From assembly GCA_963809885.1 (NCBI GenBank), contig CAWELA010000003.1, positions 130,625 to 194,624 on the forward strand: DNA of 64,000 nt, in the 5' to 3' direction. Below are positions 1 through 64,000 of this stretch, in pieces. How positions within the stretch are numbered: the stretch's first letter is position 1; each line of letters starts with the position of its first letter. The notes under the pieces are model-generated. The model worked only from the letters and a program-made list of their open reading frames with translations, ran no database searches and had not been told where the DNA came from. Position numbers and translations under genes: made by a program. This DNA is from an uncultured Acidimicrobiia bacterium (GTDB lineage: Bacteria; Actinomycetota; Acidimicrobiia; IMCC26256; PALSA-555).

Positions 1-2006
1 GTGCGCCGGGCGTCAGCGCCTCGACGGCGGCGATGTGCTCCTCGCTGCGGGCGACGAGGTTGTGCACGTACTGGAGCCGTCCGTCCTGCACGTAGAAGCT
101 GAAGCCTCCGAAGGTCGCGCCCATGGCGAGGAGCACGCCGTCGGCGTCCCCGTCGGCGACGCCGGCGGGCAGCTCGACCTCGGCGGTGATCGTGTGCGAG
201 CGTCGCTTCACGTCGACGGCGACCGCCTCGGGGACCATCCCGCCGGGTCGGTACTCGTAGCGGGTGCGCGCGGGCCAGGGTCGGGGCGCGGGGTCGAAGA
301 TCGCCACCTGCGGTCGGTTGTCGAGCGGCAGCACCTGGTAGCGCTCGGCCTCCTGCCACCAGAGGTCCTGCAGCTCCCGGAGCTTCTCGGGGTGCTCGGC
401 CGCGAGGTCGTGGCTCTCGGAGAAGTCCTCGGCGACGTGGAACAGCTCCCAGACGTCGTCGTCGAAGGGCAGGTCCGGGTCGTCGTCGAGGCTGTACATC
501 TTGCCGAGGGGCTTCCAGGTCACCGCCTTCCACCCGTCGTGGTAGATCGCCCGCGAGCCGAGCATCTCGAAGTACTGGGTGTCGCGGGTCGGGGCCGACG
601 CGTCGGAGAACGTCGCGAGGAAGCTCGCGCCCTCGACCGGCTGCTGCTCCACTCCGTCGATCTGCGCGGGCGGGGCGATCCCGATCGCGTCGAGGATCGT
701 GGGGAGCACGTCGATCGCGTGGACGAACTGGCGTCGCTGCTCGCCGCGCACGGCGATCCCGCGCGGCCAGTGCACGATGCACGGGTCGGCGACGCCGCCT
801 TCGTGGGTCTCGCGCTTCCAGCGACGCAGCGGCGTGTTCCCCGCCATCGTCCAGCCCCACGGGTAGTTGTTGTGCACGGTCGGCCCACCGATGTCGTCGA
901 TGCGGGTGATCATCTCCGCGACGCCGGCCGGCATCGCGTTCCAGAGGCGGACGTCGTTGATCGAGCCGTGCGCGCCGCCCTCGGAGCTCGCGCCGTTGTC
1001 GCTCACCAGGACGATGATCGTGTTCGTCGAGCTCGCCGGACTCCTCGAGCGCGGCGACGACGCGTCCGATCTGGGCGTCGGCGTGCGAGAGGAAGGCCGC
1101 GAAGCACTCCATGAACCGGGCCGCGAGGCGCTGCTCGTCGGCCGAGAGCGAGTCCCAGGCGGGGACCCAGTCGGGACGCGGCGGGAGCTCGGTTCCCTCG
1201 GGGACGATGCCCTCGGCGACCTGGCGGGCGAAGATCGAGTCGCGCCACGCATCCCAGCCCATGTCGAAGCGCCCGGCGTACTGCTCGATCCACTCGGCCG
1301 GCGCCTGGTGCGGCGAGTGGCACGCGCCGGTGCAGAAGTAGAGGAAGAACGGCTTCTCGGTGTCGACGGCCCGCAGGTCGTTGATGCACTCGATCGCGTG
1401 GTCGGCGAGGTCCTCGGTGAGGTGGTAGCCGTCCTCGTAGGTGCCGGGTGGCTCGACGAAGTGGTTGTCGTGCACGAGGTCGGGTGCGAACTGGTGGGTC
1501 TCGCCGTGGAAGAAGCCGTAGAAGCGCTCGAAGCCGCGCCCGAGCGGCCACCGCGACCGGGGGCCGGCGAGATGCGAGTCCTCGTCGGGGGTCAGGTGCC
1601 ACTTGCCGATCGCGTAGGTCGCGTAGCCCTCGTCGCGCAGGATCTCGGAGAGGAACCCGGCCGAGCGGGGGATGCGTCCGGAGTACCCGGGGAAGCCGCG
1701 GGCCAGGTCCGTGATCCGTCCCATCCCGACCGAGTGGTGGTTGCGGCCGGTGAGGAGGCAGGCCCGGGTCGGCGAGCAGAGGGCGGTGGTGTGGAAGCCC
1801 GTGTACTGCAGGCCGCCGGCGGCGAGACCGTCGAACGTCGGCGTGTCGATGTCGGAGCCGTAGCAGCCGAGCTGTGCGAAGCCGACGTCGTCGAGCACGA
1901 CGAGCACCACGTTGGGTGCGCCCTCGGGCGGTCCGTCGTGCTCGGGCCACCAGGGCTCCGACTCGCGCCAGTCCCGCCCGATCGGTGCCCTGGAAGTCGT
2001 GGCCAT
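1..2006 (-). pseudogene. Cys-type arylsulfatase (formylglycine sulfatase family); 3' end runs off the window; one frame disruption
   Basis: Reverse strand from ATG 2006 reads MATTSRAPIGRDWRESEPWWPEHDGPPEGAPNVVLVVLDDVGFAQLGCYGSDIDTPTFDGLAAGGLQYTGFHTTALCSPTRACLLTGRNHHS (CxPxR signature), then ...KWHLTP...FLYFCTGACHSPHQAP. It is absent from the ORF track because no stop is reached inside the window. Near 1025 the conserved GELDNTIIVLVSDNGAS block reads GELDEHDHRPGER (one extra nt). The shifted frame then continues as sulfatase (NNYPWGWTMAGNTPLRRWKRETHEGG...). Confidence 0.85.
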
Positions 2007-2054
2007 CGATCCGGGGACCGGTCGTCCGGGGTCGGCTGTCCTGCGGGCGCGTGC

Positions 2055-3244
2055 TCATGAGGTGCTCCAGGTGACGTGCAACGCGGTCGGATGGCGAAGG
2101 ACGCCGCCGACCGGCAGTGCCCCGGTCGGATCGGCGAGGGTGAGCCCGGGGAGGCGCTCGAGCACCACGCCGAGCGCGGTGAGCATCTCGCGTCGCGCCA
2201 GGTGCGATCCCGGGCAGAACTTCTGCCCGAACCCGAACGTGACGACGTCTTGCGGCTCGCGGGTCGGGTCGAACTCGTCGGGGTTCGACCACGCCCGCGG
2301 GTCGCGGTTCGCGGCCGCGATGCCGAAGAGCAGCAGGGTGTCGGGCTCGTACTCCTGGTCTCCGAAGCGGGCGCCCAGCGGTGCGAGCCTCGGCAGGGTG
2401 GCCACGGGGCCGTCCCAGCGCAGCAGCTCGTGGACGATGCCGGCGCGGAGGTGCTCGTCGCTCGCGTGCCTGTTCGAGGAGCGCGGGGCGGTGCAACAAC
2501 GCCGAGAGCGTGTTCCCGAGCGCGTGCGACGTCGTGGTCGCGCCGACGGTGAACATCAAGCGGACCGTGGAGCACACCTCGGCATCATCGAGGACCTGCC
2601 CGTCGACCTCGGCCGCGAGGAGCGCGGAGAGCAGGTCGTCCTGCGGGTGGCGCACGGCGCGCGTCGAGCAGCGGTTGGAGGATGACGGAGAACTCCTCGG
2701 CCGCCCGCACGGCACCATCGGGGTCGCTCGGGTACGTGAGCATCGCGTCCGCCCACGCGCGCATCTCGTCGTCAGACGCACGGGGCACGCCGAGCTTGCG
2801 CGTGATCGCGTAGTACGGGAGCACCGCAGTGAGCTCGGCGACGAGGTCGGCCTCACCGCGGCCCGCGAACCGGTCGACGATCTCGTGTGCGAGGGGGAGC
2901 AGCGCTTCCTCGTCGAACCGGGCCACCGCACGCGAGCGGAACGCCGGCGTCGCGAGCGCTCGGTGCCGGTCGTGCTCCTTGCCGTCCATGCTGATGAACG
3001 TGCGTCCGACGACCGGCTCGGTGTGCATCTGGTAGGTCGAGCCGGCAGGCAGGTGCTCGTCGTCCCGGAACGCCTCCTTGACGTCGTCGAAGCGCGTGAC
3101 GAGCTGGGCCTCGGTCCCGAAGAACCGCACGGGGACCACACGCCCGGACTCCCGCAGCCGGCCGAGCGCGGTGTGCAGGTCGTCGCCCGGGAGCAGATCC
3201 ATGCCCAGGTCGATCGCCGGGTCGACCGCGGTCGTTGCGCTCAT
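2055..3244 (-). pseudogene. cytochrome P450 monooxygenase, two frame disruptions
   Basis: Three collinear reverse-strand frame segments. 3244 to ~2655: MSATTAVDPAIDLG...DRFAGRGEADLVAELTAVLPYYAITRKLGV...EEFSVILQPLLDARRA. ~2655 to ~2460: HPQDDLLSALLAAEVDGQVLDDAEVCSTVRLMFTVGATTTSHALGNTLSALL. ~2460 to 2055: IVHELLRWDGPVATLPR...FGFGQKFCPGSHLARRE (ExxR and the haem-thiolate FxxGxxxCxG loop). The ATG overlaps the upstream stop (ATGA at 3241-3244). Confidence 0.85.
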
Positions 3245-4505
3245 GCGGGTGTCGCGGGGCTCACCACACCCGCGTCGCGCAGCTTCGCGATCTCGGCGTC
3301 GGACAGCCCGAGGTCGGTGCGCAGGACCTCCTCGGTGTGCTCGCCGACCCAGGCCGGTCGGGTCTCGGGTCCCTCGGCGACCTTCGTCATCTTCACGGGG
3401 TTGCCGGGGATGAGGACCGGGTTGGCGACGCCGTCGTCGCGGGGCAGCTCGACGAGCATGTTGCGCGCCGCGACGTGCGGGTCGGCGATGACGTCCTCGG
3501 CGTCGTTCACCGGACCGGCCGCGATGCCGGCCGCGTTGAGGTCGTGACAGCAGTCGAGCTTGGTCTTGCCCGCGGCCCAGGCGTCGACCGCGGGGCGGAT
3601 CACGCTCTCGAGCTCGCGTCGCCAACCCTCGCGGGTCGCGAATCGTCGGGTCGTCGAGCCACTCGGGGTGTCCGATCATCTCGGCGAGGCGTTGGAACTG
3701 GTGCTCGCGCCCGACCTGCACCACGAACCAGCCGTCGGTGGCCTGGAACCCGTCCATGATGAGGAGCGGGCCGAGACCGTCGGGTCGCATGCCCATCGAC
3801 CAGAAGTTCACCACGAGGTCGGCCATGGCGACCATCGAGTCGAGCATCGCGATGTCGACGTACTGGCCCTCGCCGGTGCGATCGCGGTGGCGGAGCGCGG
3901 CGAGGATGCCGATGGTGGCGAAGAGCGAGCTCGAGATGTCGCCGAGGGCGCCGGCCGGCGCGACGAGTGGCGGCTTTCCCGGCTCCTGCTTGTAGTCGTA
4001 GAGGCCGGACATCGCTTCGGCGATCGGTGCGTACGCCGCCCACGAGTCGTACGGCGACTCGATCGTGTTCCCGAAGCCCGACACCGACGCGTAGATGACC
4101 GTCGGGTGGACGGCGAGCACGTCCTCGTAGGCGAGGCCGAGCTTCTTCATCGTCCCGGCGCGGAAGTTCTCCGCGACGACGTCGTAGTGCGGCGCGAGCG
4201 CCAGGAACAGCTCCCGCCCCTCGGGCTGCTTGAGGTCGATGCCGATGCTGCGCTTGTCGAGGGCGTTCCGCAGGAAGGTCGCACCGACGCGCCGCCCCCA
4301 CGGGTCGGTGATCGCCGGCAGGGCGCCCCGGCCGGACTCTCCCTCGAGTCGGGTGCTCGACCTTCACCACGTCGGCCCCGAGCCGGGCGAGCAGCTGCGT
4401 CCCGTACGGGAGTGCCTGCATCTGCTCGGCGGCGAGGATGCGTACCCCATCGAGCGGCTTGCCGTACTGCGCGGCCCCTGCGTTCGCGACCTCCCCGAGC
4501 TTCAT
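3241..4505 (-). pseudogene. family III CoA-transferase (CaiB/BaiF type), two frame disruptions
   Basis: 4505 to ~4340: MKLGEVANAGAAQYGKPLDGVRILAAEQMQALPYGTQLLARLGADVVKVEHPTRG. ~4340 to ~3645: ESGRGALPAITDPWGRRVGATFLRNALDKRSIGIDLKQPEGRELFLALAPHYDVVAENFRAGTMKKLGLAYEDVLAVHPTVIYASVSGFG...GEGQYVDIAMLDS. ~3645 to 3241: RFATREGWRRELESVIRPAVDAWAAGKTKLDCCHDLNAAGIAAGPVNDAEDVIADPHVAARNMLVEL. Confidence 0.8.
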
Positions 4506-4575
4506 CGGCGCATCGTACGGCGCGACGCCGCGACGGTGCCCGTCCCGCTCGGTCCGCCCTCGGGATCGGGCGGTG

Positions 4576-5040
4576 CTACCCGTCCCCGAACATGGCGGCG
4601 GCGCGTCGGTCGATCTCCTCGGGCGACACGTCCTCGATGTGGGTGTGGATCGACCACCGGTGCCCGAAGGGGTCCTCGAGGTCTTCCGGCGCGGTCCCCG
4701 TAGAACTGGTCCTCGACCGGGCGGATCTCGTTCGCACCGGCCGCGATCGCCTTCGCGAACGTCGCGTCGACGTCGGGCACGTAGATCGTGAGCGTCACCG
4801 GCGACCCGCCGATGGTCTTCGGGCCGCGGGCGTTCATCTCGGGGTACTCGTCGGAGAGCATCACGGTCGAGTCGCCGATCTTGACCTCGGCGTGGCCGAT
4901 CTTCCCGTCCGGTGCGGGGATCCGGTACGACTCGGTCCGTCGAACACGTCGCAGTAGAAGTCGATCGCGGCGGCGGCACCGTCGACGCACAGGTACGGGG
5001 CGACGGTGTGGGACTCGGCGGGCTGGTGGTGCACGGCCAT
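4576..5040 (-). pseudogene. VOC/glyoxalase-fold protein (PhnB/YjdN-like), two frame disruptions
   Basis: From ATG 5040: MAVHHQPAESHTVAPYLCVDGAAAAIDFYCDVFDG | TESYRIPAPDGKIGHAEVKIGDSTVMLSDEYPEMNARGPKTIGGSPVTLTIYVPDVDATFAKAIAAGANEIRPVEDQFYGDRAG | LEDPFGHRWSIHTHIEDVSPEEIDRRAAAMFGDG, then stop. There is a 1-nt deletion near 4945 and a 1-nt insertion near 4682, so the total length is still divisible by 3. Confidence 0.7.
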
Positions 5041-5158
5041 GGCGGGCTCCTCGGGTCCGGGCGCGGGCGTCGGGGTCGAACAGATGTTCGCAGCCTACGT
5101 GTCGGCCCCGAGATCGGGTCAAGAGCACGACGAGCGCGCCTGCCTAGTCTCCGGTCCC

Positions 5159-5761
5159 ATGGCAGGGGCCGTCTCGATCCGCCGGGCGACCGCAGGGGAC
5201 CGCAGCACGTCGGTCGACACCGCGGCGCGCGCCTTCGCCGCCGATCCGTTCATCCGGTACCTCATGCCCGACGACGAGCGGTACTAGGCGGACGCGGCTC
5301 GCTTCTTCGGCTTGCTCTTCGACACCCGTCTCGCCGGCGGCGAGCTGTGGTGCACCGACGACTGTGCGGCGGTCGCCCAGTGGAACGCGCCGGGCGGGAA
5401 CCGCATGGGCGGCGACTGGGTGGACGCGCAGTGGGACGCGATCGAGCCCGAGCTGCACCCGGCGACGATCCCCGGGGTGGAGCGTCTCGACCACGCGCTG
5501 ACGCCGACCTGGCCGGACGGGCCGCACTGGTACCTCGGTGTCCTCGCGACGCACCCGGACCGCCAGGGGCGGGGCCTCGGCTCGGCCGTGCTCGTGCCGG
5601 GGCTGGCCGAGGCCGATGCCGCGGGCCTCGCGTCGTACCTCGTGACGGCGACGGAGGCGAACGTGGCGTTCTACGCACGGCACGGTTTCGGGATCCACGT
5701 CGAGGTGGACCTGCCGCACGGGCCGCACATCTGGATGCTCGGCCGGCCCGCGGGCGGGTGA
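5159..5761 (+). pseudogene. GNAT family N-acetyltransferase interrupted by an in-frame TAG
   Basis: ATG 5159: MAGAVSIRRATAGDRSTSVDTAARAFAADPFIRYLMPDDERY, then TAG at 5285-5287, then ADAARFFGLLFDTRLAGGELW...HWYLGVLATHPDRQGRGLGSAVLVPGLAEADAAGLASYLVTATEANVAFYARHGF (acetyl-CoA-binding RxxGxG motif). ORFs 5006..5287 and 5312..5761 share one frame, and no stop lies in 5288-5311. Confidence 0.75.
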
Positions 5762-5857
5762 CGATCGCCCGTGAGCGACCTGGGCACCGTTGCCCGGCCG
5801 TGGTCCGACGGGCTCCGACCTGACGCTGCTGTCACCTCGCCAGGTACGCTCGGCCGT

Positions 5858-7265
5858 ATGCGAGGAATCCTGAGTGCAGCCGGCTACGTGCCCTACTGGC
5901 GGCTCGATCGGACCCAGATCGGTGCGACCTTCGGGAGCGGCGGAGGCAAGGGCACCCGAGCCGTCGCGTCGTACGACGAGGACACCACGACGATGGGTGT
6001 CGAGGCCGCGCGGCTGGCGCTGGCGTCGGCGGGTGGCGTCGACCCGGGTGCGCTGGCGTTCGCTACCGCGTCGCCCGCGTACCTCGACAAGACCAACGCG
6101 ACCACCATGCACGCGGTGCTGCGACTCGACCGCACGGTGCCGGCGTACGACTTCGGTGGCGCGGTCCGCTCGGCGAACGGCGCACTGCTCGCCGCGTTGA
6201 TCGGCGGTCCGTCGGTGCTCGTCGTGAGCTCCGACGAGCGCAACGGTCTCCCGACCAGCGCCGACGAGTCGGCGGGTGGCGACGCAGCGGCGGCGATCCT
6301 GGTCGGCTCCGACGAGGACGGCCCCGTGCTCGCCGAGCTCCTCGGCGTCGGGACCACCACCGAGGAGTTCATCGACCGCTGGCGGCTCCCCGGCGAGCCG
6401 CGCTCGAAGGCATGGGAAGAGCGGTTCGGCGAGACGAAGTACGTCCCGCTCGGCGAGGAGGCGTGGAACGCCGCGCTGAAGTCCGCAGAGCTCTCGCCCG
6501 ACCAGGTCGACCACCTCATCGTCGCCGGCCCCCACCCGCGCGCGGTGCGCTCGCTCACGCCGCGCCTCGGCGTCGAGCCGGCCAAGGTCGTCGACGGCTT
6601 GGCGGCGACGGTCGGCTACACGGGGACTGCGCACGTCGCGCTGCTGCTCGCGTCGGTGCTCGAGACCGCGAAGCCCGGTGAGGTCATCGGCGTCGTCTCG
6701 ATCGCCGACGGCGCCGACGCGATGCTGTTCCGCACGACGGACGCCCTTGGCTCGTACGTCGCCGGCCCGCACCGTGGCGCAGCAGATCGAGGCCCGCGCC
6801 GAGGTCGCCTACGGGAAGTTCTTCGCCTGGCGCGACTGGGTCACGCTCGAGCCGCCGCGTCGCCCCGAGCCAGGCCGTATCTCGGGCGCGATCTCGGGTC
6901 GCCGGGAGGACTGGAAGTACGGGTTCGTCGGCTCCAAGGACCGATCGAGCGGTGCATTGCACCTCCCCCCGGCCCGGGTATCGATGGTGGGTGGCGCGCA
7001 GGACGACATGGAGGCGGCGCCGATGGCCGACCACGTCGGCACCATCGCGACGTTCACGATCGACAAGATCGCGTACTCGCCCAGCCCGCCGATCGTGTTC
7101 GCGGTCGTCGACTTCGACGGCGGCGGTCGTACGGCCGTCGAGCTCTGCGACGTGAACGCGGACGACCTGAAGATGGGCGACCGGGTCGAGATGACGTTCC
7201 GTCGCCTCTTCACCGCCGACAGCATCCACAACTACTTCTGGAAGGCGCGCCCGGTCCGCGGCTGA
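5858..7265 (+). pseudogene. thiolase-fold (HMG-CoA synthase-like) domain fused to a DUF35 OB-fold domain, one frame disruption
   Basis: ATG 5858: MRGILSAAGYVPYWRLDRTQIG...GTRAVASYDEDTTTMGVEAARLAL...VGYTGTAHVALLLASVLE (frame of ORF 5771..7369). After a 1-nt shift near 6765 it joins RTVAQQIEARAEVAYGKFFAWRDW...GTIATFTIDKIAYSPSPPIVFAVVDFDGGGRTAVELCDVNADDLKMGDRVEMTFRRL (ORF 6678..7265, DUF35 C-terminal OB fold). Confidence 0.7.
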
Positions 7266-7304
7266 GCGGACGGGAGCGACCGCACGGAGGAGGACGGCGA
7301 CTCC

Positions 7305-8499
7305 ATGGCATCGCACGGGATCAAGGACCAGGTCGCCATCGTCGGGATGGGCTGCACCAAGTTCGGTGAGCACTGGGACAAGGGCACCGACGACCTGCTG
7401 ATCTGGTCGACGGGCGAGGCGCTCGAGAGCGCCGGGGTCGCGAAGGACGACATCGACGCGTACTGGCTCGGCACCGCGATGTCGGGCAACTCGGGCCAGA
7501 CGCTCGCGCGGCCGCTGGGCATCCAGAAGCCGGTGACCCGCGTCGAGAACTACTGCGCGACCGGCTCCGAGGCGCTGCGCAACGCGGCGTACGCGGTCGC
7601 GTCGGGCGCCTACGACGTCGCGATGGCGGTCGGAGTCGAGAAGGTCAAGGACAGCGGGTACCAGGGCCTCGTCGGCGCGAGCCATGCTCCGACCGACGGA
7701 ACGGCCCGCGCACTGTCGGCGGCCGCGATGTTCGCGATGTGCGCCCCTGCGTACGGCGCGAAGTACGGCGTCAGCGACGACGAGATGCGCGAGGTGCTCG
7801 CCCGCATCTCGTGGAAGAACCACCAGAACGGCTCGGTCAACGAGCGGGCGCAGTTCCGCAAGCCCGTCACGATGGACACGATCTGCAGCGCGCCGCTCAT
7901 GGCCGGCACGCTTCGCGTCTTCGACTGCTCGGGTGTCGCCGACGGCTCGGCCGCGGCGATCGTCGTGCGCGCCGAGGACGCGCTGAAGTACACGGACAAG
8001 CCCCTGTACATCAAGGGTCTCTCGTTCATCGCCGGCGACGGCACCGGCAACGCCGAACCCCGACTACGACTACACGTGGTTCCCGGAGATCAACATGGCC
8101 GGCAAGGACGCCTACGCGCAGGCGGGCGTCACCGATCCCCGCAGCCAGATCGCGATGGCCGAGGTGCACGACTGCTTCACGCCGGCCGAGCTGCTGATCT
8201 ACGAGGACCTCGGCTTCGCCGAGCGCGGCACCGCATGGAAGGAGGTGCTCAACGGCACCTTCGACCTGCTCGGTGACCTGCCGGTGAACCCCGACGGCGG
8301 CCTCAAGAGCTTCGGCCACCCGGTCGGAGCGAGCGGACTGCGGATGTTCTTCGAGAACTGGCTCCAGCTGCGCGGTGAGGCGCCGCCCGAGCGCACGATC
8401 AAGACCGCGGACCGCGGCCTCGGCCTCGTGCACAACCTCGGTGGTTACCCGGGCGAGATGGTCAGCTTCGTGGGGATCGTCGGCAACCAGCTCGGCTAG
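7305..8499 (+). pseudogene. SCP-x/Ltp-type thiolase (acetyl-CoA C-acyltransferase family), one frame disruption
   Basis: RBS GGAGGAGGA precedes ATG 7305: MASHGIKDQVAIVGMGCTKFGEHW...VENYCATGSEALRNAAYAVASGAYD (nucleophilic Cys). A 1-nt insertion lies near 8053. ORF 8095..8499 continues NMAGKDAYAQAGV...AEVHDCFTPAELLIYEDLGF...NPDGGLKSFGHPVGASGLRM. Confidence 0.85.
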
Positions 8500-9852
8500 A
8501 TCAAGCCGGGATCGTCCATCGAGTTCACCGGCCACTGCGGGCGGTAGTAGCCGCGGAAGTGGAGCTGGCCGCCGCGCAGCTCGCGGATCGTGAGGAAGTC
8601 GCCCTTGTAGCCGCGGTGGTCGTACTCCGCGAAGGTGATGAAGCACGACGGGCCACCGTTCGTCGTGGGCATCCACTTGATCATCTCGATGCCCTCCTTC
8701 ACGTGGCGGGGGGTCGGGATCCGGGCGTTCGCGATGCCCTGGATCGCGACGCGTGCCGTGTCGTAGGCCAGCGCCACCACGACGTTGCGTGACACGCGAC
8801 CGAACCGGGCCTCGAAGCGATCGAGCATCGCGTTGTAGTTGAGGTTGGTGCCGTCCTCGCCGAGCTGGTCGACGCCGTGCCAGCCCTCGAGACCCTCGGC
8901 CCACGCGTTCGAGTTCGAATAGAACATGAACGCGGTGCCCATGACGCGGGGCGGATCCCAGTCGAGCGCCTTGAAGGCGCTCGCGAAGTGGAACGTCGAG
9001 TACCCGTAGCCGACGTAGACGACTGCCTCGGTGCCGAGCGCGCGCATCTGCTCGAGCTGGTCCTGCAGGTTGCGCGGGTTCGGCGCGAGGAACACCTCCT
9101 TGGTGATCTCGAGCCCGATCTGGAGCGCCGTGCGGCGGAAGTAGTCGGCGTAGAGGTCGCCGGCCGAGCCCTGCTCCCAGAAGAAGCCGACCTTCTGGTG
9201 GCCCTTGGAGCTTGCACCAGTTGGCGCACATCACCGACTCGGTGGGGATGTCACCGTTCGCGACGGTGAACACGAACTCCCCGAACGCGCGCGTCGTGCC
9301 CGTCCAGAGGAGCACGGGCACGCCCGCCGCGTTCGCGTACGGAGCGATCACCTCCGAGTTGTCGGCGATGAACGGGCCGATGACGACGACGCAGCCCTCC
9401 TCGACGAGGCGGTGGTACCCGGCGATCAGCTTGCGGTAGTTCTCGCGCGGCAGGCCGCGCGCGTCGACGGTGAAGATCTCGATGGGGCGGGTCCAGATGC
9501 CCTCGTTCATCGCGTCCTCGATCGCGAGGACGAACGGGTCGATGCAGTCGGCGAGCAGCTGGCCGAGGTCCATGTCGATCAGGAAACCGATGCGCACCGG
9601 CTCGAACGGGTCGCCCTGGGTCTGGATCCCGCGCGTCGGCGGGTAGATCACGATGCGTTCGACGGCCTTCTCGCCGACGCGCCCGCCGCCCTGATACCAC
9701 TGCTCGCCCTGCCACGAGCCGAGCTCGGCGGTGTCGACGCCGGAGGTCACGGTGCTGACGGCTCGGTCCTCCCGTGCGATCCCGTGGTCGACCGGCGCCG
9801 GGAACAGTCGTTCCGCGTACCTCGACGGCTCGCGCGGCTGCTCGTCGCTCAT
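8496..9852 (-). pseudogene. Leu/Ile/Val-binding-type (type I periplasmic-binding fold) solute-binding protein homologue without signal peptide, one frame disruption
   Basis: ATG 9852: MSDEQPREPSRYAERLFPAPVDHG...PVRIGFLIDMDLGQLLADCIDPFVLAIEDAMNEGIW...VVVIGPFIADNSEVIAPYANAAGVPVLLWTGT...ESVMCANWCKL. An extra C lies near 9207. It continues KGHQKVGFFWEQGSAGDLYADYFRRTALQIGLEITKEVFLAPNPRNLQDQ...ALAYDTARVAIQGI (ORF 8496..9095). The first 90 residues contain no hydrophobic N-terminal segment. Confidence 0.65.
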
Positions 9853-10116
9853 CGCGTCCCCCCGCTGGTTCGGCGCCCCGGTCGACGGTGAGGTCTGGGC
9901 GACGAGATCATGCCCCGAACGGCGGGGTTGGTGGGAGCGGCGCCAGCGCGGCGCGCAGCGCCTCGAGGTCGGCGCGCTCGAGGTCGGCCGGCGGCTCGAC
10001 CGCCGCTCGATCAGCTCGGCCTTCGTCTTCTCCAGCGGGGGTTCCTCGAGGGATCCGCGCGAAGATCGGGATCACCCGCCTCTCCCCCGAGGGCCGACCC
10101 TCCGCCGAGGACCGAC

Positions 10117-12304
10117 ATGCTTCGCCAGCTCGCCGCGTTCTGCTTTCGCCGTCGCAAGCTCGTCGTCGCCATGTGGGTCGTCGGAGTGATCGGTCTCACC
10201 GTGGTCGCCAGCCAACGTCGGCGACGGCTTCAGCCAGGCCTTCTCGGTGAAGGGCACCGAGTCCAGTCGCGCCCAGGAGCTGCTCGCGCGCACGTTCCGG
10301 CGCAGGCGGGTGACAGCGGCCAGCTCGTGGTGCAGGCGCCTGCAGGCGTCGACGACCCGGCCGTGCGCCAGGCGTTCGACGACAAGCTCGCCGCGATCGA
10401 GCGCGTGCCCCACGTCACCGGCACTACGAGCCCCTATTCCCCCGAAGGCGCCCGGCAGGTGTCCGCGAACGGGAACATCGCCTACGCCGAGATCCAGTTC
10501 GACCAGCGCGCGGGCGAGGTCTCCGAAGCGACCGCGGAGAAGATCATCGACCTCGCGGGGGTCGGGACGCAGGCCGACGGCACACAGTTCGAGGTCGGCG
10601 GCCGCATGTTCCAGATCGGCAGCTTCCGGGGGTCGTCCGAGCTGATCGGGCTGCTCGCCGCGGTGATCATCCTGCTCATCGCGTTCGGGTCGGTGCTCGC
10701 GATGGGTCTCCCGATCTTCACCGCGATCCTCGGGATCGGTGGTGGGTTCGCGATCGTCGGGCTCCTGTCCAACGTGATGGTGATGCCGACGTTCACGACG
10801 CAGCTCGCCGCGATGATCGGGCTCGGCGTCGGGATCGACTACGCCTTGTTCATCGTCACGCGGTTCCGCCAAGGGCCTCCATGACGGGCTCGACACCGAG
10901 CGCTCTGTCGTCCTGGCCATCGACACCGCGGGACGAGCGGTCCTGTTCGCCGGCGCGACGGTGGTGATCTCGCTGTGCGGTCTCTTCCTCATGGGCGTCG
11001 ACTTCATCCGCGGGCTGGGGGCTGGAGGCGCGGTCCACGGTGCTGGTGATGATGGTCGCGTCGGTGACGTTCGTCCCCGCGCTGCTCGGGTTCGCCGGCA
11101 AGAACATCGACAAGCTCAGCATCCCGTTCCTGCACCGCAAGGAGAGCGCGACCCGCGAGAGCATCTGGTTCCGATGGAGCCGCGTCGTGCAGCATCGACC
11201 GTGGACGGCCGTGCTCGCCGGGCTCGCAGTGCTGGTGCTCCTCGCGGTCCCGTTCCTGTCGCTCCGACTCGGCTTCTCCGATGCCGGGAACAACCCGACG
11301 ACCGAGACCACGCGTCGCGCGTACGACCTCCTCGCTGAGGGCTTCGGACCGGGCTTCAACGGGCCGCTCGTCCTGGCCGCGCGCACTCCGGACGGGGTGG
11401 AATCGCTGCGGCGACCTCTCGGCGCGGCTCGCAACGACGCCGGGCGTCGCCCAGGTCAGCCCGGCGATCGCGAGCGAGGACGGCCGGACCGCCGTGATCC
11501 AGGTGATCCCGACGACTTCGCCTCAGAGCGAGTCCACCGTCGAGCTCATCGACCGGCTCCGCAGCGAGGTCATCCCGCTCCGCGCTGCGCGGCACTGCCG
11601 CAACGGTCGAGATCGGTGGCATCACCGCGTCGGGCGTCGGACGTCTCGGACACGCTGGCCTCCCGGCTGCCGCTCTTCATCGGCGCCGTGCTCGCCTTCA
11701 GCTTCATCCTGCTGCTCGTCGTGTTCCGTTCGGTGCTGGTGCCCGATCAAGGCCGTGGTGATGAACCTGCTGTCGATCGGCGCCGCATACGGTGTGATCG
11801 TCGCCGTCTTCCAGTGGGGCTGGTTCGGCGGGCTGTTGGGCATCAAGGGGACCGGGCCCATCGAGCCGTTCGTCCCGATGATGCTGTTCGCGATCGTGTT
11901 CGGGCTCTCGATGGACTACGAGGTCTTCCTGCTGTCGCGCGTTCGGGAGGAGTACGACCGAACCGGTGACAACGGCCTCGCCGTCGCCGACGGCCTGGCC
12001 GCGACCGCTCGCGTGATCACCGCGGCGGCGGCGATCATGGTGTGCGTCTTCGGAAGCTTCGTGCTGGGCGACATCCGGGTGATCAAGCTCTTCGGGATCG
12101 GTCTCGCGTCGGCGATCTTCATCGACGCGACGCTCGTCCGCATCGTGCTCGTGCCCGCGACCATGGAGCTGCTCGGAGACCGCAACTGGTGGTTCCCGAG
12201 GTGGCTCGAGTGGATCCCGGAGGTGCACGTCGAGGCGTTCCCCGACCTCGAAGAGGAGCTGCGCGAGCTCGAGCAGGCAGCACGCGCCGGTCGCGGTCGA
12301 CTGA
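10117..12304 (+). pseudogene. MMPL family (RND-type) membrane transporter, at least eight frame disruptions
   Basis: ATG 10117: MLRQLAAFCFRRRKLVVAMWVVGVIGLTVVA. MMPL blocks follow in alternating frames: GSVLAMGLPIFTAILGIGGGFAIVGLL...GVGIDYALFIVTRFRQ | GLHDGLDTERSVVLAIDTAGRAVLFAGATVVISLCGLFLMGVDFIRGLG | VLVMMVASVTFVPALLGFAGKNIDKL...RLGFSDAGN | ...IKAVVMNLLSIGAAYGVIVAVFQWGW...FGLSMDYEVFLLSRVREEY...IDATLVRIVLVPATMELLGDRNWWFPRWL. Shifts lie near 10207, 10297, 10872, 11022, 11405, 11578, 11637 and 11743. The 3' end is tentatively TGA 12302-12304, because the last good frame has no stop before 13182. Confidence 0.8.
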
Positions 12305-12323
12305 GGATCCCACGGCGTCGCGG

Positions 12324-13782
12324 TCAGCCCCGGGTGCAGCGCTCCTGCACCTCGGTCACGCAGGATCTTCCCCACCTCGTTGCGCGGGAGGGCGTCGACG
12401 AACACGAACCGCGCCGGGACCTTGTACGGCGCGAGGTGGGCGCGGCACGCGGCGTCGAGCTCCTCGGGGGAGGCGTCGCCCACCACCGCGGCGACCGGCA
12501 GCTCGCCGAGCCGCTCGTCCGGGACACCGACCACGGCGACGTCGCGCACCCCGGGCACCGAGCGCAGCACCTCTTCGACTTCGGCCGGGAAGACCTTCAG
12601 TCCGCCACGGTTCACCATGTCCGACGCGCGTCCCTCGATCCAGAGGAAGCCGTCGTCGTCGATCCGCCCGAGATCACCGGTGCGCAGCCAGCCATCCTCG
12701 GTGGCGCGGTCGCCGAGCGCCGCCGGCGGAGCGGTCCGCGACGCCGGGGTGCGCACCCACAGCTCACCCGTCTCGTCGATGCGGAGCTCGACGCCGGCGT
12801 GCGGTCGTCCGACCGCGCCGAGCTTCGTGCTGCCGAACTCGCGCCAGTCGGCGGCGCTCCAGCCGACGACCTCGCCACCGAGCTCGGTCTGGCCGTAGCA
12901 GTTGAGGACCGCGACACCGAAGCGGTCGTGGAAGCGGCGCGCGAGGTACGGCGAGAGCGGGGCGGTGATGCTCCGGACGTAGCGCAGCGGCGCGAGCGAC
13001 GCGAGGCCGGGGTCGTCGCAGCACATCGCCATCGCGGCCGGGGGCAGCACGACCGAACGGATCCGGTGCTCGGCGACGAGCCGCGCGAGCTCGTTCGGCT
13101 CGAAGCGCTCCATCAGCACGACCGGCGCACCGACTCGGAACGCGAAGAGGACGTTGTAGATCCCGGCCCAGAGCGAGAGTGAGACCGGGACGAGGTTGGG
13201 CATCGCCGGCGCGTCGCGTGCTGAGTCGCCGCGGGTGCGGACCGTGCCGAGCACCCCGTCGAGCAGCGCGAGCACCTGGGAGTGGCGGAGCGGGACGGGT
13301 GTCGGCGGGCCCGGTGGTCCCCGAGGTCGTCTGCACCAGCGCGACGTCAGGCGTCGAAGTGCTTGCGCGGCTCGGCCGGTCCGGCCCGCCCGACGCAGAC
13401 GTCCGGGCGGTCGAGCGCGACGAAGGCATGGCTCGGGAAAGCGAGCGCGCTCGGACTCGGTCGTGACGACCGCGGCCGGGGGGACGGCCTGGGTCAACCG
13501 ACCGACCTCGGGATCGGTGAGCCGCGGGTTCACGGGGACGTAGACGCCACCGGCGGCCCAGACCCCGAACAGCGTGGCGATCGTCTCCGGGCCGTTTCCG
13601 AGCATCACGGCGACCGGCGCGCCCTGGGTCACGCCGGCGGCGAGGAGCCCGTCGCGCACCGAGCGCGGCGTCGGCGACGAGCGTGGCCCCGCATGACCCG
13701 CCGCTCGCCCGCGTGGACGAGGACGTCAGTGGGCGCCCCGCTCGGCGCTCGGCGCGAGCAGCAGCTCGGCGAGCGACGTCAC
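12324..13782 (-). pseudogene. acyl-CoA synthetase / AMP-dependent ligase (FadD-like), about seven frame disruptions
   Basis: GTG 13782: VTSLAELLLAPSAERG | APTDVLVHAGERR | SCGATLVADAAL | VRDGLLAAGVTQGAPVAVMLGNGPETIATLFGVWAAGGVYVPVNPRL...TTESERARFP | SHAFVALDRPDVCVGRAGPAEPRKHFDA | PDVALVQTTSGTTGP (AMP-binding motif) | PVPLRHSQVLALL...LNCYGQTELGGEV...GWLRTGDLGRIDDDGFLWIEGRASDMVNRGGLKVFPAEVE...YKVPARFVFVDALPRNEVGKILR | ...EVQERCTRG, then stop at 12324. Shifts lie near 13738, 13698, 13661, 13445, 13345, 13300 and 12365. Confidence 0.8.
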
Positions 13783-14613
13783 TCCGCTCCCGGCGCGCTT
13801 CGCCGTGGGCGGACCGCTCGAGCGGCGCCCACTCGGCCTCGCGCTTCTCGGCGAAGGCGCGTGGTCCTTCTTCCTGGTCGGGGTGGCCCCACATGGAGAC
13901 GAGCTCGCCGGCGCCGGCGCGGCACGCGTCGGTGAGGCCGGTCTCGAGGGCGCCCCAGAGGGCGCGCTTGGTGGCGGCCATGGCGGCGGGGGAGTTGCGC
14001 GCGATCTTCTCCGCGAGCGCCTGCGCCTCCTCGCGGAGCCGCTCGGGCGGGTCGACGATCTGGCTGATCATGCCGAGCTCGTACGCGCGCTGCGGCGCCC
14101 ATCCGCTCGTGGCGGCCGACGAACGCCATGCGCATGACCGCCTCGGCCGGCATCTTGCGGATGAGCCCGATCGCCTCGATCGACACGACTTGGCCGATCG
14201 AGACGTGCGGGTCGAAGAACTGCGCGTCCGATGCCGCGATCGACGATGTCGGCATCGGCGACCCAGTGGAAGCCGCCGCCGCAGCAGATCCCGTTGACCG
14301 CGGTGATGACCGGCTTCCAGACCTGCTGGTGCCACGACGTGAAGTGGAGGTCCCAGCGCTCGACCGAATCCCGGTAGCGCTGCATGCCGACGCCGTCCGA
14401 CGCGATCTCGGCGACGTCGACGCCGGTCTGGAACGCCCGACCCTCGCCGGTGTGCACGATCACCCTGACCGCGGGGTCGCGGTCGAGCTCGAGCCACGCG
14501 TCGGCGAACTCGTCGCGCATCTTCGCGTTCATCGCGTTGAGCGCGTCGGGCCGGTTGTTGATCAGCCAGCCGACCGGGCCGTGTCGTTCGACGATCAAGT
14601 GCTCGTAGCTCAC
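13779..14613 (-). pseudogene. enoyl-CoA hydratase/isomerase (crotonase) family, paralogue 1, two to three frame disruptions
   Basis: GTG 14613 forms a GTGA overlap with the upstream stop: MSYEHLIVERHGPVGWLINNRPDALNAMN...VIVHTGEGRAFQTGVDV...KPVITAVNGICCGGGFHWVADADIV | IAASDAQFFDPHVSIGQVVSIEAIGLIRKMPAEAVMRMAFVGRHERMGA | AQRAYELGMISQIVDPPERLREEAQALAEKIARNSPAAMAATKRALW...GPRAFAEKREAEW. Shifts lie near 14242 and 14093. The 3' end is assigned to TGA 13779-13781 (GTGA with the next gene), which needs one further shift near 13800. Confidence 0.75.
13837..14060 (-). repeat. copy A of a ~224-bp near-identical segment shared by the two tandem enoyl-CoA hydratase paralogues
   Basis: Aligns with 14669-14893 at about 94% identity by hand count (about 12 mismatches and one indel). 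It encodes LREEAQxLAEKIARNSPAAMAATKRALWGALETGLTDACRAGAGxLVSMWGHPDQEEGPRAFAEKREA. Confidence 0.8.
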
Positions 14614-15465
14614 GACGCTCCTTCATCGAGCAGGCCGCCCTCGTGCGGGTCGATGGTCGCCCATGCTGCCTCGCGCTTCTCGGCGAAGGCGCGTGGTCCT
14701 TCTTCCTGGTCGGGGTGGCCCCACATGGACACGAGCTGACCGGCACCGGCGCGGCACGCGTCGGTGAGGCCGGTCTCGAGGGCGCCCCAGAGTGCGCGCT
14801 TGGTGGCAGCCATCGCGGCGGGGGAGTTGCGCGCGATCTTCTCCGCGAGCGTCTGGGCTTCCTCGCGCAGGCCGCTCGGGTGGGTCGACGACCTCGCTGA
14901 GGATGCCGAGCTGATGCGCGCGGGCTGCGTCGAGGCGCTCGTGGCGCCCGACGAGCGCCATGCGCAGCACCGGCTCCATCGGCGACTTCCGCGCCAGGGC
15001 GATGCCTTCGTACGCCACCACCTGCCCGAGCGAAACATGAGGATCGACGAACGTCGCGTCGGATGCGGCGATGACGATGTCCGCGTCGGCGACGAAGTGC
15101 AGTCCGCCACCGGCACAGGTGCCGTTGACCGCGGCGATGACCGGCTTCCAGACCCCGCAGTGCCAGGCAGTGAAGCGCAGCTCGGCGTCGCGGGTGCGTC
15201 GCGAGTGGGCGCGCAGCGCCTCCTTGTCGTGGGCGAGCTGGACGACGTCGACACCGGTCTGGAACGCCCGACCCTCGCCCGTGTTGACGATCACGCGGAC
15301 GTCGGGATCGTCGGCGAGCTCGCCCCAGGCGCGCTCGAGCTCGTCGAACATGGTTGCATCCATCGCGTTCCCGGCGTCGGCGCGGTCGAAGATCAACCAG
15401 CCGACCGGCCCCCGCCGCTCGACCAGGAGGCGCGTGTACGGCGTTCGGGCCGAAGTGTCGATCAC
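14610..15465 (-). pseudogene. enoyl-CoA hydratase/isomerase (crotonase) family, paralogue 2, one frame disruption
   Basis: GTG 15465 forms a GTGA overlap: VIDTSARTPYTRLLVERRGPVGWLIFDRADAGNAMD...VIVNTGEGRAFQTGVDV...KPVIAAVNGTCAGGGLHFVADADIVIAASDATFVDPHVSLGQVVAYEGIALARK...HQLGILSEVVD. An extra C lies near 14875. It continues LREEAQTLAEKIARNSPAAMAATKRALW...GPRAFAEKREAAWATIDPHEGGLLDEGAS (ORF 14610..15254). Confidence 0.8.
14669..14893 (-). repeat. copy B of the ~224-bp near-identical segment
   Basis: See copy A. The offset is 832 bp. The remaining parts of the two genes are much more diverged (about 60% at protein level by eye). Confidence 0.8.
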
Positions 15466-16750
15466 GATCGCGGCACCTCCATCCACGCGGCGTCCCGCCA
15501 CGGATCCGGCTCGCGGGGAAGCCCGAGCACACGCTCGCCCACGATGTTCTTGTTGACCTCGCTCGTTCCACCCTCGATCGTGTTGGCGCGGCTCCGCAAC
15601 ATGCCGTGGACCTCGCGCGGCAGCGACGCGTCGTACGCTCCGGCGCGCCCGTCGGAGCCGTCGACCGCCCACGCCATCGCGTCGGTGCCCAGCAGATCGC
15701 TCGTGAGGAGCTGCAACCGCTGGTTCAGATCGCCGGAGTGGACCTTGCCGACACTGCTCTCCGCGCCCGGTGCGCGTCCCGCCGAGAGCCCGGCACGCAC
15801 CCGTTGGTTGGTGATGGCTCGGATGCGCTCCTCGACGTAGAGGCGAGCGAGCTGCTGACGTACGACCTCCTCCACGGGCCGGCCGCGCGCTCGGGCGAGC
15901 TCGATCGCGTGCTCGATCCCCGAGCCGCCGATGCGGTCGACGCCACCCGACCCGGCACCCGCGACCATCTGGCGCTCTGACGACAGCGTCGCGTTGGCGA
16001 CGCGCCAGCCGTCGTCGACGTCTCCGATGCGCTGGACGTCCGGCACGACCGCTTCGTTCGAGGAACACCTCGTTGAAGTCGATCTCCCCGGTGATGTGAC
16101 GGAGCGGGCGAACCTCGACCCCCGGCTGGTGGAGGTGGAGCAGGAAGTAGGTGATGCCCTTGCGCTTGGGAACGTGGGGGTTGGTGCGGGCGAGGAGCAC
16201 GGCCCAGTCGGAGCGGTGCGCCCACGTCGTCCAGACCTTCTGACCGGTGATGATCCAGTCGTCGCCGTCGCGGGTCGCGCGGGTGGCGAGCGACGCGAGG
16301 TCCGAACCCGCGCCCGGCTCGCTGAAGAGCTGGCACCACCGTTCCTCGTTCGTCACGATCGGCGGGAGGAAGCGCCGTCGCTGCTCCTCGGTGCCGTGGG
16401 CGTACAAGGCCGGTGCACACAGGTTGAGTCCCGAGCGGGTTCAGACGGCCGAGGTTGAACGGCGCGAGCTCACGCTCGAGGAGCCGCGCGGTGGCGGCGT
16501 CGACCCCGAGTCCGCCGTACTCCGCTGGCCATGTGGCGACTGCGAGGCCCGACCGACCGAAGCGCGGGTACCACGCTTCGTACTCGTCGCGCGATCGCAC
16601 CGCCCGGATCTCGGCAGCACCGCCCCGTTCGGCCGCGGCGCGCCAGCTCGACGGGATCTCGGCCTCGATCCACGCCCGGACCGCCGCCACCGCGTCGTCG
16701 GCCGACGTCGTGGCGTCGACGGCGAGTCGTGCGTCCGTCGCCCGGCTCAT
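15462..16750 (-). pseudogene. acyl-CoA dehydrogenase, two frame disruptions
   Basis: ATG 16750 forms an ATGA overlap: MSRATDARLAVDATTSADDAVAAVRAWIEAE...YPRFGRSGLAVATWPAEYGGLGVDAATARLLERELAPFNLGRLNPLG | LNLCAPALYAHGTEEQRRRFLPPIVTNEERWCQLFSEPGAGSDLASLATRATRDGDDWIITGQKVWTTWAH...GEIDFNEVFL | NEAVVPDVQRIGDVDDGWRVANATL...RANTIEGGTSEVNKNIVGERVLGLPREP. Shifts lie near 16427 and 16062. Confidence 0.85.
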
Positions 16751-17587
16751 CGACCCTCGAAGCCCGGTTCCCGCTTCTCCCGCAGGGCGGTCATGCCCTC
16801 GCGGAAGTCGCGGCTCCGCGACGACAGCTCCAGGGCCAACGCCTCGTTGGCGAGATGTCGTTCCAGGTCGAGGCCCGCGCCCTGGTGCAGGAGCCACTTC
16901 GTGAGGCCGAGAGCGACGGTGGGTCCGGCTGCGAGTCGCGCGACGAGTCCCTCCGCCTCGGCCGACACGGCCGTGGCGTCGACCGCCGCGTGCACCAGCC
17001 CCCAGGTGGCGGCATCCGCGCCCGACAGCTCGGTGCCGAGCAGCAGGAGATCCTTGGCGCGCGCCATGCCGATGAGCCGGGGGAGCAGCCAGGTACCCCC
17101 GCTGTCGGGCGTGAAGCCGCGCGCCGGTGAACGGCTCCCACAAGCGGGCGTCTCGCGCGACGACGCAGAAGTCCGCGGCGAGCGCGAGGTGCAGGCCGAG
17201 GCCCGCCGCCCAACCGCGCACCGCGCACACGACCGGGACCTGGGTGCTGAGCAGCAGCGGCACCAGACGGTGCGCCTGCGCCGGGAGGCGTCGCTGGATG
17301 CTGCCCACGCGCGGCTTGCTCTCTCCCGATCCGTCGTCAGGTGTCCCCGCGTTACGGGCGACGAGGTCGAAGCCGGAGCAGAAGTCGTCGCCGGTGGAAT
17401 CGACGAGGATCGCCCGGACGCTCTCGTCCCGGTTGGCGCGCTCGAGGTGTCGATTGAACGCCTCCACGGCCGCGTCGTCGAGGGCGTTGCGCTTGTCGGG
17501 CCGGTCGAGCGTGATCCGCAGGACCCCGTCAGCCATCCGGGCGTCCAGGCCGTCGATCGGTGGGTACGCGATCGGTGCTTCGGCCAC
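16747..17587 (-). pseudogene. enoyl-CoA hydratase/isomerase (crotonase) family, paralogue 3, one frame disruption
   Basis: GTG 17587 (alternative start ATG 17536): ...MADGVLRITLDRPDKRNALDDAAVEAFNRHLERANRDESVRAILVDSTGDDFCSGFDL...VVCAVRGWAAGLGLHLALAADFCVVARDARLWEPFT. A shift lies near 17127. It continues ARGFTPDSGGTWLLPRLIGMARAKDLLLLGTELSGADAATWGLVHAAV...REGMTALREKREPGFEGR (ORF 16747..17067). Confidence 0.8.
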
Positions 17588-17592
17588 CGTCT

Positions 17593-18848
17593 TCAGCCTT
17601 CCTGCGCGTAGCGCTCGGCGATGGCGTCGAGCGCTCCCTGGAGGTCGGATGCATCGCCCGGCGGGTCCGGCAGTCGGACTGCACCACGCTCCCGGCTCGG
17701 CAGCAGCACGGTCGCGTGGCCCGGAGTGGTGATGTCGCCGCGCTGGTTCTCACCCCAGATGTCGAGATCGACGGCGGGTCGGTCGCCCTCGGCGAGGTAC
17801 TTGCGGACCACACGCCCGTGCATCCAGTGCGCGTCGCCCACGTAGTTGAACTTGCGGAACTCGCAGTCGAGTCGCCAGAGCCACGCGTCGTCGCCCATCC
17901 AGTCGGTGCAGAGGTGGATGAGCCAGGTCTCGCGCATCCTGCCGTAGTCGAACGTCGTGGGATTGCCCGCTCTTGCGCGCATAGGCGGGATCCCAGTGGA
18001 CGCGCTGGAGCACGTCGGGGATCCCGAGCTCGTCGCGGTGGTAGAAGCGCGGGATGCGCATCCGATTGCGCCAGGCGAGCCGCAGGGGGCGCACGTGGTA
18101 CATCCCCATCCCCATACCGGTGTGCCAGCAGACCATATCGGTGACCGTCAGGGGACCCTTGACGATCGGCGTGAGATCGTCGCCTTCGTCGACGTCCTCC
18201 CACCAACGGGGTTCGCTGCCGCGCGGCACCTCGCGTGCGTACTGGGCGTCGATCTCGGCGAGCTCGGACTCGGACCACTGCTGCGGGTTCGAGCGCGACC
18301 TCCTTCTTGCGCTCGCGCGCTTTCGCGCGCTCGGTCCGCACCATGTCGCGCAGCTGCGCCGAGAGGAGCGGCCCGCCATCCACCCGGAAGACGTGCGCGG
18401 TCCACTCGTGTATGGCGCGGCCGGCGAACTCCGATGCCTTGTCCTGGGCGCCGACGAGTGCGTTCCGTCTCCAGACTCGGGTACCCGGTGTGAGTGGCGC
18501 CCACCACTCCCGACCGCTCGCCGCGTAGAAGGCGTGGACGCCGCGCAGAGGGTCGCCCTTCATGAGGTCACGGTGCTCGGCCGCGACCTCGACGACCTCA
18601 TCCTCGCCGATGAGCGAGTCGCCGCCCACCAGCGGCGGTGGGGCGATCGAGCCCTCCCATCGCGTCGTTGCCGCGTAGTCCGGATCGCACCAGAGCGGGT
18701 TGTCGTCGCCGTAGCACTCCGCGACGTGGCGGAACGCGTCCGTGTCGACCCGTAGGAACCGGGGAGGCGCGGTGTGCGGCTCGGGGATGCCGACCCGGGC
18801 CCGCAGGCGCGCCAGCCCGTCATCGGTGATGGTCCCGGCGTCGCTCAT
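17593..18848 (-). pseudogene. double hot-dog (FAS1-like dehydratase N-domain + MaoC-like) acyl dehydratase, two frame disruptions
   Basis: ATG 18848: MSDAGTITDDGLARLRARVGIPEPHTAPPRFLRVDTDAFRHVAECYGDDNPLWCDPDYAATTRWEGSIAPPPLVGGDSLIG...RERKKEV | RSNPQQWSESELAEIDAQYAREVPRGSEPRWWEDVDEGDDLTPIVKGPLTVTDMVCWHTGMGMG...RVHWDPAYARK | AGNPTTFDYGRMRETWLIHLCTDWMGDDAWLWRLDCEFRKFNYVGDAHWMHGRVVRKY. Shifts lie near 18296 and 17972. Confidence 0.7.
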
Positions 18849-18915
18849 GGCTCCGGACGGTAGCCCCTCGAGGATTGCCGACGAGATGCCGGTGTCTCCG
18901 GGAGCGCGAGAACGC

Positions 18916-19802
18916 TCAGGCGGTCCGTTCGGCGCGGAGCGGGAGCAAGAAGGGGTACGGGCGACGCCGCACGTGGCGTTGCCACGCGCGGTCGATGCGA
19001 CGCACGCCGCTGGATCAGCCCCCACAAGCGAACGTCGTTCCGGTAGTGGCGACGGGCCGCCGCCGCCGACAGGTCGACGCCGAGCCGCTCGCGGGCGAGC
19101 TCGAGCGTGAGCGGGATCCAGTCGTCGAGGCCCTCCTTCGTGAGGTGGCCCGCGAGGTTGAGCACGATCGAGTGCGTCGAGTGATACGTCTGCACGACGC
19201 CGGGGATCACGAAGCGGCGAGCGAACCCTCGGAAGACCGCGGGGATCGACTCGAGGTAGGTGTCGCAGTCGAAGCGGTCGTGCCCTTCGGCGTCGCGGAG
19301 GAACGGCGTGCTGACGTCGAGGTACAGGAGCCCATCGCCGCCGAGTGCCCAGTTCGAGACCTGCGCGTCGATGCCGACCCGGTCGTCGACGGCATCGTGC
19401 GATGTGGTCGAGGACGCCCCCGATGAGAGCGCGGATCCGAGGCTCGGCGTCGTCGGTCGTAGCGGCATCGCGGAGCACCTGCGGGAGCAGCTGCGCGGTC
19501 GGGAGCACCGGTTGGATGCAGTACGCGACGATCCACCCGTCGTCGCGTGTGTTGTGCACGAGATCGGTTCGGATCACATCGACACCGCGGGCCGCGAGCG
19601 CGACGAGGTAGTCGTCGAACGCCAGCCGGTAGACGGCGAACCGTTCGGGAGTGAAGAGCGGGAGCCGTTTGCACGCGAAGGGGCCGTCGGCGTCGGGCCA
19701 GGCGACCACCGTGGTGATCTCGCCGTAGCCGAGCACGTGCAGGCCGCGCTCGTCGCCGTGCAGCAAGGCGCGCTCGACCGTCTGCTTCGAGCGCGACGAC
19801 AT
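18916..19802 (-). pseudogene. conserved hypothetical protein, possibly protein-kinase-like fold; two frame disruptions
   Basis: ATG 19802: MSSRSKQTVERALLHGDERGLHVLGYGEITTVVAWPDADGPFACKRLPLF...IGGVLDHI | HDAVDDRVGIDAQVSNWALGGDGLLYLDVSTPFLRDAEGH...YHSTHSIVLNLAGHLTKEGLDDW...RHYRNDVRLWGLIQR | RVRRIDRAWQRHVRRRPYPFLLPLRAERTA, then stop at 18916. Shifts lie near 19398 and 19010. The kinase-like reading (GxGxxT loop, conserved K, D..N, D) is only a motif-level impression. Confidence 0.4.
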
Positions 19803-19814
19803 CGATGGTCGTCG

Positions 19815-21038
19815 TCACGAGAGCGCTCCGACCAACATGTCCGCGAGCTCGTCGACCTGGCCGTCGGTGAGGATCAGCGGCGGGAGGAGCTGCATCACGG
19901 ACGTGTCGTTGTTGGCGAACACCGTGAACACGCCGTGGTCGATGCACGCCTTCGCGGCGAGGATCCCCGCGCCCTCGTCGGGCCACCGCAGGCCCATGAA
20001 CAACCCGCGACGGCGGATCTCGCACGGGAGGACGCCGAGCTCCTTCTCCAGGCGTAGTCCGACGTCCTCGACGCGCTCGAGGAAGCCGGGCGCCTCGACC
20101 TCATCGAGCACGGCGAGCGCGACGGCGCAGCCGAGGTCCGAACCGCCGTACGAGGAGACGTGGACGAAGGGCTCTTCGTCGTAGAACCGGTGGACCTCCG
20201 GCGTCATGAGCGTTGCCGCGATCGGGTACACACCGCCGCCGAGTCCCTTCCCGGTCACGACGACGTCGGGCTCGACGCCGTCGTGCTCGTAGCACCACAT
20301 GCGGCCGCTCCGTCCGAGCCCGGTCTGGATCTCGTCGAGCACCAACACGGCTCCCCGCGCCAGACAGAGCGCCTGGACGCCTGCGAGGTAGCCGTCGCTC
20401 GGGACGGCCATCCCGAGGGTGGCTGGTGCGGTCTCGAGGACCACCGCAGCGGTGTCGTCGCCGATCGCGGCGTCCATCGCCGCGAGGTCGTCGTGCGGCA
20501 CGTGCACGAATCCTGGCAGCGAGAGCCGGAACGGTTCGTGGTACCGCGCATCGGCCGCCATCGCGGCCAGCGCGGTGTGGCCGTGGTACGCGCCGTGGAC
20601 CGACACGATCCCGGTCCGGCCCGTCACCGCGTACGCGGTCTTGATCGCGACCTCGATCGCCTCGGACCCCGAGGGCGACAGCACGACGCCTGGACAGTGG
20701 TCGTCGGTGGTCGCGGACAGGCGCGCGCCGAGCCGCGCCTTCCATCCCGAGACGAGATGGTGGTTGCCGACGTCGATCTCGTCGGTCTCCAGGGCGCTGC
20801 GGAGCGCGGCCAGCACGGACGGGTTGCGGTGTCCCAGGTTGAACACGCCGCCGTTGCAGTGGCAGTTGAAGAAGCGCCGGTCGTCGAACGCGTCCCAGAA
20901 GAACGGGCCCTCGCGTCGTCCGAGCACGACGTCGAGCCCCAGCGCTTCGAACGCCTCGACCTTCCCGCGCGAGACGTGGTCCGCGAACGCCTGCATCGTC
21001 TCGGCTCGGGAGGCGAACGGTTGGGACGTCGTGTCCAT
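19815..21038 (-). CDS. class III (omega-type) PLP-dependent aminotransferase
   Basis: Intact 407-aa ORF with ...SPSGSEAIEVAIKTAYAVTGR...GAYHGHT...VLVLDEIQTGLGRSGRMW...DVVVTGKGLGGGVYPIAA (DEIQTG and TxGK Schiff-base lysine motifs). Confidence 0.85.
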   Translation of the reverse strand: MDTTSQPFASRAETMQAFADHVSRGKVEAFEALGLDVVLGRREGPFFWDAFDDRRFFNCHCNGGVFNLGHRNPSVLAALRSALETDEIDVGNHHLVSGWKARLGARLSATTDDHCPGVVLSPSGSEAIEVAIKTAYAVTGRTGIVSVHGAYHGHTALAAMAADARYHEPFRLSLPGFVHVPHDDLAAMDAAIGDDTAAVVLETAPATLGMAVPSDGYLAGVQALCLARGAVLVLDEIQTGLGRSGRMWCYEHDGVEPDVVVTGKGLGGGVYPIAATLMTPEVHRFYDEEPFVHVSSYGGSDLGCAVALAVLDEVEAPGFLERVEDVGLRLEKELGVLPCEIRRRGLFMGLRWPDEGAGILAAKACIDHGVFTVFANNDTSVMQLLPPLILTDGQVDELADMLVGALS

Positions 21039-21195
21039 CCGGCTCCTCCGGCTTCTCCGGGCACTCCCCAGGCTTCGGATCGAGCGTATCGGGAGGCGGA
21101 CTCGTCATCTCCCCGCCCTAACATTTCGCGACGACTGACGACGGGGGTGAACCGATGACGAGCACGACGCTCCGGATCTTCATGCGCGCTCCCCG

Positions 21196-22363
21196 ATGAC
21201 CGCACCCCTTCCGGTGCTGGCGTCGCGGCTCCAGGGGTTCGGGACGACGATCTTCGCCGAGATGTCGGCGCTCGCCGCGGCGACGGGCGCGATCAACCTC
21301 GGGCAGGGCTTTCCCGACACCGACGGTCCTGACGTCGTGCGCGACGCGGCGATCCGGGCCATCGAGACCGGTCAGAACCAATATCCGCCGGGCCTCGGCG
21401 TCCCCGAGCTGCGCAACGCGATCGCTGCCCACCAGTCCCGCTGGTACGGCCTCACGTACGACCCCGATCGCGAGGTGCTCGTCACGACCGGGGCCACGGA
21501 GGCCATCGCGGCGAGCCTCCTCGCGCTGTGCGAGCCCGGCGACGAGGTCATCACGTTCGAGCCGTACTACGACTCGTACGCGGCGTGCATCGCCATGGCG
21601 GGCGCTCGGCGCCGCGTCGTCACGTTGCGAACGCCGGACTACACGTTCGACTTCGACGAGCTCGCGCGGTCGTTCACGCCGAGGACCCGCCTGCTCCTCC
21701 TGAACTCACCGCACAACCCGACGGGCAAGGTCTTCTCGCGCGCCGAGCTCCTGCGCATCTCCGAGCTCTGCCTCGAACACGATGTCGTGGCGGTCACCGA
21801 TGAGGTCTACGAGCACCTCGTGTTCGACGGCCGGCACGAACCGCTGGCCACGTTCCCGGGCATGCGGGAGCGAACGGTCACCATCTCGTCGGGCGGCAAG
21901 ACGTTCTCGTTCACCGGCTGGAAGGTGGGCTGGGTGTGTGCGCCGCCGCCGCTCGTCGATGCGGTGCGCACTGTGAAGCAGTTCCTCACCTACGCGAGTG
22001 CGGCGCCCTTCCAGCAGGGGATCGCGGTGGGCCTCGCACTCGAGGACGGGTACTTCACCGAGCTGGCGACCGACCTCGCGCGCGAAGCGCGACCTCCTGG
22101 TCGCCGGGCTCCGCCGCGCCGGCTTCGACGTGTTCCGGCCGGCGGGAACCTACTTCGTCACCGCGGACATCCGGCCGCTCGGTGAGCTCGACGGCTTGGC
22201 GTTCTGTCGCAGCCTGCCGGAGCGTTGCGGTGTCGTGGCCGTCCCGAGCGTCGTGTTCTACGACGACGCCGCGGCCGGCGCACCGCTCGTCCGCTTCGCC
22301 TGCTGCAAGCGGCGCGACGTGCTCGAGGAGGCGGTCGGGCGGCTCGAGGGCCGGTTCGGGTGA
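21196..22363 (+). pseudogene. class I/II PLP aminotransferase (YbdL/glutamine-transaminase-K-like), one frame disruption
   Basis: ATG 21196: MTAPLPVLASRLQGFGTTIFAEMSALAAATGAINLGQGFPDTDGP...NQYPPGLGVPELRNAIA...LLNSPHNPTGKVFS...TISSGGKTFSFTGWKVGW...ELATDL. An extra nt lies near 22078. It continues RAKRDLLVAGLRRAGFDVFRPAGTYFVTADI...RFACCKRRDVLEEAVGRL (ORF 21998..22363). Confidence 0.8.
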
Positions 22364-22373
22364 GGAGGCCGCA

Positions 22374-23132
22374 GTGAGGGTTGCCGGCGTCCAGCACGAC
22401 ATCGTCTGGGAGGACCCGGCCGCGAACTTCGTCCGCCTCTCCGAGATGATCGGTACTGCGGCGGGCGCGGGCGCGGATCTCGTCGTGCTGACGGAGATGT
22501 TCTCGACCGGGTTCTCGATGGACGTGGACCGGGTCGCCGAGCCCGTCGACGGACCGAGCACCGGCTTCCTCGTCGAGCAGGCCGCGGCCCACCGCGTCTG
22601 GGTGTGCGGCTCGCTCCCCGAGCGCCCCGCGGGTCAGGCCCTGCCGTTCAACCGCCTCGTGCTCGCAGCGCCCGATGGCGCGGTGCACCGGTACGCCAAG
22701 ATCCACCCGTTCAGCTACGCACGGGAGCACGACCACTACGCGTCGGGGAGCGAGCACGTCACGGTCGACGTCGACGGCGTTCGCACGACGCTCTTCGTCT
22801 GCTACGACCTGCGCTTCGCCGACGAGTTCTGGTCGTGCGCGTCCGACACCGACTGCTACGTGGTGGTGGCGAACTGGCCCGCGTCGCGGCGTGAGCACTG
22901 GCGCACGCTGTTGCGGGCCCGCGCGATCGAGAACCAGGCGTACGTGGTCGGGGTGAACAGAGTCGGACGTGGTGGGAAGCTCGACTACGTCGGAGACAGC
23001 ATGATCGTCGACCCGCTCGGCGAGGTGCTCGCCGAGGCGACCGGGGACGAAGCGATCGTCATCGCCGAGGTGGACCCCGACGTCGTCGCGTCGGTGCGCG
23101 CCCGGTTCCCGTTCCTCGCGGATCGCCGCTGA
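22374..23132 (+). CDS. carbon-nitrogen hydrolase (nitrilase superfamily; omega-amidase/YafV-like)
   Basis: RBS GAGGAGG lies 5 nt before GTG 22374: VRVAGVQHDIVWEDPAANFVRL...DLVVLTEMFSTGF...RYAKIHPF...TTLFVCYDLRFADEF...AYVVGVNRVG (Glu-Lys-Cys triad context). The frame is intact to 23132. Confidence 0.8.
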   Translation: MRVAGVQHDIVWEDPAANFVRLSEMIGTAAGAGADLVVLTEMFSTGFSMDVDRVAEPVDGPSTGFLVEQAAAHRVWVCGSLPERPAGQALPFNRLVLAAPDGAVHRYAKIHPFSYAREHDHYASGSEHVTVDVDGVRTTLFVCYDLRFADEFWSCASDTDCYVVVANWPASRREHWRTLLRARAIENQAYVVGVNRVGRGGKLDYVGDSMIVDPLGEVLAEATGDEAIVIAEVDPDVVASVRARFPFLADRR

Positions 23133-23144
23133 CGGGCGACCGGT

Positions 23145-24050
23145 TCAGGTGTCCGGCGCGTCGTCGACCTTGGCGCGCATCTCGCCGCCGCCCAGCATGG
23201 CGAGCATCTCGGCGGCACCACCCCGGATCGGCTCGTAGTGGTCCCACCGCGGCGCAGGTCCGGTGGGTTCGTCGCCCAGGATCGTGACGCGGTGGATCAC
23301 CCGCTGGTCGTCGTAGTCGTTGACGGCGTGGTGCTGGGTGCAGCGGTTGTCCCAGATCCCGACGGTCCCCTCGCTCCACCGGTAGCGCACGGTGAACTGC
23401 GGCTGCTCGGAGAAGGTGTAGAGGTAGGCGAGCAGCGCGTCGCTCTCGCTCCGGCGCAGCTGCGGGATGTGCGAGGTGAACTGGCGGTTCACGAACAGTG
23501 AGCGCCGCCCGGTGTCGGGGTGCACGCGGACGACGGGATGCTCGGATGCCAGCTCCGGGTGGCCGAAGGGCCAACCGGTGTGGACCGCGCTCAGCCCCTC
23601 GAGCAGCTCGCGCATCGGCGCGGAGAGCATCTCGTACACGAGGTACTGGTTCGTGAACATGGTGTCACCACCGAACGGCGGGGTCTCGACCATCTTCAGC
23701 ACCGAGCACAACGGTGGGGTCGGGCTGAACGTGACGTCGGTGTGCCAGACGTCCGCCTTCGCCCCCTGGTCGCTGTCGAGCACGACGATCTCCGGGTGGT
23801 CGCCATCGATCTTCGGGATGAACGGGTGGATCTCCGGCTCCCCGAACCGCACCGCGAACGCACGGTGCTCGTCCGGGGACAGGTGCTGGTCGGGGAAGAA
23901 CAGCACGAGGTGCTCGAGCAGCGCCGCTCGCACTGCCGCGAAGGCGTCGTCGTCGAGCTGCGCAAGGTCGACCCCCCGCACATCGGCGCCGAGCGCGCCC
24001 GTGAGGCGCTCGACGCCGAGGGTTCCGGTCGATGAGGTCGTCGTGGTCAT
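23145..24050 (-). CDS. Fe(II)/2-oxoglutarate-dependent TauD/TfdA-family dioxygenase (taurine or alkyl-sulfate type)
   Basis: ATG 24050 forms an ATGA overlap with the tetR stop: MTTTTSSTGTLGVERLTGALGADVRGVDLAQLDD...AKADVWHTDVTFSPTPPLCSVLKMVETPPFGGDTMF...HPVVRVHPDTGRRSLFVN...VGIWDNRCTQHHAVNDY (HxD...H facial triad context). Intact. Confidence 0.8.
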   Translation of the reverse strand: MTTTTSSTGTLGVERLTGALGADVRGVDLAQLDDDAFAAVRAALLEHLVLFFPDQHLSPDEHRAFAVRFGEPEIHPFIPKIDGDHPEIVVLDSDQGAKADVWHTDVTFSPTPPLCSVLKMVETPPFGGDTMFTNQYLVYEMLSAPMRELLEGLSAVHTGWPFGHPELASEHPVVRVHPDTGRRSLFVNRQFTSHIPQLRRSESDALLAYLYTFSEQPQFTVRYRWSEGTVGIWDNRCTQHHAVNDYDDQRVIHRVTILGDEPTGPAPRWDHYEPIRGGAAEMLAMLGGGEMRAKVDDAPDT

Positions 24051-24721
24051 CGCGTGCCTCCAATGGTGCCGGGACTGACCGGCGCGTCGAGCGAACCGGT
24101 GATGTGGTCGATGAGCGCGTCGACGACCCCGTCGAAGGAGATGTCGAGCGCGTGGTGCTGCCAGTGGCGGCTCGCGTGCTCGGGATCGGCGAGTGTCGTG
24201 AGCAGGGCAGTGCTCACGAGCCCGAGGCGGAACGACACGACGGGAGCGGGCACGTCGGGCAGCGCCCGCTCGAGCGCACGTTCGACGTGCGCGTACTGGG
24301 GTGCGAAGGCCTCTCCCATCCGGAGTCGCCACGCGTCACCGGCCGCGTCGAGCGCGGCGAGGAAGCGCACGTAGGTCCGACCGGGGCCCTCGGGGTCGGA
24401 CGCAAACTCGGCGATCGGCAGGACGAGGGCCGCGACCACGCTCCGGACACTCGGGCGGTGCTCGTGGGCCAGGTCGTCGAGCAGCCGGATGCGGCGCTCC
24501 GTCAGCTCGCCCATACGCCGGGTGAGCACGGCGTCGACGAGCGCTTCCTTGGACCCGAAGTGGTAGTGGACTGCGGCGACGTTCGCGCCGGCGGCCGTGT
24601 TCACTGCGCGCACCGAGACCCCGTCCACCCCGCGAGCCGCGATGAGCCCCTCGGCGGCCTCGAGCAGCCGGACCGCAGTGGCGTTGGCGGGGTGCGGGGC
24701 GGTGCGCTCGACCACGGACAT
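24047..24721 (-). CDS. TetR/AcrR family transcriptional regulator
   Basis: Intact 224-aa ORF with an N-terminal HTH: AVRLLEAAEGLIAARGVDGVSVRAVNTAAGANVAAVHYHFGSKEALVDAV. Confidence 0.9.
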   Translation of the reverse strand: MSVVERTAPHPANATAVRLLEAAEGLIAARGVDGVSVRAVNTAAGANVAAVHYHFGSKEALVDAVLTRRMGELTERRIRLLDDLAHEHRPSVRSVVAALVLPIAEFASDPEGPGRTYVRFLAALDAAGDAWRLRMGEAFAPQYAHVERALERALPDVPAPVVSFRLGLVSTALLTTLADPEHASRHWQHHALDISFDGVVDALIDHITGSLDAPVSPGTIGGTR

Positions 24722-24727
24722 GCAGGC

Positions 24728-24805
24728 ACCCTACGAGGATCGACCGATTGAATCAACTGATTGACAGGGGCGTCCGACGTGGGTCGGCCGTGCTCCCGCT
24801 AGGGT
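24728..24805. promoter_or_regulatory. divergent promoter/operator region between tetR-tauD and the sulfatase gene
   Basis: This is the only AT-rich patch in the neighbourhood. ATTGAATCAACTGATTGACA (24747-24766) contains TTGA-A-TCAA and TCAA-CTGA-TTGA inverted half-sites. On the minus strand, TTGATT (24756-24751), a 17-nt spacer and TAGGGT (24733-24728) end 6 nt before the tetR ATG. On the plus strand, TAGGGT (24800-24805) ends 8 nt before GTG 24814. Confidence 0.5.
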
Positions 24806-24813
24806 CGCCGCCC

Positions 24814-27124
24814 GTGGCTGCAGGCGCATACGAGGGGTTCGGCGGTCGGATCGGTCGCACCTTCGCCGGCTCGGAGCCGTGGTGGCCCGAGCGGACCACG
24901 CCGCCTGACGGCGCGCCGAACGTCATCGTGATCCTGGCCGACGACCTCGGCTACTCGGACCTCGGGTGCTTCGGCTCGGAGATCGAGACGCCGAACCTCG
25001 ACGCCCTCGCGGCGCGTGGTCTGCGGTACACCAACTTCCACGTCACGCCGATGTGCTCGCCGACACGAGCGGCGCTGCTCACCGGGGTGAACCCGCACCG
25101 CGCCGGGGTGGGTACCGTCGCCCACTCCGATGCGGGCTTCCCCGGCTACGCGATGGAGCTGGCCGAGGACGTCGTGACCGCGGCCGAGGTCTTCCGCGAC
25201 CAGGGCTACGCGACCTTGATGGTGGGCAAGTGGCACCTCGCCAAGGACTCCGACTGCTCGGCCGCAGGTCCGAAGCACTCTTGGCCGTGCCAGCGCGGCT
25301 TCGAGCGCTTCTACGGGATCCTCGACGCGTTCACGAACCAGCACCATCCGCACCGCCTCGTGGAGGACAACCACCTCGTCGAGGTCGACCGGTACCCGGA
25401 CGGCTACTACTTCACCGACGATCTCACCGAGCGGGCGATCTCGATGCTGCGGGAGCGCAAGGCGTCAGCGCCGCACCAGCCCTTCTTCCTCTACTTCGCG
25501 CACGGTTCGGTGCACGCACCGATCCAGGCGAAGGACGTCGACATCGCGAAGTACCGCGATCGGTACGGCGAAGGGTGGGATCGCATTCGCGAGGCGCGCT
25601 GGCGTCGCCAGCAGGAGCTCGGGGTCATCCCCGAGGGCTTGCCGCTCCCGCCGCGCAACGCCGAACCGGGGAACGAGGTCGCGGCGTGGGACGAACTGCC
25701 CGAGCAGGAGCAACGGCTGTTCGCACGTCACATGGAGGTGTACGCGGCGATGGTCGACAACCTCGACCAGAGCGTGGGGCGCCTGCTCGCCGCGGTCGAG
25801 GAGCTCGGTGAGCTCGACAACACGATCGTGCTGTTCATGTCGGACAACGGCGCGTCCCGTGAAGGCGAGGCCGTGGGCACGTCGGCGTACTACGTGCATC
25901 TCTTGCAGGGCGACGACGTCGAAGGGGATCTGGCGCGGATCGACGAGCTCGGGGGTCCGACGACGACGCCGCACTACCCGCGCGGTTGGGCCATGGCCTG
26001 CAACTCCCCGTTCCGCCTCTACAAGATCAACACCCACGCGGGTGGACACTCGGTGCCGTGCATCATGTCGTGGCCGAACGGCGACGTCGGCGACGCGTCC
26101 TACCGCCGCCAGTACCAACACGTGACCGACGTCCTCCCGACGCTCGCCGAGCTCTGCGGGCTGACGGTGCCGAGCGCCAGGGCGGGCGCACCCCTCGCCG
26201 CGCCGGCCGGCGCGAGCTTCGTGCCGACGCTCGCCGATCCCGATGCCCCCAGCACCCACCGCGAGCAGGTCTACGAGCAGATCGGGCACCGGGGCTTCTA
26301 CCGCGACGGGTGGGAGGTGGTCACGCTGCACCGCCCGCTCACACCGTTCTCCGATGACGAGTGGGAGCTGTACCACCTCGCGGACGACCCGAACGAGCTC
26401 CACGACCTGTCCGCCGCGGAGCCCGAGCGGCGGGCCGAGCTGGCCGCAGCGTGGGAAGCCGCGGCCTGGGCGAACCAGGTCTACCCGCTCGACGAGGGTG
26501 CGGGGCTCAAGTACCTGCAGCGACCCGAGCGGTCGCGCGTGTTCGCCGAGCCCGTGACGATCGTCGCCGGGACCCCCACCCTCGAACGCTGGCGGTCCCT
26601 GCAGCTCCTGTGGTTCCGCGCGTGCACGATCCGGGTCGCCCTCGACTTCCGGGCCGGCGACGAGGGCTATCTCGTCGCGCACGGCGACCAGGGCTCCGGC
26701 TACGGGCTCTACGTCCTCGACGACGAGCGTGGTCTTCGTGCACAACGACGGGCGGGGCCACCTCCGGAAGCTCTCCGGTGGCCCGATGCCCGCCGGTGCG
26801 CGCGAGGTCGTCGCCGAGCTCGCGGCGCCGGGGCAGCGAGCGTGGTCGGTCGTGCTCCGTGTGGACGGCGAGGAGCGGGGCCGGCTCGACGGCGTGCCGA
26901 TGCTCTTCGGCATGGCGCCGTTCGAGGGGATCGACGTGGGGATGGACCGGCGGTCGCCGGTGTCCTGGGAGATCTACGAGCGGTTCGGAACGTTCGCGTA
27001 CACCGGTGCGCTCGCGTCGGTCCGCTACGAGCCCGGCGACCCGGCACCGGACGCGCCCGAGAAGATGCTCGACATGCTCCGCGAGATGGGCGCGCGGTTC
27101 GAGTACGGACCGAGCTCTTGGTGA
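24814..27124 (+). pseudogene. Cys-type arylsulfatase, one frame disruption
   Basis: ORF 24748..27150 reads ...GGRIGRTFAGSEPWWPERTTPPDGAPNVIVILADDLGYSDLGCFGSEIETPNLDALAARGLRYTNFHVTPMCSPTRAALLTGVNPH...ELGELDNTIVLFMSDNGASREGE...YGLYVLDDE. An extra G lies near 26727. It continues LVFVHNDGRGHLRKLSGGP...MAPFEGIDVGMDRRSPVSWEIY (ORF 26729..27124). Start GTG 24814 is preferred from the upstream -10 element and by analogy with the 1..2006 sulfatase; TTG 24748 is possible. Confidence 0.85.
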
Positions 27125-27136
27125 ACGAGGCGCCGA

Positions 27137-28352
27137 TCAGCGGGCGGTGAACCGCACGGGGAACTCGGTGATCCCTCGAACGAAGGAGTTCGGGAGCCTG
27201 CGGGGGCCGATGTCGTCCGCCCAGGCCCAGTCGTCGAGCCGGGCGACGAGCTCCTCGAACATGATGCGGAGCTCGAGCCGAGCGAGCGCGGCACCGAGGC
27301 AGAAGTGCGTGCCGAAGCCGAACGCGATGTGTGGGTTCGGGTCCCGGGTGACGTCGAACCGCTGCGGGTCGTCGAACACCGACTCGTCACGGTTCGCCGA
27401 GCTGTACATGAGGACGACCTGCTGCTCGGCTTTGATCTCGACGCCGTTGAGCTCGGTGTCGTGGTTCGCGACGCGGCACATGTTGAGGATCGGGGTCGTC
27501 CACCGGATGAGCTCTTCCACCGCGGTCGGCATTCGCTCTGGCTCTCTCCGCAGCAGGTCGCGCTGCTCGGGGTGCGCGATGAACGTGTCGATGCCGTTGG
27601 CGATCACGGTGCGCGTGGTCTCCGCACCTCCGTCGAGCAGCAGCAGCGCATCGGACGCGAGGTTGTCGTCGGACAACGCACAGCCGCCGACCTCGGCTGT
27701 GCTCCATACGGACATGAGGTCGTCGACCGGGCACCCACGCCGCTCGTTCGCGAGCTCGATCGCGGCTTGGCCGTACTCGGCCGCGGCGATGATGCCGTCG
27801 TCCGTCGCGTAGCGCGGACCTCCGCCGAGCGCGATCGTGGTCTCGGACCAGTGCACGAGGTCGGGCCAACGCTCCTCGGGGAACCCGAGGAGGTGCCCGA
27901 TCATGCGCGCCGGGAGCGGTGCCGCCAGCTCGGAGATGACCTCGGCGCGGCCCTGCTGCGCGACCGCGTCGACGAGGCCGACGCGCGACCTCGCGCACGA
28001 GCTCGGCGTGGTGGGTGACCGACCTCGGGGTGAAGCGCCGCGCGACCAGCCGACGACGCTCCGTGTGCTCGGGATCGTCGAGGCCGATGATCGACGGGTC
28101 GGCCGGGATGTTCGGCCGGTAGCCGCCGGCGTTGCGCCACGTGGCCGGGTCCTTCTCGATCGCGACGATGTCCTGGTAGCGGCTGATCCCCCAGAGCTCG
28201 TTGGTCGCGTCCCAGTACACCGGCCGCTCGGCCCGGAGGTGGGCGTACACCGGCTCCGGGTCGCCCGCGTAGAGGTCGCCGTCGAGCAGGTCGAGCCGGT
28301 GCTCGTCGACCAGGGTCGCGATGGTCTTGCGGTCGAGCTGCTCGATGGCCAC
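27137..28352 (-). pseudogene. cytochrome P450 monooxygenase, one frame disruption
   Basis: ATG 28352: MAIEQLDRKTIATLVDEHRLDLLDGDLYAGDPEPVYAHLRAERPVYWDATNELWGISRYQDIVAIEKDP...DDPEHTERRRLVARRFTPRSVTHHAELVREVA. A shift lies near 27985. It continues VGLVDAVAQQGRAEVISELAAPLPARMIGHLLG...LLLLDGGAETTRTVI...AVEELIRWTTP...FGFGTHFCLGAALARLE. Confidence 0.85.
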
Positions 28353-28408
28353 ACGGTCCTCCTCGTTCGTTCCAGACTGTCACGGTCGACGACCAGAGGG
28401 AGGGCGTC

Positions 28409-29220
28409 ATGGCGCAGGCGGAGCTCGGGTGCACCGGCGACGGGGGTCGTGGTCACCGGCGGGGCATCGGGGATCGGGCGGGCCTGCTGTCTCGCTCTCG
28501 CCTCGGTCGGACGGCCGGTGGCAGCGTGGGACCTCGATGCCGAGGGTGCGGCCGAGACGGCTCGGGCCTGTGCCGGCCTGGGTGTCCGCGACGCTGGGTG
28601 CGAGCGTCGACGTCACCGATGCGGCTGCGATCGATGCCGCAGTTGCGGTCGACCGTCGAAGCGCTGGGCTCGATCGGCGGACTCGTGCACGCGGCGGGGA
28701 CCGTGCAGCCGGCGCTCGAGGACGTCGTCGACCTCGACACCTGGGACTCTCGTGCTCGGGGTGAACCTGCGCGCCGAGGCGGCCCTGGTCGAGCGCGCTC
28801 CTCCCGTGCGATGCGTGCGGCGGGACCGGGCTCGGCGATCGTCGGGATCTCGTCGATCGAGGGGATGATCGGCCACGGCTTCATCCCGTCGTACGTCGCG
28901 TCGAAGCACGGACTGATCGGCCTGACGCGGTCGCTCGCCCACCGGCTCGGGCCGGACGGCATCCGGGCGAACGCCGTGTGCCCGGGCTACATCGACACGC
29001 CGATGCTCGCACCGACCATCGCGACCGCCCGAGGCCCGCGCTGTCGTTCGAGCGCAAGATCCCGACCGGGCGGCTCGGCGAGCCCGACGAGGTCGCGCGG
29101 GTGGTGCGCTTCCTGCTGTCCGAGGAAGCGGCGTACATGAACGGTTCGGTGGTCGTCGTCGACGGCGGCGTCACTGCAGTCGGCGGTCAGGAGCCCTCGG
29201 TGGCTGACGTCCCGTCGTGA
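28409..29220 (+). pseudogene. short-chain dehydrogenase/reductase (SDR), about six frame disruptions
   Basis: RBS GGGAGGG precedes ATG 28409: MAQAELGCTGDG | VVVTGGASGIGRACCLALASVGRPVAAWDLDAEGAAETARACAGLGV | ATLGASVDVTDAAAIDAAVAV | VEALGSIGGLVHAAGTVQPALEDVVDLDTWDS | [13 protein letters not shown] | [66 protein letters not shown] | ...[37 protein letters not shown]. It carries the TGxxxGIG and YxxxK motifs. Shifts lie near 28443 (a G5 run), 28580, 28650, 28750, 28795 and 29030. Confidence 0.8.
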
Positions 29221-31288
29221 CCGGAGCACTCGACGGTGCGCAGGAGGTCGCGAGCTACTGCCGCATCTGCGCGGCGGCGTGCGGGATCCTGGTGACCGTC
29301 GAGGGCGACCACGTGACCGCCGTCCGCGGCGACCCCGATCATCCTGTGTCCCGCGGCTACACGTGCCCGAAGGGGCGTGCGCTGCCGGCGTGGCATCACG
29401 GTTCCGACCGCCTCGATCGTCCGAGCGTCCGTGGGCACGCCGACGAGCTGGGACGACGCGCTCGACGATCTCGCCGCGATCGTCCGCGACGCGACCGCCT
29501 CGAACGGTCCCGACGCCGTCGGGGGGTATCTCGCGACCGGGCTGGCTTACGACATCAGCGGGTGGATGACTGCCGAGCGATTCCTGCGCCGCCTCGGGAC
29601 ACGACAGCGCTACACACCCGTGACCGTCGACAACGCACCGGTGCTGCGAGCCGCAGAGCTCGTGACCGGCACGTCGGAGCTGAACACGGTGTGGGAGCCC
29701 GACCGCTCGAAGCTCCTGCTGCTCTTCGGCACCAACCCGGTGGTCTCGCACGGCTACGGGACGACGCTCGCCGACCCTGTCGCCCGCATCCGGGAGTTCC
29801 GTGCCGCCGGTGGTGCGGTCTGGGTGCTCGACCCGCGCCGCACCGAGACCGCGGCCCAGGCCGATCACCATCTGGCCGTTCGCCCGGGGTCGGACCACCT
29901 CGTCCTCGCGTGGCTCGTCCGTGAGCTGCTCGCCGACGGCGCCGATCGGGTGGAGCTCGAGACCCACTGCGACGCGGCCGACGTGGCGGCGCTCGCGGCG
30001 CGTGCTCGAGCCGTTCGACCTCCATCGGGTCGCCGCCCGGGCGGGCCTCGACGCCGACGAGCTGCGCAGCCTGCTCGCGGCGGTCCGGGGTGGCGGCCGC
30101 CTGGCGGCGATGTGCGGCACCGGGGTGACCATGAGCCACGACGGCGTCGTGGCGGAGTGGCTGCGCTGGGTCCTTCTGATCGTCACGGGGTCGGTGGACC
30201 GGGACGGGGGGATGCGCTGCAACCAGGGGTGGCTCTTCCCGCTCGACACACGGCCGTGGCCCGATGATCCGCCCGTCGACGGGATGCACGAGCCGGGGCC
30301 GGTCTCCCGTCCGGACCTCGTGCGGTGGCTCGGCCAGTACCCGTGCGTCGCGCTCGGCGGACGAGATCGAGCGGGGGCCGCTCCGCGTGCTGTTCGTGCT
30401 CGGTGGCAACCCGCTGACCGCGGTCCCCGACGCCGACCGTACGCGGGCCGCGCTCGAGTCGCTCGACGCGTTGATCGTGCTCGACGTGGCGACGAGCGCC
30501 CTCACCGAGCTCGCCACGCATGTGTTGCCGGTCACCGGGCAGCTCGAGCGTGGCGACATCTCGATGCTCGAGAACGTCGCGTACTCCAACGGCACGCAGC
30601 ACACGAGCGCGGTGGTGCGGCCGGGCGCCGAGCGTCGACCGGCGTGGTGGGTCCTGGGTTCGCTCGCGCGCCGGCTCGACCTCGACGTGCTCGGTGGCGT
30701 CGAACCGGACGACTGCAGCGACGATCAGGTCCTGCGCGGGATCTCGGCAGGGAGCCGCGGCGGCTACGACGAGATCGTCGCCGGCGGGCCGCACGGCGTG
30801 CGGAACGAGTCGCGGTACGGGTGGGTGCACGACGTGGTGCTGCCCAGGGGGCAGTGGCGCATCGCGCCGCGCTCGTTGCTCGCCCGCCTCGCGTCGTCGG
30901 CCGCCGGCGCCGAACGCGCGGCCGGCCCGCGCTCGTGCTCGTCCCGCGTCGCCGGGTGCGGTCCATGAACTCGGCGCGCTACGTGGCCGCCGACGCCGCG
31001 CGGGAGCCGGCCGAGCTCCGGCTGCATCCCGACGACGCGGCGTCGTTCGGGGTCGTCGACGGCGGGCTGGTCCGGCTCGAGAGCGCGCACGGGGTGATCG
31101 AGGGGGTCGCGCGGCACGATGCCACCATCCGTCCGGGCGTCGTCTCGGCCACGCACGGGGTGGCCGAGGTCAACGTCGGCCGCCTCACCAGTGCCCTCAC
31201 GGCGCTGGACGCGGACACCGGGATGCCCAGGGCGTCCGGGATCCCGGTCATCCTGGCTCCCGCAGGGCAGGATGACGTCGGAACGTGA
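29217..31288 (+). pseudogene. molybdopterin (bis-MGD) oxidoreductase, four frame disruptions
   Basis: GTG 29217 forms a GTGA overlap with the SDR stop: [53 protein letters not shown] (Cx2Cx3C...C 4Fe-4S motif) | PTSWDDALDDLAAIVRD...LLLFGTNPVVSHG...VWVLDPRRTETA | VLEPFDLHRVAARAGLDADEL...GTGVTMSHDG | DEIERGPLRVLFVLGGNPLTAVPD...VLPVTGQLERGD | ...RSMNSARYVAADAAREPAELRLHPDDAASFGVVDGGLVRLESAHGVIEGVARHDATIRPGVV. Shifts lie near 29432, 29998, 30353 and 30927. Confidence 0.8.
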
Positions 31289-31603
31289 CGTCGGCGCGGG
31301 CCCGTGCCAGGGTGCGGGAAGCGTTGGGACTGCGGCATCACTGCGCTGGGCAAGCCCTCGGACACCTCGAGTGGCCGGGCTTGCACTCGGTGTGGCGACG
31401 ACCGACACTGTCGAGGCTGGCGGGTGACACCGCCGGTGGGTGAGCGAGAGGAGGCGCCGAGGGGCTAGGCGAAACGAGGGGGTGCGTCAGCGACGCACCC
31501 GGTGGGCTGGTCACGGCAGGGGCCCCGGCGACGTTCGGCCGGCGGTTGCCACTCCCATTGGACCCGGAGCGATCCGGGATTCAGATGGCGAGGAGGTGAT
31601 CGT

Positions 31604-31693
31604 ATGAAGAAGAACGTTGCACGTGTCACTGCCTTGGTCGGCTCGCTGGTTGCGCTGACGATGAGCGGAGGTGCCTGGTTCAAGGTGCGGTAA
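31604..31693 (+). CDS. small ORF (29 aa) encoding a hydrophobic peptide, function unknown
   Basis: A strong RBS AGGAGGTGAT (31591-31600) lies 3 nt before ATG 31604: MKKNVARVTALVGSLVALTMSGGAWFKVR, ending in TAA. It has a basic N-terminus and one hydrophobic stretch. About a quarter of its codons end in A/T, which is unusual for this window. It sits 56 nt upstream of the HD-GYP gene. Confidence 0.45.
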   Translation: MKKNVARVTALVGSLVALTMSGGAWFKVR

Positions 31694-31749
31694 GTCCCGT
31701 TCTGGAGTGCACGCCGGCCGAGTCGCCGGGGCCCCCTCGCTGTCCTCGG

Positions 31750-33147
31750 ATGGCGATGCAGATGGATGTCAGGGGCGGAAACGAACGCGTGGGCGAGCAG
31801 CCGAGCACGCAAGCGGTGGTTCGCGAGCGCTCGCTCTCCGGTCCGGCGTTCGTCCTCGGCGCCTCCGCGCTCGCGCTCGCGGTCGTGCTCGCGCTCACGA
31901 CACCGGAACCGGACTGGGCGGCGGTCGTCCTGTTCGGGGCGCTGTACGTCTTTGCGGAGCACATCGACCTTCGCATCCCCTCGGGCGCCGCGCTGAGCGG
32001 AGGGTTCGTGGTCGTCGTTGCCGCGATCGTCGTGTTCGCTGCAGAAGGCGCGCCGCTGGGCGCGGTTCTGGTCGGCTCTTGTGGTGGGTTGTACCTCCCG
32101 CTCATCCGAGAACGGGAGTGGGCGAAGCTCGGGTACAACGCCGGGATGTACGCGCTCGCGATGGGCGCGGGCGTCGCGGTGCTGTGCGTGCTGCCGCGTG
32201 AGTGGCTCGACTCGGTCCCGCTGTTGCTCTTCAGCGCGACCCTCGCAGCGCTTGCGGCGTTCGTGGTCGATGCCTGCGCGGTCAGCTACGCGATGGGCTA
32301 CCTGCGCCGGCGTCCGACGCGCGACATCCTGCTGACGCTCGCCGCGTGGCAGTGGCACGTGTACCCGTTCGCGATCCTCGGTGCCGCGCTGGGCCGCCTC
32401 TACCTCGACGTCGGCGGAGCGGTCCTCGTGCTCACCGTCACGCCGATCCTCGTCGGACGCGCCGCCTTCGCCGCGTACCTGCGCTATCGGGAGGCAAACG
32501 AGGACGCGCTCCTCGTGCTCGTGAAGGCACTCGAGGCCAAGGACCGCTACACCGCGGGACACGCGGAGCGAGTCGCGGCCTACGCACGGTACATGGGTGA
32601 GGAGCTGGGACTGCACGGACGCTCGCTCGAGCGGTTGCGGCGAGCGGCACTGATGCACGACATCGGCAAGCTCGTCGTCCCGAACCACCTCCTGAACAAG
32701 CCCGGGCCGCTCACGGCGGCCGAGTACGAGCAGGTGCGCCAGCACGAGGACGTCACGGTGGCGCTGCTTTCGCACATCGACTTCCTCGCGCCGGTCGCTC
32801 CGATTGCGCTCGGCGTCTACGCGCCCTGGGACGACGACCACGGCCCCGACGCAGTCGCGCGGCACATCGTCGCGGTTGCCGACGCCTACGACGCGATGAC
32901 GTCCACCCGCGCCTACCGACGAGCGCTCACCCAGGAGGTTGCGTTCACCGAGCTACGCGCGAAAGCAGGTACCCAGTTCCATCCGACGTGCGTCGAGGCG
33001 CTGATCACGTCCCTGGAACAGCGCGGCCTCCACCACGGGGCAGGCCACGAGCGCGCCGACGCCGCGGCCGAGTGGGACATCACGCCCCCTGCTGTCGGAC
33101 CGGGGTCCGCCGGTCTGGGGCACCTCGCCGACGAGCGCGCCGGGTAG
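31750..33147 (+). CDS. membrane-anchored HD-GYP-type metal-dependent phosphohydrolase (putative c-di-GMP phosphodiesterase)
   Basis: Intact 465-aa ORF. The N-terminal half has about 7 hydrophobic helices. The C-terminal half reads ...KALEAKDRYTAGHAERVAAYARYMGEELGL...LRRAALMHDIGKLVVPNHLLNKPGPLTAAEYEQVRQHE...AVADAYDAMTSTRAYRRAL...GTQFHP (HD...HHE...GYP-like). Confidence 0.75.
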   Translation: MAMQMDVRGGNERVGEQPSTQAVVRERSLSGPAFVLGASALALAVVLALTTPEPDWAAVVLFGALYVFAEHIDLRIPSGAALSGGFVVVVAAIVVFAAEGAPLGAVLVGSCGGLYLPLIREREWAKLGYNAGMYALAMGAGVAVLCVLPREWLDSVPLLLFSATLAALAAFVVDACAVSYAMGYLRRRPTRDILLTLAAWQWHVYPFAILGAALGRLYLDVGGAVLVLTVTPILVGRAAFAAYLRYREANEDALLVLVKALEAKDRYTAGHAERVAAYARYMGEELGLHGRSLERLRRAALMHDIGKLVVPNHLLNKPGPLTAAEYEQVRQHEDVTVALLSHIDFLAPVAPIALGVYAPWDDDHGPDAVARHIVAVADAYDAMTSTRAYRRALTQEVAFTELRAKAGTQFHPTCVEALITSLEQRGLHHGAGHERADAAAEWDITPPAVGPGSAGLGHLADERAG

Positions 33148-33220
33148 GCGCGCGCTCGGCTCCGCCTGCCCGCTCCACCTTCCGGGACGGACGGGGTGGA
33201 TGTCGATACGATCCGACCTT

Positions 33221-33239
33221 GTCGGACGAGCCGTCCGAC
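33221..33239 (+). terminator. possible stem-loop terminator after the HD-GYP gene
   Basis: GTCGGACG-agc-CGTCCGAC forms an 8-bp perfect stem 74 nt after the stop. There is no U-tract. Confidence 0.3.
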
Positions 33240-33283
33240 CTCGATTGACGTCCCCGCGGCGTCCGTGACGACAGGGGCGATGC

Positions 33284-34972
33284 GTGGCCGAGCAGCCGAA
33301 GAAGGCACCGGCGAAGAAGGCGGCCCCCAAGGCGGCGTCGGCTGCATCGACACCCGAGGAGCCGATCGCGACGCTGCCGAGGTGGCGGCGGATCGTCGCC
33401 GGGTTCCTGGTCGTGATCGGGTGCCTGCTCGTTCCGCTCTCGTTGAGCGCGGTCTGGGTCCGCAACACGCTCCTCGACACCGACCACTACGTCGCGACCG
33501 TCGGCCCACTGGCCGAGAGCCGGAACATCCAGCAGGGTCTCGCGGATCGGCTCACGACGGCGCTGTTCGCCGACGGTCAGGTCGAGCAGAAGATCGCCGA
33601 CGCGCTCCCGCCGCAGGCCGAGGTCCTGGCGGCACCGCTCTCAGGCGGCCTGGAGACGGTCGCCAACAAGGCAGCACTCGGGCTGATCCAGTCCAGCCGG
33701 TTCCAGTCGCTCTGGGACAACGTGAACCGCAAGGCGCACGCTGCCGTCGTCGAAGTGCTCACCGGGGGCGGATCGCGGGTCTCCACCAAGGACGGCACGG
33801 TCTCGATCAACGTCGAGCAGATCTTCACCAACGTGAAGCAGCGCCTCGACGATCGCGGGATCTCGCTCTTCGACAGCGTCCAGCTCCCGGCGAAGTACCA
33901 GTCGGTCGTCCTGTTCCAGTCCAAGACGCTCGAGCAGGTCCAGGAAGGCGTCGACCTCCTCCAGACGCTCGCGTGGGTGCTCCCCTTCGTCCTGATCGCC
34001 TGCTTCGCCGGTGCGATCGCGCTGTCGGGCAACCGGCGCCGCACGATCTTCCGGGCCGGGATCGGCGTCGCACTGGTGGTCGCGCTCCAGCTCGCCGCGC
34101 TGAAGGCGGGTCGGAGCCTCTACCTCGACGCCATCACCAACGCAGGTCTCCGGCGCGGGTCGGCCGGCGACGTGTGGGACCAGGTCACCAGCTTCCTCCG
34201 GACGGCGGGGATCACGACGATCGTGGTCGCCCTGCTGGTCGCGATCGCGGCCTGGATCGCCGGACCGTCGCGGGTCGCCGGCCACATCCGGAACCTGTGG
34301 AACCGTGCGCTGGCCGGGGCGGGAGCAAAGGCTGACGATGCCGACGTCGCGACCGGCTCGATCGCGGCCTTCATCGCCCGCTCGAAGAGCGCGCTCCGCA
34401 TCGTCGGAGTCGCGGTCGCGCTCCTGATCCTGATCCTGTGGAACCATCCGACGGCCGGAACGGTGATCGGCGTCGCGGTCCTGCTGCTTGTGTACCTGGC
34501 CCTGATCGAGTTCCTCGGCGCGCGCGTCCGCCGGCGACAGCGCATCCACCAAGGCCTGATCCAGGTGTCACCGCGCCTGCCGCGACCGAGCCTCGACGGG
34601 GTCCTCAACCTCGTCGACGTCGACGCCGTGCTCGAGCACGTCGACGTGAACCAGCTGCTCGATCGCATCGACGTACAGCGGGTCCTCGATCGTGTCGACA
34701 TCAACGAGCTGCTCGATCGCGTGGACGTCGAAGCCCTGATGGCGAAGGTCGACGTCAACGCGCTCGTGGGCCAGGTCAACGTCGAAGAGCTCGTGCAGCG
34801 CACGGAGCTGGGTGCGATCATCGCGGACTCGACGAGCGGCATCGCACAACGGCTGCTCGATTCGGTCCGCGCGCAAGCGGTCAGCCTCGACCACGTGTCG
34901 AACGTGATCGTCGGTCGTCTGCTGCGCCGCAGCGCGGACACACCAGCAGGCCCACCTCACTTCGTCGCGTGA
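33284..34972 (+). CDS. polytopic membrane protein with a C-terminal array of 9-residue repeats, function unknown
   Basis: Intact 562-aa ORF starting at GTG. It has a Lys/Ala/Pro-rich N-terminus, then TM segments (IVAGFLVVIGCLLVPLSLSAVWV; WVLPFVLIACFAGAIAL; IGVALVVALQLAAL; ITTIVVALLVAIAAWIAG; IVGVAVALLILILW...VIGVAVLLLVYLALIEFL), then the repeat array. Confidence 0.6.
   Translation: MAEQPKKAPAKKAAPKAASAASTPEEPIATLPRWRRIVAGFLVVIGCLLVPLSLSAVWVRNTLLDTDHYVATVGPLAESRNIQQGLADRLTTALFADGQVEQKIADALPPQAEVLAAPLSGGLETVANKAALGLIQSSRFQSLWDNVNRKAHAAVVEVLTGGGSRVSTKDGTVSINVEQIFTNVKQRLDDRGISLFDSVQLPAKYQSVVLFQSKTLEQVQEGVDLLQTLAWVLPFVLIACFAGAIALSGNRRRTIFRAGIGVALVVALQLAALKAGRSLYLDAITNAGLRRGSAGDVWDQVTSFLRTAGITTIVVALLVAIAAWIAGPSRVAGHIRNLWNRALAGAGAKADDADVATGSIAAFIARSKSALRIVGVAVALLILILWNHPTAGTVIGVAVLLLVYLALIEFLGARVRRRQRIHQGLIQVSPRLPRPSLDGVLNLVDVDAVLEHVDVNQLLDRIDVQRVLDRVDINELLDRVDVEALMAKVDVNALVGQVNVEELVQRTELGAIIADSTSGIAQRLLDSVRAQAVSLDHVSNVIVGRLLRRSADTPAGPPHFVA
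34601..34816 (+). repeat. eight in-frame tandem 27-bp units (9-aa repeat, consensus L-L-D-R-V-D-V-N-x)
   Basis: VLNLVDVDA VLEHVDVNQ LLDRIDVQR VLDRVDINE LLDRVDVEA LMAKVDVNA LVGQVNVEE LVQRTELGA, read directly from 34601 onward in the frame of ORF 33284..34972. Confidence 0.85.
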
Positions 34973-35487
34973 AGTCGGCGGCTCCGGAACCGACGCGACT
35001 CGGGCAGTACGCCGGCCCGGCGACGCGGGCGGCCGCGTGGCTCGTCGACATGGGCATCAGCGTGCTCGTGTTCGCGCTGGCATCCGGCATCACGCTGTTC
35101 CTGCTGAACCTGATGCTCGACACGAGCCTCTCCAGCGACAGCGGTCCGGGGTGGTTCTGGACCCTTCTCTTCCTCACGTGGCAGTGGCTCTACTTCGGCG
35201 GTTCGTGGGCCGTGTCGGGCAAGACGCCCGGCATGAGCCTGCTCGGGCTGCGGGTGGTCGACCGTGACGGAGCACCCCTGGGTCCGGGGCGCGGGGTGGT
35301 GCGCGCCCCCGCACTCTTCGTGACCTTCGCGACCTTTGGCATCGGGTTCGTCGGCATCATCATCGGCAAGGAGCACCGAGGGTTGCAGGACGTCCTCGCC
35401 GGCACGGTGGTGGTCTACGACTGGGACGCTCGCAGGGCGCGCCTCCGCTTCCTCGCACGAACGCCGCGCGACACCACGACCTCGTAG
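34969..35487 (+). CDS. RDD family membrane protein
   Basis: GTG 34969 forms a GTGA overlap with the upstream stop: VKSAAPEPTRLGQYAGPATRAAAWLVDMGISVLVFALASGITLFLL...WQWLYFGGSWAVSGKTPGMSLLGLRVVDRDGAPLG...RAPALFVTF...QDVLAGTVVVYD (R..D..D pattern and topology typical of the RDD domain). Confidence 0.7.
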   Translation: MKSAAPEPTRLGQYAGPATRAAAWLVDMGISVLVFALASGITLFLLNLMLDTSLSSDSGPGWFWTLLFLTWQWLYFGGSWAVSGKTPGMSLLGLRVVDRDGAPLGPGRGVVRAPALFVTFATFGIGFVGIIIGKEHRGLQDVLAGTVVVYDWDARRARLRFLARTPRDTTTS

Positions 35488-35522
35488 TAGAAGTGCTGCC
35501 TGAGCAACCGAGGAGTCTTGCG

Positions 35523-36104
35523 ATGATGAACCCCATGACGTCCGGACCCATGGACCAGCAGACCGCGCGGGAGATCGCGAAGGGCTGGTGGGTCGTGCTG
35601 CTCGCCGGGCTCATCTCTGTGGTCGTGGGGATCGTGATCCTGGAGATCAACTGGACCGCCCAGGACCTCGCGGTGATCGTCGCGATCTTGCTGATCGTGC
35701 GGGGCACACTCCAGGCGGTCACGCGCCCGATCGACGGGACCGGACGTGGCTGGAACGTGTTCCTCGGCGTGCTCGAGATCCTTGTCGGTGTCGCATTCGT
35801 GTCGTGGCCCGAGCCGACGCTGCACGTCGTCGCGATCTTCATCGGCGCGTGGGTGGTGGTCTCGGGGCTGCTCCATCTCCTCGCTGCGCTGGCGAACAGC
35901 CACGACGACGAGCCGTGGGTCGTCACGTTCGTGTTCGGGCTCCTCGAGCTCGCGATCGGTCTCGTCCTGCTGGTGCGTCCGATCCAGACCATCGGGCTCG
36001 CGATCGCGCTGGTCGGCATCTGGGCGATCGTCGCCGGCGCGTTCCAGATCGTGCTGTCCTTCGAGGTTCGACGGCTGCCCGAGCTCGTCGACGATCAGAC
36101 CTAG
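35523..36104 (+). CDS. HdeD/DUF308 family membrane protein
   Basis: GAGGAG lies 7 nt before ATG 35523 (the ORF opens at 35493): MMNPMTSGPMDQQTAREIAKGWWVVLLAGLISVVVGIVILE...WNVFLGVLEILVGVAFV...AIFIGAWVVVSGLLHLL...FGLLELAIGLVLLVRP...LVGIWAIVAGAFQIVLSFEVRRL. Confidence 0.7.
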   Translation: MMNPMTSGPMDQQTAREIAKGWWVVLLAGLISVVVGIVILEINWTAQDLAVIVAILLIVRGTLQAVTRPIDGTGRGWNVFLGVLEILVGVAFVSWPEPTLHVVAIFIGAWVVVSGLLHLLAALANSHDDEPWVVTFVFGLLELAIGLVLLVRPIQTIGLAIALVGIWAIVAGAFQIVLSFEVRRLPELVDDQT

Positions 36105-36847
36105 TCGTCGCTGGCGGCTCGTCGGTCCCGACGGCGCTGTTCCTGGCCGAACATCGCGACGAGGCGGGCGACCAGCGTCACCAGGAACACCTGGCCCATC
36201 AACGCTTCGAGCACGACCAGCGCACGGGAGAGGTCGGTAGCCGGCACGACGTCGCCGAAGCCGACGGTCGTGAGAGTGATGAAGCTCAGGTAGAGCAAGT
36301 CGGTCGGTTGGTTCTGGCTCGGGGGCGACGCGAAGTACTCGCTCCCCACGCTGTTCACCCCCGCGAACAGCGAGGCGAACACGAGCCCGATGAGGAGGTA
36401 GACGCACAGCGCGCCATAGATCGTCTCGACGCTGACCTCCTCGTGACCGAGGATCCGGCGGATGATGACGAACGGCAGCGCGGCGAGCAGGACGAAGAAC
36501 AGGAGCTGGGTCGCGCCCTTGAAGGTCGGCGCCCTCCCCAGCAGGCTCAGCACGACCGCCGCGAAGGCCAGCACGCCGGCCCATCGCGCGAACCGGATGA
36601 GACGTGACGATGCCCGCGACGTCCGCAACGCCAAGAGCAGGGTCATGACGATCAGCGGCGCACGGATGACCGGGGAGTAGCGATCGTCGGGGAGCGTTGC
36701 GAACAGGACGAAGTCGACGAGCAGGACGATCAGCAGCAACGAGTAGCTGTCGGAGGCCCGCCACGCGGCCTGCAACGCGGTGTGCTGCCGGGCCCAGTCG
36801 GGCATCGGCAGCCGACGCGGCCCTCCACCGGCCCCACCCGGGACCAT
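36101..36847 (-). CDS. two-TM potassium channel (TVGFGD selectivity filter)
   Basis: ORF 36101..36994 contains ...TDLLYLSFITLTTVGFGDVVPATDLSRALVVLEALMGQVFLVTLVARLV. The start is uncertain: ATG 36847 is used, and GTG 36901 or ATG 36805 are possible. ATG 36994 would overlap the divergent P450 start and lies in sequence that does not look coding. Confidence 0.75.
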   Translation of the reverse strand: MVPGGAGGGPRRLPMPDWARQHTALQAAWRASDSYSLLLIVLLVDFVLFATLPDDRYSPVIRAPLIVMTLLLALRTSRASSRLIRFARWAGVLAFAAVVLSLLGRAPTFKGATQLLFFVLLAALPFVIIRRILGHEEVSVETIYGALCVYLLIGLVFASLFAGVNSVGSEYFASPPSQNQPTDLLYLSFITLTTVGFGDVVPATDLSRALVVLEALMGQVFLVTLVARLVAMFGQEQRRRDRRAASDD

Positions 36848-36957
36848 CTCGTCGTCCGACCTGTCGCCCGGCGCGTCGCCCTTCGCCTCGATTCCACCCA
36901 CGGGGCGATCATGGCACTCCGGCGCCCACGATCGGTGCGGCGTCGTAGATTGCACCC

Positions 36958-38265
36958 ATGGTTGCGTCAGGTGTGCCGACCGCGGCCACCGCACTCGGGG
37001 GATTCGACCTCACCGATCTCGACAACTTCGCGCGTGGTGTCCCGCACGACGTGTTCGCCGAGCACCGCCGGGTCGCGCCCGTGCTGTGGCATGAGCCGAC
37101 CGCGCACACCCCCGACGCCGAAGGCTTCTGGTCGGTGGCCACGCACGCCGAGACGCTCGAGGTGATGCACGACGCCGTGGTGTACTCGTCCGAGCGGGGC
37201 GGCAGCCGACCGTGCGGTGGGACGATCCTCCCGGATCAGGCCATCGCCGGTGAGGTGCTCAACATGATGGACGATCCCCGGCACGCGCGGATCCGGCGAC
37301 TCGTCAGCATCGGTCTCACACCACGAGCGGTCGCCGATCTGGAGGTCGATCTCCGTCGGCGCATGCGGGGGATCCTCGACGACGCGATCGGCGGGACCGA
37401 CGCGGGCACCGTCGACTTCGTGGAGGTCGCCCGAGAGCTGCCGCTGCAGGCGATCTCGATCCTGATGGGCGTGCCCGAAGATGACCGGCACCTGCTCGGT
37501 CGGTGCGTGGACCACGCGTTCGACTTCAAGGACCGGGAGTACTTCGAGCAGACCGACGACGTCGCGGCCGACATGGCGACGCTGTACCAGTACGGCGCCG
37601 ACCTCATCGCCGAGAAGCGGGGATGCCCCGGCGACGACATGCTGTCGAGTGTCATCCACGCGGAGCTGCCGGATGTCGAGCCGTCGACCCTCACCGAACC
37701 CGAGCTCCAGCTCTTCTTCTCGCTCCTCTACTCGGCGGGCGCCGAGACGACCCGCAGCGCATCGTCGGCCGGGCTCCTCGCGCTCGCCGAACGCCCCGAC
37801 CAGTGGCAGGCCTTGCGCGACGATCCAGGGGTGGTTACGAGGGCGGTCGAGGAGCTCGTGCGATGGACGGCCCCGTCCGCCTACAACCGGCGGACCGCGA
37901 CCGTCGACACCGAGCTGGCCGACTTGCCCGTCCGCGCCGGCGACAAGGTCGTGTTCTGGGAAGCATCGGCGAACCGGGACGAACGGGTCTTCGCCCACGC
38001 CGACCGGCTCGACGTCGCCCGAGATCCCAATCCGCACCTCGGCTTCGGCCACGGGATCCACTTCTGCCTGGGCGCGAACCTCGCCCGCCTCGAGCTGCGC
38101 GTCGTCCTCGAGGAGGCCCTCGCCCGGTTCGCCACCATCGAGGTCGCCGGCCCGGTGGAGTGGACCCGCTCGAACAAGCACACTGGGCTCCGCCGCCTGC
38201 CCGTGCGCTACACCTGTGAGTCCGCCGACACGATCCACGATCCGGCAACCAGGAGCACGACATGA
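36958..38265 (+). CDS. cytochrome P450 monooxygenase
   Basis: Intact 435-aa ORF: ...[16 protein letters not shown]...[12 protein letters not shown]...[18 protein letters not shown]. Confidence 0.9.
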
Positions 38266-38320
38266 CCACGTTCGCCGAGCTGCCCTCGGACCTCTTCCTC
38301 CCTGAACCTGCCCACGCGAC

Positions 38321-39462
38321 GTGAAGTACACGGTCATCTCGGTCGACGACCACCTCGTCGAGCCGCCCCACATGTTCGAGGGCCGCCTGCCTGCTGCCCT
38401 GCAGGAGCGCGCTCCGAAGGTCGTCGTGACCGAGCAGGGGCACGAGGTCTGGGAGTTCGAGGGCGAGCGCCACTTCCAGGTCGGGCAGAACGCCGTCGCG
38501 GGTCGTCGGCCGGAGACGGTCAAGATCGAGCCGTTCCGCTTCGATCAGATGCGGCCGGGTTGCTACGACCCGGACGCGCGCGTCCGCGACATGGACACCG
38601 GCGGCATCTGGGCGTCGCTCAACTTCCCGTCGATGATCACCGGCTTCTGCGGGCGCGTGCTACTCACAGGCCAAGGACCGCGACCTCGGATTCGCCGTCA
38701 CGCAGGCGTGGAACGACTGGATGTTCGAGGAGTGGTGGGGCGCGCATCCCGAGCGCTTCATCCCGCTCGGGATCACCGACCTCGCCGACGCCGAGCGCGG
38801 TGCGGCGGAGATCCGGCGCAACGCCGATCGCGGCTTCACCTCGATCTCGCTCCCCGAGCGACCCCATCGCATCGGGTTCCCGTCGATCTTCGACGACCAC
38901 TGGGAGCCCATCATCCGCGCCTGCGCGGAGACCGGCACCGTGATCAGCCTGCACGTGGGTTCGTCCGGCATGGCCGACTTCCCGGCCGGCTGTCCGCCGT
39001 TGCAGCTGGGAGCGACGCTGTTCGGCCAGCTGTCGCTGACCGCGTGTGCCGAGTGGGTGTGGTCCGCGTGGGCCGTGAGAGTACCCCGAGCTGAAGATCG
39101 CGATGTCCGAGGGTGGGATCGGCTGGGTCGCGATGCTCATCGACCGGCTCGACAACATCGTCGACCGGTCGGGATACGGACTCGAGGGGTTCGACGGCTT
39201 GCGACCGGCCGACGTGCTGCGTCGGAACTTCTGGTTCTGCACGATCGACGACCCGTCGACGATCGACACCCGGTACACGATCGGTGTCGACAACATCATG
39301 GTGGAGGTCGACTACCCCCACGGCGACGGCACATGGCCCGACACCCAGAGCGTGATCGAGCGGTACTGGGGCCACCTGCCCGTCGAGGAGCTCCGCAAGC
39401 TGACCCACGAGAACGCGGCCGCGCTCTACCGGCATCCGCTGCCCGCGACACTGTTGCCGTGA
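38321..39462 (+). pseudogene. amidohydrolase-2 (ACMSD/PF04909-like metal-dependent hydrolase), two frame disruptions
   Basis: GTG 38321: MKYTVISVDDHLVEPPHMFEGRLPAALQERAPKVV...MRPGCYDPDARVRDMDTGGIWASLNFPSMITGFCGRV | YSQAKDRDLGFAVTQAWNDWMFEEWWGAHPERFIPLGI...GFTSISLPERPH...VISLHVGSSG...WSAWAVR | YPELKIAMSEGGIGWVAMLIDRLD...VEVDYPHGDGTWPDT...LTHENAAALY. Shifts lie near 38661 and 39079. It is a paralogue of 60504..61790. Confidence 0.8.
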
Positions 39463-40567
39463 CCGAACCGCGTCGCCCGCTCGACCTCGAGCCGTCTCGC
39501 GCCGAGATCGAGGCCGTCGCGCGCGGCATCGCGACGGCGGTCGCGCCGTCGACCGGGATCACCGACGTCCAGGCGGCGCTGCTCCGAGCGGTGACCACCG
39601 CGGTCACCGAGGTCGAGATCGACTACACCGCGCTCGAGCCGCTCGGTCCCGACGAGCTCGCCGCGGTGTTGGCCGAGCACAGCCCTGCGTACCGCCAGCG
39701 CATCGTGCAGCACATGGTCCTCGCCGAGCTGGTGCTCGCGCCGCTGCCGGGGGACGTAGCGGTCACGGGTCGCCGAGGCCGCGGCAGCCCTCGACGTCGA
39801 CGACGACTTCGTCCGGGTCGCCCGTCGGTACGCGAAGGGTGCGCTCGGGCTGGCGTGGGTCGATCTCCAGCGTGGTGGGTTCCTCGACCGGTGGGACGAG
39901 ACCCGCTCCGAGCCGTTGCACACGAAGGCCGCCCTCGCCGACCCGTTCGAGGATGCCTTGGTCGATCCGGAGCTGGAGGCCCGTTGGCAGGCGTTCTTCG
40001 ACCTCCCGAGAGGGGACGCTCGGACGCACGGTCGCTGACGATGTACCAGGATCGCGGCTTCCAGCTGCCGGGATCGCGCGGCGCTGCATCGGCGTACCTG
40101 GCGCAGCACGATTTCGTGCACGTGCTCGCCGAGTACGGCACCGACCATGGAGTGCGGAGCTCGAGGTGTTCGGGTTCCTGGGCCGCGCCGATCCCGACCC
40201 GAAGGGCTTCGCGTGGCTGGCCACCATGATCGGCCTCTTCGACACCGGCCACGTCCCCGAACAGGGGCCCTTCGCCGCGAACGTGCGCGAGCGCCATCTG
40301 CACTCGCCGGGGATGGACGTCCGTCTCGCCGACGCGATCCGGCGCGGCAAGGTCGTCTGCGAGACCTACGGCGTCGATCTGTTCACGGTCGACTATCACG
40401 CGCTGGCGGATCGGCCCATCGTCGAAGTGCGCGACATGCTCGGGATCCCGCCGAAGTCCGAGGCTGCGATCGCGGCCGGCTCACCGGGTCCGTTCGACCC
40501 GGCCGGGATGTCGGAGTTCCAACGGGCTGCCGGCGCCGCGGCGCGGGCGGCCGGGTCGCCGGCGTGA
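39459..40567 (+). pseudogene. conserved hypothetical protein, possibly Coq4-like (HDxxH...E motif); about four frame disruptions
   Basis: GTG 39459 forms a GTGA overlap: VTEPRRPLDLEPSRAEIEAVARGIATAVAPSTGITDVQAALLRAV...IVQHMVLAELVLAPLPGDVA | RVAEAAAALDVDDDFVRVARRYAKGALGLAWVDLQRGGFLDRWDE...EARWQAFFDLP | EGTLGRTVAD | MYQDRGFQLPGSRGAASAYLAQHDFVHVLAEYGTD | AELEVFGFLGRADPDPKGFAWLATMIGLFDTGHVP...DLFTVDYHALADRPIVEVRDMLGIPP. Shifts lie near 39767, 40008, 40038 and 40150. Confidence 0.35.
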
Positions 40568-40631
40568 CTGTCACCCGGCACCTCGCTGCCGCACACACCT
40601 CGGTGGCCGGGACGACTCGGGTCGGCGCCGC

Positions 40632-41852
40632 ATGATGCAGGAGCGGGGAGAGGATGCAGCGAACGTGCTCGCCGAGCTCGACGCGCGGCAGGCGAAGGAG
40701 CCCGACGTCCATGGTGCCCGGCTCTTCGGCCTCGTGTACCCGACCGGCCGACACGACGTCGAGGACCTCGTCCTCGAGGTGCACCGTCGCTACCTCTTCG
40801 GGAACGCTCTGAACCCGTTCAAGTTCCCGGAGCTGGCCGCACTCGAGACCGAGGTCGTCGCCGGTGTCGGCACGCTCGTCAACCTCCCCGAGGGCGGCGG
40901 CGGGGCCATGACCTCGGGCGGTACCGAGTCCATCCTGATGTCGATGCTCGTGAACCGTGAGCGGGCGCGTGCCCGAGGCGTCGAGCGGCCCCAGATCCTC
41001 GCCCCGATCTCGGCTCATCCTGCCTATGCGAAGGCGGCCCACTACTTCGGGCTCGAGGTCGTGCGGGTCCCGCTCGACGCCCACTACCGCGCCGATGTCG
41101 ATGCCGCGGCCAGCCTCATCTCCGCGGACACGGCGGTCGTCGTGGCGTCGGCCTTCTCGTACCCGCACGGTGTGATGGATCCCGTCACCGAGCTCGCGGC
41201 GTTGGCCGCGGAGCACGGTGCCGGGTGTCATGTCGACGCGTGCATCGGCGGGTTCATGCTGCCGTTCCTCGAACGGATCGGTGTCGAGGTGCCGCCCTGG
41301 GACTTCCGCGTCCCGGGCGTCACCGAGATCTCCGCCGACGTGCACAAGTACGGCTACGTCCCCAAGGGCGCGTCGACGGTGCTACATCGCGACGACGACT
41401 GGTTCGGACACCAGGCGTTCCTGTACGACCAGTGGCCGGCCGGCCTCTATGGATCACCTGCCATCGCCGGGGCCCGCCCCGCGGCGCCCATCGCGACCGC
41501 GTGGGCGGTGATGACCTACCTCGGCATCGAGGGCTACACCGAGATCGTGCGCGACCTGATGGCGACCGTGTCCGAGGTCCGTGCCGCGATCGACGCGATG
41601 CCCGGGATCGAGATCGTCGGCGAGCCGATCGGACCGGTGCTCGCGCTGCGATCCGACTCGATCGACCTGTACGCGGTCGGGGACGTGATGGATGACCGCG
41701 GCTGGAACCTCAACCGCAACACGGAGCCGCCCGGGCTGCACGTGATGCTGTCACCCGCGCACGGCGCCGTCGTCGGGCGGCTCATCGAGGACCTCACCGA
41801 TGCCGTGCGCAACCACGGTGCGTCGCGCGGCAAGGAGATCCGCTACTCCTAG
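40632..41852 (+). CDS. PLP-dependent decarboxylase (group II; sphingosine-1-phosphate-lyase/glutamate-decarboxylase-like)
   Basis: Intact 406-aa ORF: ...GGGGAMTSGGTESILMSMLVNRE...AHPAYAKAAHYFGLEV...HVDACIGGFMLPF...EISADVHKYGYVPKGAS (PLP lysine in HK). Confidence 0.8.
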   Translation: MMQERGEDAANVLAELDARQAKEPDVHGARLFGLVYPTGRHDVEDLVLEVHRRYLFGNALNPFKFPELAALETEVVAGVGTLVNLPEGGGGAMTSGGTESILMSMLVNRERARARGVERPQILAPISAHPAYAKAAHYFGLEVVRVPLDAHYRADVDAAASLISADTAVVVASAFSYPHGVMDPVTELAALAAEHGAGCHVDACIGGFMLPFLERIGVEVPPWDFRVPGVTEISADVHKYGYVPKGASTVLHRDDDWFGHQAFLYDQWPAGLYGSPAIAGARPAAPIATAWAVMTYLGIEGYTEIVRDLMATVSEVRAAIDAMPGIEIVGEPIGPVLALRSDSIDLYAVGDVMDDRGWNLNRNTEPPGLHVMLSPAHGAVVGRLIEDLTDAVRNHGASRGKEIRYS

Positions 41853-42450
41853 CTGGCGACCGCCTGGCAGGACGGCTCGGCAGCGAACGCGGTGACGAGC
41901 GCTGCTGGCGTCCGTGTCGCGTGCCGTGGAGAACGCGGCCTGGATGCTCTCGAGCCCCGACTCGACCGCGTCCTGCGCTCCGCGGACCGCGGCGGTGAAG
42001 GTCGCGGCTGTCGGCCGGGTCGGCGCTCGCGAGCGACCGCTTCGCGCCCTTCAGCGAGCTCTGCACCTGCCGGAAGCCCTCGTTGACCGTCGCAGCGATC
42101 TGCTTGCCACCCGCGACCTTCGGCTTGCCGGCATTCGCGAGCTTCGCCCGCAGCTTCGCGGTCTCCTTCGCGGTGCGGGTCAGCATCGCGGTGAGGGCCT
42201 TCTTCGTCGCGGCCGCGGTCGTCGGGCTCGCGTCGGCGGCCTTCGACGATGCGTTGTCGACGGCCCCGACCCAGGCGTCGAGCGCGCCGCACACCGACTT
42301 GGCCCACGGTCCCGGGGCCGTCGCCGGCACCGACTCCCGGGTGTCGGCGCTTGCGGTCGTGGCCGGGACGGCCGCGGCGAGGGTCCCGCAGAGGACGGTC
42401 GCGGCGAGGATCCGGGCCGAGTGGCGGCGGTGGCAGTCAGATCGGCTCAC
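41849..42450 (-). pseudogene. secreted hypothetical protein (signal peptide), two frame disruptions
   Basis: GTG 42450: VSRSDCHRRHSARILAATVLCGTLAAAVPATTASADTRESVPATAPGPWAKSVCGALDAWVGAVDNASSK...AGGKQIAATVNEGFRQVQSSLKGAKRSLASADPADSR | TFTAAVRGAQDAVESGLESIQAAFSTARDTDA | PAALVTAFAAEPSCQAVAS, then stop at 41849. Shifts lie near 42005 and 41905. Confidence 0.5.
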
Positions 42451-42567
42451 GGCGTGGCACGCTACCCGCCCGACCCCCGGTCGCCACGAGTCGGCCGCAA
42501 CCGGCCCGGTTTGACTCGACCCCGGCCGGTCGCCCCAGACTGGCCGCCGCCTTCGAAGGAGCTCTGC

Positions 42568-43095
42568 GTGCGCCGTCGGCTCGTGCTCGGGATCGTGATG
42601 ACTGCCGCCGTGGTCGTGCTCGCGGCCTCCGCTGCGATGGGCGCGACCGGCGACGACACCGTCTCCCTCGCGACGGTCGACCCCGCGGCCGGGCCGTCGG
42701 GCACGGAGGTGGCCTTCACGCTCGCCGGGACCGACGACGCGGGCGTCTCGGAGTGCCTCACGTCGAGCGCCTACCGCCTCGAGTTCCTCGCGCCCGACGG
42801 AGTGCTCGCCGCGACGGGTGGTGACACGGTCGCGGTCCCGGCGGACGCGCAGGCTGGCGACGCCTCCATCCGGCTCGTCTGCTACGTCCCTGACGCCACC
42901 GGGCGGCGTGTGATCCACGGCTTGTGCGGCCGCTTCGTCGTGACCGAGCCCGGAGCAGTCGTGCCGCCGGCCGGAGCGGCGGCGATCGCGTGCGCAGCGA
43001 CGCCGCGGTTGGCCCTGAGCCAGTCGGTCATCGCCGTCGAGCGCGCGATCTCGGAGGCGTTCAACCCGATCCTCGCGGCGCCACTCACGGGCTGA
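42568..43095 (+). CDS. secreted hypothetical protein
   Basis: GAAGGAG lies 6 nt before GTG 42568: VRRRLVLGIVMTAAVVVLAASAAMGATGDDTVSLATVDPAAGPSGTEVAFTLAGTDDAGVSECL...IRLVCYVPDATGRRVIHGLCGRFVVTEPG. It has a signal peptide and four Cys residues. Intact. Confidence 0.5.
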   Translation: MRRRLVLGIVMTAAVVVLAASAAMGATGDDTVSLATVDPAAGPSGTEVAFTLAGTDDAGVSECLTSSAYRLEFLAPDGVLAATGGDTVAVPADAQAGDASIRLVCYVPDATGRRVIHGLCGRFVVTEPGAVVPPAGAAAIACAATPRLALSQSVIAVERAISEAFNPILAAPLTG

Positions 43096-43156
43096 GGGGG
43101 AGCGTCCCCCGGCTGCGTCACCCTCGCGAGGCTCGTCCGACGGGCAGAATGACCCG

Positions 43157-43777
43157 ATGGAGGAGGCGGGGATCCTGCTGTTCGCGTTCTTCGTCGGCGC
43201 GATCCCCTTCTCGAACCTCGTCGCCAAGAGAACGCGCGGCGTCGACCTGCGGACCACCGGCTCGGGCACGGTGTCCGGCACCTCCGTCTACCGCGTTGCC
43301 GGCTTCCGATGGCTCGTGGTGTCCGGGATCCTCGACGTGGCGAAGGGCACCGTCGGTCCGCTCCTCGCCGGTTCGGGGCGTCCGACGCTCGCCGCGTTCG
43401 CCGGCGGCCTCGCGGTCGCCGGGCACGACTGGTCCCCGTTCCTGAAGGGGCACGGTGGGCGTGGAGTCGGCCCGGCCGTCGGAGCGCTGCTGATCAACGC
43501 GTGGCCCGGGGTGGTCGTGCTCCTCGGCTGCATGGTCGTCGCGCGCGCCTTCCGCGAGACCGGGCTCGGCGGCTTCATCGGTGAGGTGCTGCTCGCACCC
43601 GTGCTCGCCGTCACGAACGGACCCGCGGGCGCGCTCGCCGGAGGTGCGGTGGCGCTCCCGATGCTGGTGAAGCGGATCATCGGCAACGAACGACCGCAGA
43701 CGCCGGGTTGGCACGTGTACCTGCACCGCCTGCTGTACGACCGCGATCCCGGCGAGCCAGATCTGTCCAAGCCGTGA
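43157..43777 (+). CDS. plsY: PlsY-family glycerol-3-phosphate acyltransferase homologue (divergent motif 1)
   Basis: Intact 206-aa ORF: MEEAGILLFAFFVGAIPFSNLVAKR...DLRTTGSGTVSGTSVYR (GSGNxGxTN-like with N replaced by T) ...ILDVAKGTVGPLL ...VAGHDWSPFLKGHGGRGVG. Confidence 0.6.
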   Translation: MEEAGILLFAFFVGAIPFSNLVAKRTRGVDLRTTGSGTVSGTSVYRVAGFRWLVVSGILDVAKGTVGPLLAGSGRPTLAAFAGGLAVAGHDWSPFLKGHGGRGVGPAVGALLINAWPGVVVLLGCMVVARAFRETGLGGFIGEVLLAPVLAVTNGPAGALAGGAVALPMLVKRIIGNERPQTPGWHVYLHRLLYDRDPGEPDLSKP

Positions 43778-44995
43778 GCGTCCGGGAGCTGCTCCGCCGC
43801 CGCGGCTTCCGCGATCTGCTGGTCGGGCAGGGCGTGTCGGGGCTCGGCGACTGGATGGGCACCGTCGCCTTCATGGCGCTCGCGCTCGAGCTCACGGGTT
43901 CGCCGACCGCCGTCGGCGGGATCCTCACGCTTCGATTACTCCCCGCCGCGCTCGGCGGCCCCCTCGCGACGCCGCGCCGTCATGCACTGGGACCGTCGCC
44001 GAACGATGCTCGCGATGGATGCGCTGCGCGCCGCGGTGATCGCCGCGGTGCCGTTCATCCGCGCGATCTGGTGGGTGTACATGTGCGCGTTCCTCCTGGA
44101 GGTTGCGAGTCTCGTGTTCCTCCCGGCGCGGGACTCGTCGATCCCCGACCTCGTCGAGACCGAGGACTTCTCCCTCGCGAACGGGCTCGTGCTCGGGTCG
44201 TCGTACGGCACGATCCCGCTCGGCGCCGGGCTCTTCGCCGCGGTCGCGGCGCTCCCGTTCTCCGAGCTCTTCGGACGCCCGTTCGCGCTCGTCTTCTGGA
44301 TCGACGCGGGGACCTTCCTCGTCTCGTTCCTCTTCATCACCCGCCTCCACATGCTCGCCGCGTCCGACGACTCGCTCGTGCCCGAGGACGTGCGCTTCCT
44401 CGATGCGTTCAAGCTGCCGCTCGTCCGAGCGGTCATGCCGGCGTGCGCGGCGGTCGCGCTCGGGCTGGGCGCGCTGTTCTCGCTCGGGATCGTGTTCGTG
44501 CGGGAGGTCCTGCACGCGTCGGACGCGGAGTTCGGCGTCCTCATCGCGCTCTTCGGGATCGGTGCCGCGGCCGGCCTCGGGGTCCTGTACGTGCGGCGCG
44601 GACACGATCCGCTCACCGAGACGCGGCTCGGTGTCGCCGTGATCGGCGGGGTGGTGGCGGTGTTCAGCCTGGTGGGGTCGGTGGCCTTCGCGTTCCTCGG
44701 TGCGACCGCGTTCGGAGCGGCGGCCGCGTTCACCCTCTCGTCGGGGATGGGGGCGCTCCAGTCCCGGCTCGACGGCCACGAGCGGGTGCTCGCGTTCGCG
44801 GCGTTCCACGTGGTGATCCGACTGGGCCTCGGCCTCGCCGCGATCGGCGCCGGGCTGGCCGGTGACCTCCTCGGGGACGTGACCTGGCCCTGGGTGGGCC
44901 AGCTCGAGCCGTCGCGGGTGGTCCTGCTCTCGTCGGGTCTCCTGGTGATCATGTCGTCGGCCCTCGTCCGAGTGCGCGAGAGTCCTGCTCCATGA
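43774..44995 (+). pseudogene. MFS transporter, one frame disruption
   Basis: GTG 43774 forms a GTGA overlap with the plsY stop: VSVRELLRRRGFRDLLVGQGVSGLGDWMGTVAFMALALELTGSPTAVGGILTLRLLPAALGGPLAT. A shift lies near 43970. It continues RAVMHWDRRRTMLAMDALRAAVIAAVPF...12-TM-type hydrophobic profile to 44995 (ORF 43982..44995). Confidence 0.7.
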
Positions 44996-45830
44996 CCGTC
45001 GCGATCGTCACCGACAGCGCCGCGGCGCTCCGCCGCGAGCTGGTGACCCGGCACGGGATCATCGTGGTCCCGATGTGGCTGACCATCCGCGGGCGAGCCC
45101 GAGCTCGAGGGCGAACGCCCCCTGCAGGAGCTCGTGGACGAGGAGCAGGTCACGACGTCGGCGCCGACGCCCGGCGAGTTCGAGGGCGCGATCAAGGACT
45201 CGCTGCGAGCCCACGACTCGGCCCTCGTGCTGACGATCGCGTCGTCGATGAGCGCGACCTACCAGTCGGCGATCGTCGCGGCGCACTCGGTCGGGGGTGA
45301 GGTGCGCGTCATCGACACCGCGAACGCCGGGGGCGCCGAGGCGCTGGTGGTGCTCGCCGCCGCGGAGGCCGCTGGACATGGCGCGTCGGTCGACGAGGTC
45401 GAGGAGCGAGCCCGAACCGTGATCGAGCGGGTGCGTCTCGTCGCGACGCTGTCGTCGCTCGATCACCTGGTGCGCAGCGGCCGGGTCCCGGGGATCGCGG
45501 GATGGGCAGGACGTCGGCTGGGGATCAACCCACTGTTCGAGTTCCGCGGCGGCAAGGTGCTCCGACTGCGGCCCGCACTGAGCCAGGACGCGGCCCTCGA
45601 CCGCATCGTCGCGATGGTGCGGCGGACCCGGCCCGACGACGCCGTGGGCGACGCCGCGGCTCCATGTGGCCGCATTGCACGCGCTCGCGGTCGGGACGGC
45701 CGAGGCGCTGCGCGCTCGGGTGCACGAGTTCGCGCCGGCGACGGAGTTCGTCGGGGAGTTCGGGCCGGTGATGGTCGTGCACACCGGTGCTGGGCTCGCC
45801 GGCCTCGCCTGGTGGTGGGAGCCCCGCTGA
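44992..45830 (+). pseudogene. DegV family (fatty-acid-binding, FakB-like) protein, two frame disruptions
   Basis: ATG 44992 forms an ATGA overlap with the MFS stop: MTVAIVTDSAAALRRELVTRHGIIVVPMWLTI | AGEPELEGERPLQELVDEEQVTTSAPTPGEFEGAIKDSL...ALVLTIASSMSATYQSAIVAA...VRVIDTANAGGAEALVVL...LVATLSSLDHLVRSGRV...RRLGINPLFEFRGGKV...DDAVGD | PRLHVAALHALAVGTAEALRARV...FGPVMVVHTGAGLAGLAWWWEPR, then stop at 45828-45830. Shifts lie near 45088 and 45652. Confidence 0.75.
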
Positions 45831-45874
45831 CCCACCCGGCCCCCGGGGGTGTCTCTCACCCGGCTCCGCCCTGG

Positions 45875-46606
45875 TCAGGGACGCAGGTCCAGGATCTCGT
45901 CGATCGCGCGGCGGATCGGCTCGATCGACGGGGCCTCGAACGCGTGTCCCATCTCGTCGACGACCTCGAGCCGAGACGGGTCGCGAGCCGCGGCGGCAAG
46001 GACCCTCGCGTCCGCGACCGGGATGAACGGGTCGGCGTTGCCGTGCACGATGGTGAGCGGGACACCGACCGCGCCGACGAGGTCGACGGGCGGCGCGGGG
46101 CGGGGCGCGGGACGCGCGATCCGCACCCCGACATAGCGCCGGGCGGCCCAGCGCCCCGGCGGCGTGTGCGTCATGAGAGCCGACGCGAGTCCACGTGAGT
46201 TGCGGGGCAGCCGCCAGCGCGCCGGGCAGCTCACGGTGACGACACCGGTCACGCGCCCCGGTGCACCCGCCGCGTACCGCAGTGCCGCGATGGCGCCCAC
46301 CGACGCGCCGACGAGCACGACGGGTTCGGCGTCGACCGAGTCGACTGCCGCCGCGACGTCCAACCGCTCCAGGTCGCCGAGTGTGGCCTCGCCCCCCGAT
46401 GTGCCGTGGCCTCGGGCGTCGTATCCCACCACCGTGATGCCCCTTGCCGTCAGGTGCTCCGCGACGGCGACCACCTTCTCCTCGGTGCTCGACGCCGCGA
46501 ACCCGTGGACGAGCACCACCGTCGCTCGCGACCTGCCCTGCGGGGACCAGCGCCGCGCGCTGAGCCGGACGTCGTCGGCGGTGACGAGGTCGAAGGTCTC
46601 GGTCAC
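45875..46606 (-). CDS. alpha/beta hydrolase
   Basis: GTG 46606 forms a GTGA overlap with the cysQ stop: VTETFDLVTADDVRLSARRWSPQGRSRATVVLVHGFAASS...GYDARGHGTSGG...VVLVGASVGAIAAL (GxSxG) ...IVHGNADPFI...DEMGHAF. Intact. Confidence 0.75.
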   Translation of the reverse strand: MTETFDLVTADDVRLSARRWSPQGRSRATVVLVHGFAASSTEEKVVAVAEHLTARGITVVGYDARGHGTSGGEATLGDLERLDVAAAVDSVDAEPVVLVGASVGAIAALRYAAGAPGRVTGVVTVSCPARWRLPRNSRGLASALMTHTPPGRWAARRYVGVRIARPAPRPAPPVDLVGAVGVPLTIVHGNADPFIPVADARVLAAAARDPSRLEVVDEMGHAFEAPSIEPIRRAIDEILDLRP

Positions 46607-47346
46607 GACGCCGCGGCCGCGAGCACGGCCTCGGCGAGCTCGGGACGACAGACGATGAGATCGGGGAGCCACGGATCGCGCCGGTTGTAGACGAGCGGTG
46701 ATCCATCGAGCCGGGAGACGTGGAAGCCGGACGCCGCGGCGACTGCCGCTGGCGCGGCCGAGTCCCACTCGTACTGGCCGCCCGCGTGCACGTAGGCGTC
46801 GACCTGACCGTCGACGACCGCCATCGCCTTTGCCCCGGCTGAACCCATCCCGACGAGCTCGGCGTCGAGCGCGTCGGCGACCCGCCGCGCCGCGGCAGGA
46901 GGACGCGACCGACTCACCACGACGCGCAGCTGCCGTCTGTCGTTGGACGGGATGGCCGACGGCTCGCCGGTCCACAGCACGCGATCCTGCGCCGGGAGCG
47001 CGACCGCTCCCGCGACGAGTCCCTTTCCACTGACCCACAGCGCGACGTGTACGGCCCAGTCGGTACGCCCCGCCTCCGTGAACTCACGCGTGCCGTCGAG
47101 TGGATCCACGATCCAGACCCGGTCGGCCTCGAGGCGCCGGGGGTCGTCGGCCGACTCCTCCGACAGGACGCGGTCCTCGCCGTGCTCCGCGGCGAGCAGC
47201 TCGAGCAGACGGCGGTTCGCGAGCACGTCGCCGGCATCCCCGAGCGACCAACGGGCGAGCTCGGCACTTGCTCCCTGTTCGCGCAACCGGAGCAGCACTG
47301 CGCCCGCCTCGGTCGCGTATCGGGCGGCGTCGTCGTGGTCCGTCAT
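46603..47346 (-). CDS. cysQ: inositol-monophosphatase-superfamily 3'(2'),5'-bisphosphate nucleotidase (CysQ-like)
   Basis: Intact 247-aa ORF: ...VLSEESADD...VWIVDPLDGTREF...DWAVHVAL...GSAGAKAMAVVDG...EWDSAAPAAVA (EE...DPxDGT...WD motifs). Confidence 0.7.
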   Translation of the reverse strand: MTDHDDAARYATEAGAVLLRLREQGASAELARWSLGDAGDVLANRRLLELLAAEHGEDRVLSEESADDPRRLEADRVWIVDPLDGTREFTEAGRTDWAVHVALWVSGKGLVAGAVALPAQDRVLWTGEPSAIPSNDRRQLRVVVSRSRPPAAARRVADALDAELVGMGSAGAKAMAVVDGQVDAYVHAGGQYEWDSAAPAAVAAASGFHVSRLDGSPLVYNRRDPWLPDLIVCRPELAEAVLAAAAS

Positions 47347-47462
47347 GGCCCGGGCATTCTGTCCGACGGATGGCCTTGGCCGCGGATTGGTGCCGGCTTC
47401 ATCGGCCGCTCACACGGGTGCCGTTCTCTGGGGTACGTACCCCGAGGAGAGGAATCCCCAAG

Positions 47463-47951
47463 ATGAACACCTCAGCCAAGAAGATGCTCGCCACCGTCAC
47501 GGCTGCCGGTCTGCTGAGTCTCGGCGCGACCGGCGTCGGGTTCGCGGCCGAGAACGGCCCCGACAGCGGTTCGAACGACAAGCCGCCCGCGGCCCAGGAG
47601 CAGGGATCGGCCCACGGCACCCGCCGGGGTGTCCGTCGGGCGGCGATCAAGACCGCTGCGGAAGCCGCGGCCGCGACCATCGGCGTCGAGGTCTCCGACC
47701 TCAAGACCGCGGTCACGGGCGGTCAGACGGTCGGTGCGTTCGCAGCGTCGAAGGACGTGTCGGCCGAGAGCGTGGTGGCTGCCGTCGCCAAGGCGCTGAA
47801 CGACCGCGTCGACCAGGCCGTCACCGACGGCAAGGTCACCGCCGAACGCGCCACGAAGGCGAAGGAGCGGATCCCCGAGCTCGCCGATCGCTTCGTCAAC
47901 ACGGTGCCGAAGCGCTTCCAGACGGCGACCCCGGCCCCGTCGGACGGCTGA
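47463..47951 (+). CDS. secreted hypothetical protein
   Basis: GAGGAGAGGA lies upstream of ATG 47463: MNTSAKKMLATVTAAGLLSLGATGVGFAAENGPDSG... (signal peptide), then an Ala/Lys-rich helical region. Intact to 47951. Confidence 0.5.
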   Translation: MNTSAKKMLATVTAAGLLSLGATGVGFAAENGPDSGSNDKPPAAQEQGSAHGTRRGVRRAAIKTAAEAAAATIGVEVSDLKTAVTGGQTVGAFAASKDVSAESVVAAVAKALNDRVDQAVTDGKVTAERATKAKERIPELADRFVNTVPKRFQTATPAPSDG

Positions 47952-48016
47952 CCGCCGCCGTCCCGCTCCGACGCCCTGCTCCCGGGACGGCCCCCGGGGG
48001 TGGCAGTTCCCGCCGC

Positions 48017-48052
48017 ACGACGCCCGCCGGGGTCCACCCCGGCGGGCGTCGT
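48017..48052 (+). terminator. intrinsic-terminator-like hairpin (16-bp perfect GC-rich stem, 4-nt loop)
   Basis: ACGACGCCCGCCGGGG-tcca-CCCCGGCGGGCGTCGT, with every pair checked by hand. It lies 65 nt after the stop at 47951. There is no U-tract, which is common in GC-rich actinobacteria. Confidence 0.55.
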
Positions 48053-48192
48053 CGCGCCCGGGCTTCCGCGCGCGGCGGCACCGTCTACTACCGTCCGCCT
48101 GAGCCGCTGGCCTGTCGACCGAGGCGGCCCCATCGCCGAGAACGGCCCCGAGCCAAGCCTCCGAGCCGATCGCACCCCGAGGGGACCTTTCC

Positions 48193-48898
48193 ATGAGCTA
48201 CCCGCAGAACCCCGATCCCACCATGCCGGTGCCCGAGCAGGGCCCACCGACTGGGCGGCGATCCCACGGTTCCGGTGCAGCCGGGCTCCGGCGAACCGAC
48301 GGTCCCGGTGCAGCCGGGGTACGGCGGCGCGGGAGGTGGTCCGGGTGGGCCCGAGGGCCCGGTCGGGGACGAGGAAGAGGACGAGAACAACCGCAAGCTC
48401 TGGCTGATCGCCCTGGGCGTCTTGATCTTCGGACTGATCATCGGCATCATCATCGCCCTGCTCGCCAGCGGCGGCGGGGGCGGGGGGACCGACACCACGT
48501 CGACCAGCAGCTCGAGCTCGACGACCAGCTCGAGCAGCACGACCTCGTCGTCGTCGACCTCAACCACTGCAGCCACCACGCCGGCCGGTCCGCAGATCAA
48601 CCAGTTCACGGTCAGTCAGAACCCCGTGAGCTGTCCGGGGACGGCCAACGTCGTCCTGACCTGGTCGACCCAGAACGCGCAGAGCGTCACGATCAGCATC
48701 GACAACCCGAACGGTCCCTACGGCACGTACGGGCCGTCGGGCCAGCAGCAGGTGCCGTTCGCGTGCGGAGCCGGGCCGAGCCCGACCCAGCACACCTACT
48801 ACCTGCAGGCGACGGGCGCGAACAATCAGAAGGCCAACAAGTCGCTCCAGGTCACGGGCAACTTCCCGCCGGCAACCACGACCTCGACCAGGACCTGA
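48193..48898 (+). pseudogene. single-pass membrane protein with a Pro-rich repeat N-terminus, Ser/Thr-rich linker and a C-terminal globular domain; one frame disruption
   Basis: ATG 48193: MSYPQNPDPTMPVPEQGPPTG. A shift lies near 48252. It continues GDPTVPVQPGSGEPTVPVQPGYGGAGGGPGGPEGPVGDEEEDENNRKLWLIALGVLIFGLIIGIIIALLASGGGGGGTDTTSTSSSSSTTSSSSTTSSSSTSTTAATTPAGPQINQFTVSQNPVSCPG...VPFACGAG... (ORF 48275..48898). Confidence 0.55.
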
Positions 48899-49003
48899 TC
48901 CCGGCGGACCCCATGTCGACATCCTGGGTTACCAGCGGGTAACATAGCGGGATCGGCCGGTCTCCCCGTGACCGGCCGGCCCCGCATCCCCCAGGAGGCA
49001 GCC

Positions 49004-50219
49004 GTGTCGGACTTCTCGCTCGAGCTCAACGAGGACCAGCTCCAGATCCAGAAGTGGGTCCACGACTTCGCGGAGAACGTCATCCGCCCCGCCGCCCACG
49101 AGTGGGACGAGCGGGAGGAGACCCCGTGGCCGATCATCGAGGAGGCGGCCAAGGTCGGCCTGTACTCCCTCGAGTTCTTCGCCAACGCGACCGCCGATCC
49201 CGCCGGTCTGATGCTCGCCCTCGCGCTCGAGGAGCTCGCGTGGGGCGACGCGGGCATCGGCCTCGCCATCGTCGGCAGCACCCTCGCCGTCACGGGGATC
49301 ATGGCCAACGGCACGCCCGAGCAGTGGGGCGAGTGGCTGCCGCAGTGCTTCGGCACACCCGAGAAGATCGCGCTCGGCGCGTTCGCGGTGAGCGAGCCCG
49401 ACGCCGGCAGCGACGTCAGCAACCTCCGCACGCGTGCCGTCTACGACGAGGCCAAGGACGAGTGGGTCCTCAACGGCACCAAGACGTGGATCACGAACGG
49501 CGGCATCGCTGACGTGCACGTCGTCGTCGCGGCCGTCGATCCCGAGCTCAAGGCGCGCGGGCAGGCGAGCTTCGTGATCGGACCGAACACGAAGGGCCTC
49601 AGCCAGGGGCAGAAGTTCAAGAAGCACGGCATCCGCGCGAGCCACACCGCCGAAGTCATCCTCGACGACGTGCGCATTCCGGGCTCCCAGCTGCTCGGTG
49701 GCAAGGAGAAGCTCGACGCCCGCCTCGCTCGCGCCAAGGAGGGCCAGGCGACCAAGACGCAGGCCGCCATGGCCACCTTCGAGGCCAGCCGCCCGCTCGT
49801 CGGCGCGCAGGCGATCGGCATCGCCACGAGCCGCGTACGAGTACTCGCTCGACTACGCCAAGGAGCGAAAGGCGTTCGGCAGGGCGATCATCGAGAACCA
49901 GGGGATCGCGTTCAAGCTCGCCGACATGCACATGGAGATCGACGCGGCGCGGCTGCTCGTGTGGCGCGCGTGCTGGATGGCCGCGAACAAGAAGCCGTTC
50001 ACCGCAGGCGAGGGCTCGATGAGCAAGCTCAAGGCCGGCGAGGTCGCGGTCAAGGTCACCGAGGAGGCGATCCAGATCCTCGGCGGCTATGGCTACACGC
50101 GCGAGTACCCGGTCGAGCGTTGGCACCGCGACTCGAAGATCTACACGATCTTCGAGGGCACCTCCGAGATCCAGCGACTGGTCATGGCGCGCGCCATCTC
50201 CGGCGTCCACATCCTGTAG
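49004..50219 (+). pseudogene. acyl-CoA dehydrogenase, one frame disruption
   Basis: CAGGAGG lies 5 nt before GTG 49004: VSDFSLELNEDQLQIQKWVHDFAENVIRPAAHEWDEREETPW...FAVSEPDAGSDVSNLRTRA...WVLNGTKTWITNGGIADVHVV...AQAIGIA. A shift lies near 49822. It continues [34 protein letters not shown]...[37 protein letters not shown] (ORF 49698..50219). Confidence 0.85.
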
Positions 50220-50231
50220 TCCGGTCCCGCC

Positions 50232-51287
50232 TCACGCCGGGTAGACGCGCACGTCGGTGGCCTTGATCGCGCTCCACAGGCGCACGCCCGGCTCGATCGC
50301 CAGCTCGTCCGCGGCAGCGGTGGTGATCTCGGCCACGACCTGCACCGGACCGTCGAGGCGCACCCGTACCCGGTCGGCGAGGACGTCGAGATCCGTGACC
50401 GTGCCCTGCCAGCGGTTGCGAGGGCTGCCATCCGGCTCCGCTCGGTAGAGGGCCACCGCGCGTGGGTTCACCGCGGCGAAGACGCTCCCGCTCAGGTGCG
50501 AGTCGCCGGTCTCGAGCACGCCGCTTCCGCTGATCGCGATCGCCCCTCGGACCGCGTCGCCGCGGTACAGATTCAGGCCGACGAGCTCCGCGACGTACTC
50601 GGACCTGGGGTGGGCACTCACCTCGCTGACCGTCCCCGTCTGCGAGACGCGCCCGTCCTCGACGACGATGAGCCGGTCGGCGAGCGTCGCCGCGTCGACG
50701 GGGTCGTGGGTCACGAGCAGGCGGACGCCTGCGAACTCGTCGAGATGTCGCCGCAGCTCGCGCCGAACCTCGGCGCGGGTGCCCGCGTCCAGGGCCGCGA
50801 GCGGTTCGTCGAGGAGGAGCAGCCGCGGGTTCGGCGCGAGCGCGCGGGCGAGCGCGACGCGTTGCGCCTGCCCCCCGGAGAGTCGAGCCGGCTTGCTGCC
50901 CGCGTGATCCGCCAGACCGACGCGTCCCAGCCACTCCTGCGCGCGCCGACGCGCCTCGCGCTTCGCGGTGCCCCGGTTGCGGAGCCCGAATGCGACGTTG
51001 TCGCGGGCGCTCAGGTACGGGAACAGCAGATAGTCCTGGAAGACGACGCCGATCGGTCGTCGCTCGGGGACGACGAACGTACTGGTCGCGGGGTCGTCGA
51101 GTGGCTCGCCGTCGAGCTCGACGCGGCCGTCGCCGAGGCGGAGCAAGCCGGCGAGGATCCGCAGGATCGTCGTCTTGCCGGCACCGTTGGGCCCGATGAT
51201 CGCTACAACCTCCTCGGGTGCAGCGTGCAGCTCGACGTCGAGATCGAGGTCGCCGAGCCGAGTGCGCAGGTGCGCGTCGAGGCTCAT
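50232..51287 (-). CDS. modC: molybdate ABC transporter ATP-binding protein with C-terminal TOBE domain
   Basis: ATG 51287 forms an ATGA overlap with the modB stop: MSLDAHLRTRLGDLDLDVELHAAPEEVVAIIGPNGAGKTTILRILAG (Walker A)...LSGGQAQRVALARAL...LLLLDEPLAALD..., with a C-terminal TOBE-like region ...RNRWQGTVTDLDVLADRVRVRLDG. Intact. Confidence 0.85.
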   Translation of the reverse strand: MSLDAHLRTRLGDLDLDVELHAAPEEVVAIIGPNGAGKTTILRILAGLLRLGDGRVELDGEPLDDPATSTFVVPERRPIGVVFQDYLLFPYLSARDNVAFGLRNRGTAKREARRRAQEWLGRVGLADHAGSKPARLSGGQAQRVALARALAPNPRLLLLDEPLAALDAGTRAEVRRELRRHLDEFAGVRLLVTHDPVDAATLADRLIVVEDGRVSQTGTVSEVSAHPRSEYVAELVGLNLYRGDAVRGAIAISGSGVLETGDSHLSGSVFAAVNPRAVALYRAEPDGSPRNRWQGTVTDLDVLADRVRVRLDGPVQVVAEITTAAADELAIEPGVRLWSAIKATDVRVYPA

Positions 51288-52090
51288 GCCGCGGCCGAAG
51301 GGAACCAGCGGTCCCGCAGGCTGACCAGCACCACGATCGCGATCGCGACCATCACGAGGCTGAGTGCGATCGCGCCCTCGGGTCGTGACTCGAGCGCGAG
51401 GTACACGGCGAGCGGCATCGTCTGGGTGCGTCCCTGGATGTTTCCGGCGAACGTGATCGTCGCACCGAACTCGCCCAGCGCACGTGCCCACGCGAGCGCC
51501 GCGCCGGCGGCGAGCGACGGCGCGACGAACGGGAGCGTCACGCGGCGAAACGTCGTCCAGCGCCCGGCCCCGAGCGTGGCGGCGGCTTCCTCGTATCGGG
51601 TGTCGACAGACCGGAGACCCGCTTCCACCGTGATGACGAGGAACGGCATCGCCACGAACGTCTCGGCCAGGATCGCCCCCGAGGTGTGGAACGTGAACTG
51701 GATCCCGAGCCAGTCGTAGAGCTGCTCCCCGACGAGCCCGGAACGTCCGAACGCGAACAGCAGCGCCACGCCGCCGACGACCGGTGGCAAGATCATCGGG
51801 AGCAGCACGAGGGCACGCACGAGCGGCCGGCCGACGAAGTCGACGCGGGCGAGCAGCCACGCGAGGGGGACACCGAGGACGATCGACAGTGCGGTCGCCC
51901 ACAACGAGCAGACGAGTGAGAGGCGCAACGCATCGCGCGACTGCTGGGACGACAGGTCGGCCCACACCTGCGACCACGGCGTTCGTTGGAGCAGGCCCAG
52001 CAGCGGGAGCGCGAAGAGTGCCACCGCGACCGAAGCGAAGAGGACGACGAGCAGCGGCGCACGCCGCCCCGTCCGAGGTGACGGAGCCAT
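51284..52090 (-). CDS. modB: molybdate ABC transporter permease
   Basis: ATG 52090 (the ORF opens at 52168, but modA ends at 52113): MAPSPRTGRRAPLLVVLFASVAVALF...ILPPVVGGVALLFAFGRSG...EEAAATLGAGRWTTFRRVTLP (EAA loop). Intact. Confidence 0.85.
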   Translation of the reverse strand: MAPSPRTGRRAPLLVVLFASVAVALFALPLLGLLQRTPWSQVWADLSSQQSRDALRLSLVCSLWATALSIVLGVPLAWLLARVDFVGRPLVRALVLLPMILPPVVGGVALLFAFGRSGLVGEQLYDWLGIQFTFHTSGAILAETFVAMPFLVITVEAGLRSVDTRYEEAAATLGAGRWTTFRRVTLPFVAPSLAAGAALAWARALGEFGATITFAGNIQGRTQTMPLAVYLALESRPEGAIALSLVMVAIAIVVLVSLRDRWFPSAAA

Positions 52091-52112
52091 CACCGGGCGA
52101 CCGGCTTCGGCA

Positions 52113-52895
52113 TCACGGGGCAAGGAAGCCGTACCTCCCGAGGACCTTCCGACCGGCAGGAGACGCAACGTACCTGGCGAATGCCTTCGCGGTCGTGGGC
52201 TTCGCCGCGTCGGCCAGTGGTGCGATCGAGTAGACCGCGATCTCGTTCTGCGCGTCCGGGATCTTCACGCCGGTGACTCTCGAGCCGGCGGACTTCACAT
52301 CGGTCACGTAGACGACGGCAGCGTCGGCGTCACCGGTCGAGACCGCGGTGAGGGTCGCCTTCGCGTTGGCGGCTCGCGTGATGTGCTCGGCGGGGATCGT
52401 CGTGCCGGCAGCGGCGAGGGCGGCGCCGGCGTACTTGCCGCAGGGCACCTCGGGAGCACAGAGGGCGACGACACCGGCCGTCTCGAGGTCGGCGAGCGAC
52501 CGGACCTTGCCCGGGTTGCCGGGCTTCACCGCGATCGCGAGCTCGTTCGCGGCGAAGTCGACCGGCTTCGCCCTGGTCTGCCCACCGTCGACGAGCTCGG
52601 CCATGTTGGATCGATCGGCAGACGCGAACACGTCCACCGGCGCGCCGCTCCGGACCTGGAGCACCAGCGCGGAAGAGGCATCGAAGTTGAACGTGACGTC
52701 GGTGCCCGGGTACTTCCGCTCGAACTGCGTACCGATCCGGGTGAAGGCCTCGGTGAGGGACGAGGCGGCCGACACGGTGATCTCACCGGTGGGCTTCGCT
52801 GCCGCAGGGGCCGAAGCCGATGCCGGAACCACGACCAGTGCCACGGCGGCGAGCGCGACGGCGACGAGGACGGTGCATCGGAACCTGGTCCGCAC
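52113..52895 (-). CDS. modA: molybdate ABC transporter substrate-binding protein
   Basis: GGAGG lies 5 nt before GTG 52895. The sequence has a signal peptide, then ...ITVSAASSLTEAFTRIGTQFERKYPGTDVTFNFDASSALVLQVRSGAPVDVFASAD...YSIAPL. Intact 260 aa. Confidence 0.85.
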   Translation of the reverse strand: MRTRFRCTVLVAVALAAVALVVVPASASAPAAAKPTGEITVSAASSLTEAFTRIGTQFERKYPGTDVTFNFDASSALVLQVRSGAPVDVFASADRSNMAELVDGGQTRAKPVDFAANELAIAVKPGNPGKVRSLADLETAGVVALCAPEVPCGKYAGAALAAAGTTIPAEHITRAANAKATLTAVSTGDADAAVVYVTDVKSAGSRVTGVKIPDAQNEIAVYSIAPLADAAKPTTAKAFARYVASPAGRKVLGRYGFLAP

Positions 52896-52916
52896 GAATA
52901 CCTCCGGCCACGCGAG

Positions 52917-52933
52917 TAGTCTGCCTGAGACTA
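52917..52933. promoter_or_regulatory. candidate operator palindrome in the modA / padR divergent intergenic region
   Basis: TAGTCT-gcctg-AGACTA is a perfect 6-bp inverted repeat in a locally AT-richer patch, 22 nt upstream of the modA GTG and 69 nt upstream of the padR ATG. Confidence 0.35.
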
Positions 52934-53001
52934 TTCGCTACCGCCCCCGCGGTGTCGCTGACTGTGGAAGGGTCCGGCCGGTGCCATCCAGGACGCCGAC
53001 G

Positions 53002-53541
53002 ATGCTCTCGTTGACCGACTGGGTGGTCCTCGGCGTGCTCGCCGAGGAGCCCCGTCACGGCTTCGCGGTCGCGAAGGAGCTGGAGCGCGGCGCCGAGCTG
53101 GGCGAGCTCTGGACCGTCCGGCGGCCGCTCGTCTACCGGTCGATCGAGCACCTCCTCGAGGCCGGCCTGGTCGAGCCCCGGTCGGTGGAGCCCGGCGCCC
53201 AGGGGCCGCACCGCACCGTCATCGCCCCGACCCGCGCCGGCCGCGCGCGACTTCGCCGCTGGCTCGAGCAGCCCGTCGAGCACCCCCGTGACGTGCGTGC
53301 GGTGCTGCTCGTGAAGCTCGCGCTCCTCGCCCGACGCGGTGCACCGCTCTCGCCGCTCGCCCGTCGGCAGCTCGACGCCTTCGCGGACGTCCACGAGGGG
53401 CTCGGTCGCCGCGGCACGCCGACGAGTCCGGTCGCCGGCCTGGCGGTCGCTTGGCGGGTGCAGGCGAACGAGGCGATCCAACGCTTCCTCGAGCACGTCG
53501 TACGTGACGAGGCCGTGGTGCTTCGGGACGGCCGACGGTGA
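53002..53541 (+). CDS. PadR family transcriptional regulator
   Basis: ATG 53002: MLSLTDWVVLGVLAEEPRHGFAVAKELERGAELGELWTVRRPLVYRSIEHLLEAGLVE (winged-helix PadR signature). Intact. Confidence 0.85.
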   Translation: MLSLTDWVVLGVLAEEPRHGFAVAKELERGAELGELWTVRRPLVYRSIEHLLEAGLVEPRSVEPGAQGPHRTVIAPTRAGRARLRRWLEQPVEHPRDVRAVLLVKLALLARRGAPLSPLARRQLDAFADVHEGLGRRGTPTSPVAGLAVAWRVQANEAIQRFLEHVVRDEAVVLRDGRR

Positions 53542-54137
53542 GCGACGACGCACTCGAGCGGAGCCAGGCGTTCTTCGGCCCCCGTGCCGCCTCCTGGGAC
53601 GATCGCTTCCCCGACGACGACGCGGCGTTCGCACGGGCCGCGCACGAGCTCGGCGCGGCAGATGGTGAACGGGTGCTCGACGTCGGCTGCGGGACGGGCC
53701 GGGCGCTGCACGCGCTGCGCGACGCGGTGGGCGTCGACGGTGTCGTCATCGGCGTCGACGCGACGGTCGAGATGCTCGCCACGGCGCGTCGGAAGGATCG
53801 TCATCGTTCCGGGATCCTCGTCCTCGCCGACGCACGATCGGTTCCGCTCGCCGATGCATCGATCGACGCGATCTTCGCGGCCGGATTGATCACCCACGTC
53901 GAGGATCCCGTCGCGACGCTCCGGGAGCTTGCACGCGTCACCCGACCGGCGGGCCGGCTCGCGCTGTTCCATCCGATCGGTCGTGCCGCGCTCGCCGAAC
54001 GGCACGGGCGGGCGCTCCGACCCGACGAGCTGCTGGACCCGACCGTGCTCCCCGGGGTGCTCGCGAGCGCAGGATGGGACGCACCACGGATCGAGGACGC
54101 TCACGATCGCTACTGGGCGGTCGCGGCGAAGGCCTGA
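53538..54137 (+). CDS. class I SAM-dependent methyltransferase
   Basis: GTG 53538 forms a GTGA overlap with the padR stop: ...ERVLDVGCGTGRALHAL (motif I) ...VIGVDATVEML...ASIDAIFAAGLITHVEDP...RPAGRLALF. Intact. Confidence 0.8.
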   Translation: MSDDALERSQAFFGPRAASWDDRFPDDDAAFARAAHELGAADGERVLDVGCGTGRALHALRDAVGVDGVVIGVDATVEMLATARRKDRHRSGILVLADARSVPLADASIDAIFAAGLITHVEDPVATLRELARVTRPAGRLALFHPIGRAALAERHGRALRPDELLDPTVLPGVLASAGWDAPRIEDAHDRYWAVAAKA

Positions 54138-54151
54138 GTACGCTCGCGGAC

Positions 54152-54520
54152 GTGAGCGTCCCGGTCGCCCTGGATCGTCTGCGTGACGAGATCGCCGGCT
54201 TCAGCTCTGCGCCCTACCTGCTCACCGTCTCCGGCGACGGGCGCCCACACTGCGTCTCGGTCGCGATCGAGTGGCGGGGCGACGAGCTCGCCATGGGCGC
54301 GGGGAACCGCACGAGGGCCAACGCCACGACGCGCCGGTCGGTGAGCCTCCTCTGGCCGGCGAACGGGCCCGGGGGCTACTCGCTGATCGTCGACGGAACC
54401 GTCACCTCGTCCGGCGGGGACGGCGTCGACGACGTCGTCATCGTGCAACCGACGGGTGCGGTCCTGCATCGTCCGGCCGCGGGCGGTGGCTCGGACTGCG
54501 CTCCGGTGCTCCGGACGTGA
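54152..54520 (+). CDS. small pyridoxamine-5'-phosphate-oxidase-like (split-barrel flavin/deazaflavin-binding fold) protein
   Basis: GTG 54152 inside ORF 54074..54520: VSVPVALDRLRDEIAGFSSAPYLLTVSGDGRPHCVSVAIEWRGDELAMGAGNRTRANATTRRSVSLLWPANGPGGYSLIVDGT. The assignment is by overall pattern only. Confidence 0.45.
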   Translation: MSVPVALDRLRDEIAGFSSAPYLLTVSGDGRPHCVSVAIEWRGDELAMGAGNRTRANATTRRSVSLLWPANGPGGYSLIVDGTVTSSGGDGVDDVVIVQPTGAVLHRPAAGGGSDCAPVLRT

Positions 54521-54608
54521 CCGAGCGCCGCGGTCACTCCTCGGCGAACCTTCCGGCGGGGACGGCGTCGACGACTTCGTGGAGAACGCGGCGCGCTGCC
54601 CGGGCGAC

Positions 54609-55807
54609 TCAGGTCCGGTAGCGCCAGGCGACGTGTGCCTGGCGCCGGGTGATCTCCCGCGTGCGCTCCTCGGGGTCGACCCGGGCCGTGTCAGCCGGGA
54701 GCAGCGTGTCGAGCTCCGAGAGCTTCACGACGCGCGCCGTCGCCGTCGGCGTCGAGCGGGTCTTGATCCACCGGTAGGTGAACATCGCCTCGCGACGGCC
54801 CTCGGTGTCGATCCAGTTCGCGACGCCAGGGTCGCGGTGCGCGACGACGAGTCGGATGCGTCCGTCCCCATCGACCACGGTCTGGGTGTGGTTGCGGCTC
54901 GTCACGCGGTTCGGGAAGTCGAGCGTCTCGAACCACGCCAGGCTGTAGAGCTGGAAGTCGAACGCGTCGGCGTCGGGTGCATCCGTCTCCACGAGCCACG
55001 CCTCGTCGTCGGCCAGGTCGAAGAATCCGAACCCGTAGACGATGCGACTCGACCCGCCTGCGCTCGCGCCCGGCGCACTCAGGACGTTCGTGCCGATCCG
55101 TGCCCGTTGCTCCTCGATCCACTCGTTCCAGTAGACGATCGAGTGCTCGAGCATCGTGGCCGCGGCGTCGAGCATCTCGCCGACCCGCGCGGGCTCGAGC
55201 GAGGTGGTCGCGGTGCCCGCGGTGTCGACCCGCTGGATGGTGAGCAGGGCAGGAGGGAGCGGACGCCAGTCGAAGTAGTACTCCCGGATGTTGCACATCG
55301 TCGCTCCTGCGGGGAGCTCGACCCAGTGGTCGCCGGGGCGCCGGTCGCGCTCATGGGCGCAGACCGCGATCGCGAGCTCCTCGCCCGCGCGCACGCCGAG
55401 CTCTGACGCGGTCACCTCGGTGAGGATCCCGTAGCGACCTTCGTGCATGTCGCCGTCCTTGAGCGTGAGGATGAAGTCCTCGCACGCGCCCATGTGGCCG
55501 GAGATCCGGTAGACCCCGCCGGGTGCGAGGCGGGCGCGCCGAGTCGTCTGGTCGACGCTCGGTCCACCCCATCGGACGACCAGGTCGTTCTGACGGAAGA
55601 ACGCCGGATGCTCGTCGTCGGCGTACCCGACAGCCCAGCTCAGCCAGGTGACCGTCTGGGTCGCGAGGTGGCGGAAGCCCTCGGCACGGGCGTGCGGCGA
55701 CGTCGGGAAGTCGGGTTCGAGGATGCGGTCCCCGAGTGCCGCGAGCCGTTCGCAGAACGCCCGCCAGGCGTCCCCGCTGACGACCGGGTCGTCGGTGGCG
55801 CCGTCGC

Positions 55808-55811
<4 letters not shown>
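54609..55811 (-). CDS. DUF1214-type domain protein (function unknown)
   Basis: Intact 400-aa ORF whose ATG overlaps the sulfotransferase stop (ATGA at 55808-55811). It contains ...NIREYYFDWRP...YSLAWFETLDFPNRVTSRNHTQTVVDGDGRIRLVVAHRDPGVANWIDTEGRREAMFTYRW. The family call is from memory of this C-terminal pattern. Confidence 0.5.
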
Positions 55812-58112
<2,301 letters not shown>

Positions 58113-58140
58113 CGACGAGACGTCCTGAACACCCGGTGCG

Positions 58141-59304
58141 TCAGGCCGCCGCCTTGCCGGGTGGGGCTCGGAGGCTCCAGGTGCCGTCGTGGTGGTCCTC
58201 GATCGCGTCGCTGCGGTGCGTGACGAGGTCGTGGTGTCGAGGGCAGAGGTTGCCGAGCTCGTGGTAGGTGGTGCGGTGGCTCTTGGCATAGTCGAGGGTG
58301 TGATGCCGTTCGAGCATGTGCGTCGCGTCGCAGCCCCGCACCTTGCACCGCTGGTCGCGCTCATGGACGGCGATCTTCAGGGCGGTGGGGACGTTGCGTG
58401 TGCTGCTGACGACGGTCTGGACGTCGACACCGTCGGTGATCACGAGCTGGAGCAGGCCGTGGGAAAGCACCTGCTCGGCATGGGCGACGGGGACCGGCCC
58501 CACGCCGGGGATCTCGCAGATCTCGCCGGGCTCGGTGCGGCCGCGGAGGAGGGCCGGTAGGTCGACGCGGACACGGACAGCCTGCGGTCGGGGCTTTGAC
58601 GCGTTGCCCGCTCCCGACTGGGCAAGGGCGACCATGGCGTCGAAGCGATAGGCCTCGGCCTGCTCGTGCTCACCGGCGAGGCGGGCTTCGTCGATGCGCT
58701 TGCGGGCGAGGGGCTCGAGGGCGTCGAGGATCTGGGCGATGTCCTCCGTGGGACCCGAGAACTGGCCGCGGGTCGCGAACCCGTCGGTCCAGGTACGCAG
58801 GTGCCGCTCGGCCCGAGCCTTGCGACGTGCCTCGAGCTCGTCGGTCGCGGCGGCGATCACGCGTTCCTTCTCGTGGCGCAGCTCGCGCATGCCGGCGCGC
58901 CGTGCGGTGGCCAGCAGCCGTCGCTCGGCGGAGGGATCGGCCGCGGCGCCGGCGGCGACCTGGGCGGCTTGCTGCAGCGAGAGCTCCCCAAATCGGACCT
59001 GCTGTGCCGTGGTCGGAAGCTCGGTGAGCCGTTCGGCAGTCGCGAACACCTCACGAGCTGCGGCCTCGGAGCACCCGGAGGTCTGCGCGAGCCACTGCTC
59101 CTGCGATGCCGCGTGCGACCGGCGGCTCCACGACCCCGTCTCGGCGGCGCGGCGCGCGAACAGCATCTTGATCGAGCCGGCCAGGCGCTCGGCCCGGGCG
59201 GCCACCTCGGTGCACCGGGCCGCGTCGGCACCCGAGTAGCACCCCGGCTCCAGGCCGCGGGCGAACTCGTCGAGGGCGTCGGCGATGCGCTCGATCTCGG
59301 ACAT
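58141..59304 (-). CDS. DUF222 + HNH endonuclease protein (13E12-repeat-type)
   Basis: ATG 59304 inside ORF 58141..59355: MSEIERIADALDEFARGLEPGCYSGADAARC...LELPTT-type DUF222 N-region...; the C-terminus reads ALKIAVHERDQRCKVRGCDATHMLERHHTLDYAKSHRTTYHELGNLCPRHHDLVTH (HNH with a Cys/His zinc site). Intact. Confidence 0.8.
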   Translation of the reverse strand: MSEIERIADALDEFARGLEPGCYSGADAARCTEVAARAERLAGSIKMLFARRAAETGSWSRRSHAASQEQWLAQTSGCSEAAAREVFATAERLTELPTTAQQVRFGELSLQQAAQVAAGAAADPSAERRLLATARRAGMRELRHEKERVIAAATDELEARRKARAERHLRTWTDGFATRGQFSGPTEDIAQILDALEPLARKRIDEARLAGEHEQAEAYRFDAMVALAQSGAGNASKPRPQAVRVRVDLPALLRGRTEPGEICEIPGVGPVPVAHAEQVLSHGLLQLVITDGVDVQTVVSSTRNVPTALKIAVHERDQRCKVRGCDATHMLERHHTLDYAKSHRTTYHELGNLCPRHHDLVTHRSDAIEDHHDGTWSLRAPPGKAAA

Positions 59305-59373
59305 GCCATGACCTTGGCAGTGGGGTGTGACGCCTACGAAACTCTTGTGGCACAAGGGATTCCGGCGAAGCGG

Positions 59374-60201
59374 TCAGCCTGATGCCGCGATCCGTGCGGC
59401 GACCCAGTCGTCGAGGCGGGCGAGGGCCGACGGACCCTCGGCGAGGTCCGGCAGCACGTCGACGGCGTCGAGCAGGTCCCAGGCCGGGTCGTAGGCGGAC
59501 GGATCGCCGGTCGCGGCCAGGAACGAGTCGGCGGCCTCGACGCCCGGGCCCAGCACGAGGTTGAGCCGGCAGTGGGCGACGTCGACCATCGCCGGCCCGG
59601 CACACGCCCATGCCCAGTCGACGATGCCGGTCACCCGGGCGCCGGTCCAGAGCACGTTGAGCGGGTGGTAGTCCCGGTGGATGAAGACGGGCCCGTGGTC
59701 GGGTGGGCCCGCGGCATGGCGCGCGATCGCGCGCTCCCATTCCTGCGGGTGCTCGGTCCACGGCGGCGGGCTCGTCTCCTCCGAGGACGAGTGCTGGCGG
59801 TATGTCGGGAAGGCTGCGTCGTCCGGGACGTCGACGGCGTGGATCTCCTCGAGGGGGGCCGCGAGCGACCGCACGAACTTGTCGATGTCGCGAGCCTTGG
59901 CACGCGGCCGTCCGCTGAGGCGAGTCATCAAGAGCGCGGGCACGTCGCAGCTGATGGCCCCCGGGTCGGAGGCGACGAGCTCGGGCGCCGGCACCGGGCT
60001 CTTCCGCAGTGTGTCGAGGATCTGTGCTTCACGCGTCACGACGTCCGGTTCCCGTTCCAACAGCGCGGGGTCGACGTAGCGGCGCAGCACGAGCTGGCGA
60101 GGTGGGCCGACGGCGTCCTCCACGTCGATCGCGTGGACCGCAGACGACGTCGCATCCGCGAGCTCGCGCACGTCGACCACCCGCGCGCGCGGACCGATCA
60201 C
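59374..60201 (-). CDS. aminoglycoside/choline-kinase-type phosphotransferase (APH family)
   Basis: ORF 59374..60441 contains ...RVVDVRELADATSSAVHAIDV...LVLRRYV...PVFIHRDYHPLNVLWTGARVTGIVDWAWACAGP (HxDxxxxN catalytic loop, DW metal-binding). The first 80 codons of the ORF are Arg/Ser/Pro-rich and do not look coding, so GTG 60201 is used. An ATG at 60251 in another frame would need one frameshift. Confidence 0.65.
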   Translation of the reverse strand: MIGPRARVVDVRELADATSSAVHAIDVEDAVGPPRQLVLRRYVDPALLEREPDVVTREAQILDTLRKSPVPAPELVASDPGAISCDVPALLMTRLSGRPRAKARDIDKFVRSLAAPLEEIHAVDVPDDAAFPTYRQHSSSEETSPPPWTEHPQEWERAIARHAAGPPDHGPVFIHRDYHPLNVLWTGARVTGIVDWAWACAGPAMVDVAHCRLNLVLGPGVEAADSFLAATGDPSAYDPAWDLLDAVDVLPDLAEGPSALARLDDWVAARIAASG

Positions 60202-60503
60202 CGAAGCGACCCATCCGGTGGCGCGCCGGGGAGCGCGTGCGCGCCGCTCATCGCGGTGGTCGGCGAGCGCCGACGAGCTGCTCCCCGCGTCGGCCGTGGA
60301 TCGTGGAGGTGGCGTTCGGGAGCACACCCCGACGGTACTCAGCAGTTCGTGCCGGGCAGTCCAATCCGGGGGATTTCGCCGGGTCGATCGGGAGGAGGGG
60401 ACCCGCGTTGGGGCCGTATGCCACGTCGCTCGTTCGACCAACCGGTTCGTGGCGTCCGCCGACGACCTGCGGTGACGCCGGGTCCGCCCTACGATCCGCG
60501 ACC

Positions 60504-61790
60504 GTGAACGCCGACGACCTCATCCTCATCTCCGTGGACGACCACATCTGTGAGCCGGCCGACATGTTCGACGCCCACGTCCCGGCGGCGTACCGCGACG
60601 CGATGCCGGCGGTGCGTGAGCAGGAGGACGGGTCGCAGCAGTGGTACTACGGCGAGATCCCCGGCCGGAACCTCGGGCTGAACGCGGTGGCGGGCAAGCC
60701 GCCCGAGATGTTCAACGTGAACCCGACGCGCTACGAGGACATGCGGCCCGGCTGCTACCAGGTCGACGAGCGCGTGCGCGACATGTCGGCGGGCGGTCAG
60801 CTCGCAGGGCTGAACTTCCCGAACTGGACGGGCTTCGCCGGCCAGGTCCTGAATCAGGGTCCCGACCGCGACACCAACCTCGTGATGATCCGCGCCTACA
60901 ACGACTGGCACATCGACGAGTGGTGCGGCGCGTACCCCGATCGCTTCATCCCCTGCGGGATCCTTCCGTTGTTCGACGTCGAGGCGGCGGCGGTCGAGGC
61001 GCGGCGGCTCGCCGCGAAGGGGTGTCACGCGGTGACGTTCTCGGAGAACCCGCTGGGGCTCGGCATGCCGAGCATCCACACCGACGCGTGGGACCCCTTG
61101 TTCGCAGCCTGCGTCGACACTGCCACCGTGCTGTGCTGTCACATCGGGTCGTCGTCGAAGGCCGCGTCGACCGGTCCCGACGCCCCACCGCCGGTGCCGA
61201 TGCAGCTCTCGTCGGCGATGGCCATCTACACCCTCGGCGACCTTCTCTGGGCCGACTTCTGGAACCGGTTCCCGGGCCTGCGGTTCTCCCTCAGCGAGGG
61301 GGACATCGGCTGGATCCCGTACTTCCTCGCCCGGGCCGAGCACACGCTCGATCGCCACAACGGATGGATGCGCCACGAGCTGCCGCAAGGGTTGCGCCCG
61401 ACCGAGCTCTTCCGCGAGCGCATCATCTGCTGCTTCATCAACGATCGGATCGGCGTGAAGCTGCTCGACGAGTTCAACACCGACAACCTGTGCTGGGAGT
61501 CGGACTACCCGCACTCCGACAGCTTCTGGCCGAACGCGCCCGAGACGCTCGAAGGGCTCCTGCGCGAGGTCGACGATGCAACGGTGCGCAAGATCGCCCA
61601 CGAGAACGCGATCCGGCACTTCCAGTTCGATCCCTTCGCCACGCGCGCCCGGGAGGATTGCACGGCCGGTGCGCTGCGCGCCGAGGTCGGCGACGTCGAC
61701 ACGGTCACGCGCGTCGGCCGACCGGCCGACGACCGCGATGTCGAGGCCTGGAAGCAGATGACCGGTGGACGATTCGAGGCGAAGCGATGA
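60504..61790 (+). CDS. amidohydrolase-2 (ACMSD/PF04909-like metal-dependent hydrolase)
   Basis: GTG 60504 inside ORF 60009..61790: VNADDLILISVDDHICEPADMFDAHVP...MRPGCYQVDERVRDMSAGGQLAGLNFPNW...AYNDWHIDEWCGAYPDRFIPCGILP...HAVTFSENP...CCHIGSSS...SLSEGDIGWIPYF...WESDYPHSDSFWP...IAHENAIRHF. Intact. Confidence 0.8.
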   Translation: MNADDLILISVDDHICEPADMFDAHVPAAYRDAMPAVREQEDGSQQWYYGEIPGRNLGLNAVAGKPPEMFNVNPTRYEDMRPGCYQVDERVRDMSAGGQLAGLNFPNWTGFAGQVLNQGPDRDTNLVMIRAYNDWHIDEWCGAYPDRFIPCGILPLFDVEAAAVEARRLAAKGCHAVTFSENPLGLGMPSIHTDAWDPLFAACVDTATVLCCHIGSSSKAASTGPDAPPPVPMQLSSAMAIYTLGDLLWADFWNRFPGLRFSLSEGDIGWIPYFLARAEHTLDRHNGWMRHELPQGLRPTELFRERIICCFINDRIGVKLLDEFNTDNLCWESDYPHSDSFWPNAPETLEGLLREVDDATVRKIAHENAIRHFQFDPFATRAREDCTAGALRAEVGDVDTVTRVGRPADDRDVEAWKQMTGGRFEAKR

Positions 61791-63040
61791 GCGAGATCGC
61801 GGACTGCCTCGACGACCTCGACCGGCCGATGCTCCTCTCGGTCGCCCACGAGTACATGCTCCTCGGCATGCTCGTGAACCGCGGGCTGCTCCCGCAGGTC
61901 GTGCTCCAGACCGGAGGGTTCGACGAGATGAACGACGTCGCGATCGACCTCTGGATGGGTGCGAGCCCGATCTACACCGGTCGCATGCGCAAGCTGATGG
62001 GCATCGAGGGCGACGACGTCCCCGCGATCATGAAGGCGCTGCAGCTCGACGTCGGGTTCGTCCACGAGTACATGTCGGTGGCCTACCAGCTGATCGACGA
62101 GCACCACGCCGAGTTCTGGCTGAACCACTGCGGTGCACTCCTCGACGCCGAGCCGTTCGGCGAGGAGCGGGTCTTCGGGATGTGCCACACGATCGAGGAC
62201 CCGACGTTCGACGCGACCGCGTACGCCACCAACCCGCGGGCGCGCATCCGACCGATCCACCGTCCACCGCGCACACCCACCGACCGGCACCCGCACTGTC
62301 ACTGGACGATCGTCATCGATCCCGAGAACGATCCGGTCGGGCCGGCGGCGTTGACCCAACAGGTCGGCGACCTCCCGCTCGCGTCCGTGGCGAACGAGCG
62401 GGCCGTGGAGCCCGCACCCGAGGGGATGGTGGACTACCGGGGTTCGTTCGATCCGGACTTCCGACTCACGGCACTCTCGAACAGTGCACTGGCGGCCGTC
62501 GCGCGAGAGTTCCAGATGCAGTCCCATCTCCTCGTGAGCGCAGCAGAGCTCGCGCTCGCCCAGCGGTTCGATCCCGAGGTCGTTCGCTCGATGCTCGCGA
62601 AGCACTGGGTCGGCGTCGCGTGGCTCACGAGCGAGCGTCTCGCCGACCGACTCGGGGTACGCGACGGCGGTGCCGCCGGGGTCGCAGCCGTGCTGGCGTT
62701 GCAGGCCGACCTGCCGCCCGGCTTCGAGCGCGACGTCTCGGTCGAGGGCGAGCGCGTGCGGTGCGCACTCGCCACCTCGGTGCCGGGGCTCCTCGATCCC
62801 GCGCACCCCGGTTCGCCGGGCTTGCTCGCACGCGGTGAACCCAGCGGTCTCGAGGCGATGGCCCAGGGCGTCGACCGGCGGGCTCGACTCGACATGGTCA
62901 CGGTCGACGACGACCGTGTGGTGGCGGAGTGGATCGTCGAGGGCGGCTCCGTCCCAGCGGTCGAGCCCGACGAGGTCGCGTTGATCCGGATGAGCCTCGC
63001 CGGCACCTGGGCGTTCCAGGCGCTCGACGCGCCGGGCTAA
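61787..63040 (+). CDS. hypothetical protein (417 aa) with a Cys/His cluster, translationally coupled to the amidohydrolase
   Basis: ATG 61787 forms an ATGA overlap: MSEIADCLDDLDRPMLLSVAHEYMLLGMLVNRG...EFWLNHCGALLDAEPFGEERVFGMCHTIEDP...DRHPHCHWTIVIDP.... I recognise no family. Codon third-position GC is high throughout. Confidence 0.5.
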   Translation: MSEIADCLDDLDRPMLLSVAHEYMLLGMLVNRGLLPQVVLQTGGFDEMNDVAIDLWMGASPIYTGRMRKLMGIEGDDVPAIMKALQLDVGFVHEYMSVAYQLIDEHHAEFWLNHCGALLDAEPFGEERVFGMCHTIEDPTFDATAYATNPRARIRPIHRPPRTPTDRHPHCHWTIVIDPENDPVGPAALTQQVGDLPLASVANERAVEPAPEGMVDYRGSFDPDFRLTALSNSALAAVAREFQMQSHLLVSAAELALAQRFDPEVVRSMLAKHWVGVAWLTSERLADRLGVRDGGAAGVAAVLALQADLPPGFERDVSVEGERVRCALATSVPGLLDPAHPGSPGLLARGEPSGLEAMAQGVDRRARLDMVTVDDDRVVAEWIVEGGSVPAVEPDEVALIRMSLAGTWAFQALDAPG

Positions 63041-63070
63041 CTTGAGCCGACTCGCTCCGAGGAGGCTCCC

Positions 63071-63559
63071 GTGTCCGTGTACGACATCCCGATCGCAAGC
63101 CTTGAGGGCACGCCCGGCAAGCTGGCCGAGCAGCAGGGCAAGGTCGCTCTCGTCGTGAACGTCGCGTCCAAGTGTGGCCTCACCCCCCAGTACGAGGGGC
63201 TCGAGAAGATCCACGAGCAGTACGCGGCCCAGGACTTCACCGTGATCGGGGTGCCGTGCAACCAGTTCCTGGAGCAGGAGCCCGGCTCCGCGGAGGAGAT
63301 CCAGACCTTCTGCTCCACCACGTACGGCGTCACCTTCCCGCTCCTCGAGAAGATCGAGGTGAACGGCGACGCCAAGCACCCGCTCTACGAGGAGCTCGAG
63401 AAGACGGCCGACGCCGAGGGCGTCGACGGTGACATCCGCTGGAACTTCGAGAAGTTCCTGGTCGGTCGCGACGGCGAGGTGATCGCGCGCTTCGCGCCGC
63501 AGATCGAGCCGGAGGACCCTGCACTCGTCGATGCGATCGAGTCCGCCATCAAGAGCTGA
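63071..63559 (+). CDS. glutathione peroxidase (Cys-type, BtuE-like)
   Basis: Intact 162-aa ORF starting at GTG: ...GKVALVVNVASKCGLTPQYEGLEKIHEQY...VIGVPCNQFLEQEPG...WNFEKFLV. Confidence 0.9.
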   Translation: MSVYDIPIASLEGTPGKLAEQQGKVALVVNVASKCGLTPQYEGLEKIHEQYAAQDFTVIGVPCNQFLEQEPGSAEEIQTFCSTTYGVTFPLLEKIEVNGDAKHPLYEELEKTADAEGVDGDIRWNFEKFLVGRDGEVIARFAPQIEPEDPALVDAIESAIKS

Positions 63560-63576
63560 CCCGACGCACCGCCCAG

Positions 63577-64000
63577 TCAGCGTCTGAGGGCTATCGCGTT
63601 CTTCGGCGGGTACTTGCCGAAGCTGCGCAGGTGCTTGCCGATCCCGGTCGTGAACGCCTCGAGGTAGGCGAGCTTGCGGATCAGGTAGCTGTGCGTCTCC
63701 TTCGGGTCGAGGTAGAGGTTGTAGAGGCGCCCGTACGGGTACTTCTGCTCGACGCCCGAGAAGCCGCCGGGGCTCACGACATCGTGGTCGTCGTCGGAGA
63801 TCGACGCGACCATCAGCTTGTACTCGCCGCAGCGGAGGGCGGAGAACATGGTCTGCAGCCAGTAGTAGTGGTACTTGCGATGTGAACGACCCTCCGGCGC
63901 GAGCAGGAACCCCGACTGGTCGATGCCGTCGATGAACCGGTCGTCGGGGACCGATGCTTCGGCGCCGGCGAGCGTGAGCATCGTCGGGAACAGGTCGGAG
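63577..64000 (-). CDS. arylsulfatase family protein, C-terminal part only (gene continues beyond the window)
   Basis: The reverse strand reads ...DLFPTMLTLAGAEASVPDDRFIDGIDQSGFLLAPEGRSHRKYHYYW...YNLYLDPKETHSY..., then stop at 63577. This is the typical sulfatase C-terminal region. The ORF-track Met at 63981 is internal, and the frame stays open to 64000. Confidence 0.65.
   Translation of the reverse strand, partial: SDLFPTMLTLAGAEASVPDDRFIDGIDQSGFLLAPEGRSHRKYHYYWLQTMFSALRCGEYKLMVASISDDDHDVVSPGGFSGVEQKYPYGRLYNLYLDPKETHSYLIRKLAYLEAFTTGIGKHLRSFGKYPPKNAIALRR

Follow-up and report, generated by a model that had tools for sequence, protein, structure and literature searches.

The 64,000-nt stretch of uncultured Acidimicrobiia DNA analysed here (the window) carries broken reading frames in gene after gene over its first 50 kb, which raises the question of whether a lineage is losing these genes or whether the deposited sequence is at fault. 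We consider it very probable that the broken frames are consensus errors of a long-read-derived metagenome assembly, a conclusion that is strongly supported, short of proof, and that was drawn from sequence comparison. The preliminary description of this DNA had likewise favoured patches of poor consensus over 28 independent pseudogenes, and every sequence-level test that we ran supports that view. On the best reading, then, the disruption would be a matter of data quality and not of biology.

The whole window was aligned to syntenic DNA from three related Acidimicrobiia that come from three separate data sets, namely contig_4208 of MAG MFD05442.bin.1.1, hereafter the sister (loci L001, L006 and L003), GCA_038321755.1 (loci L002 and L005) and JGI Ga0436876_0006403 (locus L009). 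DNA alignments, including MAFFT alignments, were complemented at the protein level by tblastn of the relatives' intact proteins against the window, and reading frames were called along the window, free of any alignment, with a GC3 frame HMM. The sister is a Nanopore-only MAG produced with Flye plus Medaka (PMC12313526); it is part of the Microflora Danica soil and sediment catalogue. A scan of a genome collection recovered this MAG and no genome of the same species, megablast of positions 1-20 kb against a plasmid collection returned nothing beyond short MMPL matches, and Rfam and tRNA scans of the 64-kb window gave no matches.

Alignment to the three relatives identified 78 lineage-specific single-base insertions, about five two-base insertions and four polarised single-base deletions (7305, 10299, 29193 and 38312), in total about 86 window-specific events that are not multiples of three, 95% of them insertions and all located no further along than 50.3 kb; the extra bases are absent from all three relatives, and nine more 1-nt "deletions" visible against the sister alone are unpolarised and excluded from these counts. 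All 61 indel positions listed in the preliminary description are supported, 59 of them by an alignment-derived indel at most 20 nt away, and positions 29432 and 30927 by tblastn frame jumps together with a stretch of 1-2 extra nucleotides in the window. As a total, the figure of about 61 was an underestimate, with about 33 more events, some of them near gene ends, in intergenic DNA or in close pairs (28791/28806, 29025/29043 and 40145/40156), and the statement that insertions and deletions both occur is only nominally true, the balance being 78 single-base insertions to four polarised deletions. The GC3 frame HMM matches the earlier list of frame switches nearly one to one. Per 10 kb it counts 18.7 frame segments in positions 1-50.3 kb, where the median length of a coding segment is 397 nt, and 10.9 in 50.3-64 kb, where that median is 1000 nt; five loci of the relatives have 9-12.7. 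The relatives' intact proteins match the window as consecutive HSPs in differing frames at 90-100% amino acid identity, in line with the earlier observation that every segment, read in its own frame, remains well-conserved protein, and comparison with syntenic loci, a check suggested at the time, confirms the indels as specific to the window.

The events are far from evenly spread (Table). Counts per 2-kb bin have a variance/mean of 3.1 (chi-square p = 1e-8 for the whole window), which bears out the clustering claimed earlier; clustering persists inside the first 50 kb alone (p = 1e-4), and at the mean rate the probability of zero events in the last 13.7 kb is 6e-10. Patches with 2-3 events per kb are separated by clean stretches 7-14 kb long, and the scale of patchiness is 2-14 kb, across unrelated genes and both strands. 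As had been stated for the first 19.8 kb, each real gene in patch A is affected. Patch B runs through a sulfatase, a P450, an SDR and a molybdopterin oxidoreductase gene on both strands, and here as in the window overall the disruption of unrelated genes on either strand was correctly described. Event 19786 lies within a stretch that had been labelled clean; alignment with L009 over 23142-24688 and with L005 over 24795-26728 showed no indels, and intergenic events near 35496-35520, in the second sparse stretch, are ambiguous. The last clear event, 49824, falls in an acyl-CoA dehydrogenase gene, where the disruptions had been said to end (about 49.8 kb), and the 1-nt gaps left against L003 beyond 50.3 kb are intergenic, sit in badly aligned sequence or leave the window's ORF unbroken.

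Table. Indel-rich and sparse stretches of the window and individual disrupted genes (positions in the window).
Feature	Position	Strand	Events and remarks
Indel-rich patch A	900..19800		43 single-base insertions, ~2.2 per kb (vs L001, L002, L009)
Patch A, other events			-1 deletions 7305, 10299; 2-nt insertions 5679, 6537
Substitution-type in-frame stop	5285..5287	+	TAG vs CTC (Leu) in sister; GNAT acetyltransferase gene
MMPL transporter gene	10186..12301	+	9 events: 10210, 10299, 10871, 11035, 11415, 11577, 11639, 11746, 12279
AMP-dependent ligase gene	12333..13782	-	7 insertions: 12357, 13307, 13349, 13438, 13667, 13687, 13741
Sparse stretch	19801..26728		21124 (intergenic) and 22077 (aminotransferase) only
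Class I/II aminotransferase, 329-aa ORF	21196..22185	+	Cut short by insertion 22077; out-of-frame tail ~100 nt
Indel-rich patch B	26729..30930		12 single-base insertions; -1 deletion 29193; extra bases near 29443 and 30923
SDR gene	28409..29204	+	Densest burst: 9 events in 796 nt, ~11 per kb
Sparse stretch	30931..38300		Eight intact genes; one clear insertion, 36918 (intergenic)
Indel-rich patch C	38312..50225		20 single-base insertions, ~1.7 per kb; -1 deletion 38312
Clean stretch	50300..64000		No convincing window-specific frameshifting indels

What happens when the extra bases are taken out is equally informative. Nearly all genes then become full-length single-frame matches at 80-98% amino acid identity, and where their best single HSP had spanned 40-70% of the orthologue, it now spans 97-100%. 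Frame segments drop to 10.5 per 10 kb, as in the relatives, compared with 18.7 before repair. The repaired MMPL gene, for example, gives a single HSP over 100% of its 703-aa orthologue at 95% identity, and the repaired SDR gene matches 100% of a 263-aa orthologue at 93% identity. For the P450 gene at 2054-3244 clean repair was not reached (62% identity afterwards); its sole comparator is the Nanopore sister, whose sequence may hold errors of its own at this gene, and events 2265, 2277 and 2697 are unpolarised. The 935-aa ORF 12764..15571 is indeed chimeric, as had been suspected, because it spans the AMP-dependent ligase gene and two enoyl-CoA hydratase genes. The single in-frame stop noted earlier was also confirmed, and after repair is the sole genuine one in about 50 kb.

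The inserted bases themselves (C28 G26 T12 A11) are composed much like the background (G36 C35 T15 A14%). At 77 sites the run length at the inserted base is one in 47, two in 23, three in six and four in one, so that 61% have no identical neighbour, compared with 49% expected under random insertion. There is no homopolymer enrichment over random insertion at these sites, and therefore the artefact would not be of the homopolymer type; nor was a motif seen in a sequence logo of positions -6 to +6. About one in ten events is intergenic (for example 9853, 9891, 12314, 21124 and 36918), roughly the non-coding share, and the events, found in intergenic DNA and in genes of both strands, show no preference for coding DNA, for either strand or for any gene function.

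These properties bear directly on the idea that a lineage is shedding catabolic genes (sulfatases, P450s, beta-oxidation-type genes and transporters) by recent, large-scale frameshifting. More than 25 genes are disrupted, many with dispensable catabolic functions, at least one of the disruptions is found in the public record and one nonsense codon is real; even so, we regard this scenario as highly improbable, since apart from the indels the affected genes bear the marks of normal purifying selection. Substitutions on the window's branch fall on codon positions 1/2/3 in proportions of 19/13/68%, compared with 17/12/71% for the sister, and within the indel-rich regions the two branches have 16/13/71% and 14/11/75%, respectively; a flatter spectrum, indicative of relaxed constraint, was not seen in disrupted genes, including those in indel-rich patches and those with 7-9 events. 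As a proxy, the codon positions already point to a per-gene dN/dS on the window's branch like that of intact orthologues. The window's branch carries 506 substitutions to the sister's 621, hence no excess, and one nonsense codon accompanies about 86 non-3n indels. In bacterial mutation-accumulation studies, indels are about ten times rarer than substitutions; 2-3 neutral indels per kb would then imply hundreds of extra substitutions, shared equally among the codon positions, and at least 12 nonsense codons, which are not seen. Natural 1-nt indels cluster in homopolymers, and those in the window do not; bacterial mutation is reportedly deletion-biased (Mira, Ochman and Moran 2001; Kuo and Ochman 2009), the opposite of the 95% insertions found here. 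Moreover, up to nine independent events in one 800-nt gene would be purposeless once that gene was dead, yet its flanking codons are still 93% identical to the orthologue, and the abrupt end at 50.3 kb and the clean blocks of 7-14 kb are unrelated to gene function.

Long-read consensus error would account for this pattern if stray single bases had survived in places with few supporting reads or with failed polishing, while better-supported stretches came out clean. The cause is probably that long reads were locally sparse or of poor quality; the patch size of 2-14 kb is on the length scale of such reads, and the large contig of 646,909 bp is probably the product of a long-read assembler. In long-read MAGs, indels that truncate genes by frameshift, and do so more severely at low coverage, are a documented artefact (PMC9262707; PMC13087279). 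The Nanopore-only sister has +1 insertions of its own outside homopolymers (window-equivalent positions 10172, 18326, 27537 and 35281), at about 0.1 per kb or a tenth of the window's rate, and these cut short its MMPL gene (703 vs 726 aa), a P450 gene (336 vs 404 aa), a 417-aa gene and an RDD gene. One feature fits less well. Textbook Nanopore errors are homopolymer deletions, whereas the window has homopolymer-independent events that are 95% insertions and come without accompanying substitution errors; where raw single reads carry a region, mismatches and deletions would be expected as well, and this counts against consensus error.

A variant of the same reading attributes the extra bases to strain heterogeneity and not to low depth, with co-existing strains collapsed into one sequence and the polisher adding spurious bases in divergent patches. 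The patchy, multi-kb pattern agrees with it, the window almost certainly derives from a complex metagenome, and the sister comes from a soil and sediment catalogue. We think it very unlikely all the same, as a mixed-strain consensus is expected to carry an excess of window-specific substitutions in the indel-rich patches, and there is none (506 compared with the sister's 621). It is just as hard to credit that the extra bases are real and that about 80 untemplated +1 insertions, gathered in multi-kb patches, arose in one very recent burst and became fixed in a near-clonal Acidimicrobiia population. Such a burst could conceivably stem from error-prone repair synthesis acting patch by patch or from an intercalating mutagen, and it would need to have happened so recently that decay by substitution had not yet set in.

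That the frameshifts are real and are corrected at expression, by programmed ribosomal frameshifting, transcriptional slippage or RNA editing that would take out the surplus base, seems barely conceivable. Each frame segment does encode well-conserved protein, and some endosymbionts do rescue frameshifts in this way at poly(A) tracts, but a slippery motif, homopolymer or conserved context is absent around the 77 sites, none of these sites is common to any relative, and the events reach nine per gene, extend into intergenic DNA and lie in patches over unrelated genes on both strands. Noise added outside the public record is rejected because frameshift 22077 sits in a public gene call.

That gene call deserves a further word. 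The exact 329-aa product of ORF 21196-22185, the aminotransferase, for which the GC3 frame HMM places the frame switch at 22085, is present in a public protein collection on the NCBI/ENA contig. An exact look-up of 20 ORF guesses matched five public gene calls, four intact and this one truncated by a frameshift; the remaining guessed ORFs with frameshifts or off-frame stretches had no exact public match, and these misses are uninformative because their start codons are guesses that may differ from the choices made in the public calls.

The value of these results is practical and not biological. In multi-kb patches of a public contig a stray base turns up every 300-500 nt, and every 90 nt in the gene that is hit hardest. 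ORF-based gene calls in these patches are truncated, split or chimeric, and pathway, completeness and pangenome analyses would wrongly score more than 25 genes as pseudogenes or as absent. Nearly all of them are repairable by frame-aware comparison with relatives, and the insertion-dominated, homopolymer-independent and patchy signature is a useful flag for such regions when reads are not at hand.

Among known systems, Mycobacterium leprae, Sodalis glossinidius and host-restricted Salmonella serovars resemble the window in that many neighbouring genes have frame disruptions. These reductive genomes differ in their nonsense substitutions, larger deletions, deletional bias and raised dN/dS, and have multiple lesions only in old pseudogenes, whereas the indels of the window, more than 80 of them, are biased towards insertion and go with a single nonsense codon and with normal constraint on codon positions. 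In programmed +1/-1 frameshifting and transcriptional slippage, as in the window, a one-base shift would bring the frame back, yet these mechanisms need a conserved slippery site that is used once per gene and kept in relatives, none of which applies to the window. The window also resembles the consensus indels of long-read (Nanopore or PacBio CLR) assemblies, in which ORFs are broken while frame segments stay conserved and genes of any function or strand are affected, although the classic form is homopolymer-linked, often deletion-biased and evenly spread, and the window has insertions in multi-kb patches. Such fragmentation of gene calls is measured by the IDEEL test and is corrected by tools such as proovframe or by short-read polishing.

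The window, with a G+C of 71%, has Acidimicrobiia MAGs as its top protein matches, and the Pfam families of the orthologues indicate a gene content of metabolism and transport (Table). The orthologue of the stitched MMPL protein, at 92% identity, lies on contig_4208 (2.46 Mb) of "uncultured Acidimicrobiia bacterium MFD05442.bin.1.1", here called the sister, of which the loci L001, L006 and L003 together follow the gene order of the window over 0.7-64 kb, at a nucleotide identity of 84-92%. Loci L002 and L005 of GCA_038321755.1 span 6.9-42 kb at ~80-87%, and L009 (JGI Ga0436876_0006403) spans 16.8-21.1 and 23.1-24.9 kb at 85%. As an alignment-free check, we applied a seven-state HMM to the G+C of the three codon positions, which returned 112 frame segments in the window. 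Their density is 18.7 per 10 kb in 1-50.3 kb, where the coding segments have a median length of 397 nt, and 10.9 per 10 kb in 50.3-64 kb, where this median is 1000 nt. Five loci of the relatives gave 9.1-12.7 segments per 10 kb. The internal frame switches match almost one to one the 61 disruptions that the preliminary description had listed. Likewise, intact proteins of the relatives align to the window as consecutive HSPs that change frame at 90-100% identity; for example, residues 1-252 of the thiolase match frame 3 and residues 251-397 match frame 1 (97-100% identity).

Events were called from three-way and pairwise MAFFT alignments with the relatives. This comparison of syntenic loci, which the preliminary description had proposed, traced almost all breaks to a single additional base that is present in the window and in none of the relatives. 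In total, the window carries 78 +1 insertions (26729 included), about five 2-nt insertions and four polarised -1 deletions; nine more 1-nt gaps, visible against the Nanopore sister only, were kept unpolarised. An alignment-derived event lies within 20 nt of 59 of the 61 listed disruptions, and those listed at 29432 and 30927 show frame jumps with extra bases near 29443 and 30923. The list was therefore real but undercounted, as it lacked 33 events, many of them near gene ends, intergenic or in close pairs. The 935-aa ORF 12764..15571, described as stitched, indeed crosses three real genes. Deleting the extra bases and padding the four deletions yielded 67 gene-sized frame segments (10.5 per 10 kb), and for nearly all genes the best single tblastn HSP, which had covered 40-70% of the orthologue length, now covered 97-100% of it, with repaired genes 80-98% identical to their orthologues. 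Twenty-five of the 39 mapped genes were disrupted, with nine events each in the MMPL and SDR genes and seven in the AMP-ligase gene.

The proposed regional clustering of the disruptions is borne out by a variance/mean ratio of 3.1 per 2-kb bin (chi-square p = 1e-8), and it persists (p = 1e-4) when only the first 50 kb is considered. If events occurred at the mean rate throughout, the final 13.7 kb would be free of them with a probability of 6e-10. Alignment of 23.1-26.7 kb with L009 and L005 revealed no indels.

Insertions and other features (window coordinates unless a sister locus is named).
Feature	Position	Observation	Rate or basis
Insertions	0.9-19.8 kb	43	2.2 per kb
Insertions	19.8-26.7 kb	2	sparse
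Insertions	26.7-30.4 kb	12	3.2 per kb
Insertions	30.4-38.3 kb	1	sparse
Insertions	38.3-50.3 kb	20	1.7 per kb
Insertions	50.3-64 kb	0	clean
Polarised -1 deletions	7305, 10299, 29193, 38312		MAFFT
Sister's own insertions	L001 ~9986, ~18113; L006 ~537, ~8316	window-equivalent 10172, 18326, 27537, 35281	alignments
Sulfatases, P450s, CoA-transferase, thiolase, MMPL transporter, AMP-ligase, enoyl-CoA hydratases	window		Pfam of orthologues
Acyl-CoA dehydrogenase, aminotransferases, SDR, molybdopterin oxidoreductase, amidohydrolase, MFS transporter, DegV, others	window		Pfam of orthologues
Molybdate ABC transporter	ORFs 50232-52895		reading of the ORFs rather than database match
In-frame stop	5285-5287	TAG (CTC in sister)	
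ORF with public product	21196-22185	329 aa	exact match
Aminotransferase block	21100-23142	~2 kb	
Conserved leader	31359-31752 (+)	~394 nt	
HD-domain gene	31750-33147		
562-aa ORF	33284-34972	public protein P0121	
365-aa gene copy difference	40575-40606	single copy in window	

The inserted bases (C28 G26 T12 A11) follow the background composition, 47 of 77 have no identical neighbour base (random insertion expectation, 49%), and only seven fall in runs of at least three. No sequence motif was found at positions -6 to +6 around the insertions, and the intergenic share of events, about a tenth, approximates the non-coding fraction. Across ~23,300 aligned, outgroup-polarised coding sites, 19/13/68% of the window-unique substitutions (n=959) fall at codon positions 1/2/3, against 17/12/71% of the sister-unique ones (n=1117). 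In the indel-rich regions, the window spectrum is 16/13/71%, and unique substitutions are fewer in the window (506) than in the sister (621). These spectra, together with the lack of a substitution excess over the sister, show that purifying selection has acted on the disrupted genes in the ordinary way throughout the branch. One genuine in-frame stop was left after repair, a TAG that is the sole substitution-type case. It lies in a GNAT acetyltransferase gene that also has a 2-nt insertion at 5679; the codon adjoining it differs from the sister as well, so that a minor mis-call confined to this spot could explain the stop in place of a point mutation.

The insertion signature, the repair and the selection tests support the earlier reading of low-quality consensus patches, and we hold with high confidence that the frame disruptions are an assembly consensus artefact and not a biological feature. 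That the errors are insertions only, with no added substitutions, points to a bias introduced in building or polishing the consensus, not to the sequence of raw single reads. Real pseudogenisation is very improbable. Bacterial indel mutations are about ten-fold rarer than substitutions, deletion-biased and concentrated in homopolymers, so that 2-3 neutral indels per kb should be accompanied by unconstrained substitutions in the hundreds and by numerous nonsense codons, and on every count, including the deletion and homopolymer bias, the data are the opposite. Correction at the expression level is less probable still. For 1-50 kb of this record, ORF calls cannot be relied on.

The HD-domain gene is preceded by an ultra-conserved leader. 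Five lineages (window, L006, L005, L007 and L008) share ~330 nt of it without change, although their flanking genes are just 78-91% identical. It holds an RBS and a 30-codon ORF, MKKNVARVTALVGSLVALTMSGGAWFKV(R/K)*, with zero synonymous changes. In the structure predicted by RNAalifold (-183 kcal/mol), the leader pairs over a long range with this small ORF, one hairpin has compensatory changes (alignment columns 58-79), and a comparison with Rfam gave no match, even at E<=1. Possibly, this is a structured RNA or a leader peptide of Acidimicrobiia that has yet to be described. In the relatives, two neighbouring genes take the place of a 562-aa ORF of the window, with 446+136 aa (L005) and 455+135 aa (L006). 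More than 100 homologues cover just ~72% of its length, several small indels at the junction (34520-34564) differ across the three genomes, and the ORF may be either a genuine fusion or a further consensus error. A 365-aa gene of unassigned function, present once in the window, has two tandem paralogues in L005 and L006 (~53% aa identity to each other; window ~1 kb shorter), which look too divergent for a collapsed repeat; the genomes probably do differ in gene content here. Finally, gene content varies within the genus at a block of the window that holds a class I/II aminotransferase and the next gene (~250 aa): at least its start is found in the sister (L001), but it is missing from L005, and from L009 between the class III aminotransferase and TauD/TetR genes.

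An ORF that is cut short by the insertion at 22077, which leaves its tail out of frame, has its exact 329-aa product in the public protein collection; this entry comes from a 646,909-bp NCBI/ENA contig that also encodes the window's intact proteins. The Microflora Danica long-read catalogue, which includes the sister MAG, was built from Nanopore reads only, with Flye as assembler and a single Medaka polishing round, and its authors noted lower coding density in low-coverage MAGs (PMC12313526). In our alignments the sister has its own +1 non-homopolymer insertions (~0.1 per kb), by which its MMPL (703 versus 726 aa), P450 (336 versus 404 aa), RDD-domain (74 versus 173 aa) and 417-aa genes are shortened or split. 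The sister's sulfatase at the start of L001 is split as well. The patches in the window, at 2-14 kb, are of the scale of long reads. The sister's Nanopore-only origin and its own insertions, together with the indel-caused frameshift truncation that is well documented in long-read assemblies and worse at low coverage (PMC9262707, PMC13087279), suggest that the window stems from a long-read metagenome contig with a thin consensus in three multi-kb patches.
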